From contig CBDCXM010000009.1 in the NCBI GenBank assembly GCA_965223855.1, forward strand, positions 320,001-384,000: 64,000 bases of DNA. The letters are read 5' to 3'. The position numbers and the translations under genes are program-made. This document shows, one piece after another, positions 1 through 64,000 of the stretch. Numbering within the stretch: position 1 is the stretch's first letter; the number at the start of each line of letters is the position of its first letter. This DNA is from Candidatus Multivoradales bacterium. GTDB taxonomy: Bacteria > Acidobacteriota > Thermoanaerobaculia > Multivoradales > JAHEKO01. The notes below the pieces were generated by a model. The model was given only the letters and a program-made list of their open reading frames with translations. It ran no database searches and was not told where the DNA came from.

Positions 1-358
1 TCAGGCGCCAGTCGAGGGCCAAGAGGCTGGCGGCGACGCCGTTCGAGGCGGGGTTGGAGACGCCGACGTGGAGGGTGAACGAGAGTGGCAGCCGGCCGTC
101 GGCGAGGGCCTGCGCGAGCTGCACCAGGTCGCTCGGCCTGAGGTCCTCGAAGCGGCTCAGCCGATCGATCGGCACGCCGGCCAGACGGCCGGCCGAGGTG
201 CCGTCGAGGAAGAAGTCGACGTCGCGCAGGTTGACGATCTGCTGCAGGGCGGTGCATCCCCCGACCGCCAGCGTCAACAGGACGCCTGTAACGAAAGACG
301 CCCGTCTGCGGGAACCGAGTCCCCTGGATGTGGCGACGCGCCTTCGAGTCCGTTTCAT
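1..358 (-). CDS. Lipoprotein, LEA_2/WHy-like; partial, runs off the window start
   Basis: Manual translation (not in the ORF track): MKRTRRRV...VLLTLAVGGC-TALQQIVNLRDVDFFLD...LPLSFTLHVGVSNP. ATG at 358, GGAAAGGA RBS upstream, lipobox-like VGGC. Confidence 0.7.
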   Translation of the reverse strand, partial: MKRTRRRVATSRGLGSRRRASFVTGVLLTLAVGGCTALQQIVNLRDVDFFLDGTSAGRLAGVPIDRLSRFEDLRPSDLVQLAQALADGRLPLSFTLHVGVSNPASNGVAASLLALDWRL

Positions 359-429
359 CGGTCGTCCTTTCCTCGAGCGGTCCGACGCTCCCTCGCGAAC
401 GACCGTGATCCTCTCACCCGAAGGGTCCC

Positions 430-2655
430 TCAACCGACCACCGAAGGTGCGCTCAGCAACGCTTGCTGTCTCTCGACGACGGCGCGTGCCTGGTCGAGCC
501 GGGCCTCGAAGTCCGGATGGTCGCGTACGCCGGCCCAACGCGGGTCTCCCCCGAGCTCGTAGTAGCCGACCCAACCCGACCGCAGCGCGTTGGCCAGCAG
601 CTCCAGAGCGCGGTCGCCGTCGCCCTCGATGGCGTGGAGGCGGGCCAGCGCCGCCAGGTCCGAGGGGCGCCGACCGAGCCCGGCACGGGCGCGGGCCTCG
701 AACTGCGCTCGCAGCTCGACCAGCCTCGCCGAAGCACGCTCGGCCTGCCCGGTCTCCCGCCACGCAAGGGCGAGGAACTGCATCGCCTCGAGCACGGCGA
801 AGTCCTCCCTCAACTCGAAGCGGTCGCGAAGCGCCGGCTCGAGCACCGCGACGCCTTCTTCGAACCGGCCCTGGCGGACGAGGGCCGACCCCTTCATCCA
901 GGAGACGTGCGGGCCGGCGCTACCCGGCCGGTCGCCTTCGAGGGCAAGGACTTCCTCCTCGAGCGCCGCCCACTGGCCGGTCGCCGCAAGGTAGTCGGCG
1001 CGAAGTACGAAGGCGAGTCCCCGGTCGGGCCACGACGACGCGGATCGAGCCTGCTCGTAGCTCGAGGTCGCCGCATCGAAAAGCCCGAGCCTGCCGAAGC
1101 TGTTCGCCGTCACCGCCAGCGCGGAGCTGCGCAGCGGGCCGGGCAGACGCTCCTGCCGGGTGATCTCCTGCACGAGCTCGGCGTGCCGCGACCAGCTCCA
1201 GAGCACCTGCCCCAGATCGAGCAGCGCCGGCTGATCGGGGTTCGGCCACTCCCGCACCTTGCGGAGCAACCCGATCGCTCGCGGCAGCTCACCCCGTTCG
1301 GAGAACTCACGGGCTAGCGCCCGGTTGAGGCCGTAGTGGAAGGGATCGCGCTCGATCGCCGCCTGCCGGACGTCGAACGCCTCCTGCCATCGGCCGGCGG
1401 TATCGAGCGTGGCGGCGAGATAGTGCTGCGCCTCGGTGAGGCTCGGATGCAGCCGTGTGGCCTGCCGGAAATGGTCGATGGCCGTCGCAGCCCCGTCGCT
1501 CGAACGCTGCCGTGTGGCCAGGAGGCCGAGGGTGAGATGAGCTTCGGCTGCACCGGGGTCGAGCGACAGGGCCCGGTCGGCAAACTCGCGCGCTCCGGCG
1601 GTGTCGCCCTCGTGAGCCAGGACCCGGGCTAGACCGGCGTGGGCGTCGGCATAGTCCGGCTCGAGCTCGATCGCCCGGCGGTACGAACGCACCGCCTCGT
1701 CCGCATGTCGCACCAGGCCCAGCCGCGTGTACTCGCGACCGGCCAGATAGCTCTGGAGCGCCTCTACCGACACGACCCGCTCTCCTGATCGGGACTGCTC
1801 GAGAGTGAGGGCGAGCAGCCGGGCGATCGACCGTGCCACCTCACTCCTGACTTCGAGAGTGTCCGCAAGGGCGCGATCGTAGGAATCCCCCCAGATCTGG
1901 CGCCCCTCGGCGTCGAGCAGCCGCGCGGAAACCCGCAGACGTCCGTTCTCGGGATGAACCGTCCCCATCAGCAGGTAGTCGACCGCCAGCCGGGACGCCA
2001 GGTCGGTCGCCTGAGGCGGATCGCCGCCGAACGCGAAGGAGGACGTGCGCGCCATGACGCGCAGCGCCTCGATTCGCGCCAGGAGATCGAGGACGTCCTC
2101 GGAGAAGCCGGTACCGAAGAGGTCGTAGTCGGCGTTGCCACTGACGTTGACGAACGGCAGTACGGCGATCGCCCTGGCGGACGGGGTCGAGGCCGGCGGC
2201 GGTGCGGCCGCCGGATCTCCCTGTTGCCCGAGGTTCCACCAGACGGCCGCCAGGAGCAGGAAGACGAGGACTCCCCCGACGGCCAGCCGGGGTGTGACCG
2301 ACGGTTTCGCCGTCTCGCTGCTCGCGACCGCCCCCTCTTCGACCGGCTCCGGCGCGACGGCGAGCCGGTAGCCGCGCCTGGCGATGGTCTCGATGTAGCG
2401 GGGATTGCGGGCGTCGTCGTCGAGCGCACGGCGCAGCTTGGCGATCGCGCCGTAGACGGGATTGTCCCCCATCGCCCGCCCCTCCCACACGACTTCGATC
2501 AGCTCGTCGGCCGAGAGCACCTCACCGGGACGCTCGGCCAGCGCGAGCAGGACCTCCATCGTCTTCGGCTCCAGCAACTCGTGCCGCTCGTCGCGCGCCA
2601 CGGTGAGGCGGTCGGGATCGACCCGCCAGGGGCCGAGGCGGAACGGCGATCTCAT
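430..2655 (-). CDS. Membrane-anchored transcriptional regulator: OmpR/CadC-type winged helix + TM + TolB-like domain + TPR repeats
   Basis: N-terminal FRLGPWRVDP...LEPKTMEVLLAL...IAKLRRALDDDARNPRYIETIARRGYRL, one TM, IAVLPFVNVS motif, then TPRs. Start moved to the ATG at 2655. Confidence 0.88.
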   Translation of the reverse strand: MRSPFRLGPWRVDPDRLTVARDERHELLEPKTMEVLLALAERPGEVLSADELIEVVWEGRAMGDNPVYGAIAKLRRALDDDARNPRYIETIARRGYRLAVAPEPVEEGAVASSETAKPSVTPRLAVGGVLVFLLLAAVWWNLGQQGDPAAAPPPASTPSARAIAVLPFVNVSGNADYDLFGTGFSEDVLDLLARIEALRVMARTSSFAFGGDPPQATDLASRLAVDYLLMGTVHPENGRLRVSARLLDAEGRQIWGDSYDRALADTLEVRSEVARSIARLLALTLEQSRSGERVVSVEALQSYLAGREYTRLGLVRHADEAVRSYRRAIELEPDYADAHAGLARVLAHEGDTAGAREFADRALSLDPGAAEAHLTLGLLATRQRSSDGAATAIDHFRQATRLHPSLTEAQHYLAATLDTAGRWQEAFDVRQAAIERDPFHYGLNRALAREFSERGELPRAIGLLRKVREWPNPDQPALLDLGQVLWSWSRHAELVQEITRQERLPGPLRSSALAVTANSFGRLGLFDAATSSYEQARSASSWPDRGLAFVLRADYLAATGQWAALEEEVLALEGDRPGSAGPHVSWMKGSALVRQGRFEEGVAVLEPALRDRFELREDFAVLEAMQFLALAWRETGQAERASARLVELRAQFEARARAGLGRRPSDLAALARLHAIEGDGDRALELLANALRSGWVGYYELGGDPRWAGVRDHPDFEARLDQARAVVERQQALLSAPSVVG

Positions 2656-2700
2656 TGCAAAACAGGGAGTTGAGGGCGATGCGTCGAGTGCTGGCGGGAC

Positions 2701-2742
2701 TCTACAGGAAGATTCCAGACACAAACCAGAACTCCGACAGGC
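2701..2742. promoter_or_regulatory. Putative winged-helix operator: four CAG cores at 11-bp spacing
   Basis: CAG begins at 2705, 2716, 2727 and 2738 in the divergent gap between the regulator and the amidohydrolase. Confidence 0.5.
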
Positions 2743-2802
2743 TTCTCGTGGTGCCGGCGGCGAGAGTGGTGCGGTCCCGAACCACCACCAGAGGAGAACG
2801 CC

Positions 2803-4620
2803 ATGACCAGAGGTTTCCAGCCCCGCTCGCTCGCCGTCGCCTTCGCGCTCGGCGCCCTTCTACTCCCCTCGCCGCCGGCCGGTGCCGACCCCGATCGGCT
2901 CGAGTCCGATGGCGCGACCCTCGTCGTCTGCGAAGAGCTGCCGCTGCCCACTTCCGGGAGGGTGTGCGATGCCAATCCCGGCCCGGGTGCCGGGATCGTC
3001 GTGCGCGGCAACGTCCTCGACATCGACACCCTCTACGAAGGTGGAGAGGTGCTGGTGGACGGCACCGGCTTCATCCTCCACGTCGGCTGCCGCGAAGACC
3101 GCCCCTCCTACCTCGACGGCGTCGCCGCCGGCTCGACCGAGCTGGTCTGCCGCGACGGTGCCGTCTCTCCCGGGCGCATCAACCCGCATACCCACACCAC
3201 CTTCGACTCCAACTTCCCCGTCACCCTCGAGGAGCGATTCGATCACCGCAACGACTGGCGCCCGTTCTATTCGTGGGACGCCGGGCACAGCCTCCAGGCC
3301 GGCTACGCCGAGCTGCGCCACGTGATGGCCGGTACCACTGCGACCGCTTCGGGTTCGTACATCCCCGGTCTCGCCCTCAACCTCGAGGTGTTCAATACTC
3401 AGTGGGACACCTTCCCGCTCGAGGCGCCGCTCGACTTCATCAAGAACGACGCTGCGTGCGCGGACTTTCCCGAGTACGGCGACTTCCCCGGCAAGGTCGT
3501 CGGCAGTGAGTACCTGCCGCATCTCTCGGAAGGGATCGATGCCGCCGCGCAGAACGAGTTCGCCTGTCTCGAGCCGTTCATGGACGACTCCTGGACGCTG
3601 CTCCACGGCGTCGGCACCGACGCCGCCGACGGCCGTTCGATGGCAGAGAAGGGCGTCGGTCTCGTCTGGTCGCCGCGCGGCAACGCCCACCACTACGGCA
3701 ACACCGCACCGGTGCGCACCCTCGCCGACCAGGGGGTACTCCTCTCGCTCGGCAGCGACTGGACGCCGACTGGGTCCTCCACTCTCGCGCGCGAGCTCGC
3801 CTGCGCCGCCGAGTGGAACGAGAGCTATCTCGATCGCCGCTTCAGCGACCGCGAGCTGTGGCTGATGTCGACCTACAACGCCGCGCTGTCGCTCGGTGTC
3901 GACGAGCAGATGGGGCGTCTGGCGCCCGGCCTGCTGGCGAACCTGGTCGTCTACGACGGCAGTGGCCGGCTCGACCCCTACGGTGTCGCCGTCGACGGCG
4001 GCCCGGAGGAGATCGCCTTCGTCCTGCAGGGGGACGTCATCCCGCTCTCCTTCGGCCAGCCGCCCAAGGCCTCCGCCCTCTACGGCGACCTCGAGCTGAT
4101 GACCGCAATGGCCGGCTCTCCGGTCGTCGCCGGCTGCGAGGTCTACCGTGAGCCGTGGGCAGGTTCGTTCGATGTCTGCGGCATCGACAAGTTCGTCTGC
4201 ACCGATCGTCCTGAGACCCGCTCAGCGGCCGGCCCGTTCGCCCAGTTCTGGCTGCTGTCGGCGACGATCCACGACGCCGGCTACCAGTCGGTCTTCGGGC
4301 CGAGTTATCCGCTGTTCTCGTGCGGCGCCCCGGTCGACGAGCCGCCGTGCACCCCCGCTCGTTTCGGCGAGTACGACGGCATCCCGGTCGGCGGCCCCGC
4401 TTCGACGGCCGACTACGACGGCGACGGCGTCGTCGACAACGCGGACAACTGCCGCAAGGTCTTCAACCCGATCCGCCCGATGGACGGCGGCGTCCAGGCC
4501 GACGCCGACGGCGACGGGCGCGGCGACGCATGCGACAAATGCCCGCTCGATGCCGGCGCGCTCTGCACCGCGATCGACCCCTACACGGGTGCGACGGTGC
4601 TGATCACGGACGGCGACTGA
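2803..4620 (+). CDS. Secreted amidohydrolase-superfamily metalloenzyme with C-terminal thrombospondin type-3-like Ca-binding repeats
   Basis: Signal peptide; metal motifs INPHTH, HLSEG, LLHG, LGSDW; DYDGDGVVDNADNC and DADGDGRGDACDKC; AGAGGAG RBS. Confidence 0.85.
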   Translation: MTRGFQPRSLAVAFALGALLLPSPPAGADPDRLESDGATLVVCEELPLPTSGRVCDANPGPGAGIVVRGNVLDIDTLYEGGEVLVDGTGFILHVGCREDRPSYLDGVAAGSTELVCRDGAVSPGRINPHTHTTFDSNFPVTLEERFDHRNDWRPFYSWDAGHSLQAGYAELRHVMAGTTATASGSYIPGLALNLEVFNTQWDTFPLEAPLDFIKNDAACADFPEYGDFPGKVVGSEYLPHLSEGIDAAAQNEFACLEPFMDDSWTLLHGVGTDAADGRSMAEKGVGLVWSPRGNAHHYGNTAPVRTLADQGVLLSLGSDWTPTGSSTLARELACAAEWNESYLDRRFSDRELWLMSTYNAALSLGVDEQMGRLAPGLLANLVVYDGSGRLDPYGVAVDGGPEEIAFVLQGDVIPLSFGQPPKASALYGDLELMTAMAGSPVVAGCEVYREPWAGSFDVCGIDKFVCTDRPETRSAAGPFAQFWLLSATIHDAGYQSVFGPSYPLFSCGAPVDEPPCTPARFGEYDGIPVGGPASTADYDGDGVVDNADNCRKVFNPIRPMDGGVQADADGDGRGDACDKCPLDAGALCTAIDPYTGATVLITDGD

Positions 4621-4640
4621 GACCCGGTCGGTCCCGGTTG

Positions 4641-6347
4641 CTACGGCGCGGGGTAGAGCGTCGGCGCCCCGGGACCGACCGGCAGGCCGAGCCCGAAGAC
4701 CCAGATGTAGAAGAGGATCATCCAGCCGATGAGGAAGGTCACCGAGTACGGCAGCATGGTGGCGATCATGGTGCCGATTCCGAGATCACGCCGGTACTTG
4801 ACCGCCATCGCCAGGATGAGACCGAAGTAGCTCATCATCGGGGTGATGATGTTGGTGGTCGAGTCGCCGATCCGGTAGGCGGCCTGGATCACCTCCGGGC
4901 TGTAGCCGATCGACATCAGCATCGGCACGAAGATCGGCGCCGTCACCGCCCACTGGGCGCTCGCGGAGCCGAGCATCAGGTTGACGAACCCGCACATCAG
5001 GATGAACGGGGCGAAGACCATCGGGTTGTCGAGTCGCATCGCCACCAGGGCGTCGGCGCCGAGCACCGCCAGGATGCGGCCGAGGCCCGAGTAGGCGAAG
5101 AACGACACGAACTGGGCGGCGAAGAACACCAGCACGATGTAAAGGCCCATGCTGCGCATCGCGCCGGCCATCGCGTGGATGACGTCGCGATCGTTCTTCA
5201 TCGAGCCGACGATGCGGCCGTAGACGAAGCCGGGGACGACGAAGAAGATCAGGATGAAGGAGACGACGCTGCGCAGGAGAGGCCGGAAGGCTTCGGGGCC
5301 GGCGGCGGTCGGGTCGGGGTTGCGCATCATGCCGAAGCCGGGGATCCAGTCGAGGAAGCTGAGGATCGCGGGGCCGGCGAGGATCACGATCCCGAACGCC
5401 ACCATCAGCGCGCTCAGGCCGGCGTAGCGCAGCGCCTTACGCTCGACGGCGGTGACCTCCTCCATCTCCGTGCGCTCTTCCAGGTCCTCGGAAGCCTCGC
5501 TCTCGTCGTACTCGCCCAGCCGTGGCTCGACGATCTTGGCCGTCACGTACCAGCCGATCGCCGTGATGACGAAGGTGCTCGCGATCATGAAATACCAGTT
5601 GACGGCCGGGTGGACCTCGTAGACAGGGTCGATCAGACGCGCCGCCTCCTCGGTGATGCCGGAGAGCAGTGGGTCGACGGTGCCGATCAGCAGGTTGGCG
5701 GAGTACCCACCGGAGACGCCGGCGAACGCCGCCGCCATGCCGGCCAGCGGATGCCTCCCAAGCGAGTGGAAGATCGCCATCGCCAGCGGGATCAGGACGA
5801 CGTACCCCATCTCGCTCGCCGTGTTGCTGACGATGCCGGCGAAGACGATCACCAGCGTGACGAGGTTCTTCGGCGCGCCCAGCACCAGCGCGCGGACGGC
5901 GGTCGTCAGCAGGCCGGAGCGCTCGGCGACCCCCACACCGAGGATCGCCACCAGCACCGTGCCGAGCGGCACGAAGCCGGTGAAGTTGGTCACCAGGTGC
6001 TGGAAGATCCAGCGGATGCCGTCGGCGGTCAAGAGACTGCTGACGGCGAAAATCTCACCCTCGTGACCGGGACGGGGGTCGTCGACCTGGAGGCCGAGCG
6101 CGGAAGTGATCGCCGAGAAGACGACGACGCCGAGCGCGAAGAGCGCAAACAGCGTGACCGGGTGAGGCAGCAGGTTGCCGAGCCATTCGACCGCGCCCAG
6201 CAGCCGGCCGACCCATCCGCTCGTCTCCTCCGGACGAGCGGACTTCTCGCCCGGTTTCTCCGCTTTCGGCGCGTCGTCGGAGGGCTCCGGTGCGGTCTCT
6301 CGTGTTTCCTCGGGCGTGTCCTTCGACTCAGGCGGTTCGGCGCTCAT
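4641..6347 (-). CDS. AbgT family transporter
   Basis: GNLLPHPVTLF, GRHPLAG, GGYSANLL, SASAQW, YRIGDSTTNIITP motifs; many TMs. Start at 6347 inferred. Confidence 0.92.
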   Translation of the reverse strand: MSAEPPESKDTPEETRETAPEPSDDAPKAEKPGEKSARPEETSGWVGRLLGAVEWLGNLLPHPVTLFALFALGVVVFSAITSALGLQVDDPRPGHEGEIFAVSSLLTADGIRWIFQHLVTNFTGFVPLGTVLVAILGVGVAERSGLLTTAVRALVLGAPKNLVTLVIVFAGIVSNTASEMGYVVLIPLAMAIFHSLGRHPLAGMAAAFAGVSGGYSANLLIGTVDPLLSGITEEAARLIDPVYEVHPAVNWYFMIASTFVITAIGWYVTAKIVEPRLGEYDESEASEDLEERTEMEEVTAVERKALRYAGLSALMVAFGIVILAGPAILSFLDWIPGFGMMRNPDPTAAGPEAFRPLLRSVVSFILIFFVVPGFVYGRIVGSMKNDRDVIHAMAGAMRSMGLYIVLVFFAAQFVSFFAYSGLGRILAVLGADALVAMRLDNPMVFAPFILMCGFVNLMLGSASAQWAVTAPIFVPMLMSIGYSPEVIQAAYRIGDSTTNIITPMMSYFGLILAMAVKYRRDLGIGTMIATMLPYSVTFLIGWMILFYIWVFGLGLPVGPGAPTLYPAP

Positions 6348-6446
6348 CGCGCGATGATGCCACGGACGGTGCCGACGGCTCTGCCGCAACGCGGCGTCTC
6401 GCAGCGCCGCGGCGCCGCCGGCACGAAGCCACCAGGTTATCGAGCC

Positions 6447-7922
6447 TCAGTCTGCCGGAACCTCGAAGGTGATCGGTGCGTCCGGGCAGGGCTGCGCGGC
6501 CCCGTCGACCGCGCCGGTGACGAGGAACTCCTCCACAAGAGACCTCGCACACCCGAAGCCCGCCCCGTGGCTGGCGTCTCGAACGACGAGGTGGCGGCTG
6601 TTCGGCAGGGCTCCGCGCACGGACTCGGCCGCGGAGGCCGGCGTGGAGGGGTCGTAGGCGCCGGAGACGAGCAGCGCGGGCACCTCGGATCGGAAGTCGC
6701 GGTACCAAGACTCGGGCTGCGGCTCGACGTCCCAGATCTCGCAGGCGGCGGAGTACTCGTCGATCAGATAGGAGCCGAGGAAGGTGTCGCCTTCCCCAGG
6801 GCCCTCCTCGATCCGGGGCACGTCCTCGGTGCAGTAGGACGAGAGGTGCACGCCGACGTTGAGCACCCGGAGGATCGCCGTCGTGCGGTCGTAGTGATTC
6901 TGCGCGAAGTAGGAGAGATCACCGCTCGCGGCGGCCGCGGTGATCTCTCGTGGGAGCTCGGGGATGCGGCGGGTGTTGTAGAGGAGGCCACGTAATGCGT
7001 AGCCGAAATCGCCCCGGTGGACGTCGACCGCAACGGTTCGACTCTCCGCTTCGTCGTCTCCTCCCAGAGCGATCGTCGTACCCACCGGACCCTGATCCAG
7101 CCGAGCGAGAATGCGGTCGAGCTTCCCTTCGAGATCCGGGTAGGCGGCGGCGCAGGCCGGCTGGGCGTTGCAGTCGGTGACGACGCGCTGCCAGGCGGCC
7201 TCGGCATGGCCGGCGAACGGTGCCGGCATGCGGTAGTCGATCGGGGTGATGCCGTCGAGCGCGACCGCCGAGACACGCTCGGGGTACTCGCGCACGAAGG
7301 CGAGAGCCGTGCGGGCGCCGCCCGAACCTCCCCACAGGACGACCTTCGGGTAGCCGAGCGCATCCAGCACGGCGGCGACGTCGTGAACGTAGGCGCGAGT
7401 GTTGAAGTGCGAGAGATCGCGCCCCGAGTGAGTCTCGCGGCAACGGCCGATCGCCTCGCGGTTCCACAAGGCGCCGAAGACGAGTGAAGGGTCGGAACCG
7501 AGCGACTCGAGGCAGTCGATCGGCGCCTCGTCGTCGGCGCCGCGAAGGCCAACGAAGATCGCCGGGCGGTGTTCGAGGACCCGTGCGTAGACGTCGGTCG
7601 CGAGCGGGCGCAGATCGAAGGCGCTCTGGCCGGGCCCACCCGGCAGGAAGACGACCGGAGCGCCCTCCCGCCCGGCCTCCAGACGGAGGACGGGCAGACT
7701 CAGCGTGCCCGCCGAGCCGCCGGAGCGATCCAGCGCGACCGCAACTGAGCCGCAGTCGGCATTCGGCAGCGGCGCGGTGCACTCGTGAGCCTCGAAGCTC
7801 GACTCTGCGGGCAGTGCGGCGGGCACCGACCAGACGACTGCGAGAGCGAGGAACGAGACCGCCCGTCTCCAGGCGCGCGGCATGCGGTCAGGGATGTCTT
7901 TTCTCATGATCTCCAGCTCCAT
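6447..7922 (-). CDS. Secreted alpha/beta hydrolase (TAP-like peptidase family)
   Basis: LPGGPG oxyanion motif, WGGSGG nucleophile, GAYDPSTP Asp, ASHG His, signal peptide. Exact start uncertain. Confidence 0.85.
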   Translation of the reverse strand: MELEIMRKDIPDRMPRAWRRAVSFLALAVVWSVPAALPAESSFEAHECTAPLPNADCGSVAVALDRSGGSAGTLSLPVLRLEAGREGAPVVFLPGGPGQSAFDLRPLATDVYARVLEHRPAIFVGLRGADDEAPIDCLESLGSDPSLVFGALWNREAIGRCRETHSGRDLSHFNTRAYVHDVAAVLDALGYPKVVLWGGSGGARTALAFVREYPERVSAVALDGITPIDYRMPAPFAGHAEAAWQRVVTDCNAQPACAAAYPDLEGKLDRILARLDQGPVGTTIALGGDDEAESRTVAVDVHRGDFGYALRGLLYNTRRIPELPREITAAAASGDLSYFAQNHYDRTTAILRVLNVGVHLSSYCTEDVPRIEEGPGEGDTFLGSYLIDEYSAACEIWDVEPQPESWYRDFRSEVPALLVSGAYDPSTPASAAESVRGALPNSRHLVVRDASHGAGFGCARSLVEEFLVTGAVDGAAQPCPDAPITFEVPAD

Positions 7923-8043
7923 CTCCCGGCTGCGGCGTCTCCCGCGCCGACAACTCGGCCATTCTCCTTCAGACAGCGCCGATCACCGTCTCGCTAGCCT
8001 TCGACGGTTTCCTTCCGACCGCCGCTCCCGTTACCCTCGACCG

Positions 8044-8652
8044 ATGACGAGAACCGCTCCCGCCCTGCTCGCTGCCGTCGCTCTGGCCTGCCCCGTCGTC
8101 GCGCAGGAGGACGAAGAGTTCCTCGACTTCAGCGACCAGATGACGCCGATCTGCGAGCTGCTCGGGCTCGAGGTGAAGCCACCGCCGGGCTGGTTCAACG
8201 TCCCCATCGAGGAGGACCGCGACGATTTCGCCGGCTGTCAGATGATGCTCACCGGCGAGCAGGAGGAGCTCGTCGGCATGATGCGCCTGATGTCTTTGCG
8301 ATTCCCCGCCGACACGCCCGAGGAGACGTGGTTCCCGGCGATCCTCGACATGGAGATCTCGTGGCTGGCCGAGATGGGGATCACCCTCGAGGAGATGCTC
8401 TTCTCCCGCAACGACGTGCCGATCGCCGGCGACGGTTTCGCTCCCGGGAAGGGTGTCGGGTTGCGCGCCTCGATCGAGGGCAACGACATTCCGCAGGAGG
8501 TCCACTTCCTCGGCTTCGGCAAGCCGGACGAGAAGTACCTGCTCAGCCTCTCGACCCCCGGCCGCGACGTCGAAGAGGGCGTCTACTACCAGCGCAATAC
8601 CGCCGACTTCGGCGTCCTGCTCCGCTCGTTCCAGCCGCTCACGGAAGAGTAG
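8044..8652 (+). CDS. Secreted hypothetical protein
   Basis: MTRTAPALLAAVALACPVVAQ signal peptide, acidic globular body, typical high-GC3 codon usage. Confidence 0.75.
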   Translation: MTRTAPALLAAVALACPVVAQEDEEFLDFSDQMTPICELLGLEVKPPPGWFNVPIEEDRDDFAGCQMMLTGEQEELVGMMRLMSLRFPADTPEETWFPAILDMEISWLAEMGITLEEMLFSRNDVPIAGDGFAPGKGVGLRASIEGNDIPQEVHFLGFGKPDEKYLLSLSTPGRDVEEGVYYQRNTADFGVLLRSFQPLTEE

Positions 8653-8708
8653 CCGGCCGATTGTCTGCCGGCGGGGCGCTTGCCGGCCGGTCGTCTAGCT
8701 GTGGGCGC

Positions 8709-9263
8709 TCAGCGGACTTCCTGCCGCAGCCAGTGACGGGCCGACTGCCAGTCGCGCTCGACCGTCCGCACCGAGGCGCCCACCGCTTCAGCGGTCTCCG
8801 CGGTCGAGAGGCCGGCGAAGTAGCGGCACTCGAACACCCTGGCGCGGCGTGGATTCTCCCTGCCGAGACGATCGAGAGCGCGGTCCAGGGTCAGGAGCGT
8901 CTCCGCTTCCCGTTCGACGCCGAAACGCTCGGGTTCGAAGGTCACCGGGCGAACGCCGCCGCCTCTCTTGTCCCGCATGCGCTTGCGCGCGTGGTCGACG
9001 AGCACCTGTCGCATCGCGCGCGCCGCCAGGTTGAGGAAGTGCGCCCGATCCTCGCCCAGGACACCTGCCCCCGACGCCAGCTTGAGGTAGACCTCGTGAA
9101 CCAGGCCGGTGGTGTTGAGGGTCTGGTTGCGGGAGCCGAGGCGTCTCAGTCGGGCGAGCCGCTTCAACTCGTCGTAGACGAGCGTGAAGATCCGCGACAG
9201 CGCGTCTTCATCTCCACGCGCATGCCGTTCGAGAAGGCCTGCAAGTTCGTCTGTCTGGTCCAA
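8709..9263 (-). CDS. ECF sigma factor, TIGR02999/ECF43-like (kinase-associated)
   Basis: LVYDELKRLA, TLNTTGLVHEVYLKL, ARAMRQVLVDHAR...KRGG, RYFAGLS, RTVERDW. Confidence 0.92.
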   Translation of the reverse strand: MDQTDELAGLLERHARGDEDALSRIFTLVYDELKRLARLRRLGSRNQTLNTTGLVHEVYLKLASGAGVLGEDRAHFLNLAARAMRQVLVDHARKRMRDKRGGGVRPVTFEPERFGVEREAETLLTLDRALDRLGRENPRRARVFECRYFAGLSTAETAEAVGASVRTVERDWQSARHWLRQEVR

Positions 9264-9341
9264 CCCGGTGATTCTAGCGGTGCCGTTCAGGCTAGACTGC
9301 CGCTGAATCCACCACCGGTAGAGATCAAGGATCCGCCAGCG

Positions 9342-12300
9342 ATGCCGCTATCCGCGCGGAAAGCCGAGTCCCTTCAGGCGCGCCTCGAGGCGTTGCCTGA
9401 AGACACGCGGAGGATCGTCCTGCTGCGTGCCGCGGACGGAGACGAGACGTCGCTCCAGGCACTCGAGGCCGTGACCGGCGCCGGTTGGGACGCCGCTACC
9501 GGAGGGGCACTCCACGGAGCTCTGATCGAAGACCTCGAGCGTGAGCTCGACCGCGTAGCGCCCCCGACCGGCGGCCTCGAGGGCACCACGGTCGGGCCGA
9601 TCAGGATCGACGAGCTTCTCGGCGTCGGCGGCATGGGTGAGGTCTACCGCGGATTCGACACCCGGCTCGAGCGGAAGGTGGCCGTCAAGTGCCTGCGTAG
9701 GGATCGATCCTGGACGAAGCAGGCCCGGGAGCGAGCGGCCCGCGAGGCGCGCATCCTGTCGCAGCTCAATCATCCGGCGCTGTGCCAGATCTACGACCTG
9801 GTCGAGCACGAGGAGGCGGAACTCCTGCTCATCGAGTACGTCGAGGGGCGCACTCTCGCCGACTTCCTCGATGAGCACCCCTCGGAAGAGAGCCTTCTCG
9901 ACGTCGCCGAGCAGATCCTCGAGGGTCTGGGCGCCGCACACTCGAGGGGGGTCGTTCATCGGGACCTCAAGCCGGGCAATGTGATGGTCGATCGGGGCGG
10001 CGCCGCCAAGATCCTCGACTTCGGCATCGCCAGCCGTACCGGCTCGGAGGACGTGAGTCGGCCCGGGCGGCAGCCTGGACAGCAGTCCGGGCAGGGGCGC
10101 GAGATCGACGTCGCCGACAGTCGACTGACCGCCGAGGGTCAGATTCTCGGCACCGTAGGTGCGATGAGCCCAGAACAGGCTCGCGGCGAACGGGCGACGC
10201 CGGCGAGCGACCTCTACTCCTTCGGCATACTCCTGCTCGAGGCTCTGTGCGGACGCTCCGCCTACGCCGGCAGTCGTGGCATCGAGCTTCTGCGCCGCGT
10301 GCGCGACGCCGCCGTGGACTTTCCTCCCTCGCTTCCGTCGGCAATGGCGAGCTTCCTCCAGCGTCTGCTCGCCGCCGATCCAGAAGCGCGGCCCACGGCG
10401 CCGCAGGCCCTGGCGCAACTGCGGAAACTACGGCGCAGTCGGGGTCGGCGACAGCGACTGGGTGCGCTCGTCTTCACGGCGATGGCCATCGCGGTTGGCA
10501 TCGGTTGGTTCTTCGCCAACCGGGAAGCGCCCGTCGATTCGACGGTTCCGACGGTCACGCAACAGACGGTCGCCGCCGCCTCGACGGTGGCCCTGCTCGA
10601 CTTCGACGGCGAAGAAGCCGGCGTGCCGGCGTGGCTCGGAGAGGCCGTGCCCGAGATCCTCAGCGCCCGCCTCGCCGAGCGGCCGACCCTCCATGTCGTC
10701 CCTCGCCGCAACGTCGCACTCGCCGAGAGCGAGCCGCGCGCAGACACGGACGCCGCCGGTCGGCGACGATGGCTCGCGGAACTCGTTGGTGCACGCCATC
10801 TGGTGTCGGGAACCCTGTCGATGGGCACCGGCGAGTCGATCTCGCTGCAGGTCCGACTCTGGGAACCTGCGGTCACGACCGAGCCGGTGGGCCTGGTCGA
10901 GATCGACGGCACGATCGATGGTCTCGGAGACACGATCGGCGAACTCGAAAGCCGGTTGCTGGCGACGATGGGACTCGACCGAACCGAGGAGCCCCATGCT
11001 GCCGCCTCGACGGCGACGCTGCCGGCCTCGCGAGAAGCCGCCGAGGCCTATCTCGCGGGCCTGGCGGAGCTGCGTCGCTTCGACCTCGAGGCGGCGCTGA
11101 AGGACCTCCAGACGTCGGCTCGTCTCGAGCCTTCGTTCGCCCTCGCACACTCCGCCCTCGCGGACGCCTGGAGAGCGGTCGGCAACGACCCGGCCGAGCG
11201 CCGCGCGGCGCAGAGGGCGTGGGAGTTGCGCGACAACCTCGGACGCCGCGAGCAGATTCTGATCGAGGCCCGGTTCCACCGCGCGCATGGTCGGTGGGAC
11301 GAGGCGACCGGGGCTCTTCGCAGCCTTCGGCGCTTTTATCCCGCGGACCTCGAGGTGGCCCTTCAACTGGCCGAGGTCGAGGTCGCGGCAGGACGGCCCG
11401 AGCCGGCGATGGATCTGCTCGAAGAGCTTCAGGAACTCTCCGCCGACCCGCGGATCGACCTCCAGTGGGCCGCCGCGGGCGGCGCCATGTCCGACTTCAC
11501 CACCCAGCTCGAGCACTCGCGTCGCGCACGCGTCAAAGGTCGGACCCTGGGATCGAATCGCTTCGTCGCCGACGCCACGGCGCAGATCGGCTGGGCCCTT
11601 CACCAGCTCGGCCGCAACGACGAAGCCGTCGTCGAGCTCGACCAGGCACGGGTGCTCTACCGGTCGGTAGGCGATGTCCGAGGCGACGCGGCGGCGGCGC
11701 TGTCTCTCGGATCGATCGCCTGGCACCAGGCCCGGTTCGAGCAGGCGGAGACGTTCCTCGGCGAGGCGGCGCGAGGGTTCGCGGCCGTCGGGCATCGAGC
11801 GGGCGAGGTGCGCGCCATCAACGGCCTCGGAGCCATCGCCACCAGCCGCGCACGCCTGGCAGAGGCCACCGAGCTCCTCCAGACGGCCGTGGCGGGAGCA
11901 AGGGAACTCGAAGACTCCGAGAACCTGGCGCGAGCGCTCAACAACCTCGCCAGCGCGCTGAGCGTTCGCGGCCTGCTCGAGGCCTCCGTGGCCGCCTCCA
12001 CCGAGAGCGCCACACTGCGTCGTCGTCAGGGGGACCTGGTCCGGGCCGTCTGGACCGAGATCAACGCTGCGAGCTGCCTCATCCGTCTCGGTCGCCTCGA
12101 CGACGCCGCCGACTTCGTCGAGCGGGCCGGAGCAACCGCCGAAACGCTCGATGACGCCTACCTTCGGACCCTTGCGGTAGAAGCCCGCGCTTCCCTCGCA
12201 CTCGCGGCCGGGGACTTCGAGTCCGCGCGACGACTGGCGGAGGAGGCCGAGGGACCGGCTGCCGGCGAAACCAATCGGGGATGGCTCCTGAGCGACGTCC

Positions 12301-12923
12301 TCGCTACCCAGGCTCGAATCGCCTTCGAGCAAGGCGAGCTCGAGGAGGCCTCGACCCTCTTCGAGCGGGCCCTCGGCAACGCTCAGACCTCCAGCGGGCC
12401 CTCGTCGATCTGGTCGCTGCGCCTGCACGCCGCACGGGCCGCACTGGCGGCGGGCGACCGTGCGGGCGCCGAGGCGGCGGCGAACGAGGTAGCCGAGCAG
12501 ATGGACGAACAGGAATCTCCCAGAGCGGGTGAGGCGTGGGCCCTCGTCGCGCGAGCCCGCTATGCGGACGGACGCTCCGCCGAGGCCCGCGAGGCACTTT
12601 CCCTCGCCCTCGAGCATCGCGATCTGCTGGAGGAGCGCAGCGGGCAGATCGAGACCGACGTCGCCGTGCTGGAGGTTTCCCGCTCCGCTCCCGAGCGCTC
12701 CGCGGCTCGCCGGAGACTCGAGGCGGCGACCGCCGAGTTCGACTTCCTGGGCGCCGATCTCGCCCTCGAGCGCAGTCGTCTGGGACTACTCATCGCCGAT
12801 GCAGCGGCCGATTCGGCGGCGGCGGGTCCGGAGATCGAAGCCTTCGCGCGCGCCGCTCGCGAGCGTGGCTTCGGGCTCGTCGCCAGAGAGGCCGAAGCCC
12901 TCCTCTCTCCTTCTCCTCTCTGA
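9342..12923 (+). CDS. Hanks-type Ser/Thr kinase with TM, TolB/CsgG-like domain and long TPR array
   Basis: LGVGGMGEVY, VAVK, HRDLKPGN, LDFG, MSPEQ, SDLYSFG; TM and TPRs follow. Start trimmed from 8328 to the ATG at 9342 because the extension overlaps the sigma gene. Confidence 0.9.
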   Translation: MPLSARKAESLQARLEALPEDTRRIVLLRAADGDETSLQALEAVTGAGWDAATGGALHGALIEDLERELDRVAPPTGGLEGTTVGPIRIDELLGVGGMGEVYRGFDTRLERKVAVKCLRRDRSWTKQARERAAREARILSQLNHPALCQIYDLVEHEEAELLLIEYVEGRTLADFLDEHPSEESLLDVAEQILEGLGAAHSRGVVHRDLKPGNVMVDRGGAAKILDFGIASRTGSEDVSRPGRQPGQQSGQGREIDVADSRLTAEGQILGTVGAMSPEQARGERATPASDLYSFGILLLEALCGRSAYAGSRGIELLRRVRDAAVDFPPSLPSAMASFLQRLLAADPEARPTAPQALAQLRKLRRSRGRRQRLGALVFTAMAIAVGIGWFFANREAPVDSTVPTVTQQTVAAASTVALLDFDGEEAGVPAWLGEAVPEILSARLAERPTLHVVPRRNVALAESEPRADTDAAGRRRWLAELVGARHLVSGTLSMGTGESISLQVRLWEPAVTTEPVGLVEIDGTIDGLGDTIGELESRLLATMGLDRTEEPHAAASTATLPASREAAEAYLAGLAELRRFDLEAALKDLQTSARLEPSFALAHSALADAWRAVGNDPAERRAAQRAWELRDNLGRREQILIEARFHRAHGRWDEATGALRSLRRFYPADLEVALQLAEVEVAAGRPEPAMDLLEELQELSADPRIDLQWAAAGGAMSDFTTQLEHSRRARVKGRTLGSNRFVADATAQIGWALHQLGRNDEAVVELDQARVLYRSVGDVRGDAAAALSLGSIAWHQARFEQAETFLGEAARGFAAVGHRAGEVRAINGLGAIATSRARLAEATELLQTAVAGARELEDSENLARALNNLASALSVRGLLEASVAASTESATLRRRQGDLVRAVWTEINAASCLIRLGRLDDAADFVERAGATAETLDDAYLRTLAVEARASLALAAGDFESARRLAEEAEGPAAGETNRGWLLSDVLATQARIAFEQGELEEASTLFERALGNAQTSSGPSSIWSLRLHAARAALAAGDRAGAEAAANEVAEQMDEQESPRAGEAWALVARARYADGRSAEAREALSLALEHRDLLEERSGQIETDVAVLEVSRSAPERSAARRRLEAATAEFDFLGADLALERSRLGLLIADAAADSAAAGPEIEAFARAARERGFGLVAREAEALLSPSPL

Positions 12924-12954
12924 CCGCCGCCAACCGCACAGTCGCCAGATCCCT

Positions 12955-12980
12955 TCTCTGGCGGAATCTCTGGCGGAATC
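12955..12980 (+). repeat. 12-bp tandem direct repeat TCTCTGGCGGAA x2
   Basis: Read directly in the intergenic region upstream of the delta-60 gene. Confidence 0.6.
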
Positions 12981-13052
12981 GCGCACGGATGGCGTAAGGG
13001 AGGTCAGAGGGGCGCTACGAACCGCGCCTCGCCGACCAGGAGGAGATTCCCG

Positions 13053-14435
13053 ATGCCCGCCAACGTCCGCCGTGTCTCGTACTCGACAGTACTTGTCGCC
13101 ACCTTCCTCGCCGTACCGGTAGCAACCGGCGCCACCGGCGACCTCGACCCGAGCTGGGGCAACGGCGGCAAGGTGGTGATCGCCTTCAACCTCGGCGGCA
13201 ACAACTCCGACCGGCTCTCCGACCTTGTCACCCTGCCGGACGGCAGCACGGTCGCCGCGGGCACGGTACAGACCGGCACGACCGACTCCGATTTCGGAGT
13301 CGTCAAGCTCGACCCGGACGGGCAGATCGACCCTTCTTTCGGTACCAACGGCAGCACGGTCGTTCCGTTCAACCTCGGAGGAGACCTGATCGACTACGTA
13401 TCAGCCGCCGCGCTTCAGTCGGACGGCAAGATCGTGATCGCCGGCGCCGCACAATGGACCGCCACGGACTGGGACATGGCGGTAGTGAGGCTGCATCCCA
13501 ACGGCGCGCTCGACTCGAGCTTCGCCGGCACCGGCAAGCTGACGGTGCCGTTCGACCTCGGTGGCGGCCTCTTCGACGAGGCGCTCGACGTGGTGATCCA
13601 GCCGGACGGCAGGATCCTCCTGATCGGTGGTGCGGAGCTCGCGACCGGCAACGACTGCACCGTGGTCCGACTGCTCTCGAACGGCAATCTGGACGGATCG
13701 TTCGGAACCGGCGGCAAAGCCGTGATCTCGCCCGATCTCGGCGGCGGCCTCTGGGACATCTGCTTCGCCGGCGATGTCCAGGACGACGGCCGCATCGTCC
13801 TGTCCGGCATGGCGGAGACAGCGGGCGACCGCAAGATGATCGCGATCCGCCTCACCTCCAGCGGTGGGCTCGACTCGACGTTCGACGGTGACGGTCTGAG
13901 CGTCGTCGACTTCCAGAGCGGTGGCGACGAGCGAGCCGGCGAACTGGTGCTGGTCGGCGGCAAGGTCGTCCTCGGCGGCAAGATCGACGACGGTTCCGGC
14001 ATCGCTCGTCTGAACCAGAACGGCTCGCTCGATACGAGCTTCTCGGGCGACGGCAAGTTGGAGTTCGCTCCCAGCGGCAACGACGACTTCCTCACGCACC
14101 TCGACGCCCTCCCGAGCGGAGAGATCGTCGCCTTCGGCTACGGCCAGCCCACCGGCGTCAACTACGACTTCTTTGTCGCGCAATTGCGCGACGACGGCTC
14201 TTTCGACCCCGGCTTCGGTAGCGGCGGCACCTCCTGGGTTCCCTTCGACCTCGGCGGCTCGAACCACGATCGCGTCTCCAGCGGACGGGTGCGCGGCGAC
14301 GGCTCCATGATGGTGGGAGGCCGAGTCTCAGTCTCCGACAGCGACTTCGCGCTGGCTCTCCTCCAGGGGCCGTTCATCTTCTCCGACGACTTCGAGTCCG
14401 GCGACCTGAGCGCCTGGTCGACGGTCGTGCCCTGA
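13053..14435 (+). CDS. Secreted delta-60 repeat beta-propeller protein with C-terminal IFSDDFESGDLSAWS tag
   Basis: Repeated Q-x-DG-K/R-I-V...RL-xx-NG-x-LD-x-SFG-xx-G units, signal peptide, AGGAGGAG RBS. Confidence 0.88.
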   Translation: MPANVRRVSYSTVLVATFLAVPVATGATGDLDPSWGNGGKVVIAFNLGGNNSDRLSDLVTLPDGSTVAAGTVQTGTTDSDFGVVKLDPDGQIDPSFGTNGSTVVPFNLGGDLIDYVSAAALQSDGKIVIAGAAQWTATDWDMAVVRLHPNGALDSSFAGTGKLTVPFDLGGGLFDEALDVVIQPDGRILLIGGAELATGNDCTVVRLLSNGNLDGSFGTGGKAVISPDLGGGLWDICFAGDVQDDGRIVLSGMAETAGDRKMIAIRLTSSGGLDSTFDGDGLSVVDFQSGGDERAGELVLVGGKVVLGGKIDDGSGIARLNQNGSLDTSFSGDGKLEFAPSGNDDFLTHLDALPSGEIVAFGYGQPTGVNYDFFVAQLRDDGSFDPGFGSGGTSWVPFDLGGSNHDRVSSGRVRGDGSMMVGGRVSVSDSDFALALLQGPFIFSDDFESGDLSAWSTVVP

Positions 14436-14442
14436 CGGCTCT

Positions 14443-15015
14443 TCACTCGCCCGGATCGACGGCGATTGCCTCCACGAGACGCAGGACCAGGGTAGTCGTT
14501 CCTGCATCGATGGAGTCGCCGGCGGCGAGGAGGGCCGATTGGACCCGCTCGCCGTTGACAAAGGTGCCGTTGCTGCTGCCGAGATCCCGGAGCACGAACT
14601 CCCCACCGCGACGCTCGATCTGGAAGTGCAGGCTCGAAATCGCCTCGTCGGGAAGGACGATGTCGGCCGCCGTGCGACCCACGGTCGTGACGCCGCTCCC
14701 GAGGGGATAGCGGCCGGCCGGCGGACCCTTGCCGGCAACGACGAGCGACGCCTGAAAGACCGTCTCAGGGACCTCTCCGTCTCCAGCCGCCTCTCCCCCG
14801 TCGAGAATGCTGGTCGACGAGCCGAACGGAACGGTGGCGGACGGATCGGCGTCACGACCCGTCTCGGAGTGGAGCACGGTCTCCGCCCCGTCGAAGGCGA
14901 TCGAGAACTCGATCGCAGCCCTGCACGACGGGCAGTTGAGCCGCACGAATGCGTTGCCCTTCGTGTCGGGGATCTCGATCTCGTGACCGCAGCTCGGGCA
15001 GTTGGCGACGCTCAT
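14443..15015 (-). CDS. Zinc-ribbon + FHA domain protein
   Basis: CPSC...CPSC; FHA motifs TVGR, ISSLH, DLGSSNGTFVNG. Confidence 0.88.
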   Translation of the reverse strand: MSVANCPSCGHEIEIPDTKGNAFVRLNCPSCRAAIEFSIAFDGAETVLHSETGRDADPSATVPFGSSTSILDGGEAAGDGEVPETVFQASLVVAGKGPPAGRYPLGSGVTTVGRTAADIVLPDEAISSLHFQIERRGGEFVLRDLGSSNGTFVNGERVQSALLAAGDSIDAGTTTLVLRLVEAIAVDPGE

Positions 15016-15017
15016 TT

Positions 15018-16499
15018 CTATTTCCAGGAGAGCCGGATCACACGAGGCGGAACGAGCACCACCCGCAGGCCGGGGGAGGCGTCGCTCTCGAAGGTTCCCC
15101 AGATTCGTTTTCTCGCGCGCACCGTGCCCTCGCTACCCGAGATTCTGACTTCGACGACGTGCCGGCCTACCGGCACGGGGATTGTGGCACGGACGCTGCT
15201 GCCGCGGATCCGGTTGCGGAGCCCCTCGTTGCGAAGAGCGCGCGACCAGACCTCCCGGTCGTCGATGAGCACGGTCATCGTGCCCGACTTCAGGCGATTC
15301 CGATACTCGATGCGAAACACCGTCGCTTCGGGCTCCGTCGCCTCCGGAGCAGGCTCGTCCCCGGAATCCGGTTCGGTCGGAGCAGCAGGCGGGTCGGTCC
15401 CGGGAGCCGCCGGCTCCTCCGTCCCGCCCTCGCCCGGTCCGTCGGCATGCCCTGGTCGCCCGATCGAGACGGTTAGGCCGGGGACCGTGCCATCGGGAGC
15501 GCTCAGAGCCACGAACGTGGCCAGAAGCACCGGTACCAGGAGGAGGAGCCATCCCACTCCGAGCGTGAGCCGGGCGCCGATGCGGCCACTGCCTCCGGCC
15601 GAGGACAAGGATCGGTCTCCATCGAGGATGAGCGTGCCGGTGGGCCCGTGTGTCGAGTCCCCGGACGGCTCGATCGTCTCCTCGAGGGCACGAGCGAACG
15701 CCGCCGCCGATTGGAACCGCGCCGCGGGATCCTTGGCCAGTGCCCTCTCGATGACCGCAGCGAGCCGGGGTGACACTGCCGCGTTGAGTCTTCGAATCGG
15801 TTCCGGATCGCTCTCGATGATCCGGTAGGTGACGCTGGCGAGCGAATCCCCTCCGAACGGCGAGACTCCGGAGAGCAACTGGTAGAGGACGATCCCGAGG
15901 GAGAAGATGTCGGCGCGGTGATCGACCGGGTCGTTACGGACCTGCTCGGGAGCCATGTAGAACGGCGAGCCGAGAATCCGCCCGGTGGCGGTGTTGGACA
16001 TGGTCGTGAACTTCGCGATCCCGAAGTCCGAGATTCTCGCCCGGCCCGAACGATCGAGGAGGACATTCGCCGGCTTGACGTCGCGATGAACGAGACCGGC
16101 GGCATGGGCAGCGTCGAGCGCCTCCGCCACCTGTACCGCGATGTCGACGGCGCGCTCGACTGGAAGCGGCCCCGACTCGGCCACCAACCTGTCGAGCGAC
16201 GGCCCGTCGACCCACTCCATGGCAATGAAGGAGGTGCCGTCAGGCCCCGCGCTGGCATCGTAGACGGTCACGATCCCGGGGTGGTTGACCCTGCCGGCCG
16301 CCCGAGCCTCGAGCACGAATCGGCGCCGAAGCTCTTCCTCCTCCTCCGGGCGGCTGCTCCCGACCGGATCGAGAACCTTGATGGCGACCTTGCGATCGAT
16401 GTTCGGATCGAGCGCCAGGTAGACCCGACCCATCGACCCGCGGCCGAGTTCGCCGAGGATCTCGAAGCGGCCGATTCTCTCTGGGCCCTGATGTCTCAT
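15018..16499 (-). CDS. Membrane Ser/Thr protein kinase (PknB-like catalytic domain, small PEGA-like C-terminal domain)
   Basis: LGRGSMGRVY, VAIK, HRDVKPAN, SDFG, GSPFYMAPEQ; one TM. Start at 16499 inferred. Confidence 0.9.
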   Translation of the reverse strand: MRHQGPERIGRFEILGELGRGSMGRVYLALDPNIDRKVAIKVLDPVGSSRPEEEEELRRRFVLEARAAGRVNHPGIVTVYDASAGPDGTSFIAMEWVDGPSLDRLVAESGPLPVERAVDIAVQVAEALDAAHAAGLVHRDVKPANVLLDRSGRARISDFGIAKFTTMSNTATGRILGSPFYMAPEQVRNDPVDHRADIFSLGIVLYQLLSGVSPFGGDSLASVTYRIIESDPEPIRRLNAAVSPRLAAVIERALAKDPAARFQSAAAFARALEETIEPSGDSTHGPTGTLILDGDRSLSSAGGSGRIGARLTLGVGWLLLLVPVLLATFVALSAPDGTVPGLTVSIGRPGHADGPGEGGTEEPAAPGTDPPAAPTEPDSGDEPAPEATEPEATVFRIEYRNRLKSGTMTVLIDDREVWSRALRNEGLRNRIRGSSVRATIPVPVGRHVVEVRISGSEGTVRARKRIWGTFESDASPGLRVVLVPPRVIRLSWK

Positions 16500-16558
16500 C
16501 ACGAGCTGGAACCGCCGGCATTGTACTGACCACCGGCTGCTCGCCCCTGAGGAACAGG

Positions 16559-16741
16559 CTAGCCTGCATAGTTCACGAGATCCCGTCACGAAAGGTCGAG
16601 GTGCCCGTCAGATCAGGCCACTCGCAGCGACGAGCCCCGGAGGCGTACTTGCAGTACGTCGAGGAGGCGAGGAGTGAGGACGGCCCGAGATGGCGGGCAA
16701 GTCGACCTTGCAGTAGGGATCTCGTGAAGAATGCAGGCTAG
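16559..16741 (+). mobile_element. 183-bp palindromic MITE/REPIN-like element, copy A
   Basis: About 60-bp imperfect inverted arms CTAGCCTGCATAGTTCACGAGATCCC...GGGATCTCGTGAAGAATGCAGGCTAG; core AGGCGTACTTGCAGTACGTCGAGGAG. Mobility is inferred. Confidence 0.7.
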
Positions 16742-18030
16742 CGCGGCAGGGGTCGAACCACGACCTGAAGGAGCTCGCTGCCTCTTTGCACCTCGAAGGG
16801 GATCGGTCGCCCCGATTCGAGATAGGGGGTCAGCAGCCCCATCGGGTCGTCGCCGAACGCTTCGCCGGCGACTCTCAACAACAGGTCGCCGGTTCGAAGC
16901 CCGTCTTTCTCGGCCGCGCTGCCAGGCGCGACGGCCGTCACCTCGACGGATCCGTCCGGGCCCGGATCCAGCTGGACGCCGAGTGAGAACTTCGGGCGGT
17001 ACTCGTCGAGGAGAAGGTCGCCGAGGGCGCGGGAGACCTCGACAAAGCGTGTGTCGCCGTCCGCCATCCTCGGCTTGTTGGCGTTGGTCAGCGTGACGAC
17101 GAACGACTCTGCCATCGGCCCGCGGTAGACGAACATCTCGTAGCCGTAGGCGTCGCCGTTGCGGTTGGCGCCCGGACCGGGGCCGAAGAAGCGCTCGGCC
17201 CACTCGGGTTCGAGGATCTTCCCGTCGCGCAGGGCGGTGAGGAAGCGCCCGGTGTCGCCGGTGGTCGAGGTCTGGCCGCCGCTCCCCATCACCAGCCAGG
17301 AGGTCGGTCCCCACCACGGGGGTGCGTTCACTTCGCCGTCGCTCCGGTTGCCGTAGCCGATCGCCAGCCGCTCCTCCGGTATCGGATCGCCGTTGAAATC
17401 GGTGTCGGCCATCTCGGCGGGCCCGTAGATGTGCTCGCGGGTGTATTCCTGGAAGCTCTCGCCGCTCACGATCTCGACGATCGCCGCCAGCACCCCCCAG
17501 GCGGAGTGGGAGTGCTCGTCGCCCTCACCGGGAGGGAAGAGCAGCTCCTGAGCGAAGATGCGCCGCATCGCCTCGTCGCGATCGATCCAACTGTGATCCG
17601 GATCCCGGTCCCCCGGCAGGTCGTGAAAGTCCGGCAGGCCCGAACCGCCGGTCATCAGGTGGCGGATCGTCGTCGCCCGCTTGTCGGGAGGGACGGCATC
17701 GAAGAAGCGGGTGATCGGGTCGTCGAGCGAGAGCCGCCCTTCCTGCGCGAGCTTGAGGATCGCGACGTGGGTGAAGTCGATCGGTTGCGAGCCGACCGCG
17801 AAGATCGTCTCGGGGGTCACGGCAATCCCCTGTTCGCGATTGGCGAGGCCGTATCCGGCATCGAGGATGGTCTCGCCGTTTCTCACGACGAGCACGGCGC
17901 CGGTGAAACCGTCCTCGGCCTGCTCGTCGAGCCAGTCGGGAAGGGTCGCCCACGAGAGGGGCGTCTCGGCCGTCGCCGCAGTCGCGGCGACGCACAGGGC
18001 GATCGACAGGATCGTTCGGGTCTTCGACAT
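16738..18030 (-). CDS. Secreted beta-lactamase-fold (serine hydrolase family) protein with C-terminal PDZ domain; atypical active site
   Basis: FTGAVLV, YGLANRE, TIRHLMT, GLPD family motifs; SxxK reads SQPI and YxN reads HSH; PDZ VAPGSAAEKDGLRTGD. Confidence 0.85.
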   Translation of the reverse strand: MSKTRTILSIALCVAATAATAETPLSWATLPDWLDEQAEDGFTGAVLVVRNGETILDAGYGLANREQGIAVTPETIFAVGSQPIDFTHVAILKLAQEGRLSLDDPITRFFDAVPPDKRATTIRHLMTGGSGLPDFHDLPGDRDPDHSWIDRDEAMRRIFAQELLFPPGEGDEHSHSAWGVLAAIVEIVSGESFQEYTREHIYGPAEMADTDFNGDPIPEERLAIGYGNRSDGEVNAPPWWGPTSWLVMGSGGQTSTTGDTGRFLTALRDGKILEPEWAERFFGPGPGANRNGDAYGYEMFVYRGPMAESFVVTLTNANKPRMADGDTRFVEVSRALGDLLLDEYRPKFSLGVQLDPGPDGSVEVTAVAPGSAAEKDGLRTGDLLLRVAGEAFGDDPMGLLTPYLESGRPIPFEVQRGSELLQVVVRPLPR

Positions 18031-18117
18031 GGGGCTTCCTCCCGGGCGGACGGTCTGCTTGCGTCGTCTTATCGCTGAGATCAACTCACGACGGCTCGAT
18101 CGGTTCCGGCGGCCTCG

Positions 18118-19068
18118 TCACTCGGCAAGACTCAGGCCGAGACGACGGCATCGCGCCCGTGCGCCAGCGGCTTGAGCAGCCCGTAGACGGTCTCGGCCAC
18201 CGGCACTGGAGACAGCCGCCCGCCGCGCCCGGCGTACCAGCTCTCCCTGGAGCGACTCGAGTTCCGTCGGCTTGCCGAGCGAGATGTCGTGGTGGAGCGA
18301 CGACCGGAGGCCGGGCTCGGTGTCGAGGGCGAACTGCACGTGACCGGCGAGCCGTTCCTCCGACAGGGCGGCACCTTCGGCCCTCGCGACGGCCGCCGCT
18401 TCGTCGAGCAACGCGCGGTAGACACCGAACGCCTCCGGCTCGGCGCGAATCTCGCCCATCGTCAGGCGCGAGAGAGCGGTCACCCCGGAAGCGGCGCAGA
18501 TGAAGGCGAACTTGCTCCACAGGTCGCTGCGGATGTCCTCCGAGAGGGTCGCCTCGATGCCCGCGCTCCCGAAGGCCGTCAGAAGGGCCCGGCCGCGCTC
18601 GCTCGACCCGCCGCCCATCTCGCCGAAGATCAGCGTCGCCGGGCCGGCGATGTGCCGCACGAGGCCCGGCTCGTCGATCGTCGCCAGCAGGTAGACGAGC
18701 CCTCCGAGGACGCGCCCTTCGCCGACCGCGTCCGCCAGCAGTTCCTCGTTGCCGAGCCCGTTCTGGAGCGATACGACGACGGTCTCGGCACCGATCAGCG
18801 GCACGATCGCGGGCAGCACGTCGGCGGTGTGCTGCGACTTGACCGCTACCAGCACCGCTGCCACCGGCCCGACCTCGTCGGTCTCGGAGGTTGCCGACAC
18901 CGTGAGCTCGAGGTCGCCCAGGAGACTCTCGAGCCGGAGGCCCTTCGTCCGCAGCGCTTCGAGATGAGACCCGGGGCGGCCGACGAAGTGCACTTCGTGC
19001 CCCGCGCCCTGCAACCGCGCTCCGAAGTAGCCGCCGACACCGCCCGGTCCCACGACGGCGAACTTCAT
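18118..19068 (-). CDS. panE: Ketopantoate reductase family protein, apparent frameshift near the 3' end
   Basis: VVGPGGVGG, VKS, SLQNG, W-S-K-F, SSL, TELE motifs. The family-like C-terminus PVPVAETVYGLLKP lies in another frame ending at 18132. Confidence 0.82.
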   Translation of the reverse strand: MKFAVVGPGGVGGYFGARLQGAGHEVHFVGRPGSHLEALRTKGLRLESLLGDLELTVSATSETDEVGPVAAVLVAVKSQHTADVLPAIVPLIGAETVVVSLQNGLGNEELLADAVGEGRVLGGLVYLLATIDEPGLVRHIAGPATLIFGEMGGGSSERGRALLTAFGSAGIEATLSEDIRSDLWSKFAFICAASGVTALSRLTMGEIRAEPEAFGVYRALLDEAAAVARAEGAALSEERLAGHVQFALDTEPGLRSSLHHDISLGKPTELESLQGELVRRARRAAVSSAGGRDRLRAAQAAGARARCRRLGLSLAE

Positions 19069-19281
19069 CGGCATCTCCTCCGACAGGGCACGACTTCGTC
19101 CGATCGGTTCACGGGCGAAGCGTATCCGAGCCTCCCGGAAGCGAGCGGCTCGCGCTCGATCGGACGCCCTCAGCGAAGGATTCCGGCCGCACGAACATCT
19201 CTCAAGGGTGTGACCCAGCGCCCCGTCCGGAAGCGGCGCTTCAGCCAACACCCCCGAATGAACCCGAGAGGAGCCCACAAG

Positions 19282-20283
19282 ATGAAAGCCCGAAACCGAG
19301 CGAAGCGCCTGGCCGTGACGACGCTACTCGCCCTCTTCATCCTGCCCGCGATCGTCAGCGCCGCAACGCCCTGCAAACAGACCTCGCTCGCCATGCGCAA
19401 GAGCTGCAAGAACGAGGCGCGCGAGGAGTACTGGGTCGAGGTCGGGATCTGCCGCAACGTCGACCCTGCCGACGAACCGCAGTGCCTCGCCGACGCGCTG
19501 GCGGCGAAGGACGAGGCGCTCGAGGAGTGCACCGACGTCTACCGCTCGCGCAACAAGCTGTGCCACGACCTCGACGAGGATCGCTACGACCCCGACTTCG
19601 ACCCGGCCGACTTCACCGACGTCTTCGACAACCGCAACGACTACCTGCCGATCGCCGTCGGCAATCGCTGGGTCTACGAGGGCGAGGACGAGACGATCAC
19701 CGTCGAGGTGCTCGACCAGACGAAGCTGATCGAAGACGTCACCTGCATCGTCGTCAACGACCTGGTGGAAGGGGAGGAAGCGATCGAGGACACCGACGAC
19801 TGGTTCGCGCAGGCCACCAACGGCGACGTTCACTACTGCGGTGAGATCTCGCGCGACTTCGAGATCTTCGAGGACGACGACCCGGCGCTGCCGGAGCTGG
19901 TGGCGATCGACGGCTCCTTCAAGGCGGGCCGCGACGGCTCCAAGTCGGGCATCCTGATGTTCGACTTCCCGCAGGTGGGGACGTACTACCGCCAGGAGTG
20001 GGCGCTCGGCGAGGCGGAGGACGCCGCCGTCGTCATGTCCAACAACTACTCCTACGGCGACGATCCCGATCTCGACGCCTTCGTGCCGCAGGACCTCGCC
20101 GACGCGATGTGCGATGACGACTGCGTCGTCACGCGCGACTACACGCCGCACGATCCCGGCGAGTACGAGCTCAAGTACTACGCTCCCGGCGTCGGCCTCT
20201 TCCTCGAGACCAAGCCCGAGGACGGTGAGGTCGTCGAGATCGTCGAGTGCAATCTCGGCGGGCGCTGCAACGACATCCCCTAG
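19282..20283 (+). CDS. Secreted acidic Cys-rich hypothetical protein
   Basis: GAGGAG RBS, signal peptide, Cys-spaced helical N-domain, then NDYLP..GNRWVYEG / DWFAQ / YYRQEW / KYYAPGVG domain. Confidence 0.8.
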   Translation: MKARNRAKRLAVTTLLALFILPAIVSAATPCKQTSLAMRKSCKNEAREEYWVEVGICRNVDPADEPQCLADALAAKDEALEECTDVYRSRNKLCHDLDEDRYDPDFDPADFTDVFDNRNDYLPIAVGNRWVYEGEDETITVEVLDQTKLIEDVTCIVVNDLVEGEEAIEDTDDWFAQATNGDVHYCGEISRDFEIFEDDDPALPELVAIDGSFKAGRDGSKSGILMFDFPQVGTYYRQEWALGEAEDAAVVMSNNYSYGDDPDLDAFVPQDLADAMCDDDCVVTRDYTPHDPGEYELKYYAPGVGLFLETKPEDGEVVEIVECNLGGRCNDIP

Positions 20284-20335
20284 CGGGACTGGTCCGACGG
20301 TACTCGGGCCTGCATCCCCCGAGACGGATCGGACA

Positions 20336-20368
20336 GCGGCGCCGGCGGTTGCCGGCGCCGCCCTTTTT
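20336..20368 (+). terminator. Rho-independent terminator
   Basis: Perfect 11-bp stem GCGGCGCCGGC-GGTT-GCCGGCGCCGC followed by CCTTTTT. Confidence 0.85.
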
Positions 20369-21936
20369 CATTTCCGGTCGGCGGCGCCGCGAGCGAGGTC
20401 TCGCTGGCGACCGACGTCGGGGACCCTCAACTCCCGCTCGCCACGGAAGCGCGTCAGCAGGGCCTCGGACAGTCTCTCGTGGCTGACCCGGACCCTCTCG
20501 CCGGCCGCCAGCATCGCGTAGCCGTCTCCGCCGTTCGCCAGGAACTGGCTCGAGGCCACGGTGTAGAGGCGGTCGGGATCGAGCGGTTCGCCACCGACGC
20601 TTACCTCCTGCAACCGCTCTCCCGCCGGACGTCGCGAGTCGTAGGTCGTCTCGACCCCGGAGGCCTGAGCCAGTCCGTAGTGGAGGGCGTAGCCGTACTC
20701 GAGCAGCTCGTGCAACGCGCGGCCGTCGATCCGCGTTACGACGTAGGGGCCGATGAAGGGGTAGACGTTGAGGACCTCCTCGACCGTGATCTCCCCGGGA
20801 TTGAAGTCGGCCCGCAGGCTGCCCGAGTTGAAGATCGCGACGTCGACCCCCGAAGCCTCGCGAAGGGTGTCGGCGAGCAGGTTGCCGAGGTTCGATTCCC
20901 GGTAGTAACGGCGGAACGCCAGGCGATCGATCGACGCGACGACCTCCGTGAGTTCCGGATGCGCGTCCCGCGCCCGCCGGATCGCGTCGCGGGTCGCAGC
21001 GTCGGCCGGAAGATCCTCCGCCGCCACCGGCAGCAGCTCACCCTCCTCCAAAGTGACCGTTCCTTCCTCGACCGCGAGCCGCATCCGGCCGAGGTACTTC
21101 CCCTGACCGAAGGTGAGGCCGACGAGGGTTCCGGTGACAGGGTGGCGCGCCGGCTCCCACAGACCGTGGTCGGAGTGGCCGCCCAGGATGACGTCGACGC
21201 CGCGCAGCGTGCCGGCCATCGCCCAGTCCTCGTCGAACCCGCGCTGCACCTCCGGGTCGGCCTCCTTGTCGGTTTGCATCGGTGCCGTGCGGTTCTGGTG
21301 GGTCAGCACGACCACCAGATCGACCTCCCCCCGGAGCGCGTCGACCCACTGCTGGACGATCGGCGTCGGATCGCGCACCTCCAGCCCCTCGACGTGGGCC
21401 GGGTTGATCGCGTTGACGAAGGCGTCGACCCCCATCGCGCCGACGACGCCGACGCGGAACCCTTCCTTTTCGAGGATGGTGTAGGCGCGGGTGAACGGGA
21501 TGTCGGCCCCGGCGTAGAAGACGTTCGCGCACAGCACCGGGAAGCGCGCCCGCTGGTGGACCCGCCACAAGCTCTCCCAGCCGTACTCGAACTCGTGATT
21601 GCCGAGGTTGACGGCGTCGTAGCCCATCAGGCCGTAGAGGTCGAACGGCAGGCGGCCCTCGGTCGCCTGCGACAGCGCCCCGGTGTAGATGTCGCCCGCA
21701 TCGAAGAGGAAGCTCAGCTCCTCCTCTTCCCTGGTCTTCGCGATCAACGTCGCGAGGTGCGGGATGCCCCCGATCGCCTCGACCTGCGGGTCCCAGAACG
21801 CCTCGACCGGCTCGTAGACGCTCTCGATGTCGTTCGTATAGAGCAGCGTCACGGTCCGCGGCTCCGCCACCAGAGCGCTCGAGACGAGACCGACGAGGGC
21901 GGCGGTCAGCGCCCACCGAGGAAGCGGGACGGTCAC
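20368..21936 (-). CDS. Secreted bifunctional metallophosphatase / 5'-nucleotidase
   Basis: TND, DAGD, GNHEFEYG, GGHS; C-domain ESNLGNLLAD, NSGSLR, FLANGGDGY. Confidence 0.9.
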   Translation of the reverse strand: MTVPLPRWALTAALVGLVSSALVAEPRTVTLLYTNDIESVYEPVEAFWDPQVEAIGGIPHLATLIAKTREEEELSFLFDAGDIYTGALSQATEGRLPFDLYGLMGYDAVNLGNHEFEYGWESLWRVHQRARFPVLCANVFYAGADIPFTRAYTILEKEGFRVGVVGAMGVDAFVNAINPAHVEGLEVRDPTPIVQQWVDALRGEVDLVVVLTHQNRTAPMQTDKEADPEVQRGFDEDWAMAGTLRGVDVILGGHSDHGLWEPARHPVTGTLVGLTFGQGKYLGRMRLAVEEGTVTLEEGELLPVAAEDLPADAATRDAIRRARDAHPELTEVVASIDRLAFRRYYRESNLGNLLADTLREASGVDVAIFNSGSLRADFNPGEITVEEVLNVYPFIGPYVVTRIDGRALHELLEYGYALHYGLAQASGVETTYDSRRPAGERLQEVSVGGEPLDPDRLYTVASSQFLANGGDGYAMLAAGERVRVSHERLSEALLTRFRGERELRVPDVGRQRDLARGAADRK

Positions 21937-23528
21937 TCGCTCGCCCGACCTAGCCTTCCGTAGCTCGCCGCCTCGCCTTCGGCCGGCGTCGTCGCCTCGA
22001 TGAACTCCCTCAGGTGCTGGTTGGAGGTCTCGAGATCCTCGCGGCGCAAGTACATCATGTGCCCGCTTTCGTACCCCTCGAAACTCAGCCGTTCGCGCAA
22101 TCGACCGCTACGATCGAGATTCCACAGCACGTACTTGGCGGTGAAGTAGTCGGTGGCACCGTCGTAGTAGCCCGACTGGACCAGGACCTGGAGGAACGGG
22201 TTCTGCGCCATAGCGCGGCGCAGCTCCTCGGCGACGTCGTGCTCGCCGCGCCCCTCCCACGGCCGCACCGGGCCGAACAGGTTGTACTGGAGATCGGTCT
22301 CGAAGCCGAGCTCCTCGCGCAGGTAGTGGTTGATCGCCGGGGCGAAGGCGTGGTTCCACGAGGTGAGCTCCGGCGAGTAGTCGTAGCGCTCGCCAGCCGC
22401 CTTGCGGTCGATGCCGAGGTAGCGCGAGTCGAGCCGCCCGATGGTGAAGCCCTCGTCGCGCAGCAGCTCCTTCCAGAACGCCGACACCGGGATCGCCAGG
22501 TTGTGGTCGAGCACGAAGCGCTCCGAGACCCCGGCGTAGCGGGCGACCTGGCGGGCGATCTCGTCGCGCTCGCCCTCTTCGAGGAAACCGCCGCGCGCCA
22601 GCGCCGGCAGGTACTGATCGAGGGTGAAGGTCTCCGCCTGCTCCATCAGCGCGTGGAGATCGAGATTCTGGAGGTCGTCGTCGAGCTGGCCGTGGTAGTG
22701 AGCCGCGGCGGCGTAGTAGGGAAGCTTCAGGACCGAGGAGCGCGGCGCCGGACCCTCGGCCTCCATGCCGAGGCCGGTCGGCGAGACGAGGATCACGCCG
22801 TTGAGATACATCCAGTGACGCTCCTGGAGCTCGGCCGCGAGGCCGGAGACCCTCGTCGTGCCGTAGCTCTCGCCGATCAGGTATTTGGGCGAGCGCCAGC
22901 GTCCCTGGCGCGAGACGAAGACGTCGATCCAGTCGGCAAGGTAGGTGATGTCCGCCTCGACGCCGAAGAACGTCTCGCGATCGACCTCCGGGTCGAGCAC
23001 CCGCGAGAAGCCGGTGTTGGCCGGGTTGACGTAGACGATGTCGGCCACATCCAGCAGCGAGTACGGGTTGTCGCGCACACCGTACGGCTGGACAGGGAAG
23101 CCCTCGTCGTCGATCACCAGCACCTTGGGGCTGGTGTAGCCGAGATGCATCCACAGCGAGCCCGACCCGGGGCCGCCGTTGAACGAGACGAAGAGCGGCC
23201 TGCGGGTGTCGTCGGCGACGTCGCTGCGGCGGTAGTAGGTGTAGTGGAGCGCCGCGATGGTCGCGCCGTCCTCGCCGTAGACCGGCTGGGTCCCGGTGGT
23301 GACCTCGTAAGGCACCCGCCGGCCGAGGATCTCGACGGTCGCCGCCCTGGTCAGCGCGGTGTCGGCGGGGAGCTTGCGCTCTGGGAGGCTCTCCATCGGC
23401 GACTCGGCGCCCTTCATGCTCTCCTTGTCGTCCTCCGCAGCCGGCAGAGGGCTTCCGGTCAGGAAGGTGGCGGCGAGCAGAACGGCGCTCCACGAGCGCC
23501 GCAGCGAGAAAGCGCGTTCGTGCGACAT
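21933..23528 (-). CDS. S10 family serine carboxypeptidase
   Basis: FNGGPGSGS, GESYG, GYYDGAT, YESGHMMY; signal peptide. Confidence 0.92.
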   Translation of the reverse strand: MSHERAFSLRRSWSAVLLAATFLTGSPLPAAEDDKESMKGAESPMESLPERKLPADTALTRAATVEILGRRVPYEVTTGTQPVYGEDGATIAALHYTYYRRSDVADDTRRPLFVSFNGGPGSGSLWMHLGYTSPKVLVIDDEGFPVQPYGVRDNPYSLLDVADIVYVNPANTGFSRVLDPEVDRETFFGVEADITYLADWIDVFVSRQGRWRSPKYLIGESYGTTRVSGLAAELQERHWMYLNGVILVSPTGLGMEAEGPAPRSSVLKLPYYAAAAHYHGQLDDDLQNLDLHALMEQAETFTLDQYLPALARGGFLEEGERDEIARQVARYAGVSERFVLDHNLAIPVSAFWKELLRDEGFTIGRLDSRYLGIDRKAAGERYDYSPELTSWNHAFAPAINHYLREELGFETDLQYNLFGPVRPWEGRGEHDVAEELRRAMAQNPFLQVLVQSGYYDGATDYFTAKYVLWNLDRSGRLRERLSFEGYESGHMMYLRREDLETSNQHLREFIEATTPAEGEAASYGRLGRASE

Positions 23529-23625
23529 GGGACCTCCTTTGGAAGAGTCGAGCGCAACCTAGCACGCGGCAGGAAGGGCTAGACTCCCCCGACTCCGACG
23601 AGCCGACTCCGACGAACCGACCCCG

Positions 23626-24516
23626 ATGAACCCTCCCCACCCGCATCGCTCCGCGCTCCCCGGCCAGGCCTCCGATCACCGAGCCTCGGGCCGAAGTCGA
23701 TGGCGGCGCTACGTCGCCCTCGGCGACAGCTTCGCCGAAGGATTGGACGATCCTGACGGCAACGGCGGCTTCCACGGCTGGGCGGACCGGCTCGCGGCGC
23801 AGCTGGCCTTCGGCGAGGACGGCGTGCGCTACGCCAACCTCGCCATCCGCGGCCGGCGTACCCGCCGCATCCTCGACGAGCAGCTCGCCCCGGCGATCGC
23901 CCTAAAGCCCGACCTCGTGACGCTGTCGTGCGGCACCAACGACGTCGTAGCGCGGCGCTTCGACCTCGAGACGGTCGCGACCGACATCGAGCGGCTTCAT
24001 GCGGAGATCGCCGCGACCGGCGCCACCCTGGTCGCCTTCACCCTGCCGGACCTGTCACCGATCATGCTGCTCGGCCGCCTCGTCGCGCCCCGGGTTCGGG
24101 CGCTCAACGAGGCGATCCGCGAGATCTCCCGGCGCAGCGGCGCCCGGCTGCTCGACTTCGATCCCTATCCGATCGTCGGCGATCCGCGGATGTGGAGCGC
24201 CGATCGACTGCACGCCAACAGCGCCGGCCACCGGCGGATCGCGGGGGCGATCGCCCACCTCCTCGATCTTCCCGACAGCAACGAGAGCTGGGCAGAGCCG
24301 CTCCCCGAGGTTGCCGCCCCATCCGCTGCACGCCGTCTCGCCCTGGAAGCCCGCTGGGCCTCGGACTACCTCATTCCATGGTGGTGGCGCCATCTGCGAG
24401 GTCGTTCGTCGGGTGACAGCGTCGTGGCCAAGCGGGCGACCCTGGAGACGGTGAAGGGCACCCCACTCGAAGCGCTCGTCGGCGCGGAAGGCAACCGCGA
24501 CGCGCAGCTGGCGTAG
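23626..24516 (+). CDS. SGNH/GDSL hydrolase
   Basis: ALGDSFAEG, NLAIRG, GTND, DRLHANSAGH. Confidence 0.9.
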   Translation: MNPPHPHRSALPGQASDHRASGRSRWRRYVALGDSFAEGLDDPDGNGGFHGWADRLAAQLAFGEDGVRYANLAIRGRRTRRILDEQLAPAIALKPDLVTLSCGTNDVVARRFDLETVATDIERLHAEIAATGATLVAFTLPDLSPIMLLGRLVAPRVRALNEAIREISRRSGARLLDFDPYPIVGDPRMWSADRLHANSAGHRRIAGAIAHLLDLPDSNESWAEPLPEVAAPSAARRLALEARWASDYLIPWWWRHLRGRSSGDSVVAKRATLETVKGTPLEALVGAEGNRDAQLA

Positions 24517-24527
24517 TTCATCTTCGA

Positions 24528-25280
24528 ATGGAGACGCTTCCGGTCCACTGGGACCACCTCCTTGTCGCCGTAGTGGCGGTCGCGCTGCCGCTCTACTCGA
24601 ACCTCACCTGGCAGGCCACCCGGCGGGCGATCGAGAGTCGCGGCGAGCCGGCGCGAGTCGCCTTCTATCGCGAGGAGGCCTGCTGGCAGCTCGCCGTCTC
24701 GCTCGCGATCGCGATCCGCTGGGCCGCTGCCGGTCGCAAGTGGTCCGAGCTCGGCCTCGGCCCTCTCGCCGGCGGACCGTGGGCGCTGCTCGCGCTGGCC
24801 GTCGTCGTTGCCGTCGTCGCGTTCCTTTGGCGTCAGTACCGGGCGGTCCACGGCGGGCGGGCGGACCTGTCGCAGGTCGCGGAGCAGCTCGACCAGCTCG
24901 GCCCCCTGCTGCCCGACACGCCTATCGAGCGCTCCTGGTACAAGGCCGTATCGGTCGGTGCCGGTGTCGCCGAGGAGCTCTTCTGGCGCGGCTTCATGCT
25001 CTGGTACCTCACCCCATGGCTCGGCCTCGGTTGGAGCGCGGTGGTCTCCGCCGTCGCGTTCACCCTGCTCCACCTCTATCAGGGGTGGAAACAACTCCCG
25101 GGGGTCGCTGTCGGCTCGACCGTCGCCACGGTGCTGAGACTCGCCACCGGCACCGTTTGGGTGCCGATGCTCCTCCACGCCGCCGGGGATTGGTTCCAGG
25201 GGCTTACCGCTGCGGAAGCGCGACGACAGCTCACCTCGACCGCAGCGGCTGAGCAGGTCGAGACTCCGGTCACCCGGTAG
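24528..25280 (+). CDS. CPBP (CAAX/Abi) intramembrane metalloprotease
   Basis: EELFWRG, FTLLHLYQG, PMLLHAAGD; multiple TMs. Confidence 0.88.
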   Translation: METLPVHWDHLLVAVVAVALPLYSNLTWQATRRAIESRGEPARVAFYREEACWQLAVSLAIAIRWAAAGRKWSELGLGPLAGGPWALLALAVVVAVVAFLWRQYRAVHGGRADLSQVAEQLDQLGPLLPDTPIERSWYKAVSVGAGVAEELFWRGFMLWYLTPWLGLGWSAVVSAVAFTLLHLYQGWKQLPGVAVGSTVATVLRLATGTVWVPMLLHAAGDWFQGLTAAEARRQLTSTAAAEQVETPVTR

Positions 25281-25404
25281 TCACCCTTCACCCTGCTCGC
25301 GGGCCTCGAGGGGCTCGGCCTGCGTCCGAGTACACTCAGGTATCGGACGGAAGTGCACCGAAACGACGACTGCCGTCGGCTACAGAGGCAGAAGCAACCC
25401 GGGA

Positions 25405-26706
25405 GTGGCTCGATTGGAGAAGGACGAGTCCTTCATCGGTCGCCGAGGCGCCTGGTCGGGCCGAGTTCGCAAGACGATACCGGCGCTCTTCGCTGCCCTT
25501 CTGATCGGCTCCGCAGCCGCCGCGCTACCGCCAGGTACTGCCCGGAACTGGTCCGAAGACCTCGACCAGTACGCCCGAGTCCTCGAGGAGAGGCACATCG
25601 ACCTCTACCACGCGGTGCCCAAGGCTGAGTTCCTCTCGGAGGTCGAAGCTCTCAAGGCGAGACTCCACGAGTTCGACGACGTCGAGGTCGTCGTCGAACT
25701 GATGCGGCTGACCCGTCGCGTCGGAGACGGCCACACCGCCATTCCGCTCTGGGACCGCGACTACCAGCGCTTCCCTTTCGAGGTCGTCTACCTCGACGGA
25801 CAGGTCCTCGTCGTCGGAGCGTCGACGAAGCACCGGGGCCTGCTCGGCGCCCGACTCATCTCGATCGACGGCCATCCGGTTCGAGAGATCGCCGATGCAC
25901 TCTCCGGAGTGGTTCCGTTCGTCGAGAACCCCTACTCGGAGAGGATTCGGGTAGGCGGGTACTTCATGCTCGCCGACCTCCTCCATGCCCTCGGGATGAC
26001 GGCCGAGAAGGGCCGCGCCGAGTTCGTCTTCGATCTCGAAGACGGGTCGACGACCCTCCGAGTCGACGCCAGGGCACCTGGCGACCTCGGCATCGACCAG
26101 GCTACGCGCCTCAGCCTCCAGAGCTTCGAGGAGCACCACGAGATCGCAAGGGGTGGACCCGGCGCCTGGGCCTCGTCCCTGGACGCGGGCAGGACGGTGT
26201 TCGTCTACCTGAAGCGGTATCCCGACGCGGACGCCTTCGATCGCTTCGGCCAGACCGTCGTCGACTTCATCGACGAGAATCAGTCCACAAACCTGATCAT
26301 CGATCTCCGCGACAGCTACGGCGGAGACTTCTTCTCCGGTCTGAACTTCGCGTCATGGCTCGTCACGGCAGACTCGATCGACTGGCGGTCCGGGGTCTAC
26401 ACCCTGATCGGTCACCGGACGTTCTCCGCCGCGATGAGCAACAGCGTGCAGTTCCGTCAGATCCTCAACGCACGGCTTGTCGGCCAACCGACCGGCGCGC
26501 GACCGTGCGGGTATCAGGACGGCGGCTCCTTCCATCTCGATCACTCGGGGCTTCTGGTCCTGTACTCGAAGCGCCGCTACTGCTTCGAGGACACCCATGC
26601 TCCTGCCGTGACGCCGAGCGTCTCGATCCCCCTCCGCCTCGAGGACTATCTGACGGGACGCGACCGGGTCATGGAGTGGGTGCTGGAGGACATCGGCAGG
26701 CGATAG
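25405..26706 (+). CDS. S41 peptidase-like secreted protein
   Basis: GDGHT, LIIDLRDSYGG, TFSAA, LVGQPTG. Start uncertain. Confidence 0.8.
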   Translation: MARLEKDESFIGRRGAWSGRVRKTIPALFAALLIGSAAAALPPGTARNWSEDLDQYARVLEERHIDLYHAVPKAEFLSEVEALKARLHEFDDVEVVVELMRLTRRVGDGHTAIPLWDRDYQRFPFEVVYLDGQVLVVGASTKHRGLLGARLISIDGHPVREIADALSGVVPFVENPYSERIRVGGYFMLADLLHALGMTAEKGRAEFVFDLEDGSTTLRVDARAPGDLGIDQATRLSLQSFEEHHEIARGGPGAWASSLDAGRTVFVYLKRYPDADAFDRFGQTVVDFIDENQSTNLIIDLRDSYGGDFFSGLNFASWLVTADSIDWRSGVYTLIGHRTFSAAMSNSVQFRQILNARLVGQPTGARPCGYQDGGSFHLDHSGLLVLYSKRRYCFEDTHAPAVTPSVSIPLRLEDYLTGRDRVMEWVLEDIGRR

Positions 26707-26776
26707 GAGTCCCTGCAGGACCGGCTCGTCCTCTGTCCCACGCGGCCACGTCGAGGTCGGGGCCGTTCGCCCCGGG

Positions 26777-27979
26777 CTAGCTCGACGGGAGCGCCGATTC
26801 GATCGCGCGACGGATCTTCTCCGCCCGATCGGGCGACGCCCCCAGCTCCTTGTAGACCAGCCTCCCGGACGGATCGACGACCGCAACGCCCGGCTGCCAG
26901 GGTAGATCGAGAGCGCGTGCCAGCTCCTCTCCTCCGAGCAGCAGCGGATAGGGAGCCTCGACTTCGCGCCAGTACGCCTGCGGATCTCCGGTCTCGAAGA
27001 CGTTCACGCCGAGGAAGGTGACCGGCTGGTCGGCGAGCGAAGCCGCGAGACGACGGGTGTCGGGCCCCATCGAACGGCACAGCAGGCACCACGTGTTCCA
27101 GAAGTCGAGCACGACCACCCGCCCCCGAAGCGATGCCAGATCGATGCGCTCGCCGTCGGGGGTCGCGAGATCGAAGCCGGGGGCGCGCGCACCGAGAGCG
27201 CTGCCGACCACGGCCTCCACCGGGCCACCCCCGGAGGCGACCGGACTCAGCCGGAAGAGATCGCGCGGCAGGTCGGCCTCCGCGTTCACTCCCGACAGAG
27301 AGAAGGTCATGGCCGGCGTGGTCGATCCCCCCGGCCAGTACCCGCGCAGGGGGAGCAGGGAATCGCGTCCGATGGCCCACTCGACGGACGAAGGGGCTCC
27401 GCCGTCGGGCCGCATCTCTACCCGGATCACGTCGCACACCTCACCGTCCACCGTGTCGACGCCGACGACCACGCTCGTCGAGGTCGGAGCCAGCTCCTTC
27501 CAGAAGGGTTGCGCCTCGATGAACTCGGGCAGAAAGCCGTAGACGGCGGTGGCTGCGAGCCGGTTGGCGCCGTCGCCGACCGGCGCCGTCCGCACCACCC
27601 CATCGTCGCCCTCGGTCGCCCAGGCGTTCTCGCCGTCGACCGCATAGGCGAACCGTCTCTCTTCGATGCCGAACTCCGGCTGCGCGTGGACCGTGCCTTC
27701 GACGCGGTACCAGCTGTCGGCGGCGTCGGTGCGCCGCATCATGCGGGTGGTGCCGGTGAGAAACCCGGTCGGATCCTCTGGGCCACCCCACTGGAAGTCG
27801 TAGGAGACCGCCGGCGTGGCAAGGATCGCTGCCGCGGAAGCGCGGAGGAGATGTTCCGCCGAATCCTCCATGGCCGAGGCGGCCGGCTCCCGCTGGGAGC
27901 AGCCGGTCAAAGCCAGGGCTACCGAAAGCAGGAGGGCGAACCGCTCGATGCGACGTCGTGCGTGCCTCACGGCACTCAT
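26777..27979 (-). CDS. Lipoprotein with LolA-like N-domain and TlpA/ResA-type thioredoxin domain
   Basis: Lipobox LTGC; APGFDL, LRGRVVVLDFWNTWCLLC, W-Q-P cis-Pro region. The LolA-like fold is inferred. Confidence 0.8.
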   Translation of the reverse strand: MSAVRHARRRIERFALLLSVALALTGCSQREPAASAMEDSAEHLLRASAAAILATPAVSYDFQWGGPEDPTGFLTGTTRMMRRTDAADSWYRVEGTVHAQPEFGIEERRFAYAVDGENAWATEGDDGVVRTAPVGDGANRLAATAVYGFLPEFIEAQPFWKELAPTSTSVVVGVDTVDGEVCDVIRVEMRPDGGAPSSVEWAIGRDSLLPLRGYWPGGSTTPAMTFSLSGVNAEADLPRDLFRLSPVASGGGPVEAVVGSALGARAPGFDLATPDGERIDLASLRGRVVVLDFWNTWCLLCRSMGPDTRRLAASLADQPVTFLGVNVFETGDPQAYWREVEAPYPLLLGGEELARALDLPWQPGVAVVDPSGRLVYKELGASPDRAEKIRRAIESALPSS

Positions 27980-28114
27980 CCTAGAACGAGGCCGCAGAGA
28001 CTTCGGTCGAAGTTCTCGGAACTTTCCCCTCCGAGGTCGCGTACTCAACTACAGAGCAGCAGTTGTGCTGACACCGCCGGCGGCTGGGAGACCGCCACGA
28101 AAAGGGTCGAGACA

Positions 28115-29359
28115 ATGAGTGACGAGACGAAGCAGACGATCGACGCAGCCACGACGACTTCCGTTCTGGAGGGCTCGAGCCTCTGGCGCCAGTGGGCCGC
28201 CTTCATGGCGCTGACGCTGGCGCTGATGGCCGGCGGGCTGACGCTCACCGGCTGCGCCGGTGAAGCCAACGGCGACGACGAGGCCAAGGCCGAAGCGTCG
28301 GAGGACGGCGAGAAGAGCGCCGACGGCGAAGGTGAAGACGAGGAGGGCGACGAGACAGCCGCCATCCCCGTAGAGGTCGAGCCGGTCGCCACCGGCACCG
28401 TCGCCGCCTACGTGAGCGCGACCGCCAACCTGGTCGCCGAGAACGATGTCGCGGTGCTCTCCGAGGTCGAGGGCCGGGTCACCAGCCTTTCGGTCGACGA
28501 GGGGCACTACGTCCGCCAGGGGCAGGTGCTGGCGCGGCTCGACCCGAGCGACGAGCAGATCGCGCTGACCAAGGCGGAGCTGCGGCACGAGAACGCCAAG
28601 CTCGCCTACGACCGCAGCGAGGACCTGATGGCCAAGGAGCTCGTCAGCCGCGAGGAGCACGACAAGCTGACGGTCGACTTCCAGATCGCCCAGCAGGAGC
28701 TGGCCGAGGCGAAGTGGGCGCTGGCGCAGACCGTCATCAAGTCGCCGTTCTCCGGTCGAGTCACGCTGCGCGAAATCCAGCTCGGTCAGCACGTGCGCCC
28801 CGGCGATACGCTGTTCCAGATCACCGACTTCGATCCGCTGATCGCCCGCATCTACCTCTCCGAGAGCGACATCGTCGGCCTCACCGAGGGAACCGAGACG
28901 CGAATCCAGCTCAACGCCGATCCGAGCGTCGTGCTCGCCGGCCGGATCCGCCAGATCTCGCCGATCGTCGACACCGCCACCGGCACCGTCAAGGTGACGG
29001 TCGAAGCGAACGCGGTCTCGGGCGACGGTCCGCCGCCGGTGAGACCGGGTAGCTTCGTGTCGATCCACGTCGTCCGCGAAACCCACGAGAACGCCCTGAC
29101 CGTGCCGCGCGAGGCGGTGCTGCGCGAGCTGCAGGCGACCCACGTCTTCGTCACCGACGGAGCGACCGCCACCAAGAAGGCGATCCAGCTCGGCATCGAG
29201 GACGGCAATCGCGTGCAGGTGCTCGCCGGGCTCGAGGCTGGAGAGAACGTCATCGTCGCCGGCCAGGGCGGCCTGCGCGAGGGGACGAAGATCCGCGTCC
29301 TCGGTGACGAGAGCGACGCGACCGCCGAGACCGACGTCGACGTCGCGTCCGCGAGCTGA
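28115..29359 (+). CDS. RND efflux periplasmic adaptor (membrane fusion protein)
   Basis: SEVEGRV...VDEG..VRQGQVLA, IKSPFSG, ISPIVDTATGTVKV, RPGSF; lies upstream of two RND permeases. Confidence 0.92.
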   Translation: MSDETKQTIDAATTTSVLEGSSLWRQWAAFMALTLALMAGGLTLTGCAGEANGDDEAKAEASEDGEKSADGEGEDEEGDETAAIPVEVEPVATGTVAAYVSATANLVAENDVAVLSEVEGRVTSLSVDEGHYVRQGQVLARLDPSDEQIALTKAELRHENAKLAYDRSEDLMAKELVSREEHDKLTVDFQIAQQELAEAKWALAQTVIKSPFSGRVTLREIQLGQHVRPGDTLFQITDFDPLIARIYLSESDIVGLTEGTETRIQLNADPSVVLAGRIRQISPIVDTATGTVKVTVEANAVSGDGPPPVRPGSFVSIHVVRETHENALTVPREAVLRELQATHVFVTDGATATKKAIQLGIEDGNRVQVLAGLEAGENVIVAGQGGLREGTKIRVLGDESDATAETDVDVASAS

Positions 29360-29370
29360 GGAGCGAAGCC

Positions 29371-32300
29371 GTGCGCCTGATCGAGTTCTCCCTCACCCGT
29401 CGGGTCACCATCGCCATGGGCGCAGTCGCCCTGGTGCTGTTCGGCCTCGTCGCCTTCCAGCGGCTGTCGATCAACCTGCTGCCCGATCTTTCGTATCCCA
29501 GCCTTACGGTCGAGACCCGCTATCCGGGCGCCGCCCCGGCCGAGATCGAGAGCCTCGTCACGAGACCGATCGAAGAGGTGATCGGCGTCGTCTCCGGCGT
29601 CCAGCGGCTGACCTCGACCTCGCGCCCCGGCCTCTCGCAGGTGACGCTCGAGTTCGACTGGAAGCGCGACATGGACTTCGCCGCGCTCGACGTGCGCGAG
29701 AAGCTCGATCTGATCCGCCTGCCCCAGCAGGCGTCGAAGCCGGTGGTGCTGCGCTTCGATCCGGCGAACGACCCGATCCTGCGGCTCTACCTGACCGGCG
29801 GCGAGAGCCTCTATCAGCTCCGCTACGTCGGTGAGGAGGTCGTCAAGAAGGACCTCGAGTCGACCGAGGGGGTCGCCGCGATCAAGGTCAACGGCGGCTA
29901 CGAGGAAGAGATTCAGGTGCGGGTCGACGAGGGCAAGCTCTCGCTCGTCGGGCTCACCATCCAGGACGTCAACACCAAGCTGCTGCAGGAGAACGTCAAC
30001 CAGGCGGGCGGCAGCCTCTACGAATCGGAAGCGCGCTATCTGGTGCGCGCCAACAACGAGTTCGAGGGCCTGCCGGACATCCTGCAGACGGTCCTCACCT
30101 CTCAGAACGGGCGCGTGGTGCGGGTCTCCGACGTCGCGCGGGTCGAGCGCGGCCACAAGCGGCGCGAGGTGATCACCCGTCACGGCGCCGAGGAGGCGGT
30201 CGAGCTCGCCCTCTACAAGGAGGGGGACTCGAACACCGTGCAGGTCGCGCGCTCGGTCAGCACGCGGCTCGCCGCGATCGCCGACGAGCTGCCCGAGGGA
30301 ATCGAGATCTCGACCGGCGTCGACCAGTCGAAGTTCATCCAGGCGTCGATCCGCGAGGTGCTCTCGAACGCGCTGCTGGGCGGCTTCATCGCCGTGATCG
30401 TGCTGCTGCTGTTCCTCAAGGATCCGCGGTCGACCCTCATCATCGGCCTGTCGATCCCGATCTCGATCGTGACGACCTTCTTCCTCATGTACCGCACCGG
30501 GACGACGCTCAACATCATGTCGCTCGGCGGTCTGGCGCTGGGCGTCGGCATGCTGGTCGACAACGCGATCGTCGTGCTGGAAGCGGTCTACAAGCACCGC
30601 GAGGCCGGCGAGAACCGCTTCGATTCGGCGCTCAAGGGTGCCTCCGAGGTCGGCCGCGCGGTCATCGCCTCGACGCTGACGACGGTCGCCGTCTTCCTGC
30701 CGGTGGTGTTCCTCGACGGTGTCGCGGCGCAGCTCTTCCGCGACATGGCACTCACCGTGTCGTTCTCGCTCGTCGCGTCGCTGGTGATCGCTCTGACGCT
30801 CATTCCGATGCTCGCCGCGGCGCTCGGGGCCACGCGGCTCGAGTCGGTGCCGACGCCACCGGCCGCCGGCCGGCGCATCGCGCGCTCCATCTGGCGTGTC
30901 TTCGTCTGGCTGCCGAGCCTGGTCCTCAAGGGGCTGCGGATCGCCGGCGGCTGGGTCGGCCGTGTGCTTACGATCGCCGCGAAGCCGATCAGCAAGGCGT
31001 TCGACGGCGTCCTCGGCACCGTGTCGAACGCCTATCCGAAGCTCCTGGGTTGGGCGCTCGCGCGGCGCATGCTCGTCATCGTCGTCGCGCTGGTGGTCTT
31101 CATCGGCGCCCTCGCGCTGGTTCCGGGACTCGGCTTCGACCTCATCCCCGCCTTCTCGCAGGGTGAGTTCAGCTTCCTCGTCGAGCTGCCGGAAGGGACG
31201 CCGCTCGAGGTGGTCGATCGCTACGTCGCCGAAGTACAGGACGTGGTGGCGGACGATCCGCGGGTCGGTTCGCTGTCGAGCATCGCCGGCGGACGCGGGC
31301 TGAGCCTCACCAACACCGGCACCGAGGGCGAGAACACCGCCCGCATCCAGGTGCTGATGGCCTCCGGTACGACGCCGCAGGACGAGCAGGCGGTGATCAC
31401 GGCACTGCGCTCGCGGTTCGACGAAACGCCGGAGGTCGCCTACAAGTTCGAGCGGCCGACCTACTTCAGCTTCCGCACCCCGATCGAGGTCGAGATCTAC
31501 GGCGACCAGCTCGAGGATCTGCACTCGGTGGCCGCCGACGTGCGCGGCCGGCTGGCCGAGCTGCCCGGCCTCGTCGACGTCAAGTCGTCGGCCGAGCTCG
31601 GCAACCCCGAGCTCCAGGTGCGCTTCGACCGCGCCCAGTTCGCGCAGCTCGACCTGGCGATCGGGACGGTCGCCGACACCATCCGCAACAAGGTGCAGGG
31701 CGAGGTCGCGACCCGGCTGACCGAGGGCGACCGCGAGATCGACATCGTCGTCCGCTCGGTCGACGTCGGCCAGGCGAAGGTGCGCGACATCGAGAACTTC
31801 ATCGTCGCGCAGCGCCACGGCGTGCCGGTCTACCTCAAGTCGATCGCCGACGTGTCGATCGTCGCCGGCCCGAGCGAGATCCGCCGTATCGGCCAGAAGC
31901 GCGCCGCGGTGGTCTCCGCCAATCTCGACGGCCGCGACATGGGCGCGGCGGCGGCCGACGTCCGCCGGGCGCTGACCGAGGTCGTTCTGCCCGCCTCGAC
32001 CACGGTGGCCGTGAGCGGTCAGGAAGAGGAGCGCACGAGTGCTCAGAGCTCGCTCCTGATGGCGATGGCGCTGGCGATCTTCCTCGTCTACCTGGTGATG
32101 GCCTCGCAGTTCGAGTCGTTCCTCCACCCGTTCGTCATCATCTTCTCGCTGCCGCTCGGTGCGATCGGCGTCGTGATGGCGCTCGGCGTCACCGGCAACA
32201 GCGTCAACATCGTGGCGATGATCGGCGCCGTCATGCTGGCCGGCATCGTCGTCAACAACGCGATCGTCCTCATCGACGCCGTCAACCAGCGGCGGCGCGC

Positions 32301-32661
32301 CGGGATGGCGAAAGAGGAAGCGCTGCTGGCCGCCGGCTCCGACCGCCTGCGGCCGATTCTCATGACGTCCGCAACGACCGTGCTCGGCCTGCTGCCGATG
32401 GCCCTCGGCCTCGGCGAGGGGGCGGAGCTTCGGGCGCCGCTCGCGATCACCGTGATCGGCGGTCTCACCGTGGCGACGCTCCTGACCCTGATCGTCATCC
32501 CGGTGGTCTACGCCACCTTCGACCGCCGCGAGTCGCTCGCCGAGGAGGATCTCGGAGAGCCCGAGGACGACGACCAGGCGAAGGCCGAAGATGACGAAGC
32601 CGCCGCAGACGAGGAACCGGACCTCGACGACGCCCTCGAAGCCGGAGCCGCCGGCGCCTGA
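29371..32661 (+). CDS. RND efflux permease (AcrB/SwrC-like), subunit 1
   Basis: YPGAAPAEIE, GMLVDNAIVVLE, ASTLTTVAVFLP, GIVVNNAIV, RLRPILMT. Confidence 0.95.
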   Translation: MRLIEFSLTRRVTIAMGAVALVLFGLVAFQRLSINLLPDLSYPSLTVETRYPGAAPAEIESLVTRPIEEVIGVVSGVQRLTSTSRPGLSQVTLEFDWKRDMDFAALDVREKLDLIRLPQQASKPVVLRFDPANDPILRLYLTGGESLYQLRYVGEEVVKKDLESTEGVAAIKVNGGYEEEIQVRVDEGKLSLVGLTIQDVNTKLLQENVNQAGGSLYESEARYLVRANNEFEGLPDILQTVLTSQNGRVVRVSDVARVERGHKRREVITRHGAEEAVELALYKEGDSNTVQVARSVSTRLAAIADELPEGIEISTGVDQSKFIQASIREVLSNALLGGFIAVIVLLLFLKDPRSTLIIGLSIPISIVTTFFLMYRTGTTLNIMSLGGLALGVGMLVDNAIVVLEAVYKHREAGENRFDSALKGASEVGRAVIASTLTTVAVFLPVVFLDGVAAQLFRDMALTVSFSLVASLVIALTLIPMLAAALGATRLESVPTPPAAGRRIARSIWRVFVWLPSLVLKGLRIAGGWVGRVLTIAAKPISKAFDGVLGTVSNAYPKLLGWALARRMLVIVVALVVFIGALALVPGLGFDLIPAFSQGEFSFLVELPEGTPLEVVDRYVAEVQDVVADDPRVGSLSSIAGGRGLSLTNTGTEGENTARIQVLMASGTTPQDEQAVITALRSRFDETPEVAYKFERPTYFSFRTPIEVEIYGDQLEDLHSVAADVRGRLAELPGLVDVKSSAELGNPELQVRFDRAQFAQLDLAIGTVADTIRNKVQGEVATRLTEGDREIDIVVRSVDVGQAKVRDIENFIVAQRHGVPVYLKSIADVSIVAGPSEIRRIGQKRAAVVSANLDGRDMGAAAADVRRALTEVVLPASTTVAVSGQEEERTSAQSSLLMAMALAIFLVYLVMASQFESFLHPFVIIFSLPLGAIGVVMALGVTGNSVNIVAMIGAVMLAGIVVNNAIVLIDAVNQRRRAGMAKEEALLAAGSDRLRPILMTSATTVLGLLPMALGLGEGAELRAPLAITVIGGLTVATLLTLIVIPVVYATFDRRESLAEEDLGEPEDDDQAKAEDDEAAADEEPDLDDALEAGAAGA

Positions 32662-32689
32662 CCGCCGGCCGATCGACAAGGAAGCCGCG

Positions 32690-35600
32690 ATGAGCCTGCT
32701 CAAACTCTCCGTCAGCCGCCCCGTCACCACCGCGATGGTGCTGGTGAGCATCCTCGTGCTCGGGGGTATCGCCGCCGCGCGCCTGCCGCTCGCCTACCTG
32801 CCGGAGATCGACGTGCCGTTCATCGGCATCCAGATCCCCTACCCCAACTCGAATCCGCAGCAGATCGAGAAGGAGATCGTGCGGCCGGTCGAGGAGCTGC
32901 TGGCAACGCTGCCGGGAGTCAACTCGCTCAACGCCAACGCCACCGCCGATCAGGCGGAGTTCTTCCTCGAGTTCGACTGGGGCAACTCGATCGACATCGT
33001 CCGCATGCAGGTGGGCGAGAAGATGGACCAGATCAAGCCCGAGCTGCCGGCCGGCATCGGCGAGGTCTTCATCTTCTCGTTCAACACGAGCGACATCCCG
33101 GTGGTCGAAGGGCGCATCTCAGCCCCCGGGGTCGATCTCTCCTCGAGCTACGAGCTGATCGAGGCGCGGGTGCTCAACCGCCTGCGCCGCATCCCCGGCG
33201 TCGGCCGGGTCGACCTCGACGGCGTGCTGCCGCGCGAGATCTTCATCGACCTCGTACTCGACGAGATCGCCGCCCACAACGTCGACGTCAGCGCGCTGAT
33301 CGGCAAGCTCCAGGGGGCGACCTCGAACCTCGTCCTCGGTCAGGTGGCGGACGATCAGATGAGCTTCACCGCCCGCGCCGTGGGTGACTTCGAGTCGGTC
33401 GAGGAGATCCAGACCCTCGCCATCGACCAGCGCGGGCTGACCCTCGGCGACATTGCCGAGATCTCCTACGAGCAGCCGCCGATCGGCCACGGCCGGCATC
33501 TCGACGGCTCCTACGCCGTCGCCCTGATGGTGTTCAAGGAGTCGACCGCCAACACCGTCGACGTCGCCAACGAGGTGTTGCGGGTGCTCGACGAGGACAT
33601 CGGCGCCGATCCGCTCCTCCAGGGGATCAACGTCTTCATGTGGGACAACCAGGCGGACGCGATCACCAACGGCGTGCAGGGGCTCCTGATGGCGGGCATC
33701 ATCGGCGGCCTGCTGGCGGTGCTGTGCCTCTACTTCTTCCTGCGGCGGCTCGATTCGACGCTGATCGTCTCGCTGTCGATCCCGTTCTCGATCATCGCCG
33801 CGTGCGGCATCCTCTACTTCCTCGGCGGATCGCTGAACATCCTGTCGATGATGGGGTTGATGCTCGCGGTCGGCATGCTGGTCGACAACGGCGTCGTGGT
33901 GCTCGAATCGATCGACCGCCACCACCGGACGGAGAAGAACCGCAAGAAGTCGGCGCTCCAGGGCGCCCGCGAGGTCGTCGTGGCGGTCGGCAGCTCGACC
34001 CTCACCACCGTGATCGTCTTCCTGCCGCTGATCCTCGGCGGCAAGACCGACCTCGCCGTCTGGCTCAAGGAGATCGGGGTCGCGATCACCATCGCCCTCG
34101 GCTGCTCGCTCTTCACCGCGATGACGCTGATCCCGCTGATGTCGGCACACTTCCTCGGCCGCAAGAGGTCGAAGCCGATCCGGGCGATGTCGAAGCTCGA
34201 GGATCGCTACGCGGCCATCCTCGGATGGACCCTCACCCGGCCGTGGAAGACGGCGGGCCTGATGATCCTCTTCGCGGTGCTGGGTGTGGTGCCGATGATG
34301 ACCGGCATGGTCGACGCGGCGATGTTCTCCGGCACGCTCAACGAGCGGATCTACTTCAGCTACGAGTTCTCGGAATTCGCCTACAAGTCGCAGGCCGAAG
34401 ACGCGGTCGACGTGGTCGAGAAGGCGATCGAGCCCCACAAGGTGCGGCTCGGCATCGATTCGGTCTACAGCTACTACACCTCGAACGAGGCGGGCACGAC
34501 GCTGACGCTGGCGCAGAAGAACCTCTCGGACGACGAGGTCAAGGAGCTGCGCAAGCAGGTGCGCGAGGTGCTTCCGGAGATGGCGGGCGTCAAGTTGCGC
34601 TTCGACGAGGAGTCGGACTCCGGCGGCAACTCGACCTACTTCGCCGTCAAGTTCTTCGGTCAGGACACCGACGTGCTGCTCGATCTGGCGACCGAGGCGG
34701 CGCGGCGCATCGACACCGTCGAGGGGGTCGAGGACGTCCGCACCCCGTTCAAGGAGGCGCAGCGCGAGATCCAGGTGTCGATCGACCGCGAGAAGGCTAC
34801 CCGCCAGGGGCTGACCGCCCAGGACATGGCGAACATCTTCTCCTTCACCCTCGGCTCGATGCGGCTGCCGCGCTTCGACGCCGGAGATCGCGAGGTCGAC
34901 ACCTGGCTGGCGCTGCGCATCGAGGACCGCGAGAACCTCGAGGATCTCAAGAAGATCCAGATCGGCGGTAGCGACGACCGGCCGGTGCGGCTGGGCGACG
35001 TCGCGAACTTCCAGTTCGTCAGCCGCCCGCGCGAGATCCAGCGCGAGAACCGCAAGGTGCGGATGGCGGTGCGCGCCACCTACGAGGGCGAGGACTGGGA
35101 GAGCACCCAGAAGGAGATCGAGGGGCTGATGAACGCCTTCGAGCTCCCCGCAGGCTATTCCTGGAGCTGGAACGACCGCATCATCGAGCAGGGGCAGCAG
35201 AACGCCCAGATGGGGGTCAACATGCTGCTGGCGCTGCTGCTGGTCTACATCGTCATGGCATCGCTCTTCGAATCGCTCGCCCAGCCGTTCGCGATCCTCT
35301 TCTCGATCCTCTTCGCCCTCCCCGGAGTCTTCTGGGCGCTGGCGCTCACCGGCACCTCGTTCAACCTGATGGCGCAGATCGGCATCCTCATCCTGATGGG
35401 GATCGTCGTGAACAACGGCATCGTGCTGCTCGACCACGTGAAGAGGCTGCGCGACAGCGGCCTCACCCAGCACGACGCCTTCCTCCGCGCCGGCCGCGAG
35501 CGGCTGCGGCCGATCCTCATGACCGCCTCGACCACCGTCATCGGCCTGCTGCCGCTGGCGGTGCGCGGCCCCAACGCCGGCGGCGTCTTCTACTACCCGC

Positions 35601-35782
35601 TGGCGCGCACCGTGATGGGGGGGCTCATCTCCTCCGTCATCCTGACCCTCATCATCCTCCCCTTCTGGAGCGTCTTCATCGAGAAGGGCGTCGCCTGGCT
35701 GCGCAACATCTGGCGCCTGTCGGGCGCGCGCAAGAGCGACGGCGAGGCGGGGGTGCCGGTGGCGGCCGAGACGACGAGCTGA
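32690..35782 (+). CDS. RND efflux permease, subunit 2
   Basis: RPVTTAM, GMLVDNGVVVLE, GIVVNNGIV, RLRPILMT; AAGGAAG RBS before the ATG at 32690. Confidence 0.95.
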   Translation: MSLLKLSVSRPVTTAMVLVSILVLGGIAAARLPLAYLPEIDVPFIGIQIPYPNSNPQQIEKEIVRPVEELLATLPGVNSLNANATADQAEFFLEFDWGNSIDIVRMQVGEKMDQIKPELPAGIGEVFIFSFNTSDIPVVEGRISAPGVDLSSSYELIEARVLNRLRRIPGVGRVDLDGVLPREIFIDLVLDEIAAHNVDVSALIGKLQGATSNLVLGQVADDQMSFTARAVGDFESVEEIQTLAIDQRGLTLGDIAEISYEQPPIGHGRHLDGSYAVALMVFKESTANTVDVANEVLRVLDEDIGADPLLQGINVFMWDNQADAITNGVQGLLMAGIIGGLLAVLCLYFFLRRLDSTLIVSLSIPFSIIAACGILYFLGGSLNILSMMGLMLAVGMLVDNGVVVLESIDRHHRTEKNRKKSALQGAREVVVAVGSSTLTTVIVFLPLILGGKTDLAVWLKEIGVAITIALGCSLFTAMTLIPLMSAHFLGRKRSKPIRAMSKLEDRYAAILGWTLTRPWKTAGLMILFAVLGVVPMMTGMVDAAMFSGTLNERIYFSYEFSEFAYKSQAEDAVDVVEKAIEPHKVRLGIDSVYSYYTSNEAGTTLTLAQKNLSDDEVKELRKQVREVLPEMAGVKLRFDEESDSGGNSTYFAVKFFGQDTDVLLDLATEAARRIDTVEGVEDVRTPFKEAQREIQVSIDREKATRQGLTAQDMANIFSFTLGSMRLPRFDAGDREVDTWLALRIEDRENLEDLKKIQIGGSDDRPVRLGDVANFQFVSRPREIQRENRKVRMAVRATYEGEDWESTQKEIEGLMNAFELPAGYSWSWNDRIIEQGQQNAQMGVNMLLALLLVYIVMASLFESLAQPFAILFSILFALPGVFWALALTGTSFNLMAQIGILILMGIVVNNGIVLLDHVKRLRDSGLTQHDAFLRAGRERLRPILMTASTTVIGLLPLAVRGPNAGGVFYYPLARTVMGGLISSVILTLIILPFWSVFIEKGVAWLRNIWRLSGARKSDGEAGVPVAAETTS

Positions 35783-35787
35783 AGTCG

Positions 35788-35970
35788 CTAACCCGGACTT
35801 CTCACCAGGTTTCTGCTCCAGGTCCGTGACTTGTTGGAGATACGAGGCTCTTCGTCCTGAGCAGCGCAGGCGTAGCCGTAGCTACATCGAGGAGCGCAGG
35901 GACGGAGAAACGCAGTAGATCCAGCAAGATACGGGCCTGGAGTAGGGAGCTGGTGAGAGGTCCGGGCTAG
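35788..35970 (+). mobile_element. 183-bp palindromic MITE/REPIN-like element, copy B
   Basis: Arms CTAACCCGGACTTCTCACCAG...CTGGTGAGAGGTCCGGGCTAG pair over about 70 bp with many G-T wobbles; core AGGCGTAGCCGTAGCTACATCGAGGAG. Mobility is inferred. Confidence 0.7.
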
Positions 35971-37292
35971 GGGACGGTCACCGACCAGGCCGAGGTGTCG
36001 CCTGACTCGAAGCCGTCTTCGAAGATCGGCGGGAGTCTGAACACCCAGGCGATGCCGTGGGGCTCGAACTGGATGTTGTTGGAGTTGCCGACGAGGAGCC
36101 GGGAACCGCTGAATGAGAGGGCCTCACCGAATGTGTCGAGGATCTGGCCGACCGGCGCTCGGAAAGTACCTACCTCTACCCATTCACCGTCGATGTAGCG
36201 GTTGTCGTAGACGATCCCCTGCCTGATCTGAGCGCCGTTGTCGCTCTCGCCGCCTACGAGGGCGATGTTGCCCCTCAGGGCCACGGCAGTGCCGTAGTAG
36301 TTGCCGTTGTTGGCGGCGTCCGACGCCAGGAGCTGTTGTTCTTCGCTCCAAACACCTCCTGAGCGACGGAAGACGTAGGCGGCACCGGGGCCGGGACCGC
36401 TTGGCGAAGGGTGCTGTTGCGCGCCAGCGAGCAGCGCATCTGGCTCCAGGGAGACAGAGAAACCCAGCATGGTGGCAAGAGTCCCGTCAGAAGCGCCCAG
36501 CTTCTGCTGAAACTGCCAGTTGGAGCCGTCGAAGGTGTAGACGAAGACCGCACCGGAGTTGAGACCTCCGGTGGTGTCGTTGCTGAAGTCGCCCACGACG
36601 AGGTCGTCCCCTCGCAGATCTACGGCCCAGCCGAAGCTGTGGCTACTGGACGGAGCCGAGTCGGTCAACTTCTGCCTCTCGATCCACTGATGGCCTATTC
36701 GCTCGAAGTAGTAGACAGCTCCAGGGGTGGCCGTGTCGGCCCCGGCCCGCATGGCTCCCACAGCCAGCCGGTCTCCCTCTAGTGCAAGAGCCCTCGCGAA
36801 GTGGTCCTGTTCGTCGCTGTCTGACCCTCGAATCTTGTCGACCTCGATCCAGTTGTCACCTACGCCGCGAATGAAGTAGTAGAAACTCCCCTGGTTCAAT
36901 TCGTCGTCGTCGAACGGTGCCCCGACGATGGCTACGCTCCCATCGATGGCGACCGCAACTCCGAAACCGTCGCCCTCAGCGCCATCGGAAGCTGTAAGCA
37001 TCGCGTCCTCAACCCAGGTTTCACCTTCGCGCTTGAAGATCCATGCGGCGCCCTGCTCTTCCTGTCCGCCGATGTCAGCTCCGTTGGCGCCGACGATGGC
37101 GTAGTCGCCATCGATATCGACTGCCGAACCGAACCTCCAGCCGCTCTGTTGCATGACACCTTGCAGCTGAGCCTCGGCCTCCCATTGGCCGCCGGAACCT
37201 TCGGAGGCTGCGGCCAGGCCTACAACGTTCGCGACCGGCAGGAGCAGTAGCGTGAGCGCCCGTCGCTTGGCTCTAGGGGCAAACGGTTCCAT
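35967..37292 (-). CDS. Secreted FG-GAP (integrin-alpha-like) repeat beta-propeller with C-terminal IFEDGFESGDTSAWS tag
   Basis: About seven FG-x-AV-x-I-DG-x-x-IVGA...GAAY/W-x-F repeats; signal-like N-terminus. Confidence 0.88.
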   Translation of the reverse strand: MEPFAPRAKRRALTLLLLPVANVVGLAAASEGSGGQWEAEAQLQGVMQQSGWRFGSAVDIDGDYAIVGANGADIGGQEEQGAAWIFKREGETWVEDAMLTASDGAEGDGFGVAVAIDGSVAIVGAPFDDDELNQGSFYYFIRGVGDNWIEVDKIRGSDSDEQDHFARALALEGDRLAVGAMRAGADTATPGAVYYFERIGHQWIERQKLTDSAPSSSHSFGWAVDLRGDDLVVGDFSNDTTGGLNSGAVFVYTFDGSNWQFQQKLGASDGTLATMLGFSVSLEPDALLAGAQQHPSPSGPGPGAAYVFRRSGGVWSEEQQLLASDAANNGNYYGTAVALRGNIALVGGESDNGAQIRQGIVYDNRYIDGEWVEVGTFRAPVGQILDTFGEALSFSGSRLLVGNSNNIQFEPHGIAWVFRLPPIFEDGFESGDTSAWSVTVP

Positions 37293-38421
37293 CGTCGATG
37301 GTCAAGCGTACATCCCATCGGGTGAAGCGAGCCCGAATGTTGCCTTGGGAACTTGGCCAGTTCGTGAGCCTGAGGGTCCATGGGCCGTCCGCTACCGTGC
37401 CTACGAAGACATTGTCTAGCAGCACCAATGGCGTCAGCTCGTCCTGGTCGTAGGCAACTTGGAGCTCGTCAGCCGGCTCGAAGTCTTTCAGGAGAATCGA
37501 CTGACCCTGAGGTCCTGTCAGGGCAACGGAGAATCTCGTATCCGCCGGCACACTGAAGCCGCGAAGCAAATAGACATCAGCGTCTGAAACCGTGCCGCCG
37601 ATCGGATCTGATGCGAACGTCAGTGTCGCCTCGGCCCACTCTCCGGGCTCGAGCACGCCCTCGTTCATCGAGGATGTCTCGATCTGCCTCAGATGGTCGA
37701 ACTTCACGTTCTGTGTCCGCCTGAACGTAGGGAATCCTGAGTCGTCCGAGGCCACCTCGATCTGCGCCGTCCTCACGATGGGGCAGTCCTCGGTGTCGTC
37801 GAAGGTCATCGCGATATCGACCGGAGGCTCGGGCGCATCGACCGGGGGCAGCGTGTGCGTTGAAGGCGAGGTCGCCGGGACGTTGTCGAAGAGAATCCAT
37901 CCCGCACCGCCAGCCGAGAGGGTGACGTCCTGCGGCACGATCCATCGGTTTCTCGGGTCGTAGGTGATCTGCGTTCCGGTGGGAAGGCCAAGGCCACCGT
38001 CTCCAGTCAGGTCTTTCGGTACAGAAAGTGTGAAGCCCTCTGTACCGACGAACACCCGATGGAGGATCGGTTCCCGAGTCTCGTAGGTGTAGTCAAAAAA
38101 AGCCAACGTTTCTTCGAAGACACCCGGACCCAGGCTGATGTTGTTGTTGGGCGCCACCTCGAGACTCACCTCCTGCCCCTCCCCTAGTGTGCCCGAAGTG
38201 GGCCCGCTCACCACATCGAAGAAGCTCGTGATCGGCTGGGGGTGAGACTTGACTTCCCATGGGAGCGGTGTGCCATCCGGAGTCCCGTCGAACGGCACGG
38301 CAACGTCGAAGGTCAGACCCGGGAAGTCGCTGGCGTCAGTAGGAGGGCCGTAGAACTCTGCTACGGGTCCGCTGAAGCTCTGATTCACCTGAATCCCGAG
38401 CGCAGGGATCGTTGTGTTCAT
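37273..38421 (-). CDS. Beta-rich extracellular-type protein (BACON-like + proprotein convertase P-domain-like), possibly a 5'-truncated remnant
   Basis: C-terminal VSDADVYL...VALTGPQG...ADGPWTLRL...RWDVRL resembles a P-domain; no signal peptide; atypical codon usage. Confidence 0.55.
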   Translation of the reverse strand: MNTTIPALGIQVNQSFSGPVAEFYGPPTDASDFPGLTFDVAVPFDGTPDGTPLPWEVKSHPQPITSFFDVVSGPTSGTLGEGQEVSLEVAPNNNISLGPGVFEETLAFFDYTYETREPILHRVFVGTEGFTLSVPKDLTGDGGLGLPTGTQITYDPRNRWIVPQDVTLSAGGAGWILFDNVPATSPSTHTLPPVDAPEPPVDIAMTFDDTEDCPIVRTAQIEVASDDSGFPTFRRTQNVKFDHLRQIETSSMNEGVLEPGEWAEATLTFASDPIGGTVSDADVYLLRGFSVPADTRFSVALTGPQGQSILLKDFEPADELQVAYDQDELTPLVLLDNVFVGTVADGPWTLRLTNWPSSQGNIRARFTRWDVRLTIDDGTVCP

Positions 38422-38465
38422 GCTCGACCCGAGGGGTCCCCATCCGACGCCCAGGGCACCGTCAA

Positions 38466-39800
38466 CTATGGGTCGAACGGGGCCCAGGCGTCAGCTACCT
38501 GTCGGTAGCGGTCACTGAGCCAGTCGGCGATGGCGGCCCGCTCCAGCTTGCGCTGTCCACCTGCTCGCGCGGGGGATCCGGCGTGACCGCGCACGCGCCA
38601 GCTCTCGGCAACGTCGCCGTCGTAGGCCGTCTCCGGAGCCTTCGCAACCTCGCGGTAGGCGTCACGGAACGGCTCCCCCTTCGCCACCCGCTGGTAGACG
38701 GCATCGGTTGCCGCGCTCGCAGGTTCGATCGCCGAGCGGCAGCGCTCGCGATCGACCTCGAGCCCTTCGAGCACCGGTACGAAGGTCACCAGCAGGTCGC
38801 GCGCCAGGGTCATCCCTTCGAGGAACGGCGCCTTGGTGAGCTGCAGGTCGCGGTGGTAGCCGGCGCCGACGCCGCCGTAGATATCCCCGATCTCGCCGAC
38901 CAACGAGCGCAACCGCGCCGCCGCGGCGCGGGCGATCTCGAGCGGGTCGGGGTTGCGTTTCTGCGGCATGATGCTCGAGCCGGTGGTGGTCGCGGCGCCG
39001 AGGCGCAGGAAGGCGTGCTCCTCGCCCGACCAGGCGATGAGGTCGCGGGCCAGTCGGCCGAGGTCGGTGGCGATCGCCGCGGCGACTCCGAGCACCAGCG
39101 CCTCGGTGCGGCCACGGTCGCTCTGGACGGCGACGGTGTTGACCTGCACGCGGTCGAAGCCGAGCAGCTCGGCGACCCGCTCGCGGTCGAGCGGCAGGGC
39201 AACGCCGTAGCCGGAGGCGCTGCCGAGCGGCGAGCGGTTGAGGTGGCCCCAGGCGGTCTCGATCCATGGCTGGTGGTCGAGCAACGCGTCGACCCAAGAG
39301 TCGAAGTAGTGGCCGAGCGTCGTCGGCATCGCCTGCCGGGTGTGGGTGTAGCCGGGCATGCTGGTCTCGGCGTGCTCCTGCGCCAGCCCGGCCAACGCGC
39401 CGACGGCCTCGAGGAGGGCCTTGTCGAGCTCGAGCAGCGCCTCGCGCCCCCACAGCCGCAGCGCCGCGATCACCTGATCGTTGCGGCTGCGGCCGGTGTG
39501 GATCCGCTTGCCGGCGTCGCCGAGCCTGGCCGTCAGCCGGTTCTCGATCGCGGTGTGCCCGTCCTCCTCTTCTGAGGCGATCGTGAAGTCGTCGTCCGCG
39601 GCGATCGCCGCGAGCTCCCGGCACAGCGCCTCCGCCTCTTCGGCGGAGAGCACACCGATCTCGGCGAGCATCGTTGCGTGCGCCGCGCTCGCCAGAGCGT
39701 CGTGCGGCACCAGCAGGAGGTCGAGCTCCGGGTCGCGACCGACGGTCAGTCGGGCGACGGCGGCCGACAGCGGCTCACCCTTGTCCCACAGCCGGCTCAC
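38466..39800 (-). CDS. argH: Argininosuccinate lyase
   Basis: SRLWDKG, IHTGRSRNDQ, MPGYTH, GSSIMPQKRNPD, GYHRDLQ; GTG start overlaps the argG TGA. Confidence 0.96.
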   Translation of the reverse strand: MSRLWDKGEPLSAAVARLTVGRDPELDLLLVPHDALASAAHATMLAEIGVLSAEEAEALCRELAAIAADDDFTIASEEEDGHTAIENRLTARLGDAGKRIHTGRSRNDQVIAALRLWGREALLELDKALLEAVGALAGLAQEHAETSMPGYTHTRQAMPTTLGHYFDSWVDALLDHQPWIETAWGHLNRSPLGSASGYGVALPLDRERVAELLGFDRVQVNTVAVQSDRGRTEALVLGVAAAIATDLGRLARDLIAWSGEEHAFLRLGAATTTGSSIMPQKRNPDPLEIARAAAARLRSLVGEIGDIYGGVGAGYHRDLQLTKAPFLEGMTLARDLLVTFVPVLEGLEVDRERCRSAIEPASAATDAVYQRVAKGEPFRDAYREVAKAPETAYDGDVAESWRVRGHAGSPARAGGQRKLERAAIADWLSDRYRQVADAWAPFDP

Positions 39801-41026
39801 GAGCCACTGTCGCCGAACTTGGTGATCACCCGGTGCGCCCGCAGGCGCAGCGAGTTGACGCGGATGAAGCCGCGCGCATCCTCGGCGTCGTAGCCCCCCT
39901 CGACGTCCATCGACGCGAGCGCCTGGTCGTAGAGCGAGCTCGGTGACGAGCGGCCGAGGATGGTGACCGAGCCCTTGTAGAGCCGCAGCCGCACCTCGCC
40001 GTCGATCAGCTTCTCCGACTGGTCGAAGGCGGCGCGGATGAAATCCATCTCGGGGCTGAACCAGAAGCCGTTGTAGATCAGTTCGGCGAACTTGGGTGCC
40101 AGCGAATCGCGGAGCCGCTGGACCTCTCGGTCCATGGCGATCCCCTCGAGGTCGCGCAGCGCGTGGTGGAGGATCGTGCCGCCCGGGGTCTCGTAGACGC
40201 CGCGCGACTTGATGCCGATGAAGCGGTTCTCGACGATGTCGATCCGGCCGATGCCATGGAGCCCGCCGAGTTCGTTGAGGCGGAGGAACAGCTCGAGCGG
40301 GTCGGAGATCCGACGGTAGCCGTCGTCGAGCTCGACCGGCCGCGCGTCGGCGAAGCGCAGCACGATCTCCTCCGGGTCGTCGGGGGCGTCGAGCGGCGAG
40401 CGGGTGAGCCGGAACATCTCTTCCGACGGCTCCTGCGCCGGGTCTTCGAGCATCCCCGCCTCGTAGCTGCAGTGCATCAGGTTCTCGTCGGTGCTGTAGG
40501 GCTTCGACACCGTCGCATCGACTTCGAGCCCCTGGGCGGCAGCGTACTCGAGCAGGTCCTGGCGCCCCTCGAAGCGCTCGAGGAACGCGCGGTCCTTCCA
40601 CGGCGAGACGACGTCGAGGTTGGCGGCCAGCCCCGCGTAGGCGAGTTCGAAGCGCACCTGGTCGTTGCCCTTGCCCGTGGCGCCGTGGGCGACGGCGCTC
40701 GCCCCGGTCTCGCGCGCCACCGCGATCTGCTCGCGGGCGATCAGCGGCCGCGCCAGGGCGGTGCCCAGCAGATAGCGGTTCTCGTAGATCGCGTTGCCCG
40801 CCACCGCCGGGAAGATGAAGTCGGTAACAAGCTCTTCGCGCAGGTCGCTCACGCGGACCTCGACCGCCCCCTGCTGCCTGGCGCGCTCGGCCACCGCCTC
40901 GAAGTCCTCCCGCTGGCCGACGTCGGCGACGAAGGCGACGACGTCCCACCCCTCCTCCTGAAGGAAGCGCAGGATGCAGGCCGTGTCGAGCCCGCCGCTG
41001 TAGGCGAGAACAATGCGTCGTTTCAT
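39797..41026 (-). CDS. argG: Argininosuccinate synthase
   Basis: LAYSGGLDT, YLLGTALARP, HGATGKGNDQVRFE, ENRFIGIKSRGVYETPGG. Confidence 0.97.
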   Translation of the reverse strand: MKRRIVLAYSGGLDTACILRFLQEEGWDVVAFVADVGQREDFEAVAERARQQGAVEVRVSDLREELVTDFIFPAVAGNAIYENRYLLGTALARPLIAREQIAVARETGASAVAHGATGKGNDQVRFELAYAGLAANLDVVSPWKDRAFLERFEGRQDLLEYAAAQGLEVDATVSKPYSTDENLMHCSYEAGMLEDPAQEPSEEMFRLTRSPLDAPDDPEEIVLRFADARPVELDDGYRRISDPLELFLRLNELGGLHGIGRIDIVENRFIGIKSRGVYETPGGTILHHALRDLEGIAMDREVQRLRDSLAPKFAELIYNGFWFSPEMDFIRAAFDQSEKLIDGEVRLRLYKGSVTILGRSSPSSLYDQALASMDVEGGYDAEDARGFIRVNSLRLRAHRVITKFGDSGS

Positions 41027-41144
41027 GGCGTCTCTCCGTCCGGAGGCGAGGCTACCGCCGTCTCAACTCCCGGCGCCAGTACCGCGGGTGGGGTTGTCGT
41101 CCCCGGGACCGGGGGTGCCCGCCCGCGAGGATCTATCGACCTGC

Positions 41145-42545
41145 TCAGTCCCCCCGGGTCTCGCGCTCCTGGAAGCGCTCGGCGAGCGAGCGCAGGAAAC
41201 CGCTGACCCACGGCTTGATGGCGTCGAGCTCCTCGAGCAGCTGGTCGCGGCTGACCCGCTCGACGACCGTCTCTTCGAGCGTCACGACGCTCGCGGTGCG
41301 CGGCTCCGAGGTCATGATCGCCGTCTCGCCGAAGCACTCGCCCGGCCCGATGGTGCGGAGCGACACCTTCTCCCCGTCGATCTCCTTGAACACCTCGCAC
41401 GAGCCGCTGGCGATGATGTAGGCGTGCTCGCCGGGGTCCCCCTCCCGCATCAGCAGATGCCCCGCCTCGAAGGTCTCGAGCGGCAGGCTGCCGCCGCGCA
41501 TGAAGCCGACGATGTCCTGACGCAGCTCGACGACCGTCTGCTGCCTGTCCTCGGGTTTGCGCGCCATCGCTTTCTCGAGGATCCGCACCAGCTCGCGCGG
41601 TGCTCCGGCATCGTCCGGCAGCGGGGTGAAGTGGCGCTGGCGGGCCCGCAGGATCACCGTCTCGCTGGTGCGCCCCTCGTAGGGCGGCCGGCGGGCGACG
41701 AGGAAGTAGAGCATCGCGCCGACGGCGAAGATGTCCGCCCGGGCGTCCATCTCTCCCCCGGCCGCCTGCTCGGGCGACATGTAGCCCGGGGTACCGATGA
41801 CCCTCCGCCCCCAGATCCGGGTGAACGTGCTCGACACCGGGTCGTCGATCTTCGCCAGCTCGCCGTCGGGGTCCGCCAGCCTCGCCAGCCCCCAGTCGAC
41901 CAGGTAGACCTCGCCGAACTCCCCCACCATGACGTTCTCCGGCTTGACGTCGCGATGGACGACCCCTCGCTTGTGGGCGAAGGCGAGGGCGTTGCAGACC
42001 TTGACGACCACCTCCAGGAGGTCGAAGAGGGCGCCCCGCTCGATCGGCCCGGGCGGCAGCTCACGGACGAGCTCGGCGTAGGTCCGCCCCTCGAGGAGCT
42101 TCATCGTGAAGTGGAGCCGCCCGTCCTCGGTCCTTCCCAGATCGTGGACCGGCACGATGTTGGGATGCTGCAACTGACCGGTGATCTGAGCCTCCCTCAG
42201 GAACGACTGGACCGCCTGGCGTTCGTCCTCCATCTCCGTCCGCAAGAGCTTCCGCGCCAGCCGGCGCCTCAGGGTGCGGTCGTGCAGCAGCTCGACGATC
42301 GCCATCCCGCCGCTGCCGATCTCCTCGCCCGTCTCGAAGCGCTCCTCGTCAGGCGGCAGGACGTTGGCCACCAGATCCGCCTTCGCCCGTTCGTCGAGCC
42401 GTTCCGGGGGGTCGTCGCGGGAACCGAGGAGACGCTTGAACCAACCCTTCCGCGCACCGGAACCCTCCACGCGCGTCCCCTCGAGCACGGTCGCCGTACC
42501 GCCGTGTGTGCCCGATCCGGAACCGCTGGAGCGACCTTTCGTCAC
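41145..42545 (-). CDS. Cytoplasmic Ser/Thr kinase with C-terminal cyclic-nucleotide-binding domain
   Basis: IGSGGM, HPNIVP, HRDVKPEN, VDWG, GTPGYMSPEQ; CNB motifs EGDPG..AYII.SG and FGETAIMTSEPRTASV. Confidence 0.92.
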   Translation of the reverse strand: MTKGRSSGSGSGTHGGTATVLEGTRVEGSGARKGWFKRLLGSRDDPPERLDERAKADLVANVLPPDEERFETGEEIGSGGMAIVELLHDRTLRRRLARKLLRTEMEDERQAVQSFLREAQITGQLQHPNIVPVHDLGRTEDGRLHFTMKLLEGRTYAELVRELPPGPIERGALFDLLEVVVKVCNALAFAHKRGVVHRDVKPENVMVGEFGEVYLVDWGLARLADPDGELAKIDDPVSSTFTRIWGRRVIGTPGYMSPEQAAGGEMDARADIFAVGAMLYFLVARRPPYEGRTSETVILRARQRHFTPLPDDAGAPRELVRILEKAMARKPEDRQQTVVELRQDIVGFMRGGSLPLETFEAGHLLMREGDPGEHAYIIASGSCEVFKEIDGEKVSLRTIGPGECFGETAIMTSEPRTASVVTLEETVVERVSRDQLLEELDAIKPWVSGFLRSLAERFQERETRGD

Positions 42546-42648
42546 CGGCGAATCGTATCAACGGCTTCGCCCCACGACTGTGGCAAACGAGGCTTCTCTC
42601 GCGACCTGCGCCAGGTCGTCGTCTCCCCGTCTCGTAACATGGCCGACA

Positions 42649-44826
42649 GTGAAGAAACGAGCCAAGGCCGGGGCTCCGAGCGCCCTGCGCGACTGGGCGC
42701 CGGTGGGCCTTTCGCTGGTGCTCCTCGTCGCCGCTATCGTCGCGACGGTCGCCGAGCCGACCGCGATGACGACCCTGCGTCACGCGGCGTTCGACGCCTA
42801 CCAGCGCCTGCAGCCCCGCGAGTACCGGCCGGCCCCGGTGCGGGTGATCGACATCGACGAGGAGAGTCTCGACCGGCACGGCCAGTGGCCGTGGCCGCGG
42901 ACGACGCTCGCCACGTTGATCGAACGGCTCGACGAAGCCGGAGCGCGCTCGATCGCCCTCGACGTCATGCTCGCCGAGCCGGACCGCACCTCGCCACAGC
43001 TCGCGCTCGAGAGTTGGGCCGCGGACCCGGCCGTCCGGGACCTGGTGGCGCGCCTGCCCGATCACGACGAGGCTCTCGAGAAGAGGCTCGCCGCCTCGCC
43101 GGTAGTCACCGGCTTCATCCTCGATCAGGAGACCCAGGGAGAGACGCCGCTCGAGAAGGGGAGGATGGTGCTCGCCGGCGATCCGGCCGCCGCCTTCCTG
43201 CCGCCGTTTCGCGGTGCCGTCACCTCTCTGCGAGCGTTCGAGGCCGCGGCGGCGGGCAACGGTGCCCTCAACATGATCCCGAGCAACGACGGCATCGTCC
43301 GTCAGCTGCCCCTGTTGCTCGGCCACGGCGGAGCGGTGCGGCCCGGTCTGGCCGCCGAGGCTCTGCGGGTCGCCGAGGGCGCCGACAACTACGTCGTCAA
43401 GGCGTCGGGGGCGAGCGGCGAGGGGCGCTTCGGCGGCCGCACCGGCATTGTCAACGTGCGGATCGGCGACCTCGAGCCGATCGTCACCGACGCGCGCGGC
43501 GCTGTCTGGCTCCACTACTCGGACCCGGTCCCCGAGCGCACGCTCCCGGCCTGGAAGGTGCTGGCGGGCGACGTCCCGGAAGGCGCTCTCGAAGGGGGCA
43601 TCCTCTTCCTCGGCACCTCCGCCGCGGGCCTCCACGACCTGCGCCTCGACCCACTCGGCCGGATCGCCCCGGGAGCAGAGGTGCACGCCCAGGGGATCGA
43701 GCAGATCCTGCAGGGGACCTATCTGACGAGGCCCGACTGGGCGCGGGCGGCCGAGATCCTCTTCATGGTGGCGATGTGGTTCGTGCTCGTCGCGCTGATC
43801 CTGCGCTTCGGCGCGCTGCCGGCGGCGGTGATCGGCATCGCGACGATCGCCGCCGCCTACCTCGGCTCGTGGTTCGCTTTCGATCGTCTGCGGCTGCTGC
43901 TCGATCCAACCTTTCCCTCGCTGTCGGCGCTGTCGATCTACTTTGTCTGCTCGGTGGCGCAGCACTGGCGCGCGGAGCGCGATCGCACCTGGATCCGCGA
44001 CGCCTTCTCGAGCTATATCTCGCCCAATCTCGTCCGGCACCTGATCGACAACCCCGGCGATCTCGCTCTCGGCGGCGAGCGACGCGAGTGCAGCTTCGTG
44101 ATGACCGACCTCGAGTCGTTCACCACACTGGTCGAGAACCTCGAACCGACGGTCGCCGTCAGCCTGCTCAACGAGTACCTCGACGGCATCGTCGACATCG
44201 CGCTGGCGCGCGACGGCACCATCGACCGCATCGTCGGCGACGCGGTAGCGGTGATGTTCTCGGCGCCGGCGGTGCAGCCCGACCACGCCGAACGCGCCGT
44301 CGCCTGCGCCCTCGAGATCGACGCGTTCGCCCGGCGCTTCAGCGCCGCCAGGGGCGAGCAGGGGGTCGAGGTCGGGCGGACGCGGATCGGCGTCAACACG
44401 GGCGTCGTCACCGTCGGCAACGTCGGCGGCGACCGGATCGTCGACTATCGTGCCCTCGGCGATCCGGTCAACACGGCCGCACGCCTCGAGACGGTCAACC
44501 GACACCTCGGTACCAACGTCTGCGTGAGCGCGGCGACCGTCGCCGCCTGCCCCGACTTCCACGGCCGCCCGATCGGACGCCTCCTGCTCAAGGGGAAATC
44601 CGAGGCGGTCGAGGCGTTCGAGCCGCTGTCGCGGGAAGAGGCGGCGGGGGCTTCGAACACGGCCTATCTGCGGGCGTTCGCCCTGATGGAGGAGGAGGCG
44701 GCGGAGGCCCCCGCCGCCTTCGACCGACTGCGGCAGCAACACCCCGACGACCCCCTGGTCGCCCTCCACGCCGATCGCCTCGCCGCCGGCGAGACCGGCT
44801 CGACCATCGCCTTCTCCGAGAAGTAG
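42649..44826 (+). CDS. CHASE2-domain class III nucleotidyl cyclase
   Basis: IDIDEESL..HGQWPWPR, DGIVRQLP, PGAEVHAQ (CHASE2); three TMs; catalytic TDLESFT, DRIVGD, GVNTG, GDPVNTAARLE. GTG start at 42649 inferred. Confidence 0.92.
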   Translation: MKKRAKAGAPSALRDWAPVGLSLVLLVAAIVATVAEPTAMTTLRHAAFDAYQRLQPREYRPAPVRVIDIDEESLDRHGQWPWPRTTLATLIERLDEAGARSIALDVMLAEPDRTSPQLALESWAADPAVRDLVARLPDHDEALEKRLAASPVVTGFILDQETQGETPLEKGRMVLAGDPAAAFLPPFRGAVTSLRAFEAAAAGNGALNMIPSNDGIVRQLPLLLGHGGAVRPGLAAEALRVAEGADNYVVKASGASGEGRFGGRTGIVNVRIGDLEPIVTDARGAVWLHYSDPVPERTLPAWKVLAGDVPEGALEGGILFLGTSAAGLHDLRLDPLGRIAPGAEVHAQGIEQILQGTYLTRPDWARAAEILFMVAMWFVLVALILRFGALPAAVIGIATIAAAYLGSWFAFDRLRLLLDPTFPSLSALSIYFVCSVAQHWRAERDRTWIRDAFSSYISPNLVRHLIDNPGDLALGGERRECSFVMTDLESFTTLVENLEPTVAVSLLNEYLDGIVDIALARDGTIDRIVGDAVAVMFSAPAVQPDHAERAVACALEIDAFARRFSAARGEQGVEVGRTRIGVNTGVVTVGNVGGDRIVDYRALGDPVNTAARLETVNRHLGTNVCVSAATVAACPDFHGRPIGRLLLKGKSEAVEAFEPLSREEAAGASNTAYLRAFALMEEEAAEAPAAFDRLRQQHPDDPLVALHADRLAAGETGSTIAFSEK

Positions 44827-44827
44827 C

Positions 44828-45685
44828 TCAGCGCTCGGAGGCGGCTTCGATCCGCCGGGCCTGCTCGAGCTGCGCCTCGATGTTGGCGAGCCAGGCACGG
44901 CCGTCGGCGGTGCGCGCCAGGAGTTGCATCGCCGGCTCGCAGTAGCGCTGGACGATCTTCGAGAAGAAGTGCGGGAAGTCCGCTTCGAGGTCCCGCGGGC
45001 TACCGTAGCCGAGGCGTTCATTGACGCCCGTTTCCTCGAACTCGTAGTAGAGCGCCGGGTAGCGGCGGCGGGCGTGCGGCTCCGCCACCTGCCCGAGCAG
45101 ATCGGCGGCGCGCGCGAGCCCCGGGAGGTCTTCGACCTCCTGGTAGGCGTCCTTTTCGGGCACCGGGAAACGGGTCCGATCGATGCAGGCGGTCATCCGC
45201 TCGACGTCGAGCAGCGGATGGCTCGCGAATCGCTCGCAGACGAACTGGATGGCGCGATCGACGTGGTAAGGGCCGAGAGCGGCGTCGGTCGCCTCGAGGG
45301 GAAGCTCGACCACCGCGTCGCCGATCCCGGTCGCTCGGCGACCCGGGTCGTCACCGCGGCACAGATCCGGCACGTAACCGATGTCGTGGCACAGGAGCGA
45401 TGCGAGGACGTCCAGGCGATCGCAGGCCGGCACGGTTCCGCTCCGGTCGAGCCCTTCGAGGACCGCTTTGCCGACGAGGGTGACGAGCACCGTGTGGTGA
45501 GCGTTGTGGTAGAGCGCGTTGCACGAGGCCAGCCGCCCCAGCACCTCGACCGCGATCTCCCGCAGCGCGGCCGCATGCTCCCCCGCTTCGGGATCGGCCG
45601 CGAGAAAGCCCGCCTCCAGCCGCTCGGCGACGAGTTCGACGAGGGCGGCGGAAGGCTCGAACGATGGCGCCCCGCCGCCGATCAG
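44828..45685 (-). CDS. HD-superfamily metal-dependent phosphohydrolase, putative cyclic-nucleotide phosphodiesterase
   Basis: LYHNAHH, LCHDIGY, YHVDR, AADL motifs. The frame is open upstream of the GTG at 45544 to a CTG at 45685 that overlaps the ompA-family stop; start inferred. Confidence 0.78.
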   Translation of the reverse strand: MIGGGAPSFEPSAALVELVAERLEAGFLAADPEAGEHAAALREIAVEVLGRLASCNALYHNAHHTVLVTLVGKAVLEGLDRSGTVPACDRLDVLASLLCHDIGYVPDLCRGDDPGRRATGIGDAVVELPLEATDAALGPYHVDRAIQFVCERFASHPLLDVERMTACIDRTRFPVPEKDAYQEVEDLPGLARAADLLGQVAEPHARRRYPALYYEFEETGVNERLGYGSPRDLEADFPHFFSKIVQRYCEPAMQLLARTADGRAWLANIEAQLEQARRIEAASER

Positions 45686-46356
45686 CGCACCCTGACGACG
45701 ACCCTGCGATTCCGCGGTTCGCGCACCCCGTCTCCCGTCGGCACCGCCGGTTGCGATTCACCGAACGCCTCGATGGCGATCGCCGCTGCAGGGACACCGG
45801 CCTCGATCAGCCTGTCGCGCACCGCTTCGGCCCGTCGCCGCGACAGGCCGTCGTTGAGCGTCTCGGTCCCCGAAGTGTCGGTGTGACCGGCCACCCGGAT
45901 CGCCGCAGTCGCACGCTGTCGGAGGTCTTCGAGCAGCTCGTCCATCGCCCCGTCCGCCCCGCCCGCCAGCCGGGTCGTGCCGAGCTCGAAGAGGACGGTC
46001 CAGTCCGTCGGAGCGGGAGGCTCGTGCTCGATCGCCGGAGAAAAGCCGAGCTCGAGCCCGTCGACCTCCACCGTGCGGATGTCACTCAGATCGTCGAAGG
46101 AGACCGCCTCGTAGGCGGAGTCGAGCAGCGCGCTCTCGCCGTCGCGCGTCACTTCGATCGCGCCGACAGTGCCGTCCTCGTCGGGCAGCAGGACGACGTA
46201 CTGGCGCCATTCGGGCTCCTCCTCGACCGGCTCTTCGCCACCAAGGAGCGGCAGCACCACCGAGTCAGGCGGCCACCAGTGGACCGGCACCCGCTGCGCG
46301 GCACAACCTGGAAGCAGGAGAGCTCCGATCAGCACGACCGCCCGCGCTCGGTTCAT
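45682..46356 (-). CDS. OmpA-family peptidoglycan-binding lipoprotein
   Basis: Lipobox LPGC; VAGHTD..G....N..LS.RRA..V, FGESQP, NRRV. Confidence 0.92.
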   Translation of the reverse strand: MNRARAVVLIGALLLPGCAAQRVPVHWWPPDSVVLPLLGGEEPVEEEPEWRQYVVLLPDEDGTVGAIEVTRDGESALLDSAYEAVSFDDLSDIRTVEVDGLELGFSPAIEHEPPAPTDWTVLFELGTTRLAGGADGAMDELLEDLRQRATAAIRVAGHTDTSGTETLNDGLSRRRAEAVRDRLIEAGVPAAAIAIEAFGESQPAVPTGDGVREPRNRRVVVRVR

Positions 46357-46799
46357 TCGGCTGCGCTCTCCAACCTCACGAGAAATCGCGTGCCTCGGAT
46401 CCCGATCGTGCCGACCGGGGTCTCCACGTTCGCCGATTCGGGCGACAGCTTGGCGATCAGGCCGGAGACGTAGAGCAGCGTGCCGCGGGCGAGGCGGGAG
46501 AGGAACGCCCCCTCGCTCGCACCCGCCTCGTAGACGTACTCGTCGATCGTGAGACTGGTGTCGGGGCCGATCGACAGTCGGGAGTCGTCGATGAACAGCA
46601 CCCCCAGGGCGCCGTCGGATCCGGTCTCCAGGGTGTCGTCCTGGAACACCGCGGCGCCCAGCTCGGCAGCGCTGCGCTCCCCGCCCGACACGATGAAGGC
46701 ACTTCCACTCAACTCCTTGACGTGGCCGACGGGCTCGGACGCCGCGACGGCACCGGCCGAGAGGACCACGAGAACCAACCAGAGACGGCGATGCATCAC
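46353..46799 (-). CDS. Small periplasmic FecR-domain protein
   Basis: Signal peptide; D.LETG.DG...VLFIDDSRLSIGPDT, ETPVGTIGIRGT; 4-nt overlap with the ompA-family gene. Confidence 0.85.
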   Translation of the reverse strand: MMHRRLWLVLVVLSAGAVAASEPVGHVKELSGSAFIVSGGERSAAELGAAVFQDDTLETGSDGALGVLFIDDSRLSIGPDTSLTIDEYVYEAGASEGAFLSRLARGTLLYVSGLIAKLSPESANVETPVGTIGIRGTRFLVRLESAAE

Positions 46800-46925
46800 C
46801 TCTCCCTTCCCTTCAGATGGCTGTTACACGACCCTCACAGAATAGCACCGCCACCTCGCCGGGCAGCTGCCGACAGCGCCACACAGGTCGAAAAATCGCT
46901 ATGACAGACTACCGACACCCTACCC

Positions 46926-48737
46926 ATGGCAGATATGGCAGGTCACACCACAGGCCGCGTCCTCCTCGCCATCGCGCTCGTCGCGGTGATGGCGCCCGCT
47001 GCCTGGTCCCAGGAGGAGACGGCGCCGGTCCGCACCGCCGACGAGGAGCACGCGGCGCTCTTCCTCGAAGACCGCTTCCCGGCCGCCACGACCTGCGCCA
47101 CCTGTCACCCCGACCACTACCGCGAGTGGTCGGTGTCGCCGCACGCCTACGCGCAGATGAGCCCCGTTTTCAACGCCATGCACGGGACGATTCTCAAGCT
47201 GACCAACGGCACGAACGGCGACTTCTGCATCCGCTGCCACACGCCGGTGGGGATGAACCTCGGCGAGCCCGAGTTCATGAGCAACATGGACCGCCACCCG
47301 ACCTCGCGGGAAGGGGTCACCTGCATCGTCTGCCACCGGGTCAATCGCGCCTACGGCAAGCTCAGCGGACGGCTGGCGATCGTCGAGGGCGACGTCTTCG
47401 ACACCGTCTACGGACCGACCGGAGGCGAGGAGCTCGAGCGGGTGATCGACAGCTCCGAGTTTCGCGTCAACACCGAGCGGGGGCAGGCCGGGCGGGCGAT
47501 CCACGCCGAGGCGGAGCCGTTCTTCCAACTCCGAGAGGCGGGCATCTGCGGAACCTGCCACGACGTCAACCTGGTGAACGGCTTCCGTCTCGAGGAGGCG
47601 TTCAGCGAGTTCAAGACGTCACCGGCCGCGCGCCGGGGGGTGACGTGCCAGGACTGCCACATGGGGACGGAGCCGGGAATCGCCTCCGGGTTCCGCCAGG
47701 GGCCGGCGGCAATGATCGGCACCCGGCCGACCGCCGAGCGCCGGCTCACGAATCACATGTTCATCGGGCCGGATTACTCGATCGTCCACCCGGGGATCTT
47801 CCCGCACAACACCCGGGCCTCCGAACTGGCGACGATCCGCGACTGGCTCCAGTTCGACTGGGAAGCGGGCTGGGGCACCGACGCCTTCGAGCTCGAAGCG
47901 CCGGAGGACTACGAGTTCCCCGAGGTGTGGGCCTCCGCCGACGACCGCTACGACGCCCGCGACATCCTCGACGCCAACCTCACGCTGCTCGACGAGGCCA
48001 ACCAGGCGCGCCTCCAGCTGCTGCGCGCCGGTTACGTTCTCGGGGACACGAAGGTCGAGAAGAAGGGTCGCGGGCTCGCCTTCTCGATCGAAGTCCGCAA
48101 CGCCACCGACGGTCACGGCGTGCCGACCGGCTTCGACGCCGAGAGGCTCGTCTGGCTCGAAGTGACGGTCGCGGACGCGGACGGCGAGGTCGTCTTCCGC
48201 TCCGGCGATCTCGACCCGAACGGCGACGTGCGCGACCTGCACTCCCTCTACGTCCACAACGGCGAGCTGCCTCTCGACCGCTACCTCTTCAGCCTCCAGT
48301 CGAAGTTCCTGACCCGGATGGTGCGGGGCGGCGAGCGCGAGCAGGTGCTGGCGATCAACTACTCGCCCGACCCTCTGCCGTTCCTGCGACCCTCGGTCAC
48401 CTCGACGATCCTCACCGGGAGACCTCGCGGCGCCCGCAAGCACAAGCAGAACCTCGCTCCGCTCGGTCACCGCGTGGCGCGCTACGAGGTGCCGGCGGCC
48501 AAGCTCACCGGGCGCCCGCCGTACCGGGCCACGTTCCGGCTCAAGGCGGCGATGGTGCCGGTGAATCTGGTCCACGAAATCAAGGACGTCGGGTTCGACT
48601 ACTTCATGAGCGCTCGCGACGTCGCCGAGCGAGTGGTGGCAGGCCATCTCGTCCTCTGGGAACGACAGCTCGCCCTCGAAGACGGTGCCGAACCGCCCCA
48701 AGCCGAAGAAGCCGTGGATGCCGCCGCGTCGCCCTAG
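46926..48737 (+). CDS. Exported pentaheme cytochrome c (c554/c552-like)
   Basis: Signal peptide; CATCH, CIRCH, CIVCH, CGTCH, CQDCH; heme-free C-terminal half. Confidence 0.9.
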   Translation: MADMAGHTTGRVLLAIALVAVMAPAAWSQEETAPVRTADEEHAALFLEDRFPAATTCATCHPDHYREWSVSPHAYAQMSPVFNAMHGTILKLTNGTNGDFCIRCHTPVGMNLGEPEFMSNMDRHPTSREGVTCIVCHRVNRAYGKLSGRLAIVEGDVFDTVYGPTGGEELERVIDSSEFRVNTERGQAGRAIHAEAEPFFQLREAGICGTCHDVNLVNGFRLEEAFSEFKTSPAARRGVTCQDCHMGTEPGIASGFRQGPAAMIGTRPTAERRLTNHMFIGPDYSIVHPGIFPHNTRASELATIRDWLQFDWEAGWGTDAFELEAPEDYEFPEVWASADDRYDARDILDANLTLLDEANQARLQLLRAGYVLGDTKVEKKGRGLAFSIEVRNATDGHGVPTGFDAERLVWLEVTVADADGEVVFRSGDLDPNGDVRDLHSLYVHNGELPLDRYLFSLQSKFLTRMVRGGEREQVLAINYSPDPLPFLRPSVTSTILTGRPRGARKHKQNLAPLGHRVARYEVPAAKLTGRPPYRATFRLKAAMVPVNLVHEIKDVGFDYFMSARDVAERVVAGHLVLWERQLALEDGAEPPQAEEAVDAAASP

Positions 48738-48741
48738 GGGC

Positions 48742-50163
48742 TTGCTGAGGAACCCTCGTGGGTCGCGCGCCGGCCTCATCTTCGCCGCCGCGACGCTGAT
48801 GGCGACGGCGATCGGCGCCGCCGAGCCTCCCACCGAGGGAGACGGCGAGAGCGCGAGCCGCCTCACCGACGAGGCGATCCCACTGCAGGTCGATGCGGTA
48901 CCCGAGCGGCCGAAGCCGCCCCTCGAGCTCGGCGAACCGTTCCTCGGCACCGGCACCCTGCGCCCCGGCTTCCGACTGCCGACCGGCGCCGTGTGGCAGC
49001 CGGCGCTCGTCGCTTTCGGCTCCCTGAGGACCGCGGCCCAGAGCTTCGACTCCGGCGCCGGCAGGGTGAGCGAGCTCGTCGCCCGGTTGGACCTCTTCGC
49101 CAACCTTCAGCTCTCGGGAACGGAGCGCGTGGTCGTCGGCTTCCGGCCGCTCGACCGCGACGGTCGCTTCACCTCGTACGTCTTCTCGAGCGACGTCCCG
49201 GGGATCGAGGACGGGTCCCGCGACGAGTGGAACGGCGAGGTGACGAGCGTCTACTTCGAGGGAGACTTCGGCGAGATCTTCCCCAATCTCTCGAAGGACG
49301 ACTTCAGCCGCACCGACGTAGGTTTCTCGGCCGGCCGTCAGCCGCTGATCTTCCAGGAAGGGATGCTGATCAACGACTCGATCGACGGCATCGGGTTGAC
49401 CCGCAACACGCTTCAGCCGGGCAATCTGTCGAACTTCCGCGCCACGCTCTTCCTCGGCTTCGACGAGGTCGGCCGGCCCGACCGCATCGACGACGACGCG
49501 CGGCTCGTCGCGCTCCTGACCTCGACCGATACCAGGAGGTCGACCTGGGACGTCGATCTCGCGTGGGTGGAATCGCAGGTCGAGGGAGACCTCCTGGCCG
49601 GCGGGATCAGCGCGATTCAGAGACTCGGGCACTACAACACCGCGTTTCGACTGCTCGGCTCTTCAGCCCTCGACCGGGAAAGCGACCTCGTCTCCGACGG
49701 CTGGCTGCTGCTCAACGAGGTGTCGTGGACGCCGCACCACAGCCACGACCTCGTCTACGTCAACACCTTCGTCGCCGCCGACCGCTTCTCGTCCGCGGCG
49801 CGCGGGCCGAGCACCGGAGGCCCGCTCGGGCGCGCGGGCATCAACTTCGCTGCCGTCGGGCTGGGCAACTACGGCGCGGCGCTGAGCTCGGAGGCCGAGG
49901 ACGTCGCCGGCGCGGCGGTCGGCTACCAGCGCTTCTTCGATCACACCCGCAAGCAGCTCCTCGTCGAGGCTGGCGCGCGTCTCGGCACCCGTTCCGGGAG
50001 CGCCGACTCCGCCGCCGTCACCGTGCGGTTTCAGACCGCGCTCAAGCGCCACTACGTGCTGGTGCTCGATGCCTTCGGCGGCTACCGCGACCCGGGACCC
50101 GCAGCACCCGGCGGCCGGCAGGAGCTACTCGGTGCGCGGGTCGAACTGGTGACGAAGTTCTGA
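48742..50163 (+). CDS. Putative outer-membrane beta-barrel protein
   Basis: Signal-like N-terminus, alternating hydrophobic beta-strands, C-terminal ARVELVTKF with terminal Phe. TTG start inferred. Confidence 0.72.
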   Translation: MLRNPRGSRAGLIFAAATLMATAIGAAEPPTEGDGESASRLTDEAIPLQVDAVPERPKPPLELGEPFLGTGTLRPGFRLPTGAVWQPALVAFGSLRTAAQSFDSGAGRVSELVARLDLFANLQLSGTERVVVGFRPLDRDGRFTSYVFSSDVPGIEDGSRDEWNGEVTSVYFEGDFGEIFPNLSKDDFSRTDVGFSAGRQPLIFQEGMLINDSIDGIGLTRNTLQPGNLSNFRATLFLGFDEVGRPDRIDDDARLVALLTSTDTRRSTWDVDLAWVESQVEGDLLAGGISAIQRLGHYNTAFRLLGSSALDRESDLVSDGWLLLNEVSWTPHHSHDLVYVNTFVAADRFSSAARGPSTGGPLGRAGINFAAVGLGNYGAALSSEAEDVAGAAVGYQRFFDHTRKQLLVEAGARLGTRSGSADSAAVTVRFQTALKRHYVLVLDAFGGYRDPGPAAPGGRQELLGARVELVTKF

Positions 50164-52202
50164 TGGCGGCCGCCCGCCTCCTCGGCCCGGCGGTGGCCGG
50201 TCTGCTCGCGATCGGCCCGGTGGCGGCGGCCGAGACCCCGGCGGCGCGCGACCCGGCGAAGATCGTCACCGCCGAGGCGTGCGGCGAGTGCCATCTCGAG
50301 GAGTTCGAGGTGTGGAAGACGACGCCTCACGCACTCGGCTTCAAGTCGCTCCACCGCAGCGCCGACGCTGAAGAGATCGCGCGCAAGATGGGTCATCGGC
50401 TCATCAAGCGCGACAGCCCCTGCCTCGAATGTCACTACACGACGGCACTCGACGGCGAGCGCGAACGCGCGGTGTCGGGAGTGTCGTGCGAGTCGTGCCA
50501 CGGCGCCGGCCGCGACTGGATCGAGGTACACAACGACTACGGCCCCGACGCCACCTTCGCCACCGAGACCGACGCCCACCGCGAGCAGCGAATCGCCGCC
50601 AGCCGAGCGGCCGGGATGCTGCGGCCGACCGACCTCTACGAGGTGGCCGCCAACTGCTTCGGCTGCCACACGGTGCCCAACGAGGAGCTCGTCAACGTCG
50701 GCGGCCACACGACGGGCAGCATCGGCTTCGAGCTGGTCGAGTGGTCGCAGGGCGAGATCCGGCATAACTTCGTCGCGGCGCAGCGGGGCGGGAGCAAGGA
50801 GAACGTCGAGCGCTCCGACGAGCGCAAGCGGCTGATGTACGTCGTCGGCCGATCGCTCGAGCTCGAGTACGCGCTGCGCGGACTCGCCAAAGCGACCGAG
50901 GACGGGGCCTACGCGAAGTCGATGATCCGCAAGGTTCGCAACGCGGTTGCCGAGGTCGGCGACATCGCGGCGGTCACGACCCTCGCGCCGGTCAACACCA
51001 TGACCGCCGCGGTGCGCGAAGCCCGGGTCAGCCAGGGGAACGCAGCCGAGCTGCTGGCCGCCGCCGATCGGGTGAGCGCGGCGACCAGAGCGCTGCTCCG
51101 GGAGCCGGCCGGCGCGCAGGTGGCGGCCCTCGATCCTCTGAGACTCGGCCAGCCGCTCCCGGGGACGGATCAACTCGCCGAGGACGAGCGCGAGGGCCTC
51201 GAGGACCCCGTCGAGGGCGCGGCCGAGACCGTCCCGGCGGCCGTCGCCGCGGCGGCCGCACCCGGAGAGCCCGGCGCCACCACCGCCGGCGCCGGCAGCG
51301 GTCGGAGCGTGCCCGACTACGCTCGCAAGACCCGGCTGCGACCGACCTCGCCGCACCGCACGATCGACGCCGGCGCGTGCAGCGGCTGCCACGAGGAGCA
51401 GAACGCCTGGTGGTTCGACGACCCTCACTACGCCGCCGCCGAGCCGTTTCACGAGGGCGATCCGAAGAACGCCCAGATCGCCCGGCTCTACGGGCTCGCG
51501 GCCGGCGAGGCGACCAGGGGAAACCAGCTGTGCATGGACTGTCACGGCACGGTCGTCACCGGCAAGGAGCGCCGCGAAGTGTGGGACGGGGTGAGCTGCC
51601 AGAGCTGCCACGGTGGCGCCGCCGACTACCTCGAGCCGCACAAGGAAGGGGACGAGACGGCCGGAGATCAGCGCAGCGGCTACCTCGCCGCACTCGGTCT
51701 CGGCATGAAGGAGCTGCGTCGTCCCGAGGTGCGGGCGCGCAACTGCGCGAGCTGCCACTACATCACCGACCCGCGTCTGATCTCCGCCGGGCACCCGACC
51801 GGCAGGGACTTCCGGATCGTCGAGCGGATGCCGCGGATTCGCCACTGGGAGCGGGCCGATCTCGACGCCTCCGCCCTCGAGAGCGCCTTCCGCGACGAGG
51901 TGGCACGGCGAGGAGCGATTCCCGAGGTTGTCCTCGCCTCGCTGCCGGCGGGAGAGTCGCCGCTCGCCGCCGCTGCGACGGCGACGCGGACCCGCCGCGC
52001 GGGAGGGGGCTCCCGCCCCGTCAGAGCCCTGCCGCCGCGACAGCGACCGGTCGATCCGATCGCCATCCCGGACCCTGCGAGCGTCGGCCCGCTCGACCTC
52101 CCCCCCTTCGACCCTCCGGCGGACGACGCGCCGCTCGAGGAGGTCCTGGCGCTGATTCAGCAGCGACTCGCCCTCATCTACGAAAACGTTCAGGAGCCGT
52201 GA
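50163..52202 (+). CDS. Exported octaheme cytochrome c (two tandem tetraheme c554-like domains)
   Basis: ATG overlaps the upstream TGA; CGECH, CLECH, CESCH, CFGCH / CSGCH, CMDCH, CQSCH, CASCH. Confidence 0.9.
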   Translation: MAAARLLGPAVAGLLAIGPVAAAETPAARDPAKIVTAEACGECHLEEFEVWKTTPHALGFKSLHRSADAEEIARKMGHRLIKRDSPCLECHYTTALDGERERAVSGVSCESCHGAGRDWIEVHNDYGPDATFATETDAHREQRIAASRAAGMLRPTDLYEVAANCFGCHTVPNEELVNVGGHTTGSIGFELVEWSQGEIRHNFVAAQRGGSKENVERSDERKRLMYVVGRSLELEYALRGLAKATEDGAYAKSMIRKVRNAVAEVGDIAAVTTLAPVNTMTAAVREARVSQGNAAELLAAADRVSAATRALLREPAGAQVAALDPLRLGQPLPGTDQLAEDEREGLEDPVEGAAETVPAAVAAAAAPGEPGATTAGAGSGRSVPDYARKTRLRPTSPHRTIDAGACSGCHEEQNAWWFDDPHYAAAEPFHEGDPKNAQIARLYGLAAGEATRGNQLCMDCHGTVVTGKERREVWDGVSCQSCHGGAADYLEPHKEGDETAGDQRSGYLAALGLGMKELRRPEVRARNCASCHYITDPRLISAGHPTGRDFRIVERMPRIRHWERADLDASALESAFRDEVARRGAIPEVVLASLPAGESPLAAAATATRTRRAGGGSRPVRALPPRQRPVDPIAIPDPASVGPLDLPPFDPPADDAPLEEVLALIQQRLALIYENVQEP

Positions 52203-52203
52203 C

Positions 52204-53838
52204 GTGAGCGAGCCGTTCGAACCGGGCAAGACCGTGCTCAAGCAGATCGAGCAGTACGGCGACCGCTGGAGCGCCTACGGCGCGAGCGAGAGCATCGTCT
52301 CGATCTCCGACAGGCTCACCCTCGAGGAGATGAGGGAGATCGACGTCTTCTCCGACTACGACGACTCGTTCCTCGAGAAGATCCGCTCCGACGTCTCGGT
52401 GGCGGTGTGGAAGCCGGACTCGGTGCTGTTCGAGGAAGGGAGCTACATCGACCTCGCCTTCGTCGTCCTCGAGGGAGAGGTCGAGACCTTCGTCGCCGGG
52501 ATCGGCAAGGGTGAAGCGACGCCGCAGCCGATCTTCGACGCCACACGCACCGTGCTGGGCGACGCCGAGACCACCCTGGCGGCCGAGCGCACCACACTGA
52601 TGCCGACGCTCTCGCCGCCGAGGCGGGCGCCGAAGGAGATCACGCTCCTCGCTTCGATGGACTTCGACATGCCGCGCGAAGGCACCGTGAGACTCGGCCC
52701 CGGCGAGGTGTTCGGCGAGATCGGCGCCCTGAGCGGCTGGCCTCAGTCGGTGACGGCACGGACCGTGACCGAGTGCCGTCTGGTGCAGATCCGGATCAAC
52801 GCGCTCAGGCTGATGAAGCGCAAGTCCGCGGCACTCAAGGAGCGCCTCGACGAGCGCTACCGCGAGCGCTCGCTGAGCGCGCAGCTGCGGACGACGCCGC
52901 TCCTGAGGCGCTCGAGCCCGCTGGTGATCGAGGCGCTCAAGGACGAGGTCGAGCTCGTCTCCTGCGAGCCGGGAGAGACGGTGCTCACCCACGGCGACGA
53001 GCCCGACGCGCTCTATCTGGTGCGCTCCGGCTTCCTCAAGCTGCTGCAGCCGCTGGCCGACGGTCAGATCGCCGTCTCGTACCTGTCGAAGGGGATGACC
53101 CTCGGCGAGGCGGAGCTGCTGCTGCCCGAGATCGACGGCTGGCAGGTCAGCGCCGAATCGGTCGAGTACAGCGAGCTGGTGCGGATCCCGGCACCGGTCT
53201 TCGACAATCTCCTGCGCAACGAGCCGCTGATCGAAGCCGATCTTTGGGCGTCGGCTCAGGAGCGCATCCGCGAGTCCGGCTTCGCGCGGCGGCACATCGG
53301 TCACGCGGAGTTCCTCCAGGAGGCGCTCGACACCGGGCTCGTTCAGGGCAACAGCATCCTGGTGATCGACCTCGAATCCTGCACCCGATGCGACGACTGC
53401 GTGCGCGCCTGTGCCGACACGCACGAGGGGCGCCCCCGCTTCGTGCGCGAGGGAGACAAGTACGCCAACCTCCTGATCGCCAAGTCCTGCTACCACTGCC
53501 GGGATCCGGTCTGTCTCGTCGGCTGCCCGACCGGCGCGATCCATCGCGCCGGGCTGAGCGATGTCGTCGAGATCGAAGACGAAATCTGTATCGGCTGCGC
53601 GAGCTGTTTCCGCAACTGCCCGTACGACGCGATCGTCATGCACGAGACCGGCGACCTGTGGCCGGACGACATGATCCCGGTCGGGCTGCGAGGGCGCGAT
53701 CGCCAGGTCGCCAGCAAGTGCGACCTTTGTGCCGACACCGGTCACGGGCCGGCGTGTGTCAGCAACTGCCCTCAGGGTTGCGCCTACCGGGTCGGATCGC
53801 TGGAGGAGTTCCAACGGCTGATGAGCGGGGAGAGCTAG
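52204..53838 (+). CDS. Tandem cNMP-binding-fold domains fused to a DmsB/NrfC-type 4x[4Fe-4S] ferredoxin
   Basis: LFEEGS..DLAFVVLEG / LGPGEVFGE; HGDEPDALYLVRSG / GMTLGE; CTRCDDCVRAC, CYHCRDPVCLVGCP, CIGCASCFRNCP, KCDLC..GPACVSNCP. Confidence 0.92.
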   Translation: MSEPFEPGKTVLKQIEQYGDRWSAYGASESIVSISDRLTLEEMREIDVFSDYDDSFLEKIRSDVSVAVWKPDSVLFEEGSYIDLAFVVLEGEVETFVAGIGKGEATPQPIFDATRTVLGDAETTLAAERTTLMPTLSPPRRAPKEITLLASMDFDMPREGTVRLGPGEVFGEIGALSGWPQSVTARTVTECRLVQIRINALRLMKRKSAALKERLDERYRERSLSAQLRTTPLLRRSSPLVIEALKDEVELVSCEPGETVLTHGDEPDALYLVRSGFLKLLQPLADGQIAVSYLSKGMTLGEAELLLPEIDGWQVSAESVEYSELVRIPAPVFDNLLRNEPLIEADLWASAQERIRESGFARRHIGHAEFLQEALDTGLVQGNSILVIDLESCTRCDDCVRACADTHEGRPRFVREGDKYANLLIAKSCYHCRDPVCLVGCPTGAIHRAGLSDVVEIEDEICIGCASCFRNCPYDAIVMHETGDLWPDDMIPVGLRGRDRQVASKCDLCADTGHGPACVSNCPQGCAYRVGSLEEFQRLMSGES

Positions 53839-53841
53839 GCC

Positions 53842-54672
53842 TTGACTCACCGCCACCGCAGCGCGCGCCGGTCGAGGGCGGCCGTGATCGCGGCCTCCGT
53901 CGCCGCGCTCGCAGTGGTCGTCTACGTCGGCGGCGCGACCCTGTGGGAGGTGGCTCCGGGAACTCCGTTGAGCATCGGCTTCGGTGTCGCGGCGGCGATC
54001 CTCCTTCTCGGGGCAGCCCTCTACGGCGCGCGGCGGCGACTCGTACGCCTCGCCTCGCGACGCAGCCTCGGGACAGCCTCGAGCTGGCTCGCCTTTCATC
54101 TCTACGGCAGCCTCCTCTTCCTGCTGCTCGTGCACCTCCACTCCGGCTTCGCCGTTCCGAGCGAAGGGGTGACCTGGTGGCTGTGGGCACTCTCCTGGTG
54201 GACGGTCGTCACGGGGGTCGCCGGTCGGCTGCTGCAACTGTGGATCCCCAGAGCGCTCGGCTCGGGCCTGTCGGTGGAGGTGCTCTACGAGCGCATCCCC
54301 GAGCTGATCGAGGAGCTGCGCGAACGGTCGGAGACTCTCGCCGCCACTTGCGACGAGTCGGTGCAGAATCTCTACTCCAACCAGGTGGCGAAGCAGCTCA
54401 CGGGGCCGAGGCGCCGCTGGATCTACTTCGTCGATCCGGCCGGCGGAGCGCGGTCGCAACTGCGTGAGTTCGACTACCTGCGCACGATGCTGCCGCCGGA
54501 GGAGCAGGACAAACTCGATCGACTGGCGGGGTACCTGCGCACGAAGCTCGAATTCGACGCTCACTACACCCTGCAGGGAGTGCTGCGCTCGTGGCTGTGG
54601 ATCCACGTCCCGCCGTCGCTGGCGGTGCTCGCCCTGGTCATCGTCCACGTCTTCGCGGTCACCTACTACTGA
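53842..54672 (+). CDS. Five-TM membrane protein, putative di-heme cytochrome b
   Basis: Two helices each carry a His pair 14 residues apart: FHLYGSLLFLLLVHLH and IHVPPSLAVLALVIVH. Confidence 0.75.
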   Translation: MTHRHRSARRSRAAVIAASVAALAVVVYVGGATLWEVAPGTPLSIGFGVAAAILLLGAALYGARRRLVRLASRRSLGTASSWLAFHLYGSLLFLLLVHLHSGFAVPSEGVTWWLWALSWWTVVTGVAGRLLQLWIPRALGSGLSVEVLYERIPELIEELRERSETLAATCDESVQNLYSNQVAKQLTGPRRRWIYFVDPAGGARSQLREFDYLRTMLPPEEQDKLDRLAGYLRTKLEFDAHYTLQGVLRSWLWIHVPPSLAVLALVIVHVFAVTYY

Positions 54673-54687
54673 TGGCGGACTCACACG

Positions 54688-56268
54688 ATGGCGGCTAAGC
54701 GTCGGCAGGGGAAGGGCTCCTACGGCCGCTGGCAACTGCCGGTGGCGAGGCGCTATCTCGTCCCGGGGTCGAGGGGGCGTCGGATGGTCCTGGCGGCCGC
54801 GCTCTTCGCGCTCATCCTGGCCGCGGTGGCGGCAGACTTCCGGCTGCGGCGCGGCAAGGCGCTCTCCAAGGGCGCGCTGTCGTCGCACCACGCCCTCCAG
54901 GAGCAGGACTGCGCCTCCTGCCACGTCGAGTTCGATGCGGTGAGCGACGACCGCTGCTCCTCGTGCCACGAGAAGTTCGGCGATCAGCTCGGCGTCTACA
55001 CCTTCGCCGCTCACTACCTGTACCGGTCGACCGACTTCCAGCGCGTCGTCGCCTCGGAACACGAGCTGCCGTGCTCCTCCTGCCATCTCGAGCACGCGGG
55101 GCGCGAAGCTCAGATCACCCGCGTACCGGATTCGCGCTGTCTCGACTGTCACGAATACGGCGCCTTCGGCGACGACCACCCGGAGTTCGCCTTCGCGCGG
55201 GAGGAGGCCGCCGAGGCGGGCGGCCTGCACTTCCCTCACATCGAGCACATTCGCGAAGTGATGGCGCAGCAGAACCTGCACGACGTCGAGCGGTCGTGCC
55301 TCTACTGTCATCGGCCGGAGGCGGACGGGCGCTCGTTCCAGCCGATCGAGTTCGATCTCCATTGCGACTCCTGCCACCTCACGACGACTACGGCGACGCC
55401 GCGGCTGCCGATCGCAGGAGAGGCGGGCGAGGAGGATGGTCCCGGAGTCGAGACGCTGGAAGCAATCCGCGCTCGCGGCGGCCCGGGCACGGAGTGGGCC
55501 TACTACACGAACCCCAACGAGTTCCGCCGCACCGGGCCGCGGATCCTCAAGTCGCCGCTGCATCACGAGGATCCATGGATTCTCGACAACCTGCGCCGGC
55601 TGCGGCGCGAGCTCTATCCCGACGCCGGGCTCGCCGACCTCCTGACCGCCTCCCCCGATGCCCCGGTGCATCGATTGAGCGAGGTCTACGGCGAGGCGAT
55701 CGCCACCCTGCAGTCACAGGTCGACGGCCTGCGTGCCCGCCCCGAGCCGGAGATCCAACGTGACCTCGCGAAGCTCTCCGCGCTCCTGACCGAGGCGGAG
55801 CGGAGCCTCCTCGATCCCTATACCCCCCTCGACGAGACCGAGTTCCAGCTCGCCCTCGAGCGACCCGATCCGAATCTGTCGGCGGAGCAAGTCGACTCGA
55901 TCGACCGCCTCGCCGACGAGCTGACGACGCCGTGCCGCCAGTGCCACATCGTCGAGAACGCCACCCTCGCCCGGGTCCAGACCGATCAGCGGACTCTCCT
56001 GAGCGCCGAGTTCGACCACCGCGCCCACATCCTCCAGCGGCGCTGTCTCGACTGCCATCGCGAGATCCCCGTACTCGAGCACCTGAACTCCCCCGAGCCG
56101 GTCGATCCCGCGATCGACAACGCCGGCATTCACAACCTGCCGCGCATCGAAGCGTGCCGGGAGTGCCACCAGCCGCGCCAGGTCTCGGACCGCTGCGTCA
56201 CCTGCCACGTCTTTCATCCGGACAAGAACCGGCGATCGGAACTGCTGCTCTACCTGGAGACCGGCTGA
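54688..56268 (+). CDS. Membrane-anchored decaheme cytochrome c (c3-like)
   Basis: N-terminal TM; CASCH, CSSCH x2, CLDCH x2, CLYCH, CDSCH, CRQCH, CRECH, CVTCH; distal-His motifs FPHIEH and FDHRAH. Confidence 0.9.
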   Translation: MAAKRRQGKGSYGRWQLPVARRYLVPGSRGRRMVLAAALFALILAAVAADFRLRRGKALSKGALSSHHALQEQDCASCHVEFDAVSDDRCSSCHEKFGDQLGVYTFAAHYLYRSTDFQRVVASEHELPCSSCHLEHAGREAQITRVPDSRCLDCHEYGAFGDDHPEFAFAREEAAEAGGLHFPHIEHIREVMAQQNLHDVERSCLYCHRPEADGRSFQPIEFDLHCDSCHLTTTTATPRLPIAGEAGEEDGPGVETLEAIRARGGPGTEWAYYTNPNEFRRTGPRILKSPLHHEDPWILDNLRRLRRELYPDAGLADLLTASPDAPVHRLSEVYGEAIATLQSQVDGLRARPEPEIQRDLAKLSALLTEAERSLLDPYTPLDETEFQLALERPDPNLSAEQVDSIDRLADELTTPCRQCHIVENATLARVQTDQRTLLSAEFDHRAHILQRRCLDCHREIPVLEHLNSPEPVDPAIDNAGIHNLPRIEACRECHQPRQVSDRCVTCHVFHPDKNRRSELLLYLETG

Positions 56269-56606
56269 TGGGAGCGCGGCTGCTGTGCAAGACCGGCAAG
56301 CTGGAGGGGCTCGAGTTCTCGCTCGGCGAAGAGACGACCGTGGGTCGCCGCCGCTCGAGCGACGCGGTGGTCGACGCCCCCGGGGTTTCGGGCACGCACG
56401 CGACGATCCGCTGGTCGGAGGAGGGCGGCCGCTACGAGCTCGAGGACCTCGGCAGTACCAACGGCACCCTGCTCGACGGCGTCCCCGCCCAGGGCATCGA
56501 GCCTCTCGGGACCCTGCACGTCATCACCTTCGGGCGGCACCACAGCTTCATCTTCGTGTGGGACGGCGCGACCCCGACCGGCACGACGAGCGCCGAGGAG
56601 GAGTAG
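56268..56606 (+). CDS. Stand-alone FHA domain protein
   Basis: TGATG overlap with the upstream gene; TVGR, VSGTHA, DLGSTNGT. Confidence 0.88.
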   Translation: MGARLLCKTGKLEGLEFSLGEETTVGRRRSSDAVVDAPGVSGTHATIRWSEEGGRYELEDLGSTNGTLLDGVPAQGIEPLGTLHVITFGRHHSFIFVWDGATPTGTTSAEEE

Positions 56607-56660
56607 GCCGCTCTCCCCCCCTCGGCCTCGGCCCCTCGGAGAACTCCGAGCCCGGGCTCG

Positions 56661-57110
56661 TCAGGACTCTCGCGAATCGGGCGGCGAATCGGGCTTGGCC
56701 TTCTTGAGGAAGCGCAGCGTCAAGAAGTTGGCGAGCGTGAGCGCAACGGCGATCTCGAAACGCCCGACCGCGACCGCCACGCCGACCGCGGCGGTACTCC
56801 AGATGCTCGCCGCGGTCGCCGTGCCGTGTACGGTCACTCCGCGCTTGACGATCGCCCCACCACCGAGGAAACCGACCCCGGTCAGCAGCCCCTGGATGAT
56901 CCTGCCGAGTTCCGGGCTGGCGTTGCCGAGCACCGAGCGCGCCAGCAGCACATAGGCGGTGCTCGCCATCGCCACCAGCGGGAAGGTGCGCAACCCGAGA
57001 CTGCGCTCCTCCTGTTCGCGGTCCCACGCGATCGGCAACGCAAGCAGAAACGAAGCGCCGAGCAGCAGGAGGTGCTCCAGGACGCTCGCCGGATCGACCA
57101 GTTCGCTCAA
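56661..57110 (-). CDS. MgtC/SapB family membrane protein
   Basis: GLRTFPLV, GVGFLGGGAI, GTATAASIW; TTG overlaps the MarR stop, AGGAGA RBS. Confidence 0.88.
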   Translation of the reverse strand: MSELVDPASVLEHLLLLGASFLLALPIAWDREQEERSLGLRTFPLVAMASTAYVLLARSVLGNASPELGRIIQGLLTGVGFLGGGAIVKRGVTVHGTATAASIWSTAAVGVAVAVGRFEIAVALTLANFLTLRFLKKAKPDSPPDSRES

Positions 57111-57607
57111 ACCGTCTCCTCCCCCGCTCCCTCGCCGCTCATCATGTCGGCGATCCACTCGACCGCACCGATCAGGTCCTGCCGCTGCCGGTCGTCGAGC
57201 GAGTCGAAGCGCCGCTGAAACTCATCGCCCAGTGGCAGCGGCAGCCGGGCGGCGACCGCTCTGCCCGCCTCCGTCGCGACGATATGCACGTTGCGGCGAT
57301 CCACCGGGTCGCGAACCCGGTCGATCCAACCCTTCGCTTCGAGGCGATCGATCACACCGACGAGGGTGCTCGGGCTGACGAAGAGTTGAGCCGCGATCGC
57401 GCGGGAGGTCACCGCCTCGCCCGTCACGACAGCGAGCAGGCACAGGAGCTGAGGCATCGTGACCCCTTCGCGGTTCGACAGTCCCCGCGAATGGACGTCG
57501 AGCGCATGGCCCATGCGGCGAACGGCCGCTACCAGAGCGAGCGACTGCTCGAGGGAGCGCTCAGTCCTGTCCGGGGGCAAGGCTTCGCTTGACAAGGCCG
57601 ACACCAA
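57107..57607 (-). CDS. MarR family regulator (EctR/CosR-like)
   Basis: GVTMPQLLCL, VSPSTLVGVIDRLEAKGWI.R..DPVDRR. Start uncertain. Confidence 0.88.
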   Translation of the reverse strand: MVSALSSEALPPDRTERSLEQSLALVAAVRRMGHALDVHSRGLSNREGVTMPQLLCLLAVVTGEAVTSRAIAAQLFVSPSTLVGVIDRLEAKGWIDRVRDPVDRRNVHIVATEAGRAVAARLPLPLGDEFQRRFDSLDDRQRQDLIGAVEWIADMMSGEGAGEETV

Positions 57608-57671
57608 TCATTAGTGTAAGAACCGTTACAGCAGTACCGCTTGCTTCAAGAACAGTCTAAAGGAGCCCCCC

Positions 57672-58610
57672 GTGGACATCAACCAGGCACTCGAGCCCGC
57701 GAAAGACCGTCTCCAGGAGTGGGGCGACACCTTGATCGCACTGGCGCCGAATCTCGTCGCCGGAATCCTGATTCTCGTCTGTGCCTGGCTCCTCTCGAAG
57801 CTCGGCCGCCGAGCGGTCGAGAAGATCGCACTCCGAGCCGCCGCCCGCAGCGCCATCGCGAGACTGCTCGGCACGGCCACGGCCGTCGGCATCATGGTCG
57901 CCGGTCTGTTCGTCGCCCTCGGGGTGCTGCAACTCGACAAGACGGTGACCTCCCTCCTCGCCGGTGCCGGTGTGATCGGAATCGCCCTCGGTTTCGCTGC
58001 GCAGAGCATGGCGGCGAACATCCTCTCCGGCACCGTCATCTCGCTGCGCAAGCCGTACAAGGAGGGAGACGTCATCGAGTCGGCGGAGCACTTCGGCACC
58101 GTCGAGGTGATCGACCTTCGCGTGACCGAGATCCTCACGCCCGAGGGCCAGACTGTCCTGCTACCGAACAAAGAGGTTCTCGAGCAGCCGCTCGTCAACT
58201 ACAGCAGACTCGGACTGCGCAGGATCGATCTCAGCGTCGGCGTCTCCTACTCCGACGATCTCGACTCGGCGGCCGCTATCGCGAGAGAGGCGGTCTCCGG
58301 CATCTCGAGTCGCCTCGAGGAACGCGAGGTCGAACTCTTCTACACCGAGTTCGGGTCGAGCTCGATCGACTTCACGGTGCGCTTCTGGATTCCGTTCGAG
58401 CGCCAGAGCGACTACCTGTCGGCCCGATCGGAAGCGATCGTCCGCATCAAGAAGGCGTTCGACGCCCACGACATCACCATCCCGTTCCCGATCCGGACTC
58501 TCGACTTCGGCATCGAGGGGGCTCAGACGCCCGATGCCGTGATCACCGCCCTCCCCGCCCTCGGGAGCCCGACACCTCATCATCACACTACGGAAAGGAA
58601 GGCCTCATGA
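57672..58610 (+). CDS. Small-conductance mechanosensitive channel (MscS family)
   Basis: LLAGAGVIGIALGFAAQ, PYKEGDVI, LPN, VGVSYSDD, IPFPIR; AAGGAG RBS. Confidence 0.92.
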   Translation: MDINQALEPAKDRLQEWGDTLIALAPNLVAGILILVCAWLLSKLGRRAVEKIALRAAARSAIARLLGTATAVGIMVAGLFVALGVLQLDKTVTSLLAGAGVIGIALGFAAQSMAANILSGTVISLRKPYKEGDVIESAEHFGTVEVIDLRVTEILTPEGQTVLLPNKEVLEQPLVNYSRLGLRRIDLSVGVSYSDDLDSAAAIAREAVSGISSRLEEREVELFYTEFGSSSIDFTVRFWIPFERQSDYLSARSEAIVRIKKAFDAHDITIPFPIRTLDFGIEGAQTPDAVITALPALGSPTPHHHTTERKAS

Positions 58611-58924
58611 ACCGTCATCGCAGAAGACAGGTCCAGCAGCGACTGAACTCCGAGCATCACCGGCTGGAGGCTCGTCTCCACCTCGTCAAGGCGCGCATCG
58701 CCCGGCTGCGAGCCGAGCTCGCCGGCACCTCCCGTTCGGCGCTCGACCGGGTCGAGGAGCGCAAGCAGAAGTTCGAGCGCGCGCTCGACCGCCTGGAGCA
58801 GGCCGGGGCGGACACCTGGGAGGCGGCCGGGCGTCACGCCTCGAGCGCCTGGAGTCACCTCGAGAGCGCCTACCGCGATCTCACCCGCGGCCTCGACCGC
58901 AACTTGTCGACCGACGCCGGCTAA
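58607..58924 (+). CDS. Small coiled-coil hypothetical protein
   Basis: ATGA overlap with the MscS gene, GGAAAGGAAGG RBS; LEQAGADTWE...AWSHLESAY pattern. Confidence 0.7.
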   Translation: MNRHRRRQVQQRLNSEHHRLEARLHLVKARIARLRAELAGTSRSALDRVEERKQKFERALDRLEQAGADTWEAAGRHASSAWSHLESAYRDLTRGLDRNLSTDAG

Positions 58925-58961
58925 ACAACCGGACGTCCGGGCTACTGCTCCGGCGCCGGCC

Positions 58962-60581
58962 TCAGTCGAGGATCGGATCCTTGTAGCCCGTGAGCTGCCA
59001 GCGGATCAGCGATACCGGAATGACTCCGGCGGCGTCGACTTCCTCGAAGAAGCCCGAGAGGGTGAAGTCGTCGCCGAGCTGCTCCGAGCGCTCCCGCAGC
59101 AGCTCCTCGATCAGCACCTTGCCCGTGATGTAGCTCGTGCCGTAGCCCGGCTGGCGCAGGTAGAGAAGCTGTTCGAACCCGAGCAGGTCGAGGTCCTCGC
59201 GCATCCAGCCCCGCGGCGTCCATTCGACGTGAAAGTCGCGCGCCTCGGCCATCGTCTTGTCGTTGGAGTGAACCCACAGCGACCCGAGGCCGCGCGCGGC
59301 GCGCTGCGCGAGCATGATCCAGACGATCTCGCGCACCCGCGGATTGTCGTCATAGAGGCCGGCGTGCATCATCATCTCCTCGACCCCGGTCGCCATCCCC
59401 TCGGCGCGCGAGTCGAAGATGTTGTAGAGGAGCGGCCCGCGGCGGATCGGGCTGGGGTGCGGGTCGCTCTCCATCCGTGCGAGATCCCACCAGTGGTAGA
59501 AGTGGGTCCACAGCGTCATCGGCTCGAAATGGATCGCCGTGCGGAAGAAGTTGCGCTCCTGCTCGGGAACAAAACTGCCGATCCGGGCCCGTAGCGCCGG
59601 GTCCATGTAGTCCTTCATCTCGAGGACGTCGTTGTCCTCGAGGAAGCGCAGGTAGTCCGTCACCGCAGCGTTGGCCCGCTCGTCGTACTCCTCGGGCGAG
59701 GCGATCGCCACGAGAGGCGGCAGATCACGGTTGCGGTGCTCCTCGAGCCGCAGGGAGGCGTGCGCGCGGTCGAGCTCACGCTCGAGCAGGCGCACCTCGT
59801 CCTCCCAGGTCAGCGGCACCAGGTGGACGTTGTGCAGATACCAGGTGTAGTGCTCGCGGCCGATGCCGGAGGAACCGGTCTTGGACGCCGTCTGCTGCTC
59901 GAGCCAGCCGATGAAGTCGACCGTCGCCCGGTGGGCCGCGGCGCGCGCCTCGGCAAGTGCGTCGCCGGCGCCCTCGATCCGATCGGCGAGCCCGGCCAGA
60001 ACTTCGGCCTGGTCGCGCAGGTCGCCGATCCCCGCTTCCCACAGCTCTCGCGCGTTGCCGGTCAGGTTGCCGCGAGCCTGGGCCAGAAGCGGCGCGATGG
60101 TCGAGAGTTCCGAACGCAGCTTCTCCGCAGCAGCCTCGGTGAGCGGGAACTCGTAGGTCCACAACTCGACCACGCCGTGATGAGTCGGCCCCTCGTGAGC
60201 CGGTGTGTCACTCTGATAGGTCCACACCGACTTGTAGAAGGCGGGATCGCGCTGCCACGGCCGGAGCACCCGCAGGTTGAAGTCGAGCCCGTTCATCTCG
60301 GCGCGCACGATGTGGTAATCCACCTGCCGTTCGACCGGCCAACCTTCCGGGTCGATCGCCGCCAGCCGCTGCTGTAGCGCTTCGAGACCGGTCCGCTGTT
60401 CGGCCAGGGCAGCCTCGGTGTAGTCGGGCGCACCGTCGAGAAGTCGCGGTCGCTCCAGCTGGCGCCAGTCGGCGAAGAGATCGAGCAGCTCTTCGTAGCC
60501 GTCGGCTGCCGCGGGTGAAACGGTCGCGGCGATCGAAACAACGGCAAGCAGGGTCGCGATCGTGAGTCGTGGGCTCTTCAT
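58962..60581 (-). CDS. Secreted DUF885-like putative metallopeptidase
   Basis: Signal peptide, RPWQRDPAFY, H.YH, AEGMATGVEE, QPGYGTSYITGK. Confidence 0.75.
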   Translation of the reverse strand: MKSPRLTIATLLAVVSIAATVSPAAADGYEELLDLFADWRQLERPRLLDGAPDYTEAALAEQRTGLEALQQRLAAIDPEGWPVERQVDYHIVRAEMNGLDFNLRVLRPWQRDPAFYKSVWTYQSDTPAHEGPTHHGVVELWTYEFPLTEAAAEKLRSELSTIAPLLAQARGNLTGNARELWEAGIGDLRDQAEVLAGLADRIEGAGDALAEARAAAHRATVDFIGWLEQQTASKTGSSGIGREHYTWYLHNVHLVPLTWEDEVRLLERELDRAHASLRLEEHRNRDLPPLVAIASPEEYDERANAAVTDYLRFLEDNDVLEMKDYMDPALRARIGSFVPEQERNFFRTAIHFEPMTLWTHFYHWWDLARMESDPHPSPIRRGPLLYNIFDSRAEGMATGVEEMMMHAGLYDDNPRVREIVWIMLAQRAARGLGSLWVHSNDKTMAEARDFHVEWTPRGWMREDLDLLGFEQLLYLRQPGYGTSYITGKVLIEELLRERSEQLGDDFTLSGFFEEVDAAGVIPVSLIRWQLTGYKDPILD

Positions 60582-60697
60582 GGCATCCTCCCGGGTAGTC
60601 GAACCCCGAGTGTGCCAGAGCCGGCGCTTCTCCAGAGCCGAGGCCTGGCCGGAGCCGTACCTTCTTCTGCAAGCGGAGACACGGACAAGGAGATGCC

Positions 60698-61159
60698 ATG
60701 CACGAGATGAGCGCCCTCACCACCTGGTTCCTGCCCTTCCTGCCCAAGCTCTTCGCCGCCTTCGCCGCCGGCGCCATCGTCGGCCTCGAACGCCAGCGTG
60801 CCAGCGGCTCGATCGGCATCCGGCACTGCGTTCTGGTATGCGCCGGCGCGACGACCTACATGGCGACCGGCCACCTGATCCTCGAACACACCCAACTCGT
60901 GGGCGATCCGACCCGCATAGCGAGTCAGATCATCACCGGCATCGGCTTCCTCGGCGCCGGCGCGATCCTGCGCGGGGACGGCGGCGTGAGCGGCCTCGCT
61001 TCCGCCGCCACCGTATGGTTCCTGGGCGCTCTCGGAATCCTGATCGGCTGCGACTTCCCCCTGATCGGAGTCCTCCTGGCAGCGGTGGTCGCCCTTCTGC
61101 TGATGGCGCTCAGCAGCTTCGAGACAAGCCTGAGGAAGCGGCGAGCCAGTTCAGGCTAG
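60698..61159 (+). CDS. MgtC/SapB family membrane protein (second paralog)
   Basis: VGLERQ, GIRH, DPTRIASQIITGIGFLGAGAI, GLASAATVW. Confidence 0.9.
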   Translation: MHEMSALTTWFLPFLPKLFAAFAAGAIVGLERQRASGSIGIRHCVLVCAGATTYMATGHLILEHTQLVGDPTRIASQIITGIGFLGAGAILRGDGGVSGLASAATVWFLGALGILIGCDFPLIGVLLAAVVALLLMALSSFETSLRKRRASSG

Positions 61160-61623
61160 CCGTCTCCGCGGCGCACCAGCGGCCGGCGACGATCGAGCAC
61201 TCTGCGTGGGCGCTCCCGCTCGCGCAACGCCTGCAGGCCTCGTTCGACCGCCGCCTGTTGCACCGCGCGTTCGAACGCCTCGCTCTCGTCGATCTGCGCC
61301 TGCCTCTTCGCCAGGTAGGCGTCCCTCGCCTCCGCCTGCCGGGCGAGCCAGTTGCGCACGGAGGCCCGCGTCGCGCGCTGCCGCCGCCTCAGCTCGCCGA
61401 CGGTAGCGGAGCCGCCGTCGGCGCCGACGAGAACCCGCTCGTCGGGCAGCGCCCGGATCTGAGCGGGCCTCATGGTCTCGAGCTGCCTTGCGGTGATGCG
61501 CTCCGTCGTCGCGACGGGCGCCTCCCGCGCTTGAACTCTGCGCTGGGCATCGCCCTGCGTTGCCAGCGCCCAGACCGCCATAGTCATCGCACCAGCCACC
61601 AGCAATCTCGCTCTCGTCCTCAT
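61156..61623 (-). CDS. Secreted helical hypothetical protein
   Basis: Signal peptide, GGAG RBS, 8 nt downstream of the PKD gene. Confidence 0.65.
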   Translation of the reverse strand: MRTRARLLVAGAMTMAVWALATQGDAQRRVQAREAPVATTERITARQLETMRPAQIRALPDERVLVGADGGSATVGELRRRQRATRASVRNWLARQAEARDAYLAKRQAQIDESEAFERAVQQAAVERGLQALRERERPRRVLDRRRPLVRRGDG

Positions 61624-61631
61624 CGCCGCTC

Positions 61632-62738
61632 CTACTTGTGAGAGGTGCACACCGGACCGCGAATGAAGACGTCCAGCGTGTACAGGATCTTGTCGTTCGG
61701 GGTGACGACCCAGTCGATCGAGGGCCGCCACGACGTTGCACCCGGGACGAATCCCGAAGGAAGTGTTCCCGACGCAGGGGTCGTCCTCCCCTCGTCCGGG
61801 TCGGTCTCGTCTTCGAGGTGACTGCTGAACTCGGCGTGATCGAGCACCCAGCCGTTGCTCAGAGAGATCTGGTACCGGTCGGTGCCCGAGTCGTCACCGA
61901 TCGTCCCCCAGCAGTTCTCGTGAGAGGCGCGGATGGTCGGCGGCGGCGATCCCACGACGACACCTTCCTGGATGCCGAGGATGTCGGCGACCCCCCACTG
62001 ACAGGAGCCCTCGAAGCTCGCGCCGGTGCAGCCACCGGCGTTGGCGTCCCGACCGCACTCGAGGTTGACGACGTCCTCGGTCGGGAACTGACGGACTTCG
62101 GTCGGTACCGGCACGGGAAAGACCGGCGACAGCTTTCCGTCGGCCGTCTCGATCTGAATGCCGAAGACGCAGTTGTCGTGAACGCCGGCCGGCACGAGGC
62201 CGCCGATCGCGTCATCGAACCAGTTCTCCACCTCGAGTTGGTGGCTCGTCGTCGGCGAGGCGATGAACCACACCTTGCCCGCCTGATCGCCGAAGCCGCT
62301 GCCACCGACCAGCAGACCGAGCCCCGGCGTGATCCCGAAGCCGAAGATCCGCTCGATGCGGGGACCCGGTATGTACTCGAACCCGCGCTCGAACTCCCGG
62401 CGTTCGAGCCGGATCCGCACGGAGATCTGGATCTCGTCCTGGCCGACGATGTTGCAGTCGCCCGACGTCACCCGCGCCGGGAAGCTGCCCGGGCTGTCGT
62501 AGACGTGGTCGAGGTCGGCCAGCGGCAAGGCGGCGTTGTTGAAGGCGTCCGAGTCGCCGTCGCCGTAGTCGAGCGTGACATCGCAGATGCCCTGCCCCTC
62601 GACCCGGAAGGTGACCGTGTCGCCGACGAAGACCGAAGCCGGGTTCGCGGAAATCCCCGAAACAAAGTCCTGCGCCAGCGCCGGCGAGCTGACGATCCAG
62701 AGCGTCGCCGCGACGCACCCCAACAGGCGGTTCCTCAT
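61632..62738 (-). CDS. Secreted PKD + IPT-like domain protein
   Basis: Signal peptide; VGDTVTF, LDYGDG, HVYDSPGSF (PKD); GSGFGDQAGKV..W.DDAI (IPT-like); AAAGGGGGG RBS. Confidence 0.78.
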   Translation of the reverse strand: MRNRLLGCVAATLWIVSSPALAQDFVSGISANPASVFVGDTVTFRVEGQGICDVTLDYGDGDSDAFNNAALPLADLDHVYDSPGSFPARVTSGDCNIVGQDEIQISVRIRLERREFERGFEYIPGPRIERIFGFGITPGLGLLVGGSGFGDQAGKVWFIASPTTSHQLEVENWFDDAIGGLVPAGVHDNCVFGIQIETADGKLSPVFPVPVPTEVRQFPTEDVVNLECGRDANAGGCTGASFEGSCQWGVADILGIQEGVVVGSPPPTIRASHENCWGTIGDDSGTDRYQISLSNGWVLDHAEFSSHLEDETDPDEGRTTPASGTLPSGFVPGATSWRPSIDWVVTPNDKILYTLDVFIRGPVCTSHK

Positions 62739-62827
62739 AGTCCCCCCTTTTGAACTGAGAGCCCTCATTGTCTCAGATGGGGGCGAGACTCCTGTGGTCT
62801 GCGTTACAGGACGCGTGTCGACCCGCC

Positions 62828-63310
62828 TCAGGCGATCTCGGTCACCCGCTCGTCCTGCGGTCCCTCGACCGCCTCGACGGCCACCCCGTGCGCGCGCAGA
62901 TAGTCGACCCCGTTGGCGCCCGCGTAGCCTCCGCCGACGACGACCACCTTGGTGATGCCCGCGTGGTGAATCAGTTTCGCGCACAGCACGCATGGCTCGC
63001 CGGTGACGAGCAGCCAGGCTCCCTGGGTGGCGACGCCGGAAGCCGCACAGTTGCAGATGACGTTCATCTCCGCATGGTGGCAGCCGATCTCCATCCGCGT
63101 TCCCGACTGCACCCCGAGCTCGTCGCGCGAGCAGACATCTCCGCCGCACAGATCCCCGCCGCCGCGCGGACCCCCGTTGTAGCCGTCCATCAGGGTCACG
63201 TTGCGGCTCGGGTCGAGCAACAGAGCCCCGAACTTTCGCCGCGGGCAGTTCGACGCCTTGGCGAGCGCCAGACACTGCTCGATCCGGATGCGGATGTGTT
63301 TTTCTTTCAA
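62828..63310 (-). CDS. dCMP deaminase / ComEB family zinc deaminase
   Basis: SNCPRRKFGA, GYNG, HAEMN, PCVLC; GGAGA RBS before TTG. Confidence 0.9.
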   Translation of the reverse strand: MKEKHIRIRIEQCLALAKASNCPRRKFGALLLDPSRNVTLMDGYNGGPRGGGDLCGGDVCSRDELGVQSGTRMEIGCHHAEMNVICNCAASGVATQGAWLLVTGEPCVLCAKLIHHAGITKVVVVGGGYAGANGVDYLRAHGVAVEAVEGPQDERVTEIA

Positions 63311-63518
63311 CTCGAAATCTCCTCCGCGCCGATCTGTTGCGGCACCCGATGCTGTGTCGCCTCAACGAACAGAGCCTCGCCGAACTCTTGGGTGGCTCGC
63401 TCTCGAGGAGAGAACGGCCCTCGTGCGACGAGGGAACGATAGCAGCGACGCCTCTCACTGAACTCCGGCTCCGTGGCGTTGTAGTCTTCTCAGCAAATCT
63501 GTCGAATTGGAGAAGTTG

Positions 63519-64000
63519 ATGGACGTCGAGCGATACCAGCGCGCCGCAGCCAGTCCGGCGTTGTACCTCTGCCTGCTGGGCCTGGCACTCGGGGTCGCAG
63601 GGTGCCCTCCGACCACGGTCCCGCCGTCGGCCCCGCCGCTCCCTCCGGAGCTCGATTTCCCCGCCGCCTACAGGGTCCAGGCCGCCGGACAGGTCCAGGT
63701 GGACACGATCGAGCTGCCGGGGACCGCGACGATGGACTATCTCGTCTACCCGAGCGGTCGGGTGGTCGTCACGCATCTCGACGTCCGGGTCCCGGACCTC
63801 GACATCGTCGTCTACTTTCTCTGGTGGGAGACCGACCGAGAGCGGCTGCGATGCAATCGGATGCACCTGACCGAGCCGGTCGTCGCCAGCCTGGTCGGCG
63901 ATCGGATCGATTTCGCTGTCGGATCGGCCGCGATGCGGGGGGTGTCGTTCTTTGAGCGCTCGCCCTCGGGTGATTGCTCAGGGCGCCACCGGCGACTCGA
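63519..64000 (+). CDS. Lipoprotein of unknown function; partial, runs off the window end
   Basis: Manual translation: MDVERYQR...LLGLALGVAGC-PPTTVPP... open to the window end; GGAGAAG RBS. Confidence 0.65.
   Translation, partial: MDVERYQRAAASPALYLCLLGLALGVAGCPPTTVPPSAPPLPPELDFPAAYRVQAAGQVQVDTIELPGTATMDYLVYPSGRVVVTHLDVRVPDLDIVVYFLWWETDRERLRCNRMHLTEPVVASLVGDRIDFAVGSAAMRGVSFFERSPSGDCSGRHRRL

Follow-up and report, generated by a model that had tools for sequence, protein, structure and literature searches.

A reduced ptd-type cytochrome operon and a cyclic-nucleotide signalling cassette, probably independent, abut in a Candidatus Multivoradales genome

Do multiheme cytochrome genes and cyclic-nucleotide signalling genes that lie side by side form a single system? 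The question is raised by 12 contiguous genes at positions 41145-56606 of a 64,000-nt stretch of Candidatus Multivoradales bacterium DNA (GCA_965223855.1 CBDCXM010000009.1:320001-384000), the whole of which is referred to as the window. A sequence-only reading had proposed that the locus synthesises, breaks down and senses a cyclic nucleotide of its own, through which, together with phospho-threonine recognition by an FHA protein, it would control an electron wire or be controlled by it. Searches against Pfam and NCBIfam confirm the 12 genes and their domains, and the reading frames are backed by a third-position GC of 0.85-0.93. The electron wire and the phospho-threonine control are supported by our analysis; the cyclic-nucleotide gating is not. 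In our assessment the 12 genes probably fall into two independent modules whose adjacency in this genome is fortuitous; module A would be a reduced ptd-type operon.

Module A consists of the seven plus-strand genes at 46926-56606. Their junctions range from a 20-nt overlap up to a 15-nt gap, in agreement with the tight spacing described earlier, and a motif count again gives 23 CxxCH (5+8+10) for the three cytochromes. The operon is probably a reduced copy of ptd, assigned by the description of the ptdABCDEFG architecture in a preprint that named it as a system of unknown function (bioRxiv 10.1101/2023.11.21.568154). The statement that no characterised system has such an architecture stands, but the operon thus already carries a name. 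As far as the available preprint text describes ptd, six of seven components and the gene order agree: the porin gene directly follows the pentaheme gene, the gene for an Fe-S protein follows PtdD (here a protein with two CNB domains, Fer4 families and 16 invariant Cys), and the decaheme PtdG follows the membrane protein. The same text also reveals differences. It includes a PtdC-type flavoprotein, which none of the 12 genes in the window encodes; its PtdD has four hemes versus eight here, a variant and not an exact match; and it states two Fe-S clusters for PtdE, versus Cys for four in the window. The operon described here ends with an FHA gene, whereas the words "FHA" and "kinase" do not occur in the available text.

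The architecture recurs widely. More than 2000 PtdE homologues are found at 60-66% identity, and a species-representative genome collection contains at least 549 stretches with a PtdE relative, spread over several phyla; lineages with the cluster are labelled Nitrospirota, Gemmatimonadota and Salinibacter/Rhodothermales. We compared 80 related loci, each denominator counting the loci long enough to show the respective gene. PtdF lies next to PtdE in 70 of 74 loci, PtdD is found upstream of PtdE in 60 of 66 and PtdG downstream of it in 63 of 68, and 57 of 68 have an FHA gene after the decaheme gene. PtdA together with PtdB is present in 22 of 47 loci. The synteny usually continues with a two-FHA protein, an FHA-bearing flavoprotein (45 of 56 loci), a Ser/Thr kinase (25 of 48) and sometimes a PP2C gene (9 of 48). 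The seven plus-strand genes hence represent one conserved unit, as had been proposed, and synteny, His ligands and a PtdA-PtdB model make an electron wire plausible. We regard ptd as a widespread but uncharacterised electron-transfer gene cluster.

The first two genes encode the outer-membrane pair. The PtdA-like pentaheme cytochrome c (46926-48737) carries a Sec signal peptide. For its conserved C-terminal domain, some 350 aa long, no catalytic family was found, and the protein contains no CxxCK motif. All 23 PtdA homologues have five CxxCH. No other component is as conserved as PtdA: its mean column identity is 62%, and 19 of 20 homologues are 57-77% identical to it. PtdA matches c552 from T. 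tepidum (5ze8; phmmer E 5e-14) in three stretches that include the C-terminal domain and a GH..PTG motif, and NCBIfam ExtKL with an E of 1.8e-9, which is below the cutoff. The preprint likewise relates its PtdA to T. tepidum c552 (bioRxiv 10.1101/2023.11.21.568154). The PtdB-like protein (48718-50163, ending in TKF) falls in no Pfam or NCBIfam family. According to AlphaFold2 and Foldseek it is a predicted outer-membrane beta-barrel of about 18-20 strands: the model is all-beta (pLDDT 78), and its best structural matches are the AlgE, MOMP and OprD/Occ barrels, with E about 1e-12 and TM about 0.56. We note that PtdB resembles the 18-stranded substrate channels (AlgE, OprD) and not the wide MtrB type.

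Modelling of the barrel together with the cytochrome, as suggested in the sequence-only reading, gives a score of 0.89 in three runs, compared to 0.00 in the best of 3 controls. At least 95% of the contacts agree between runs, and the partner pLDDT is at least 87. The mark used for such models is attained by 58 of 80 solved complexes and by 2 of 110 mismatched pairs, and the score counts as support for binding, not as its demonstration. In the complex model, PtdA residues ~459-516 touch nearly every PtdB strand, which supports an arrangement in which PtdA would plug the PtdB barrel.

Two further cytochromes are assigned to the periplasmic side. The PtdD-like periplasmic octaheme cytochrome c (50163-52202) is the more variable one: among 60 homologues, eight CxxCH are found in 23, seven in 9, three or four in 27, and ten in one. 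Its C-terminal half corresponds to the protein with 3-4 CxxCH of a short cluster type, the short forms aligning from query residue ~390 onwards. The PtdG-like decaheme cytochrome c (54688-56268) carries one N-terminal membrane anchor, and 57 of 62 homologues share its ten CxxCH. No lipobox is present in the translations of PtdA, PtdD and PtdG, and therefore no cytochrome is evidently surface-exposed.

Between the genes for these two cytochromes lie those for the cytoplasmic and inner-membrane components. The PtdE-like cytoplasmic protein (52204-53838) combines two CNB-like domains (Pfam cNMP_binding) with a DmsB/NrfC-type module for four [4Fe-4S] clusters (Fer4 families); it lacks a signal peptide and a Tat motif. 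The 16 Cys for the four clusters are invariant in 75-76 of 76 sequences. As to the CNB-like domains, Gln181 aligns with the Arg of the phosphate-binding cassette of PKA RI-alpha; the position is occupied by Gln in 73 of the 76 sequences and by Arg in none, and position 315 of the second domain is likewise never Arg (0 of 76). Functional cNMP binding by PtdE is not supported, the conserved Arg being missing from both domains in all 76 sequences; the kinase-CNB protein encoded nearby, by contrast, has PRTAS. The adjacent PtdF-like inner-membrane protein (53842-54672) had been noted as a His-paired membrane protein, which can now be specified as four His on two helices, H86/H100 and H255/H269, invariant in 32 sequences. 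AlphaFold2 predicts five helices (pLDDT 92). No Pfam family is matched, including Ferric_reduct, and Foldseek found no solved relative. The ESM Atlas clusters closest to it bear the label "ferric reductase like transmembrane component" (score 0.97), and a wider structural search gives only middling Z of 7.4-8.1 to di-heme b proteins (7.6-8.1 to STEAP and cytochrome b561), a range that is common for helical bundles. PtdF is probably a di-heme b transmembrane relay. The available preprint text calls its PtdF ferric-reductase-like; the invariant His and the ESM Atlas label would fit such a protein here, but the lack of Pfam and Foldseek matches and the middling Z do not add to it. A natural PtdE-PtdF fusion was also found (P0109).

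The last gene (56268-56606) encodes a protein with a single FHA domain (Pfam FHA, E 7e-15). The domain had been recognised before; the size is corrected here to 112 aa, counted from the ATG at 56268. The protein matches residues 14-120 of a 369-aa relative and is a shortened form of the two-FHA protein of ~300-380 aa found at the same position in relatives. Absent from the locus are the second FHA domain, the flavoprotein and a dedicated kinase. In relatives the flavoprotein, encoded at the 3' end of the cluster, resembles thioredoxin reductase, carries two FHA domains as well as a four-Cys domain at its C-terminus, and differs from the PtdC of the preprint as described in its available text. 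No orthologue was found in the genome itself, the best match being 30% identical over the N-terminal 250 residues. The window thus lacks the last genes of the usual cluster and represents a reduced variant; with the presumed electron-input flavoprotein missing, electrons may reach the local operon by another route, or its function may be eroding. Across the family, the FHA gene in 57 of 68 loci and the recurring flavoprotein, kinase and PP2C genes make phospho-threonine control a family trait, and this part of the earlier proposal is supported.

Module B (41145-46799) is a cyclic-nucleotide cassette in which a CHASE2 cyclase and the FecR and OmpA proteins, its likely partners in the periplasm, are joined by an HD protein and, as reader, the kinase-CNB protein. 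The sequence-only reading had correctly identified the genes of this signalling half, but they do not constitute a single unit: there are three transcription units, with the cyclase on the plus strand. The kinase gene (41145-42545, minus strand) encodes a Ser/Thr kinase (Pfam Pkinase, E 6e-38) with one CNB domain (cNMP_binding, E 1e-23) whose translated phosphate-binding cassette is canonical and Arg-bearing (FGE...PRTAS); it belongs with the signalling cassette, outside the cytochrome operon. The cyclase gene (42649-44826, GTG start at 42649), divergent from the kinase gene and convergent with the HD gene, encodes a CHASE2 sensor (Pfam CHASE2, E 1e-52) with a class III nucleotide cyclase domain (Guanylate_cyc, E 3e-16). 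Aligned to the cyclases 2w01 and 3r5g, it retains the metal Asp, the Asn and the Arg, and its two specificity positions are Arg/Arg. The third unit, on the minus strand, consists of genes for a small secreted FecR-domain protein (46353-46799; Pfam FecR, E 9e-10), an OmpA-family peptidoglycan-binding lipoprotein (45682-46356; Pfam OmpA, E 5e-18, with an LLPGC lipobox in the translation) and, closing the unit, an HD-domain metalloprotein (44828-45544). The latter matches no Pfam family; it matches the Npun_R2479 HD family of NCBIfam (NF045583, E 8e-73) with 245 bits, which is under the 400-bit cutoff, and it is possibly a phosphodiesterase.

The FecR-domain protein is likely the periplasmic partner of the CHASE2 sensor. 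FecR-domain genes adjoining genes for CHASE2 sensor kinases have been described for the BiofilmReg operon (PMC5192318); as in the cassette, the available text has a secreted FecR-domain, peptidoglycan-binding protein encoded next to a CHASE2 membrane sensor. The output here is a class III cyclase instead of a histidine kinase, peptidoglycan binding falls to a separate OmpA lipoprotein instead of a LysM domain, and an HD protein is added. Orthologues of the HD protein (57% identical) occur in the same cassette in two genomes of the same genus, and the same four genes are kept as a unit, in the same arrangement, in genome G003 and on a short contig of G001.

By their distribution, the cyclic-nucleotide genes are best described as a separate cassette that lies beside ptd only in this genome. 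A neighbourhood search for co-occurrence of cyclase, HD, FecR and OmpA genes, proposed with the sequence-only reading, gave the outcome named there as contrary to it: no relative of any of the four turned up in the 80 related loci, even at E<=1e-3. Twelve relatives' loci, whose counts are not independent as they partly overlap the 80, contain no HD, OmpA or FecR gene, and one has a weak cyclase-domain match 5.7 kb away. Within the genus, cassette and ptd occur apart. Among 40 relatives, HD orthologues are found only in G001 and G003, both without a PtdE match; G004 has PtdE and no HD orthologue. In G003 the cassette adjoins a gene for a 2xCNB-patatin phospholipase, a neighbour seen in one genome, where the contig allows. 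Full-length kinase-CNB orthologues are present in only 2 of the 40, and that of G022 adjoins a cyclase-domain gene 1.35 Mb away from the ptd operon of the same genome. Together with the missing Arg in PtdE, this distribution argues against an operon gated by its own cyclic nucleotide. In the window, the FecR unit and the ptd operon diverge from a common intergenic region of 126 nt, and this adjacency could mean local co-regulation. A link confined to this genome would go further: the cNMP of the neighbouring cyclase would activate the kinase-CNB protein, and the FHA protein of the operon would read the resulting phospho-threonine, its own kinase and flavoprotein having been lost. The shared region and the Arg-bearing cassette of the kinase fit such a link, as do the lack of a kinase in an operon that in other loci often has one downstream and the short kinase gene that immediately precedes PtdA, in divergent orientation, in loci L102 and L016 (a kinase domain by Pfam in L102). 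We nevertheless consider it very unlikely, given the 0 of 80 loci, cassettes and kinase-CNB genes found elsewhere without ptd, CNB domains of PtdE that lack the Arg, and more than 25 other kinase matches in the genome, of which two share 46-48% identity with the kinase linked to ptd in a same-genus genome.

For the conserved unit, we propose the following path. Cytoplasmic PtdE, with four [4Fe-4S] clusters, would dock on PtdF, whose two bis-His b hemes would span the inner membrane; electrons would then pass to the anchored decaheme PtdG, the soluble octaheme PtdD and the pentaheme PtdA; the complex model places a conserved C-terminal segment of PtdA within the PtdB barrel of the outer membrane. 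For most relatives the flavoprotein would be the likely entry point for NAD(P)H, and the two-FHA protein, the Ser/Thr kinase and sometimes PP2C suggest phospho-threonine control. We put the chance that electrons flow outward, with an acceptor located at the outer membrane or farther out, at about even. More tentatively, Ptd may be a quinone-independent wire with a NOX-like membrane step that takes electrons from NAD(P)H as far as the outer membrane, with phospho-threonine gating of the input through the FHA flavoprotein, FHA protein, kinase and PP2C, with the window as a minimal version without input and gating. If true, the loss of this module would leave the operon open to the neighbouring cNMP-responsive kinase.

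Other functions of the same proteins deserve consideration. PtdA may work as a multiheme enzyme in the periplasm on a soluble nitrogen, sulfur or metal substrate that enters through PtdB, with the inner-membrane part merely supplying electrons. The conservation of PtdA and the substrate channels among the matches of PtdB would suit an enzyme, as would the preprint's placement of PtdA in the NrfA COG and its mention of ptd in nitrite oxidisers, as given in the available text (bioRxiv 10.1101/2023.11.21.568154). This role is unlikely, since the modelled contacts of residues ~459-516 suggest a plug and not an open pore, and neither CxxCK nor a catalytic family was found. A slim prospect is also that the conduit runs inward, with cytoplasmic Fe-S and flavin carriers receiving electrons from Fe(II) or another donor in the periplasm or outside the cell. 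The sequences would allow either direction, and many members of the lineages with the cluster are aerobes rather than metal reducers; yet reducing NAD(P)+ uphill from typical donors costs energy, and the cluster shows no coupling module. Finally, the dense FHA domains (one or two in the small protein and another two in the flavoprotein), the kinase and PP2C genes, and CNB-like ligand or interaction domains in PtdE could belong to a system that mainly relays the redox state of the envelope to cytoplasmic signalling, and not respiratory flux. A sensor of 23 hemes, four Fe-S clusters and an outer-membrane complex would be a heavy investment, however, and the flavoprotein suggests substrate-level electron input, which renders this highly improbable.

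The preferred assignment, a reduced ptd-type electron-transfer operon, can be compared to several known systems. As in MtrCAB, PioAB and MtoAB, a barrel gene adjoins multiheme cytochrome genes, and a cytochrome is modelled as inserted in the barrel. MtrB has 26 strands, in contrast to about 18-20 here, and a surface lipoprotein cytochrome is absent. The families of an Mtr/Pio-type conduit are not represented, with no MtrB/PioB or MtrA family match at cutoff in Pfam and NCBIfam; NCBIfam matches to DmsE and OmcA/MtrC are far below their cutoffs. With NOX, STEAP and MsrQ (YedZ), PtdF shares His pairs spaced i, i+14 on two transmembrane helices, a cytoplasmic electron donor and the ferric-reductase-like ESM Atlas neighbours; unlike these, it has five modelled helices instead of six and no Ferric_reduct match, its donor is a separate Fe-S protein and its acceptor a multiheme chain. 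The Tmc and Hmc complexes of sulfate reducers consist of a cytoplasmic Fe-S subunit, a b-type membrane subunit and a periplasmic multiheme cytochrome c, and require no quinone. The same types of subunits would give ptd a quinone-free route, although the subunits are non-homologous (HmcB and DsrO are only weak Fe-S domain matches) and those complexes are not known to have an outer-membrane part or CNB or FHA modules. Geobacter ExtHIJKL (PMC11976967), as described in the available text, likewise encodes a pentaheme of the c552/ExtKL family next to an outer-membrane barrel; in the window, equivalents of the rhodanese-like ExtH and of ExtJ are absent, the barrel belongs to no curated family, and the cluster adds an inner-membrane and cytoplasmic module.

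All twelve genes that the sequence-only reading had placed at this locus are present in the window (GC about 70%), with reading frames picked by third-position GC and then checked with Pfam and NCBIfam; the observation of a twelve-gene locus is confirmed. In the signalling half, the minus-strand gene at 41145-42545 encodes a fusion of a Ser/Thr kinase with a CNB domain, and the plus-strand gene at about 42649-44826 encodes a CHASE2 class III cyclase. The other three genes form a minus-strand unit that encodes a FecR protein (46799-46353), an OmpA lipoprotein (46356-45682) and, at 45544-44828, an HD-domain protein, assigned as such from a sub-threshold NCBIfam match (E = 8e-73, 245 bits against a cutoff of 400 bits). 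Given the strands of these genes, the signalling half comprises three transcription units, and not one. The other seven genes (46926-56606, plus strand) form the ptd-type operon, with junctions ranging from a 20-nt overlap to a 15-nt gap. They encode a pentaheme cytochrome (PtdA), a barrel (PtdB), an octaheme cytochrome (PtdD), a CNB/Fe-S protein (PtdE), a membrane protein (PtdF), a decaheme cytochrome (PtdG) and an FHA protein; the three cytochromes carry 5, 8 and 10 CxxCH motifs, which reproduces the claimed count of 23. Promoter and terminator sites scanned across 41000-58000 are no more numerous than in shuffled sequence. A search for sequencing runs that contain this organism listed four, all from a single study and none of them RNA.

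The surroundings of the locus contain genes of various kinds. Upstream of the kinase-CNB gene (35967-41026) lie genes for argininosuccinate synthase, a Lyase_1-domain protein that is probably argininosuccinate lyase, a P_proprotein-domain protein and an FG-GAP repeat protein. Downstream of the operon (56661-58610), an MgtC-like gene and a MarR regulator, called as overlapping ORFs on the minus strand, are found together with a plus-strand ORF of 323 aa that matched no family. On the minus strand at about 14485-16472 (G000:C9:334485-336472 in the window's own genome), some 25 kb upstream of the twelve-gene locus, lie another gene with an FHA domain and one for a Ser/Thr kinase. A single kinase query returned 31 matches in this genome.

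The ptd cluster occurs widely. For PtdE, the protein database gives more than 2000 homologues (about 60-66% identical), and a scan with one genome per species returned at least 588 matching stretches, at least 549 of which encode a PtdE relative. By record title, these relatives belong to Acidobacteriota (Thermoanaerobaculia, Vicinamibacterales, Holophagae), Bacteroidota (Chitinophagales, Cytophagia, Rhodothermales/Salinibacter), Ignavibacteria, Zixibacteria, KSB1, Gemmatimonadota and Nitrospirota. The best 80 of the matches listed were taken forward with up to 10 kb of flank and searched with the window proteins by tblastn, each gene being counted among the loci long enough to hold it. PtdE is directly followed by the membrane protein in 70 of 74 loci and directly preceded by a multiheme gene in 60 of 66; the decaheme gene is found downstream in 63 of 68 loci, an FHA gene 3' of the decaheme gene in 57 of 68, and the pentaheme and barrel pair in 22 of 47. 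These counts therefore separate two forms of the cluster. In the long form, the outer-membrane pair is present together with a protein of 7-8 hemes; in the short form the pair is absent, and a protein with 3-4 CxxCH motifs corresponds to the C-terminal half of the window octaheme. Heme counts vary little: among plus-strand ORFs complete within their locus, all 23 pentaheme homologues have 5 CxxCH motifs, and 57 of 62 decaheme homologues have 10. The long PtdD-like ORFs of two related loci (L079 and L053) contain no flavoprotein domain. In one locus from a same-family genome (L102), genes for a DsbD-like thiol-disulfide transporter (L102:2959-4779) and a Ser/Thr kinase of 301 aa (L102:4787-5692) lie directly upstream of PtdA; the kinase consists of the kinase domain only, and its gene is divergent from PtdA.

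The proteins of the operon are consistent with an electron path across the envelope. PtdE has no signal peptide, and its 16 Cys residues, arranged in four groups, are invariant in 75-76 of 76 sequences (the window and those 75 of the 80 loci with a stop-free match longer than 480 residues). The Fe-S domain of PtdE is similar to the four-cluster DmsB/NrfC/HycB type. For PtdF, an AlphaFold2 model (pLDDT 92) gives five transmembrane helices, on two of which the pairs H86/H100 and H255/H269, each with i, i+14 spacing, do not vary across 32 sequences, a pattern that makes PtdF a putative bis-His di-heme b relay. The nearest ESM Atlas clusters are labelled ferric-reductase-like (score 0.97), Foldseek found no match of the model in the PDB at E <= 0.001, and a wide VIA-align search placed chemoreceptor sensor bundles at the top (Z 9.7), with cytochrome b561, STEAP, CybB and FdnI at Z 7.4-8.1, a range common for helical bundles. 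Because a natural PtdE-PtdF fusion exists (P0109, a database protein of 826 aa), the two proteins may be expected to form a complex; the fusion argues for it. A further database protein, P0110 (822 aa), also matches PtdE. PtdG has an N-terminal anchor, and PtdD and PtdA have cleavable signal peptides without a lipobox. The PtdB barrel model (pLDDT 78) has about 18-20 strands and is closest to the AlgE, MOMP and OprD/Occ barrels (E about 1e-12, TM about 0.56). Modelled together, PtdA and PtdB score 0.89 in three runs, as compared to 0.00 for the best of three controls; 58 of 80 solved complexes reach the mark applied to such scores, as do 2 of 110 mismatched pairs. The runs share at least 95% of their contacts, with a partner pLDDT of at least 87. 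The model supports, without proving, binding of PtdA to PtdB. In it, PtdA residues at about 459-516 contact nearly every PtdB strand, as if this conserved segment filled the lumen of the barrel. The C-terminal domain of PtdA matched unnamed ESM Atlas clusters only.

In relatives, the cluster extends beyond the decaheme gene. The further genes encode a two-FHA protein of about 300-380 aa; a flavoprotein of 760-795 aa in which a thioredoxin-reductase/YpdA-like FAD/NAD(P) domain is combined with two FHA domains and, at the C-terminus, a domain that has four conserved Cys (alignment of 44 sequences, each with at least 700 aligned residues; Pfam Fer2 matched one of three examples tested); and, in many cases, a Ser/Thr kinase whose tail is TonB_C or PEGA. 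The flavoprotein is found in 45 of the 56 loci with at least 6.5 kb downstream; among the 48 loci with at least 9 kb, 25 have the kinase and nine a PP2C phosphatase. This conserved link of ptd to FHA, kinase, PP2C and an FHA-bearing flavoprotein is the most interesting result of the analysis. We found no description of it in the literature searched, and neither "FHA" nor "cyclic nucleotide" occurs in the text of the peat EET preprint or the bioanode paper.

In the window, the FHA protein is a single-domain protein of 112 aa, its gene is followed by the MgtC-like and MarR genes on the opposite strand, and the best match to the flavoprotein in the genome (92% complete) reaches just 30%, to the N-terminal 250 residues. 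These features make the window operon a new variant, in reduced form, of the named but uncharacterised ptd cluster. The view of it as a decaying remnant was considered and not adopted, since codon bias is normal and each of the seven frames is intact. Another reduced form is seen in a same-genus, PtdE-bearing genome (G004; L108, 3508-6907), where a convergent kinase-TonB_C gene follows within 5 nt of the decaheme gene with no FHA gene or flavoprotein between them.

Of the earlier interpretation, the predicted trans-envelope electron wire with phospho-threonine control is supported, but its gating by cyclic nucleotides is not. That reading had the locus make, degrade and sense its own cyclic nucleotide and use it, jointly with pThr/FHA, to control the wire or be controlled by it. 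The 126-nt divergent region shared by the two halves would allow local co-regulation, and the window operon has no kinase of its own. If the link were a property of the family, it should recur elsewhere; the expected co-occurrence did not appear, as a threshold as loose as E <= 1e-3 gave no cyclase, HD, OmpA or FecR relative in any of the 80 best loci, and in 18 of the 22 long-form loci the sequence upstream of PtdA extends for at least 4.2 kb, room enough for the cassette as placed in the window. A PtdE match at E <= 1e-50 is present in 15 of 40 relatives, including one of four of the same genus; 12 loci of PtdE-bearing relatives, which overlap partly with the 80 and are not independent of them, contain no HD, OmpA or FecR gene, and one of the 12 has a weak cyclase-domain match 5.7 kb away. 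The two systems also separate between genomes: among the same-genus genomes compared (77-93% complete), G001 and G003 have the only HD orthologues of the 40 relatives and no PtdE match, and G004 has PtdE and no HD. Full-length orthologues of the kinase-CNB occur in two of the 40 relatives; in one of them (G022), the gene adjoins a cyclase-domain gene and is located 1.35 Mb from that genome's own ptd operon. Finally, Gln181 of PtdE aligns with the cyclic-phosphate-binding Arg of PKA RI-alpha and is Gln in 73 of 76 sequences, never Arg; the corresponding position of the second CNB domain (315, placed by motif) is likewise never Arg in the 76. By these alignments, neither CNB domain of PtdE has the cyclic-phosphate-binding Arg. 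The locus survey, the separation between genomes, the placement of the kinase-CNB and the missing Arg all weigh against the link to cyclic nucleotides, and we regard the integrated model of the earlier reading as improbable; the link is an accident of the local neighbourhood and no trait of the family.

The cassette, together with the kinase-CNB, is a self-contained signalling unit. When the cyclase (42649-44826) is aligned to the solved cyclases 2w01 and 3r5g, its metal-binding Asp residues and its Asn/Arg pair prove conserved; the two positions that specify the substrate are Arg and Arg, versus Glu/Gly or Lys/Thr in those structures. The kinase-CNB keeps the canonical FGE...PRTAS motif and is likely the reader of the cassette. 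G003 has the same arrangement of a plus-strand cyclase and minus-strand HD-OmpA-FecR genes as the window, with a different divergent neighbour (L111:12053-14305): a protein of 750 aa with two cNMP_binding domains, an NTE P-loop domain and a patatin phospholipase domain, which is a plausible cNMP effector of the G003 cassette. PMC5192318 offers a precedent for FecR-domain genes adjoining CHASE2 sensors; the literature search found no paper containing the term Npun_R2479.

A trans-envelope conduit fed directly by cytoplasmic NAD(P)H and switched by Ser/Thr phosphorylation, if that is what ptd encodes, would be both a new route and a new type of control for extracellular electron transfer. With respect to known systems, the window pentaheme matches the c552 structure 5ze8, and its sub-threshold NCBIfam match to ExtKL fits the single pentaheme family of c552 and Geobacter ExtKL put forward in a cable-bacteria paper (PMC11976967). 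The name ptdABCDEFG appears in one paper only within the literature searched, a preprint (bioRxiv 10.1101/2023.11.21.568154). In the text of the preprint, the operon is described from Alpha- and Gammaproteobacteria, Nitrospirales and Planctomycetes, and its authors class it as a putative porin-cytochrome complex whose function is unknown; neither "FHA" nor "kinase" is mentioned there. According to the same text, PtdB is a porin, PtdC an FAD/NAD(P) oxidoreductase, PtdD a tetraheme cytochrome, PtdE a CNB protein with 4Fe-4S clusters, PtdF a ferric-reductase-like membrane protein and PtdG a decaheme cytochrome. Compared by this description, six of the seven components and the gene order agree between ptd and the operon of the window.

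Follow-up and report, generated by a model that had tools for sequence, protein, structure and literature searches.

The base chosen by class III nucleotidyl cyclases is usually inferred from two residues, a rule on which genome annotation depends. A Thr at the second of these positions is the marker of bicarbonate-responsive class IIIb adenylate cyclases. Lys-Asp and Glu-Cys or Glu-Gly are the pairs named as substrate specifying in PMC4215837. The best solved relative of the enzyme described here is Cya2 from Synechocystis PCC 6803 (2W01, E 3.5e-27; engineered fusion 6FHT, E 1.7e-29), a CHASE2 receptor that carries Glu/Gly and makes cGMP and that is converted from a guanylate to an adenylate cyclase by E488K alone (PMC5995499). 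The CHASE2 cyclases studied in rhizobia, CyaD1, CyaD2, and CyaK, are described as raising cAMP on an outside signal (PMC13001267); a rhizobial CHASE2 cyclase at locus L053 has a Lys/Ser pair. Among the papers listed by our literature searches, judged from openly available main text, we found no description of a class III cyclase with Arg at both positions.

An Intact CHASE2 Receptor Cyclase

We analyzed a 64,000-nucleotide stretch of DNA (the window; 68.4% GC) that contains a CHASE2-class III cyclase gene at positions 42649 to 44826 of the forward strand. The frame is open from 42274, and residue numbers refer to P0001, the translation of the forward-strand ORF 42274 to 44826; GTG at 42649 is the likeliest start, because a divergent kinase gene fills the region up to 42545. 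In the resulting 725-aa protein, a hydropathy scan places a first hydrophobic segment at about residues 12 to 37 (counted from this start). It is followed on the same strand by a periplasmic CHASE2 sensor domain (42730 to 43785, P0001 residues 153 to 504; PF05226, 179.6 bits, E 1.1e-52), a hydrophobic membrane-spanning block in the interval between sensor and cyclase (43738 to 43968, from the same scan), the catalytic domain (44086 to 44604, residues 605 to 777; PF00211, Guanylate_cyc), and a conserved C-terminal extension past the cyclase core (44605 to 44823; matches cover query positions 1 to 278). The PF00211 score of 60.1 bits, against a curated cut-off of 21.9, places the enzyme among the class III nucleotidyl cyclases, and the order of an N-terminal CHASE2 domain with membrane segments around it and a cyclase after it is the layout of the Cya2 and CyaD1 type of receptor cyclase. 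Cya2 is built in the same way, with a membrane block and a cyclase core between the CHASE2 domain and a C-terminal extension, and its equivalent extension is reported to be required for activity (PMC5995499). Two solved homodimeric class III enzymes, CyaB from Pseudomonas aeruginosa (3R5G, E 1.2e-23) and CyaC from Spirulina (1WC1, E 2.7e-16), align with the query motifs column for column but have sensor domains unlike its CHASE2 domain.

The motifs quoted in the initial annotation (TDL, VGD, NTAAR, D-R-IVGD, and DY-R-ALGD) all lie in frame in this ORF. The first metal-binding Asp is D612 (44107 to 44109, in MTDLES), a column that is Asp in 121/121 and 150/150 sequences, and the second is D656 (44239 to 44241, in DRIVGD); the transition-state Asn/Arg pair (44470 to 44484, in VNTAAR) consists of N733 (44470 to 44472) and R737 (44482 to 44484). 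All four of these residues are shared with Cya2. Both the claim that the metal Asp pair and the N-x3-R pair are intact and the description of an intact receptor cyclase are thus borne out, the latter by the two domain scores and the presence of all four catalytic residues.

Arg at Both Base-Specifying Positions

We derived the equivalence of sites from residue-by-residue HMMER alignments to solved structures. R652 (44227 to 44229, codon CGC, in DRIVGD) aligns with the Glu of Cya2 (2W01, in GTIDEFMGD), with the Lys of the Cya2 variant 6FHT, and with Lys in CyaB and CyaC, and R726 (44449 to 44451, codon CGT, in DYRALGD) aligns with the Gly of Cya2 and the Thr of CyaB and CyaC. By these alignments, R652 and R726 are both of the substrate-specifying positions, as the initial annotation had read them. 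The Arg/Arg pair is neither the adenylate signature (Lys first; Asp, Thr, or Ser second) nor the guanylate signature (Glu first; Cys, Gly, or Ser second), and R726 stands where the class IIIb marker Thr would be.

The pair is widespread among relatives of the enzyme, occurring in 90/121 sequences (the query and its 120 closest homologues), 38/150 of the nearest 50%-identity cluster representatives, and 41/50 aligned loci from named genomes. Its carriers reach Acidobacteriota, Desulfobacterota, and Alpha-, Beta-, and Gammaproteobacteria, and one of them, Magnetospirillum sulfuroxidans J10 (locus L049), is cultured. In a FastTree phylogeny with the two site columns removed, the 63 Arg/Arg rows among the 181 all fall in one 70-row set with a support of 97, and a quick IQ-TREE run splits 37 rows (30 Arg/Arg, 4 Lys/Arg, 2 Lys/Thr, and 1 Arg/Ser) from 34 (29 Lys/Thr and others) with an SH-aLRT of 96. 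Judged by these trees, the Arg/Arg sequences share one side of a well-supported branch, and their sister clade is formed by Lys/Thr CHASE2 adenylate cyclases (class IIIb type), which have the same architecture and length and are 44 to 59% identical in the catalytic half.

Comparison of 127 Arg/Arg with 125 Lys/Thr sequences reveals at least five other catalytic-domain positions that track the pair. C606 (44089 to 44091, forward strand), six positions before D612, is shared by 126/127 Arg/Arg sequences (vs. mostly Met, Leu, Val, or Ile among the Lys/Thr sequences); A659 is conserved in 117/127 (vs. mainly His or Val), S663 in 126/127 (vs. mainly Gly or Asn), V712 in 127/127 (vs. mainly Ala), and L728 in 122/127 (vs. 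mainly His). In this order, the residues are Cys, Ala, Ser, Val, and Leu in the Arg/Arg clade and Met/Leu, His, Gly/Asn, Ala, and His in its sister clade; Arg/Arg together with the five residues of its own clade also sets the query apart from Cya2.

Two dismissive readings of the pair, neutral drift in a GC-rich genome and decay of an inactive enzyme, are together extremely improbable and already contradicted. Drift would fit the GC content of the window and the GC-rich codons of Arg, but across the 41 Arg/Arg loci, which range from 48.7 to 73.1% GC, the pair is kept down to the lowest value with five different Arg codons at the first site and four at the second, a range and variety suggestive of purifying selection. 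Against decay, the four catalytic residues are invariant in 127/127 Arg/Arg sequences, and the reading frame is intact, with orthologues 63 to 66% identical in three relatives. A single supported clade, multiphylum spread over 49 to 73% GC, the use of several codons, and co-variation argue that Arg/Arg is neither chance nor GC drift, and on sequence comparison the clade is a distinct, large, conserved, multiphylum subfamily of receptor cyclases.

Among relatives from the same order, the best cyclase matches (29 of 30 loci aligned) are Arg/Arg in 4, Lys/Thr in 22, and Glu/Gly, as in Cya2, in 3, so that Arg/Arg appears to be a third configuration in addition to the adenylate and guanylate pairs. 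The clade is not uniform: Lys/Arg variants with the same pocket occur inside it (4/121 and 3/150 sequences), and the IQ-TREE run places a Lys/Thr sequence (P0021) within it as sister to a Lys/Arg one, which suggests that Arg at the first site acts like Lys and that the adenylate pair can be regained in this sequence background. In addition, the pair is Arg/Ala at three Rhodocyclaceae loci and Ser/Arg at one further locus, indicating that neither Arg is indispensable.

Proposed Mechanism and Nucleotide Selectivity

We propose that the periplasmic CHASE2 domain controls the cytoplasmic class III domain across the membrane and that the enzyme would act as a homodimer, converting a nucleoside triphosphate to a 3',5'-cyclic monophosphate that may be read by proteins with cyclic-nucleotide-binding (CNB) domains, such as a neighboring kinase. 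Its base pocket appears to be rebuilt around R652 and R726 together with C606, A659, S663, V712, and L728, a change that may leave the enzyme no longer strictly selective for ATP. That the protein is an active homodimeric receptor cyclase with selectivity moved in this way is, in our estimate, an evenly balanced proposition. In its favor, besides the supported clade, its co-varying positions, and the signs of purifying selection, the first site alone switches Cya2 from GTP to ATP (PMC5995499); EaPycC owes its CTP specificity in part to an Arg that, by numbering, precedes its second metal Asp by four residues (PMC11224242); in a model of PucC, guanine is contacted by a basic second-site residue (bioRxiv 10.64898/2026.08.12.744502); and Arg at that site would be unable to accept the adenine N6 hydrogen bond that Thr or Asp accepts. 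A changed product is counted against because Lys/Arg and Lys/Thr forms are nested in the clade and the candidate receptors have ordinary cassettes; the Arg/Ala and Ser/Arg loci, together with two neighborhood observations described below (a Gln/Leu cyclase beside a kinase orthologue and Lys/Thr and Gln/Thr cyclases beside genes of an HD-domain family), weigh against altered selectivity too. Mycobacterial cyclases with odd pairs, such as Rv1900c and Rv0386, are still mainly adenylate cyclases, which counts on the same side.

For the main product, cAMP is the single most likely individual candidate, at somewhat less than an even chance. The corresponding alternative, that the protein is a plain adenylate cyclase, is equally a serious contender short of even: R652 would replace Lys as the donor to adenine N1, R726 would stack on the base or bind N7, the co-varying residues would merely accommodate two long side chains, and the subfamily signature would stem from regulation, or from epistasis that followed a single substitution, with no new substrate. 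The nested Lys/Arg and Lys/Thr forms agree with this, as do three co-varying changes that shrink side chains (Met or Leu to C606, His to A659, and Phe to Leu or Met at 610). E488K Cya2 uses ATP with Gly at the second site (PMC5995499), so that a particular second residue seems unnecessary for ATP use. Canonical-looking receptor cassettes, the finding of no other class III cyclase in a genome encoding about 10 CNB proteins, and the Lys/Thr cyclases beside HD-family genes elsewhere also fit an adenylate cyclase. The loss of the N6 acceptor that would follow from Arg at the second site speaks against it, as do the near invariance of Arg/Arg and five further positions over several phyla and the presence of Lys/Thr or Glu/Gly in relatives that need the cAMP or cGMP signatures.

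Production mainly of cGMP is improbable. In a guanylate cyclase, the two Arg residues would recognize the Hoogsteen edge of guanine through O6 and N7; for PucTIR, the reported contact with cGMP runs from Arg to O6/N7, the PucC contact with guanine at the second site comes from the same preprint (bioRxiv 10.64898/2026.08.12.744502), and bacterial guanylate cyclases without the Glu/Cys pair exist, for example XC_0250 (PMC3770947). Set against this, a cationic first site corresponds to the adenylate form of Cya2, whose substrate E488K changes from GTP to ATP (PMC5995499), and a Cya2-like Glu/Gly cyclase is already present in relatives of the same family (G007 and G023) and the same order (G028). 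We rejected GcyA of R. centenum as a relative: it is of a different type, PMC3770947 pointing to an Ala at one of its specificity positions and to conservation with XC_0250.

A cyclic pyrimidine, cUMP or cCMP, is an unlikely main product, although less so than cGMP, and a broad or other product spectrum is about as improbable as cGMP or slightly less so.

Comparison with Pycsar Cyclases

The stronger proposal that Arg/Arg CHASE2 cyclases make cUMP or cCMP as a routine second messenger in environmental sensing, read by adjacent CNB-domain proteins, is a little less likely again than a cyclic pyrimidine product as such. Membership in Pycsar is a different matter and is refuted; that this is a Pycsar-type anti-phage pyrimidine cyclase is the least probable of all the readings considered here. 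The PADLOC PycC models do match the catalytic domain (best E 3.4e-15), and PaPycC (6YII) is a weak PDB match (E 0.0015), but the PADLOC score of 54 bits is no better than the 60.1 bits of the generic Pfam model. PycC proteins share the class III fold with the query but are soluble and sensor free, are marked by an N-terminal helix, and work with a partner effector of the TIR or membrane type, whereas the query is a CHASE2 membrane receptor with no PycTIR or PycTM effector adjacent to it. Its neighbors are FecR, OmpA, HD-domain, and kinase-CNB genes in a conserved context, and these sensory and periplasmic surroundings agree with the initial placement of the enzyme outside phage defense.

The initial annotation had also mentioned an Arg before xxGD in Pycsar uridylate cyclases, which holds in part. 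Residue numbers suggest such an Arg in a cytidylate cyclase, EaPycC, in which F100, R142, and Q144 are given as specifying CTP and the metal Asp residues are D102 and D146 (PMC11224242). These lie 44 residues apart, as in the query, and, judged purely by numbering, R142 would be four residues before the second metal Asp, like R652 before D656. For the uridylate cyclases the residues named are Y50/D94/R97 in BcPycC and F60/K104/F109 in AnPycC (PMC11224242), and from that text we could not place R97 of BcPycC at the Lys position.

Neighboring Genes and Candidate Receptors

All four neighboring genes lie on the reverse strand. Divergent from the cyclase is a Ser/Thr protein kinase of 466 aa with a C-terminal CNB domain at about residues 345 to 466 (41145 to 42545; PF00069, 131 bits; PF00027, 83 bits), a candidate receptor. 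Convergent with it is an HD-domain metalloprotein of the Npun_R2479 family (44828 to 45544; PF28239), whose conserved N terminus extends upstream of the called start, followed by an OmpA-like peptidoglycan-binding lipoprotein (45682 to 46356; at 13/51 cyclase loci) and a secreted FecR-domain protein (46353 to 46799; at 23/51 loci by tblastn), a conserved companion of CHASE2 genes. A FecR-domain gene also adjoins a CHASE2 cyclase on pSymB of Sinorhizobium meliloti, and such genes are described in CHASE2 kinase operons (PMC5192318); a nearby FecR-domain gene, which recurs with CHASE2 cyclases rather than formally defining them, is present in the window. From the gene neighborhood, the FecR-domain protein and the OmpA-like lipoprotein are probably sensing partners.

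ORFs with CNB domains lie within the flanks of 15/45 loci of the Arg/Arg clade, and all eight that were checked are PF00027. In its own genome, which encodes about 10 CNB proteins, no class III cyclase other than this enzyme was found, and in at least two fairly complete genomes (G000, 92%; G003, 93%) the search gave a single class III cyclase match, this enzyme. Given the CNB genes at these loci and in the window, and the sole cyclase, the predicted product is almost certainly a 3',5'-cNMP. The neighboring CNB domains have ordinary phosphate-binding cassettes (G-E...R-S/T-A). Among relatives, orthologues of the kinase-CNB protein are found only in G022 and G029, and the one in G022 (54% identical) adjoins another kind of cyclase, whose pair is Gln/Leu; this receptor thus seems not to be tied to Arg/Arg.

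A CRP-like regulator encoded in the same genome as the cyclase (L179) has single orthologues in 23/40 relatives. Their cassette and C-helix are near identical across genomes with Arg/Arg, Lys/Thr, Glu/Gly, and Gln/Leu cyclases, the Lys/Thr and Glu/Gly genomes being likewise indistinguishable from each other, so that this comparison has no power to separate products, and the orthologues are equally similar in three relatives (G006, G016, and G020) where no cyclase match was found.

The HD-domain protein was considered as a dedicated phosphodiesterase, and hence as a clue to the product, and rejected; it is a weak candidate phosphodiesterase only. Genes of its family adjoin the cyclase in 6/51 cyclase loci, and in the reverse search 3/80 metagenome loci of the family (47 of which are at least 4 kb) have a cyclase nearby, with the pairs Lys/Thr, Lys/Thr, and Gln/Thr and none with Arg/Arg. 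A profile of the family retrieved no solved relative, and the match to Pfam PDEase_I has an E value of 0.21.

These receptor cyclases of several phyla escape the two-residue rule, and their nucleotide is not readable from known rules. If Arg/Arg selects ATP, it is a third way of doing so and refines the rule; if the product is cGMP or a cyclic pyrimidine, free-living bacteria employ it for housekeeping signaling controlled by CHASE2 sensors, which in the pyrimidine case would mean cyclic pyrimidine signaling outside phage defense in Acidobacteriota, Desulfobacterota, and Alpha-, Beta-, and Gammaproteobacteria. The linked CNB genes offer ready receptor candidates.

Kinases with a CNB domain, patatin-like lipases, and small CNB proteins, one of these at a Rhodoferax locus, are such candidates encoded beside cyclases of the clade.

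Domain architecture and base-specifying residues

The cyclase lies in an open frame at 42274-44826 of the forward strand, found by reading the open frames of the window, and we number residues from its first codon. GTG 42649 is the most probable start codon, for a protein of 725 residues, because the divergent gene for a Ser/Thr kinase with a cyclic-nucleotide-binding (CNB) domain (41145-42545; domain scan) extends to 42545. Pfam assigns residues 153-504 to CHASE2 (179.6 bits) and residues 605-777 to a class III cyclase domain (60.1 bits), and a hydropathy scan finds a single hydrophobic segment N-terminal of CHASE2 and a block of segments C-terminal to it. The protein belongs to the class III cyclases and to the CHASE2 receptor cyclases, and its order of sensor, membrane segments, and cyclase is the usual receptor-cyclase layout.

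Every motif quoted in the initial annotation is found in frame, and the metal-binding Asp residues (D612 and D656) and the Asn/Arg pair (N733 and R737) are intact, as it had claimed. Its placement of two Arg residues at the base-specificity positions is borne out by alignment to the solved cyclases Cya2, CyaB, and CyaC: the residue aligned with R652 (site 1) is Glu in the guanylate cyclase Cya2 (2W01) and Lys in E488K Cya2 (6FHT), CyaB (3R5G), and CyaC (1WC1), and the one aligned with R726 (site 2) is Gly in Cya2 and Thr in both CyaB and CyaC. The Arg/Arg pair differs from both the adenylate and guanylate signatures; the substrate-binding pairs named in PMC4215837 are K-D, E-C, and E-G. In CHASE2-regulated Cya2, E488K by itself switches use of GTP to ATP (PMC5995499); since R652 aligns with E488, it occupies the position on which the choice of base depends in the nearest relative of solved structure. 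The sufficiency of this one exchange counts toward ATP use. A cation at site 1 disfavors GTP and, although Hoogsteen reading by Arg is possible, we consider cGMP an improbable product.

The Arg/Arg clade and its pocket

In the set made up of the query and its 120 best full-length homologues, the pair at sites 1 and 2 is Arg/Arg in 90, Lys/Thr in 26, Lys/Arg in 4, and Asn/Arg in 1. The 150 nearest 50%-identity cluster representatives, retrieved with the catalytic half as query, comprise 98 Lys/Thr, 38 Arg/Arg, and 14 in which the pair differs from these two or the metal site is altered. With the specificity columns removed, a FastTree phylogeny of 181 rows places all 63 Arg/Arg rows within one 70-row set (support 97). 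A quick IQ-TREE run on 71 rows, drawn from representatives of at least 600 residues (the first 30 Arg/Arg, 30 random Lys/Thr, and all other pairs) plus the homologues P0021, P0023, P0035, and P0086, separates 37 rows (30 Arg/Arg, 4 Lys/Arg, 2 Lys/Thr, 1 Arg/Ser) from 34 (29 Lys/Thr, 2 Arg/Thr, and one each of Asn/Thr, Thr/Thr, and Lys/Ser) with SH-aLRT 96. A scan of named genomes, biased toward the protein's own clade because its search patterns were peptides of the window protein, yielded 50 aligned loci: 41 Arg/Arg, 3 Arg/Ala (Rhodocyclaceae), 1 Ser/Arg, and 5 outgroup loci with Lys at site 1. By record title, carriers include Acidobacteriota, Desulfobacteraceae, Alphaproteobacteria (Magnetospirillum), Betaproteobacteria (Rhodoferax, Gallionella, Rhodocyclaceae), and Gammaproteobacteria (Thiotrichales, Methylococcaceae). 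GC content ranges from 48.7 to 73.1% over the 41 Arg/Arg loci, which use five Arg codons at site 1 and four at site 2; the pair reflects selection on the amino acid rather than base composition, and chance does not account for it. Our literature search, which lay outside most subscription papers and supplements, found no description of an Arg/Arg class III cyclase.

Comparison of 127 Arg/Arg with 125 Lys/Thr sequences indicates that the clade's pocket has been rebuilt. Besides sites 1 and 2, the sharpest differences are at positions 606 (Cys in 126/127 vs. mostly Met/Leu/Val/Ile), 659 (Ala in 117/127 vs. mostly His/Val), 663 (Ser in 126/127 vs. mostly Gly/Asn), 712 (Val in all 127 vs. mostly Ala), 728 (Leu in 122/127 vs. 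mostly His), and 610, two residues ahead of the first metal Asp (Leu/Met/Phe vs. Phe in 121/125). The Lys/Arg sequences within the clade keep the complete clade pocket, and in the tree a Lys/Arg sequence is the sister of P0021 (Lys/Thr, with Cys606, Ser663, and Val712). Clade members with Arg/Ala or Ser/Arg pairs (L020, L026, and L030 from Rhodocyclaceae, and L042) still keep C606, A659, S663, and L728. Given the Lys/Arg, Lys/Thr, and Arg/Ala variants, Lys can replace Arg at site 1 and neither Arg is strictly required. This exchange of Lys and Arg, with reversion to Lys/Thr inside the clade, is the main argument that ATP use may continue, and cAMP is our leading, if tentative, candidate for the product.

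A changed base is favored by loss of the N6 acceptor, by a pocket both rebuilt and conserved, by Arg/Arg forming a third state in the lineage, and by the precedent of a Pycsar enzyme with Arg at site 1. In the cytidylate cyclase EaPycC, PMC11224242 gives F100, R142, and Q144 as CTP determinants and D102 and D146 as metal Asp residues; their spacing of 44 is the same in the window cyclase. By numbering, position 610 would correspond to F100, and site 1, four residues before the second metal Asp, to R142. The suggestion in the initial annotation that Pycsar uridylate cyclases carry Arg before xxGD would hold, by numbering, for the cytidylate enzyme EaPycC; for uridylate enzymes it is unconfirmed against the residues listed in the same source (Y50/D94/R97 and F60/K104/F109). 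We regard cUMP or cCMP as a rather unlikely product, and a broad or other specificity as somewhat less likely still. Use outside phage defense, which had also been proposed, agrees with the locus: the window cyclase is not a Pycsar system, because no effector is present and the protein is a membrane receptor; its matches to PycC models do not exceed the general Pfam match in score.

Genomic neighborhood

Beyond the divergent kinase, CNB-domain frames flank 15 of 45 clade loci, and all eight scanned are PF00027. They include tandem CNB, NTE P-loop, patatin phospholipase proteins adjoining the Arg/Arg cyclase at two Acidobacteriota loci (L002, 10344-12593; L003, 2435-4666), one CNB-FliG_C protein, small CNB proteins directly 3' of the cyclase in Rhodoferax, and, in Magnetospirillum-type loci, proteins of ~390 residues whose CNB domain lies at the C terminus. 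We take these linked genes as sequence-level evidence for a cyclic mononucleotide product. Canonical CNB receptors count toward ATP use; the phosphate-binding cassettes of the flanking proteins are ordinary and uninformative on the base. Large multihaem cytochrome genes (603, 1069, and 526 residues) also cluster in the window at 46926-56268 (forward strand); the cluster includes a 544-residue protein with tandem CNB fused to 4Fe-4S ferredoxin domains (52204-53838), hinting at cyclic-nucleotide control of electron transfer.

Gene calls and domain scans place FecR (46353-46799), OmpA-like lipoprotein (45682-46356), and HD-family (44828-45544) genes on the reverse strand, head-to-tail and pointing at the end of the cyclase gene. 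By tblastn across 51 loci, the cyclase has relatives of FecR as neighbors in 23, of OmpA in 13, and of the HD gene in 6; when flanking frames are clustered, the FecR cluster is represented in 26 of 46 sources, and a separate LysM-FecR cluster occurs in 11 more loci, mostly Rhodoferax-type. A Lys/Ser CHASE2 cyclase on Sinorhizobium meliloti pSymB likewise has a FecR-domain neighbor, and CHASE2 kinases have LysM-FecR partners (PMC5192318), so the FecR link is general to CHASE2 sensors rather than specific to Arg/Arg. At L053 (S. meliloti Ak57 pSymB, 3698-6102) the CHASE2 cyclase is split over overlapping frames (3698-5867 and 5421-6102) and has no entry in the gene table, so it may be frameshifted in the record. 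Eleven Rhodoferax-type loci, L019 among them, flank the Arg/Arg cyclase with LysM-FecR (~450 residues) and a very large protein with a median length of 1168 residues, whose N terminus, read by eye rather than by family scan, resembles a two-partner-secretion (haemagglutinin-type) domain. The called HD-family gene has 238 residues, compared with ~280 in homologues; its conserved N terminus (SFEPSAALVELV..., MFEP... in relatives) extends in frame 5' of the called start (45545-45700, reverse strand) through a stretch that lacks ATG, GTG, and TTG and runs to the OmpA-like gene's stop, which suggests a non-standard start codon or an error in the start call.

Distribution within the lineage

PF00211 has a single match in the window's genome (4.52 Mb, 92.5% complete), the window cyclase itself; this genome also has one CYTH protein and 11 CNB-domain matches in ~10 proteins, and no class I cyclase was found in it. 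Searching 40 related genomes with the catalytic half gave 30 best-match loci, 29 of them aligned: 4 Arg/Arg (G000, G001, G003, and G021), 22 Lys/Thr (one from the unpublished genome G005), and 3 Cya2-like Glu/Gly. The lineage thus holds three alternative signatures, and orthologues of the window cyclase are patchy within it. The Glu/Gly matches (L149 in G028, L150 in G023, and L151 in G007) are predicted guanylate cyclases. A single-copy CRP-like regulator (L184-L207) with a nearly invariant ligand cassette occurs in 24 of 41 genomes, the window's included, leaving a receptor co-variation test without power; three of its genomes (G006, G016, and G020) give zero class III cyclase matches with the window query. 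In G022 (L177, 2262-7944), an orthologue of the CNB kinase (54% identical) adjoins a CNB-GGDEF protein and a 1082-residue cyclase with a long C-terminal region and Gln/Leu at the specificity sites.
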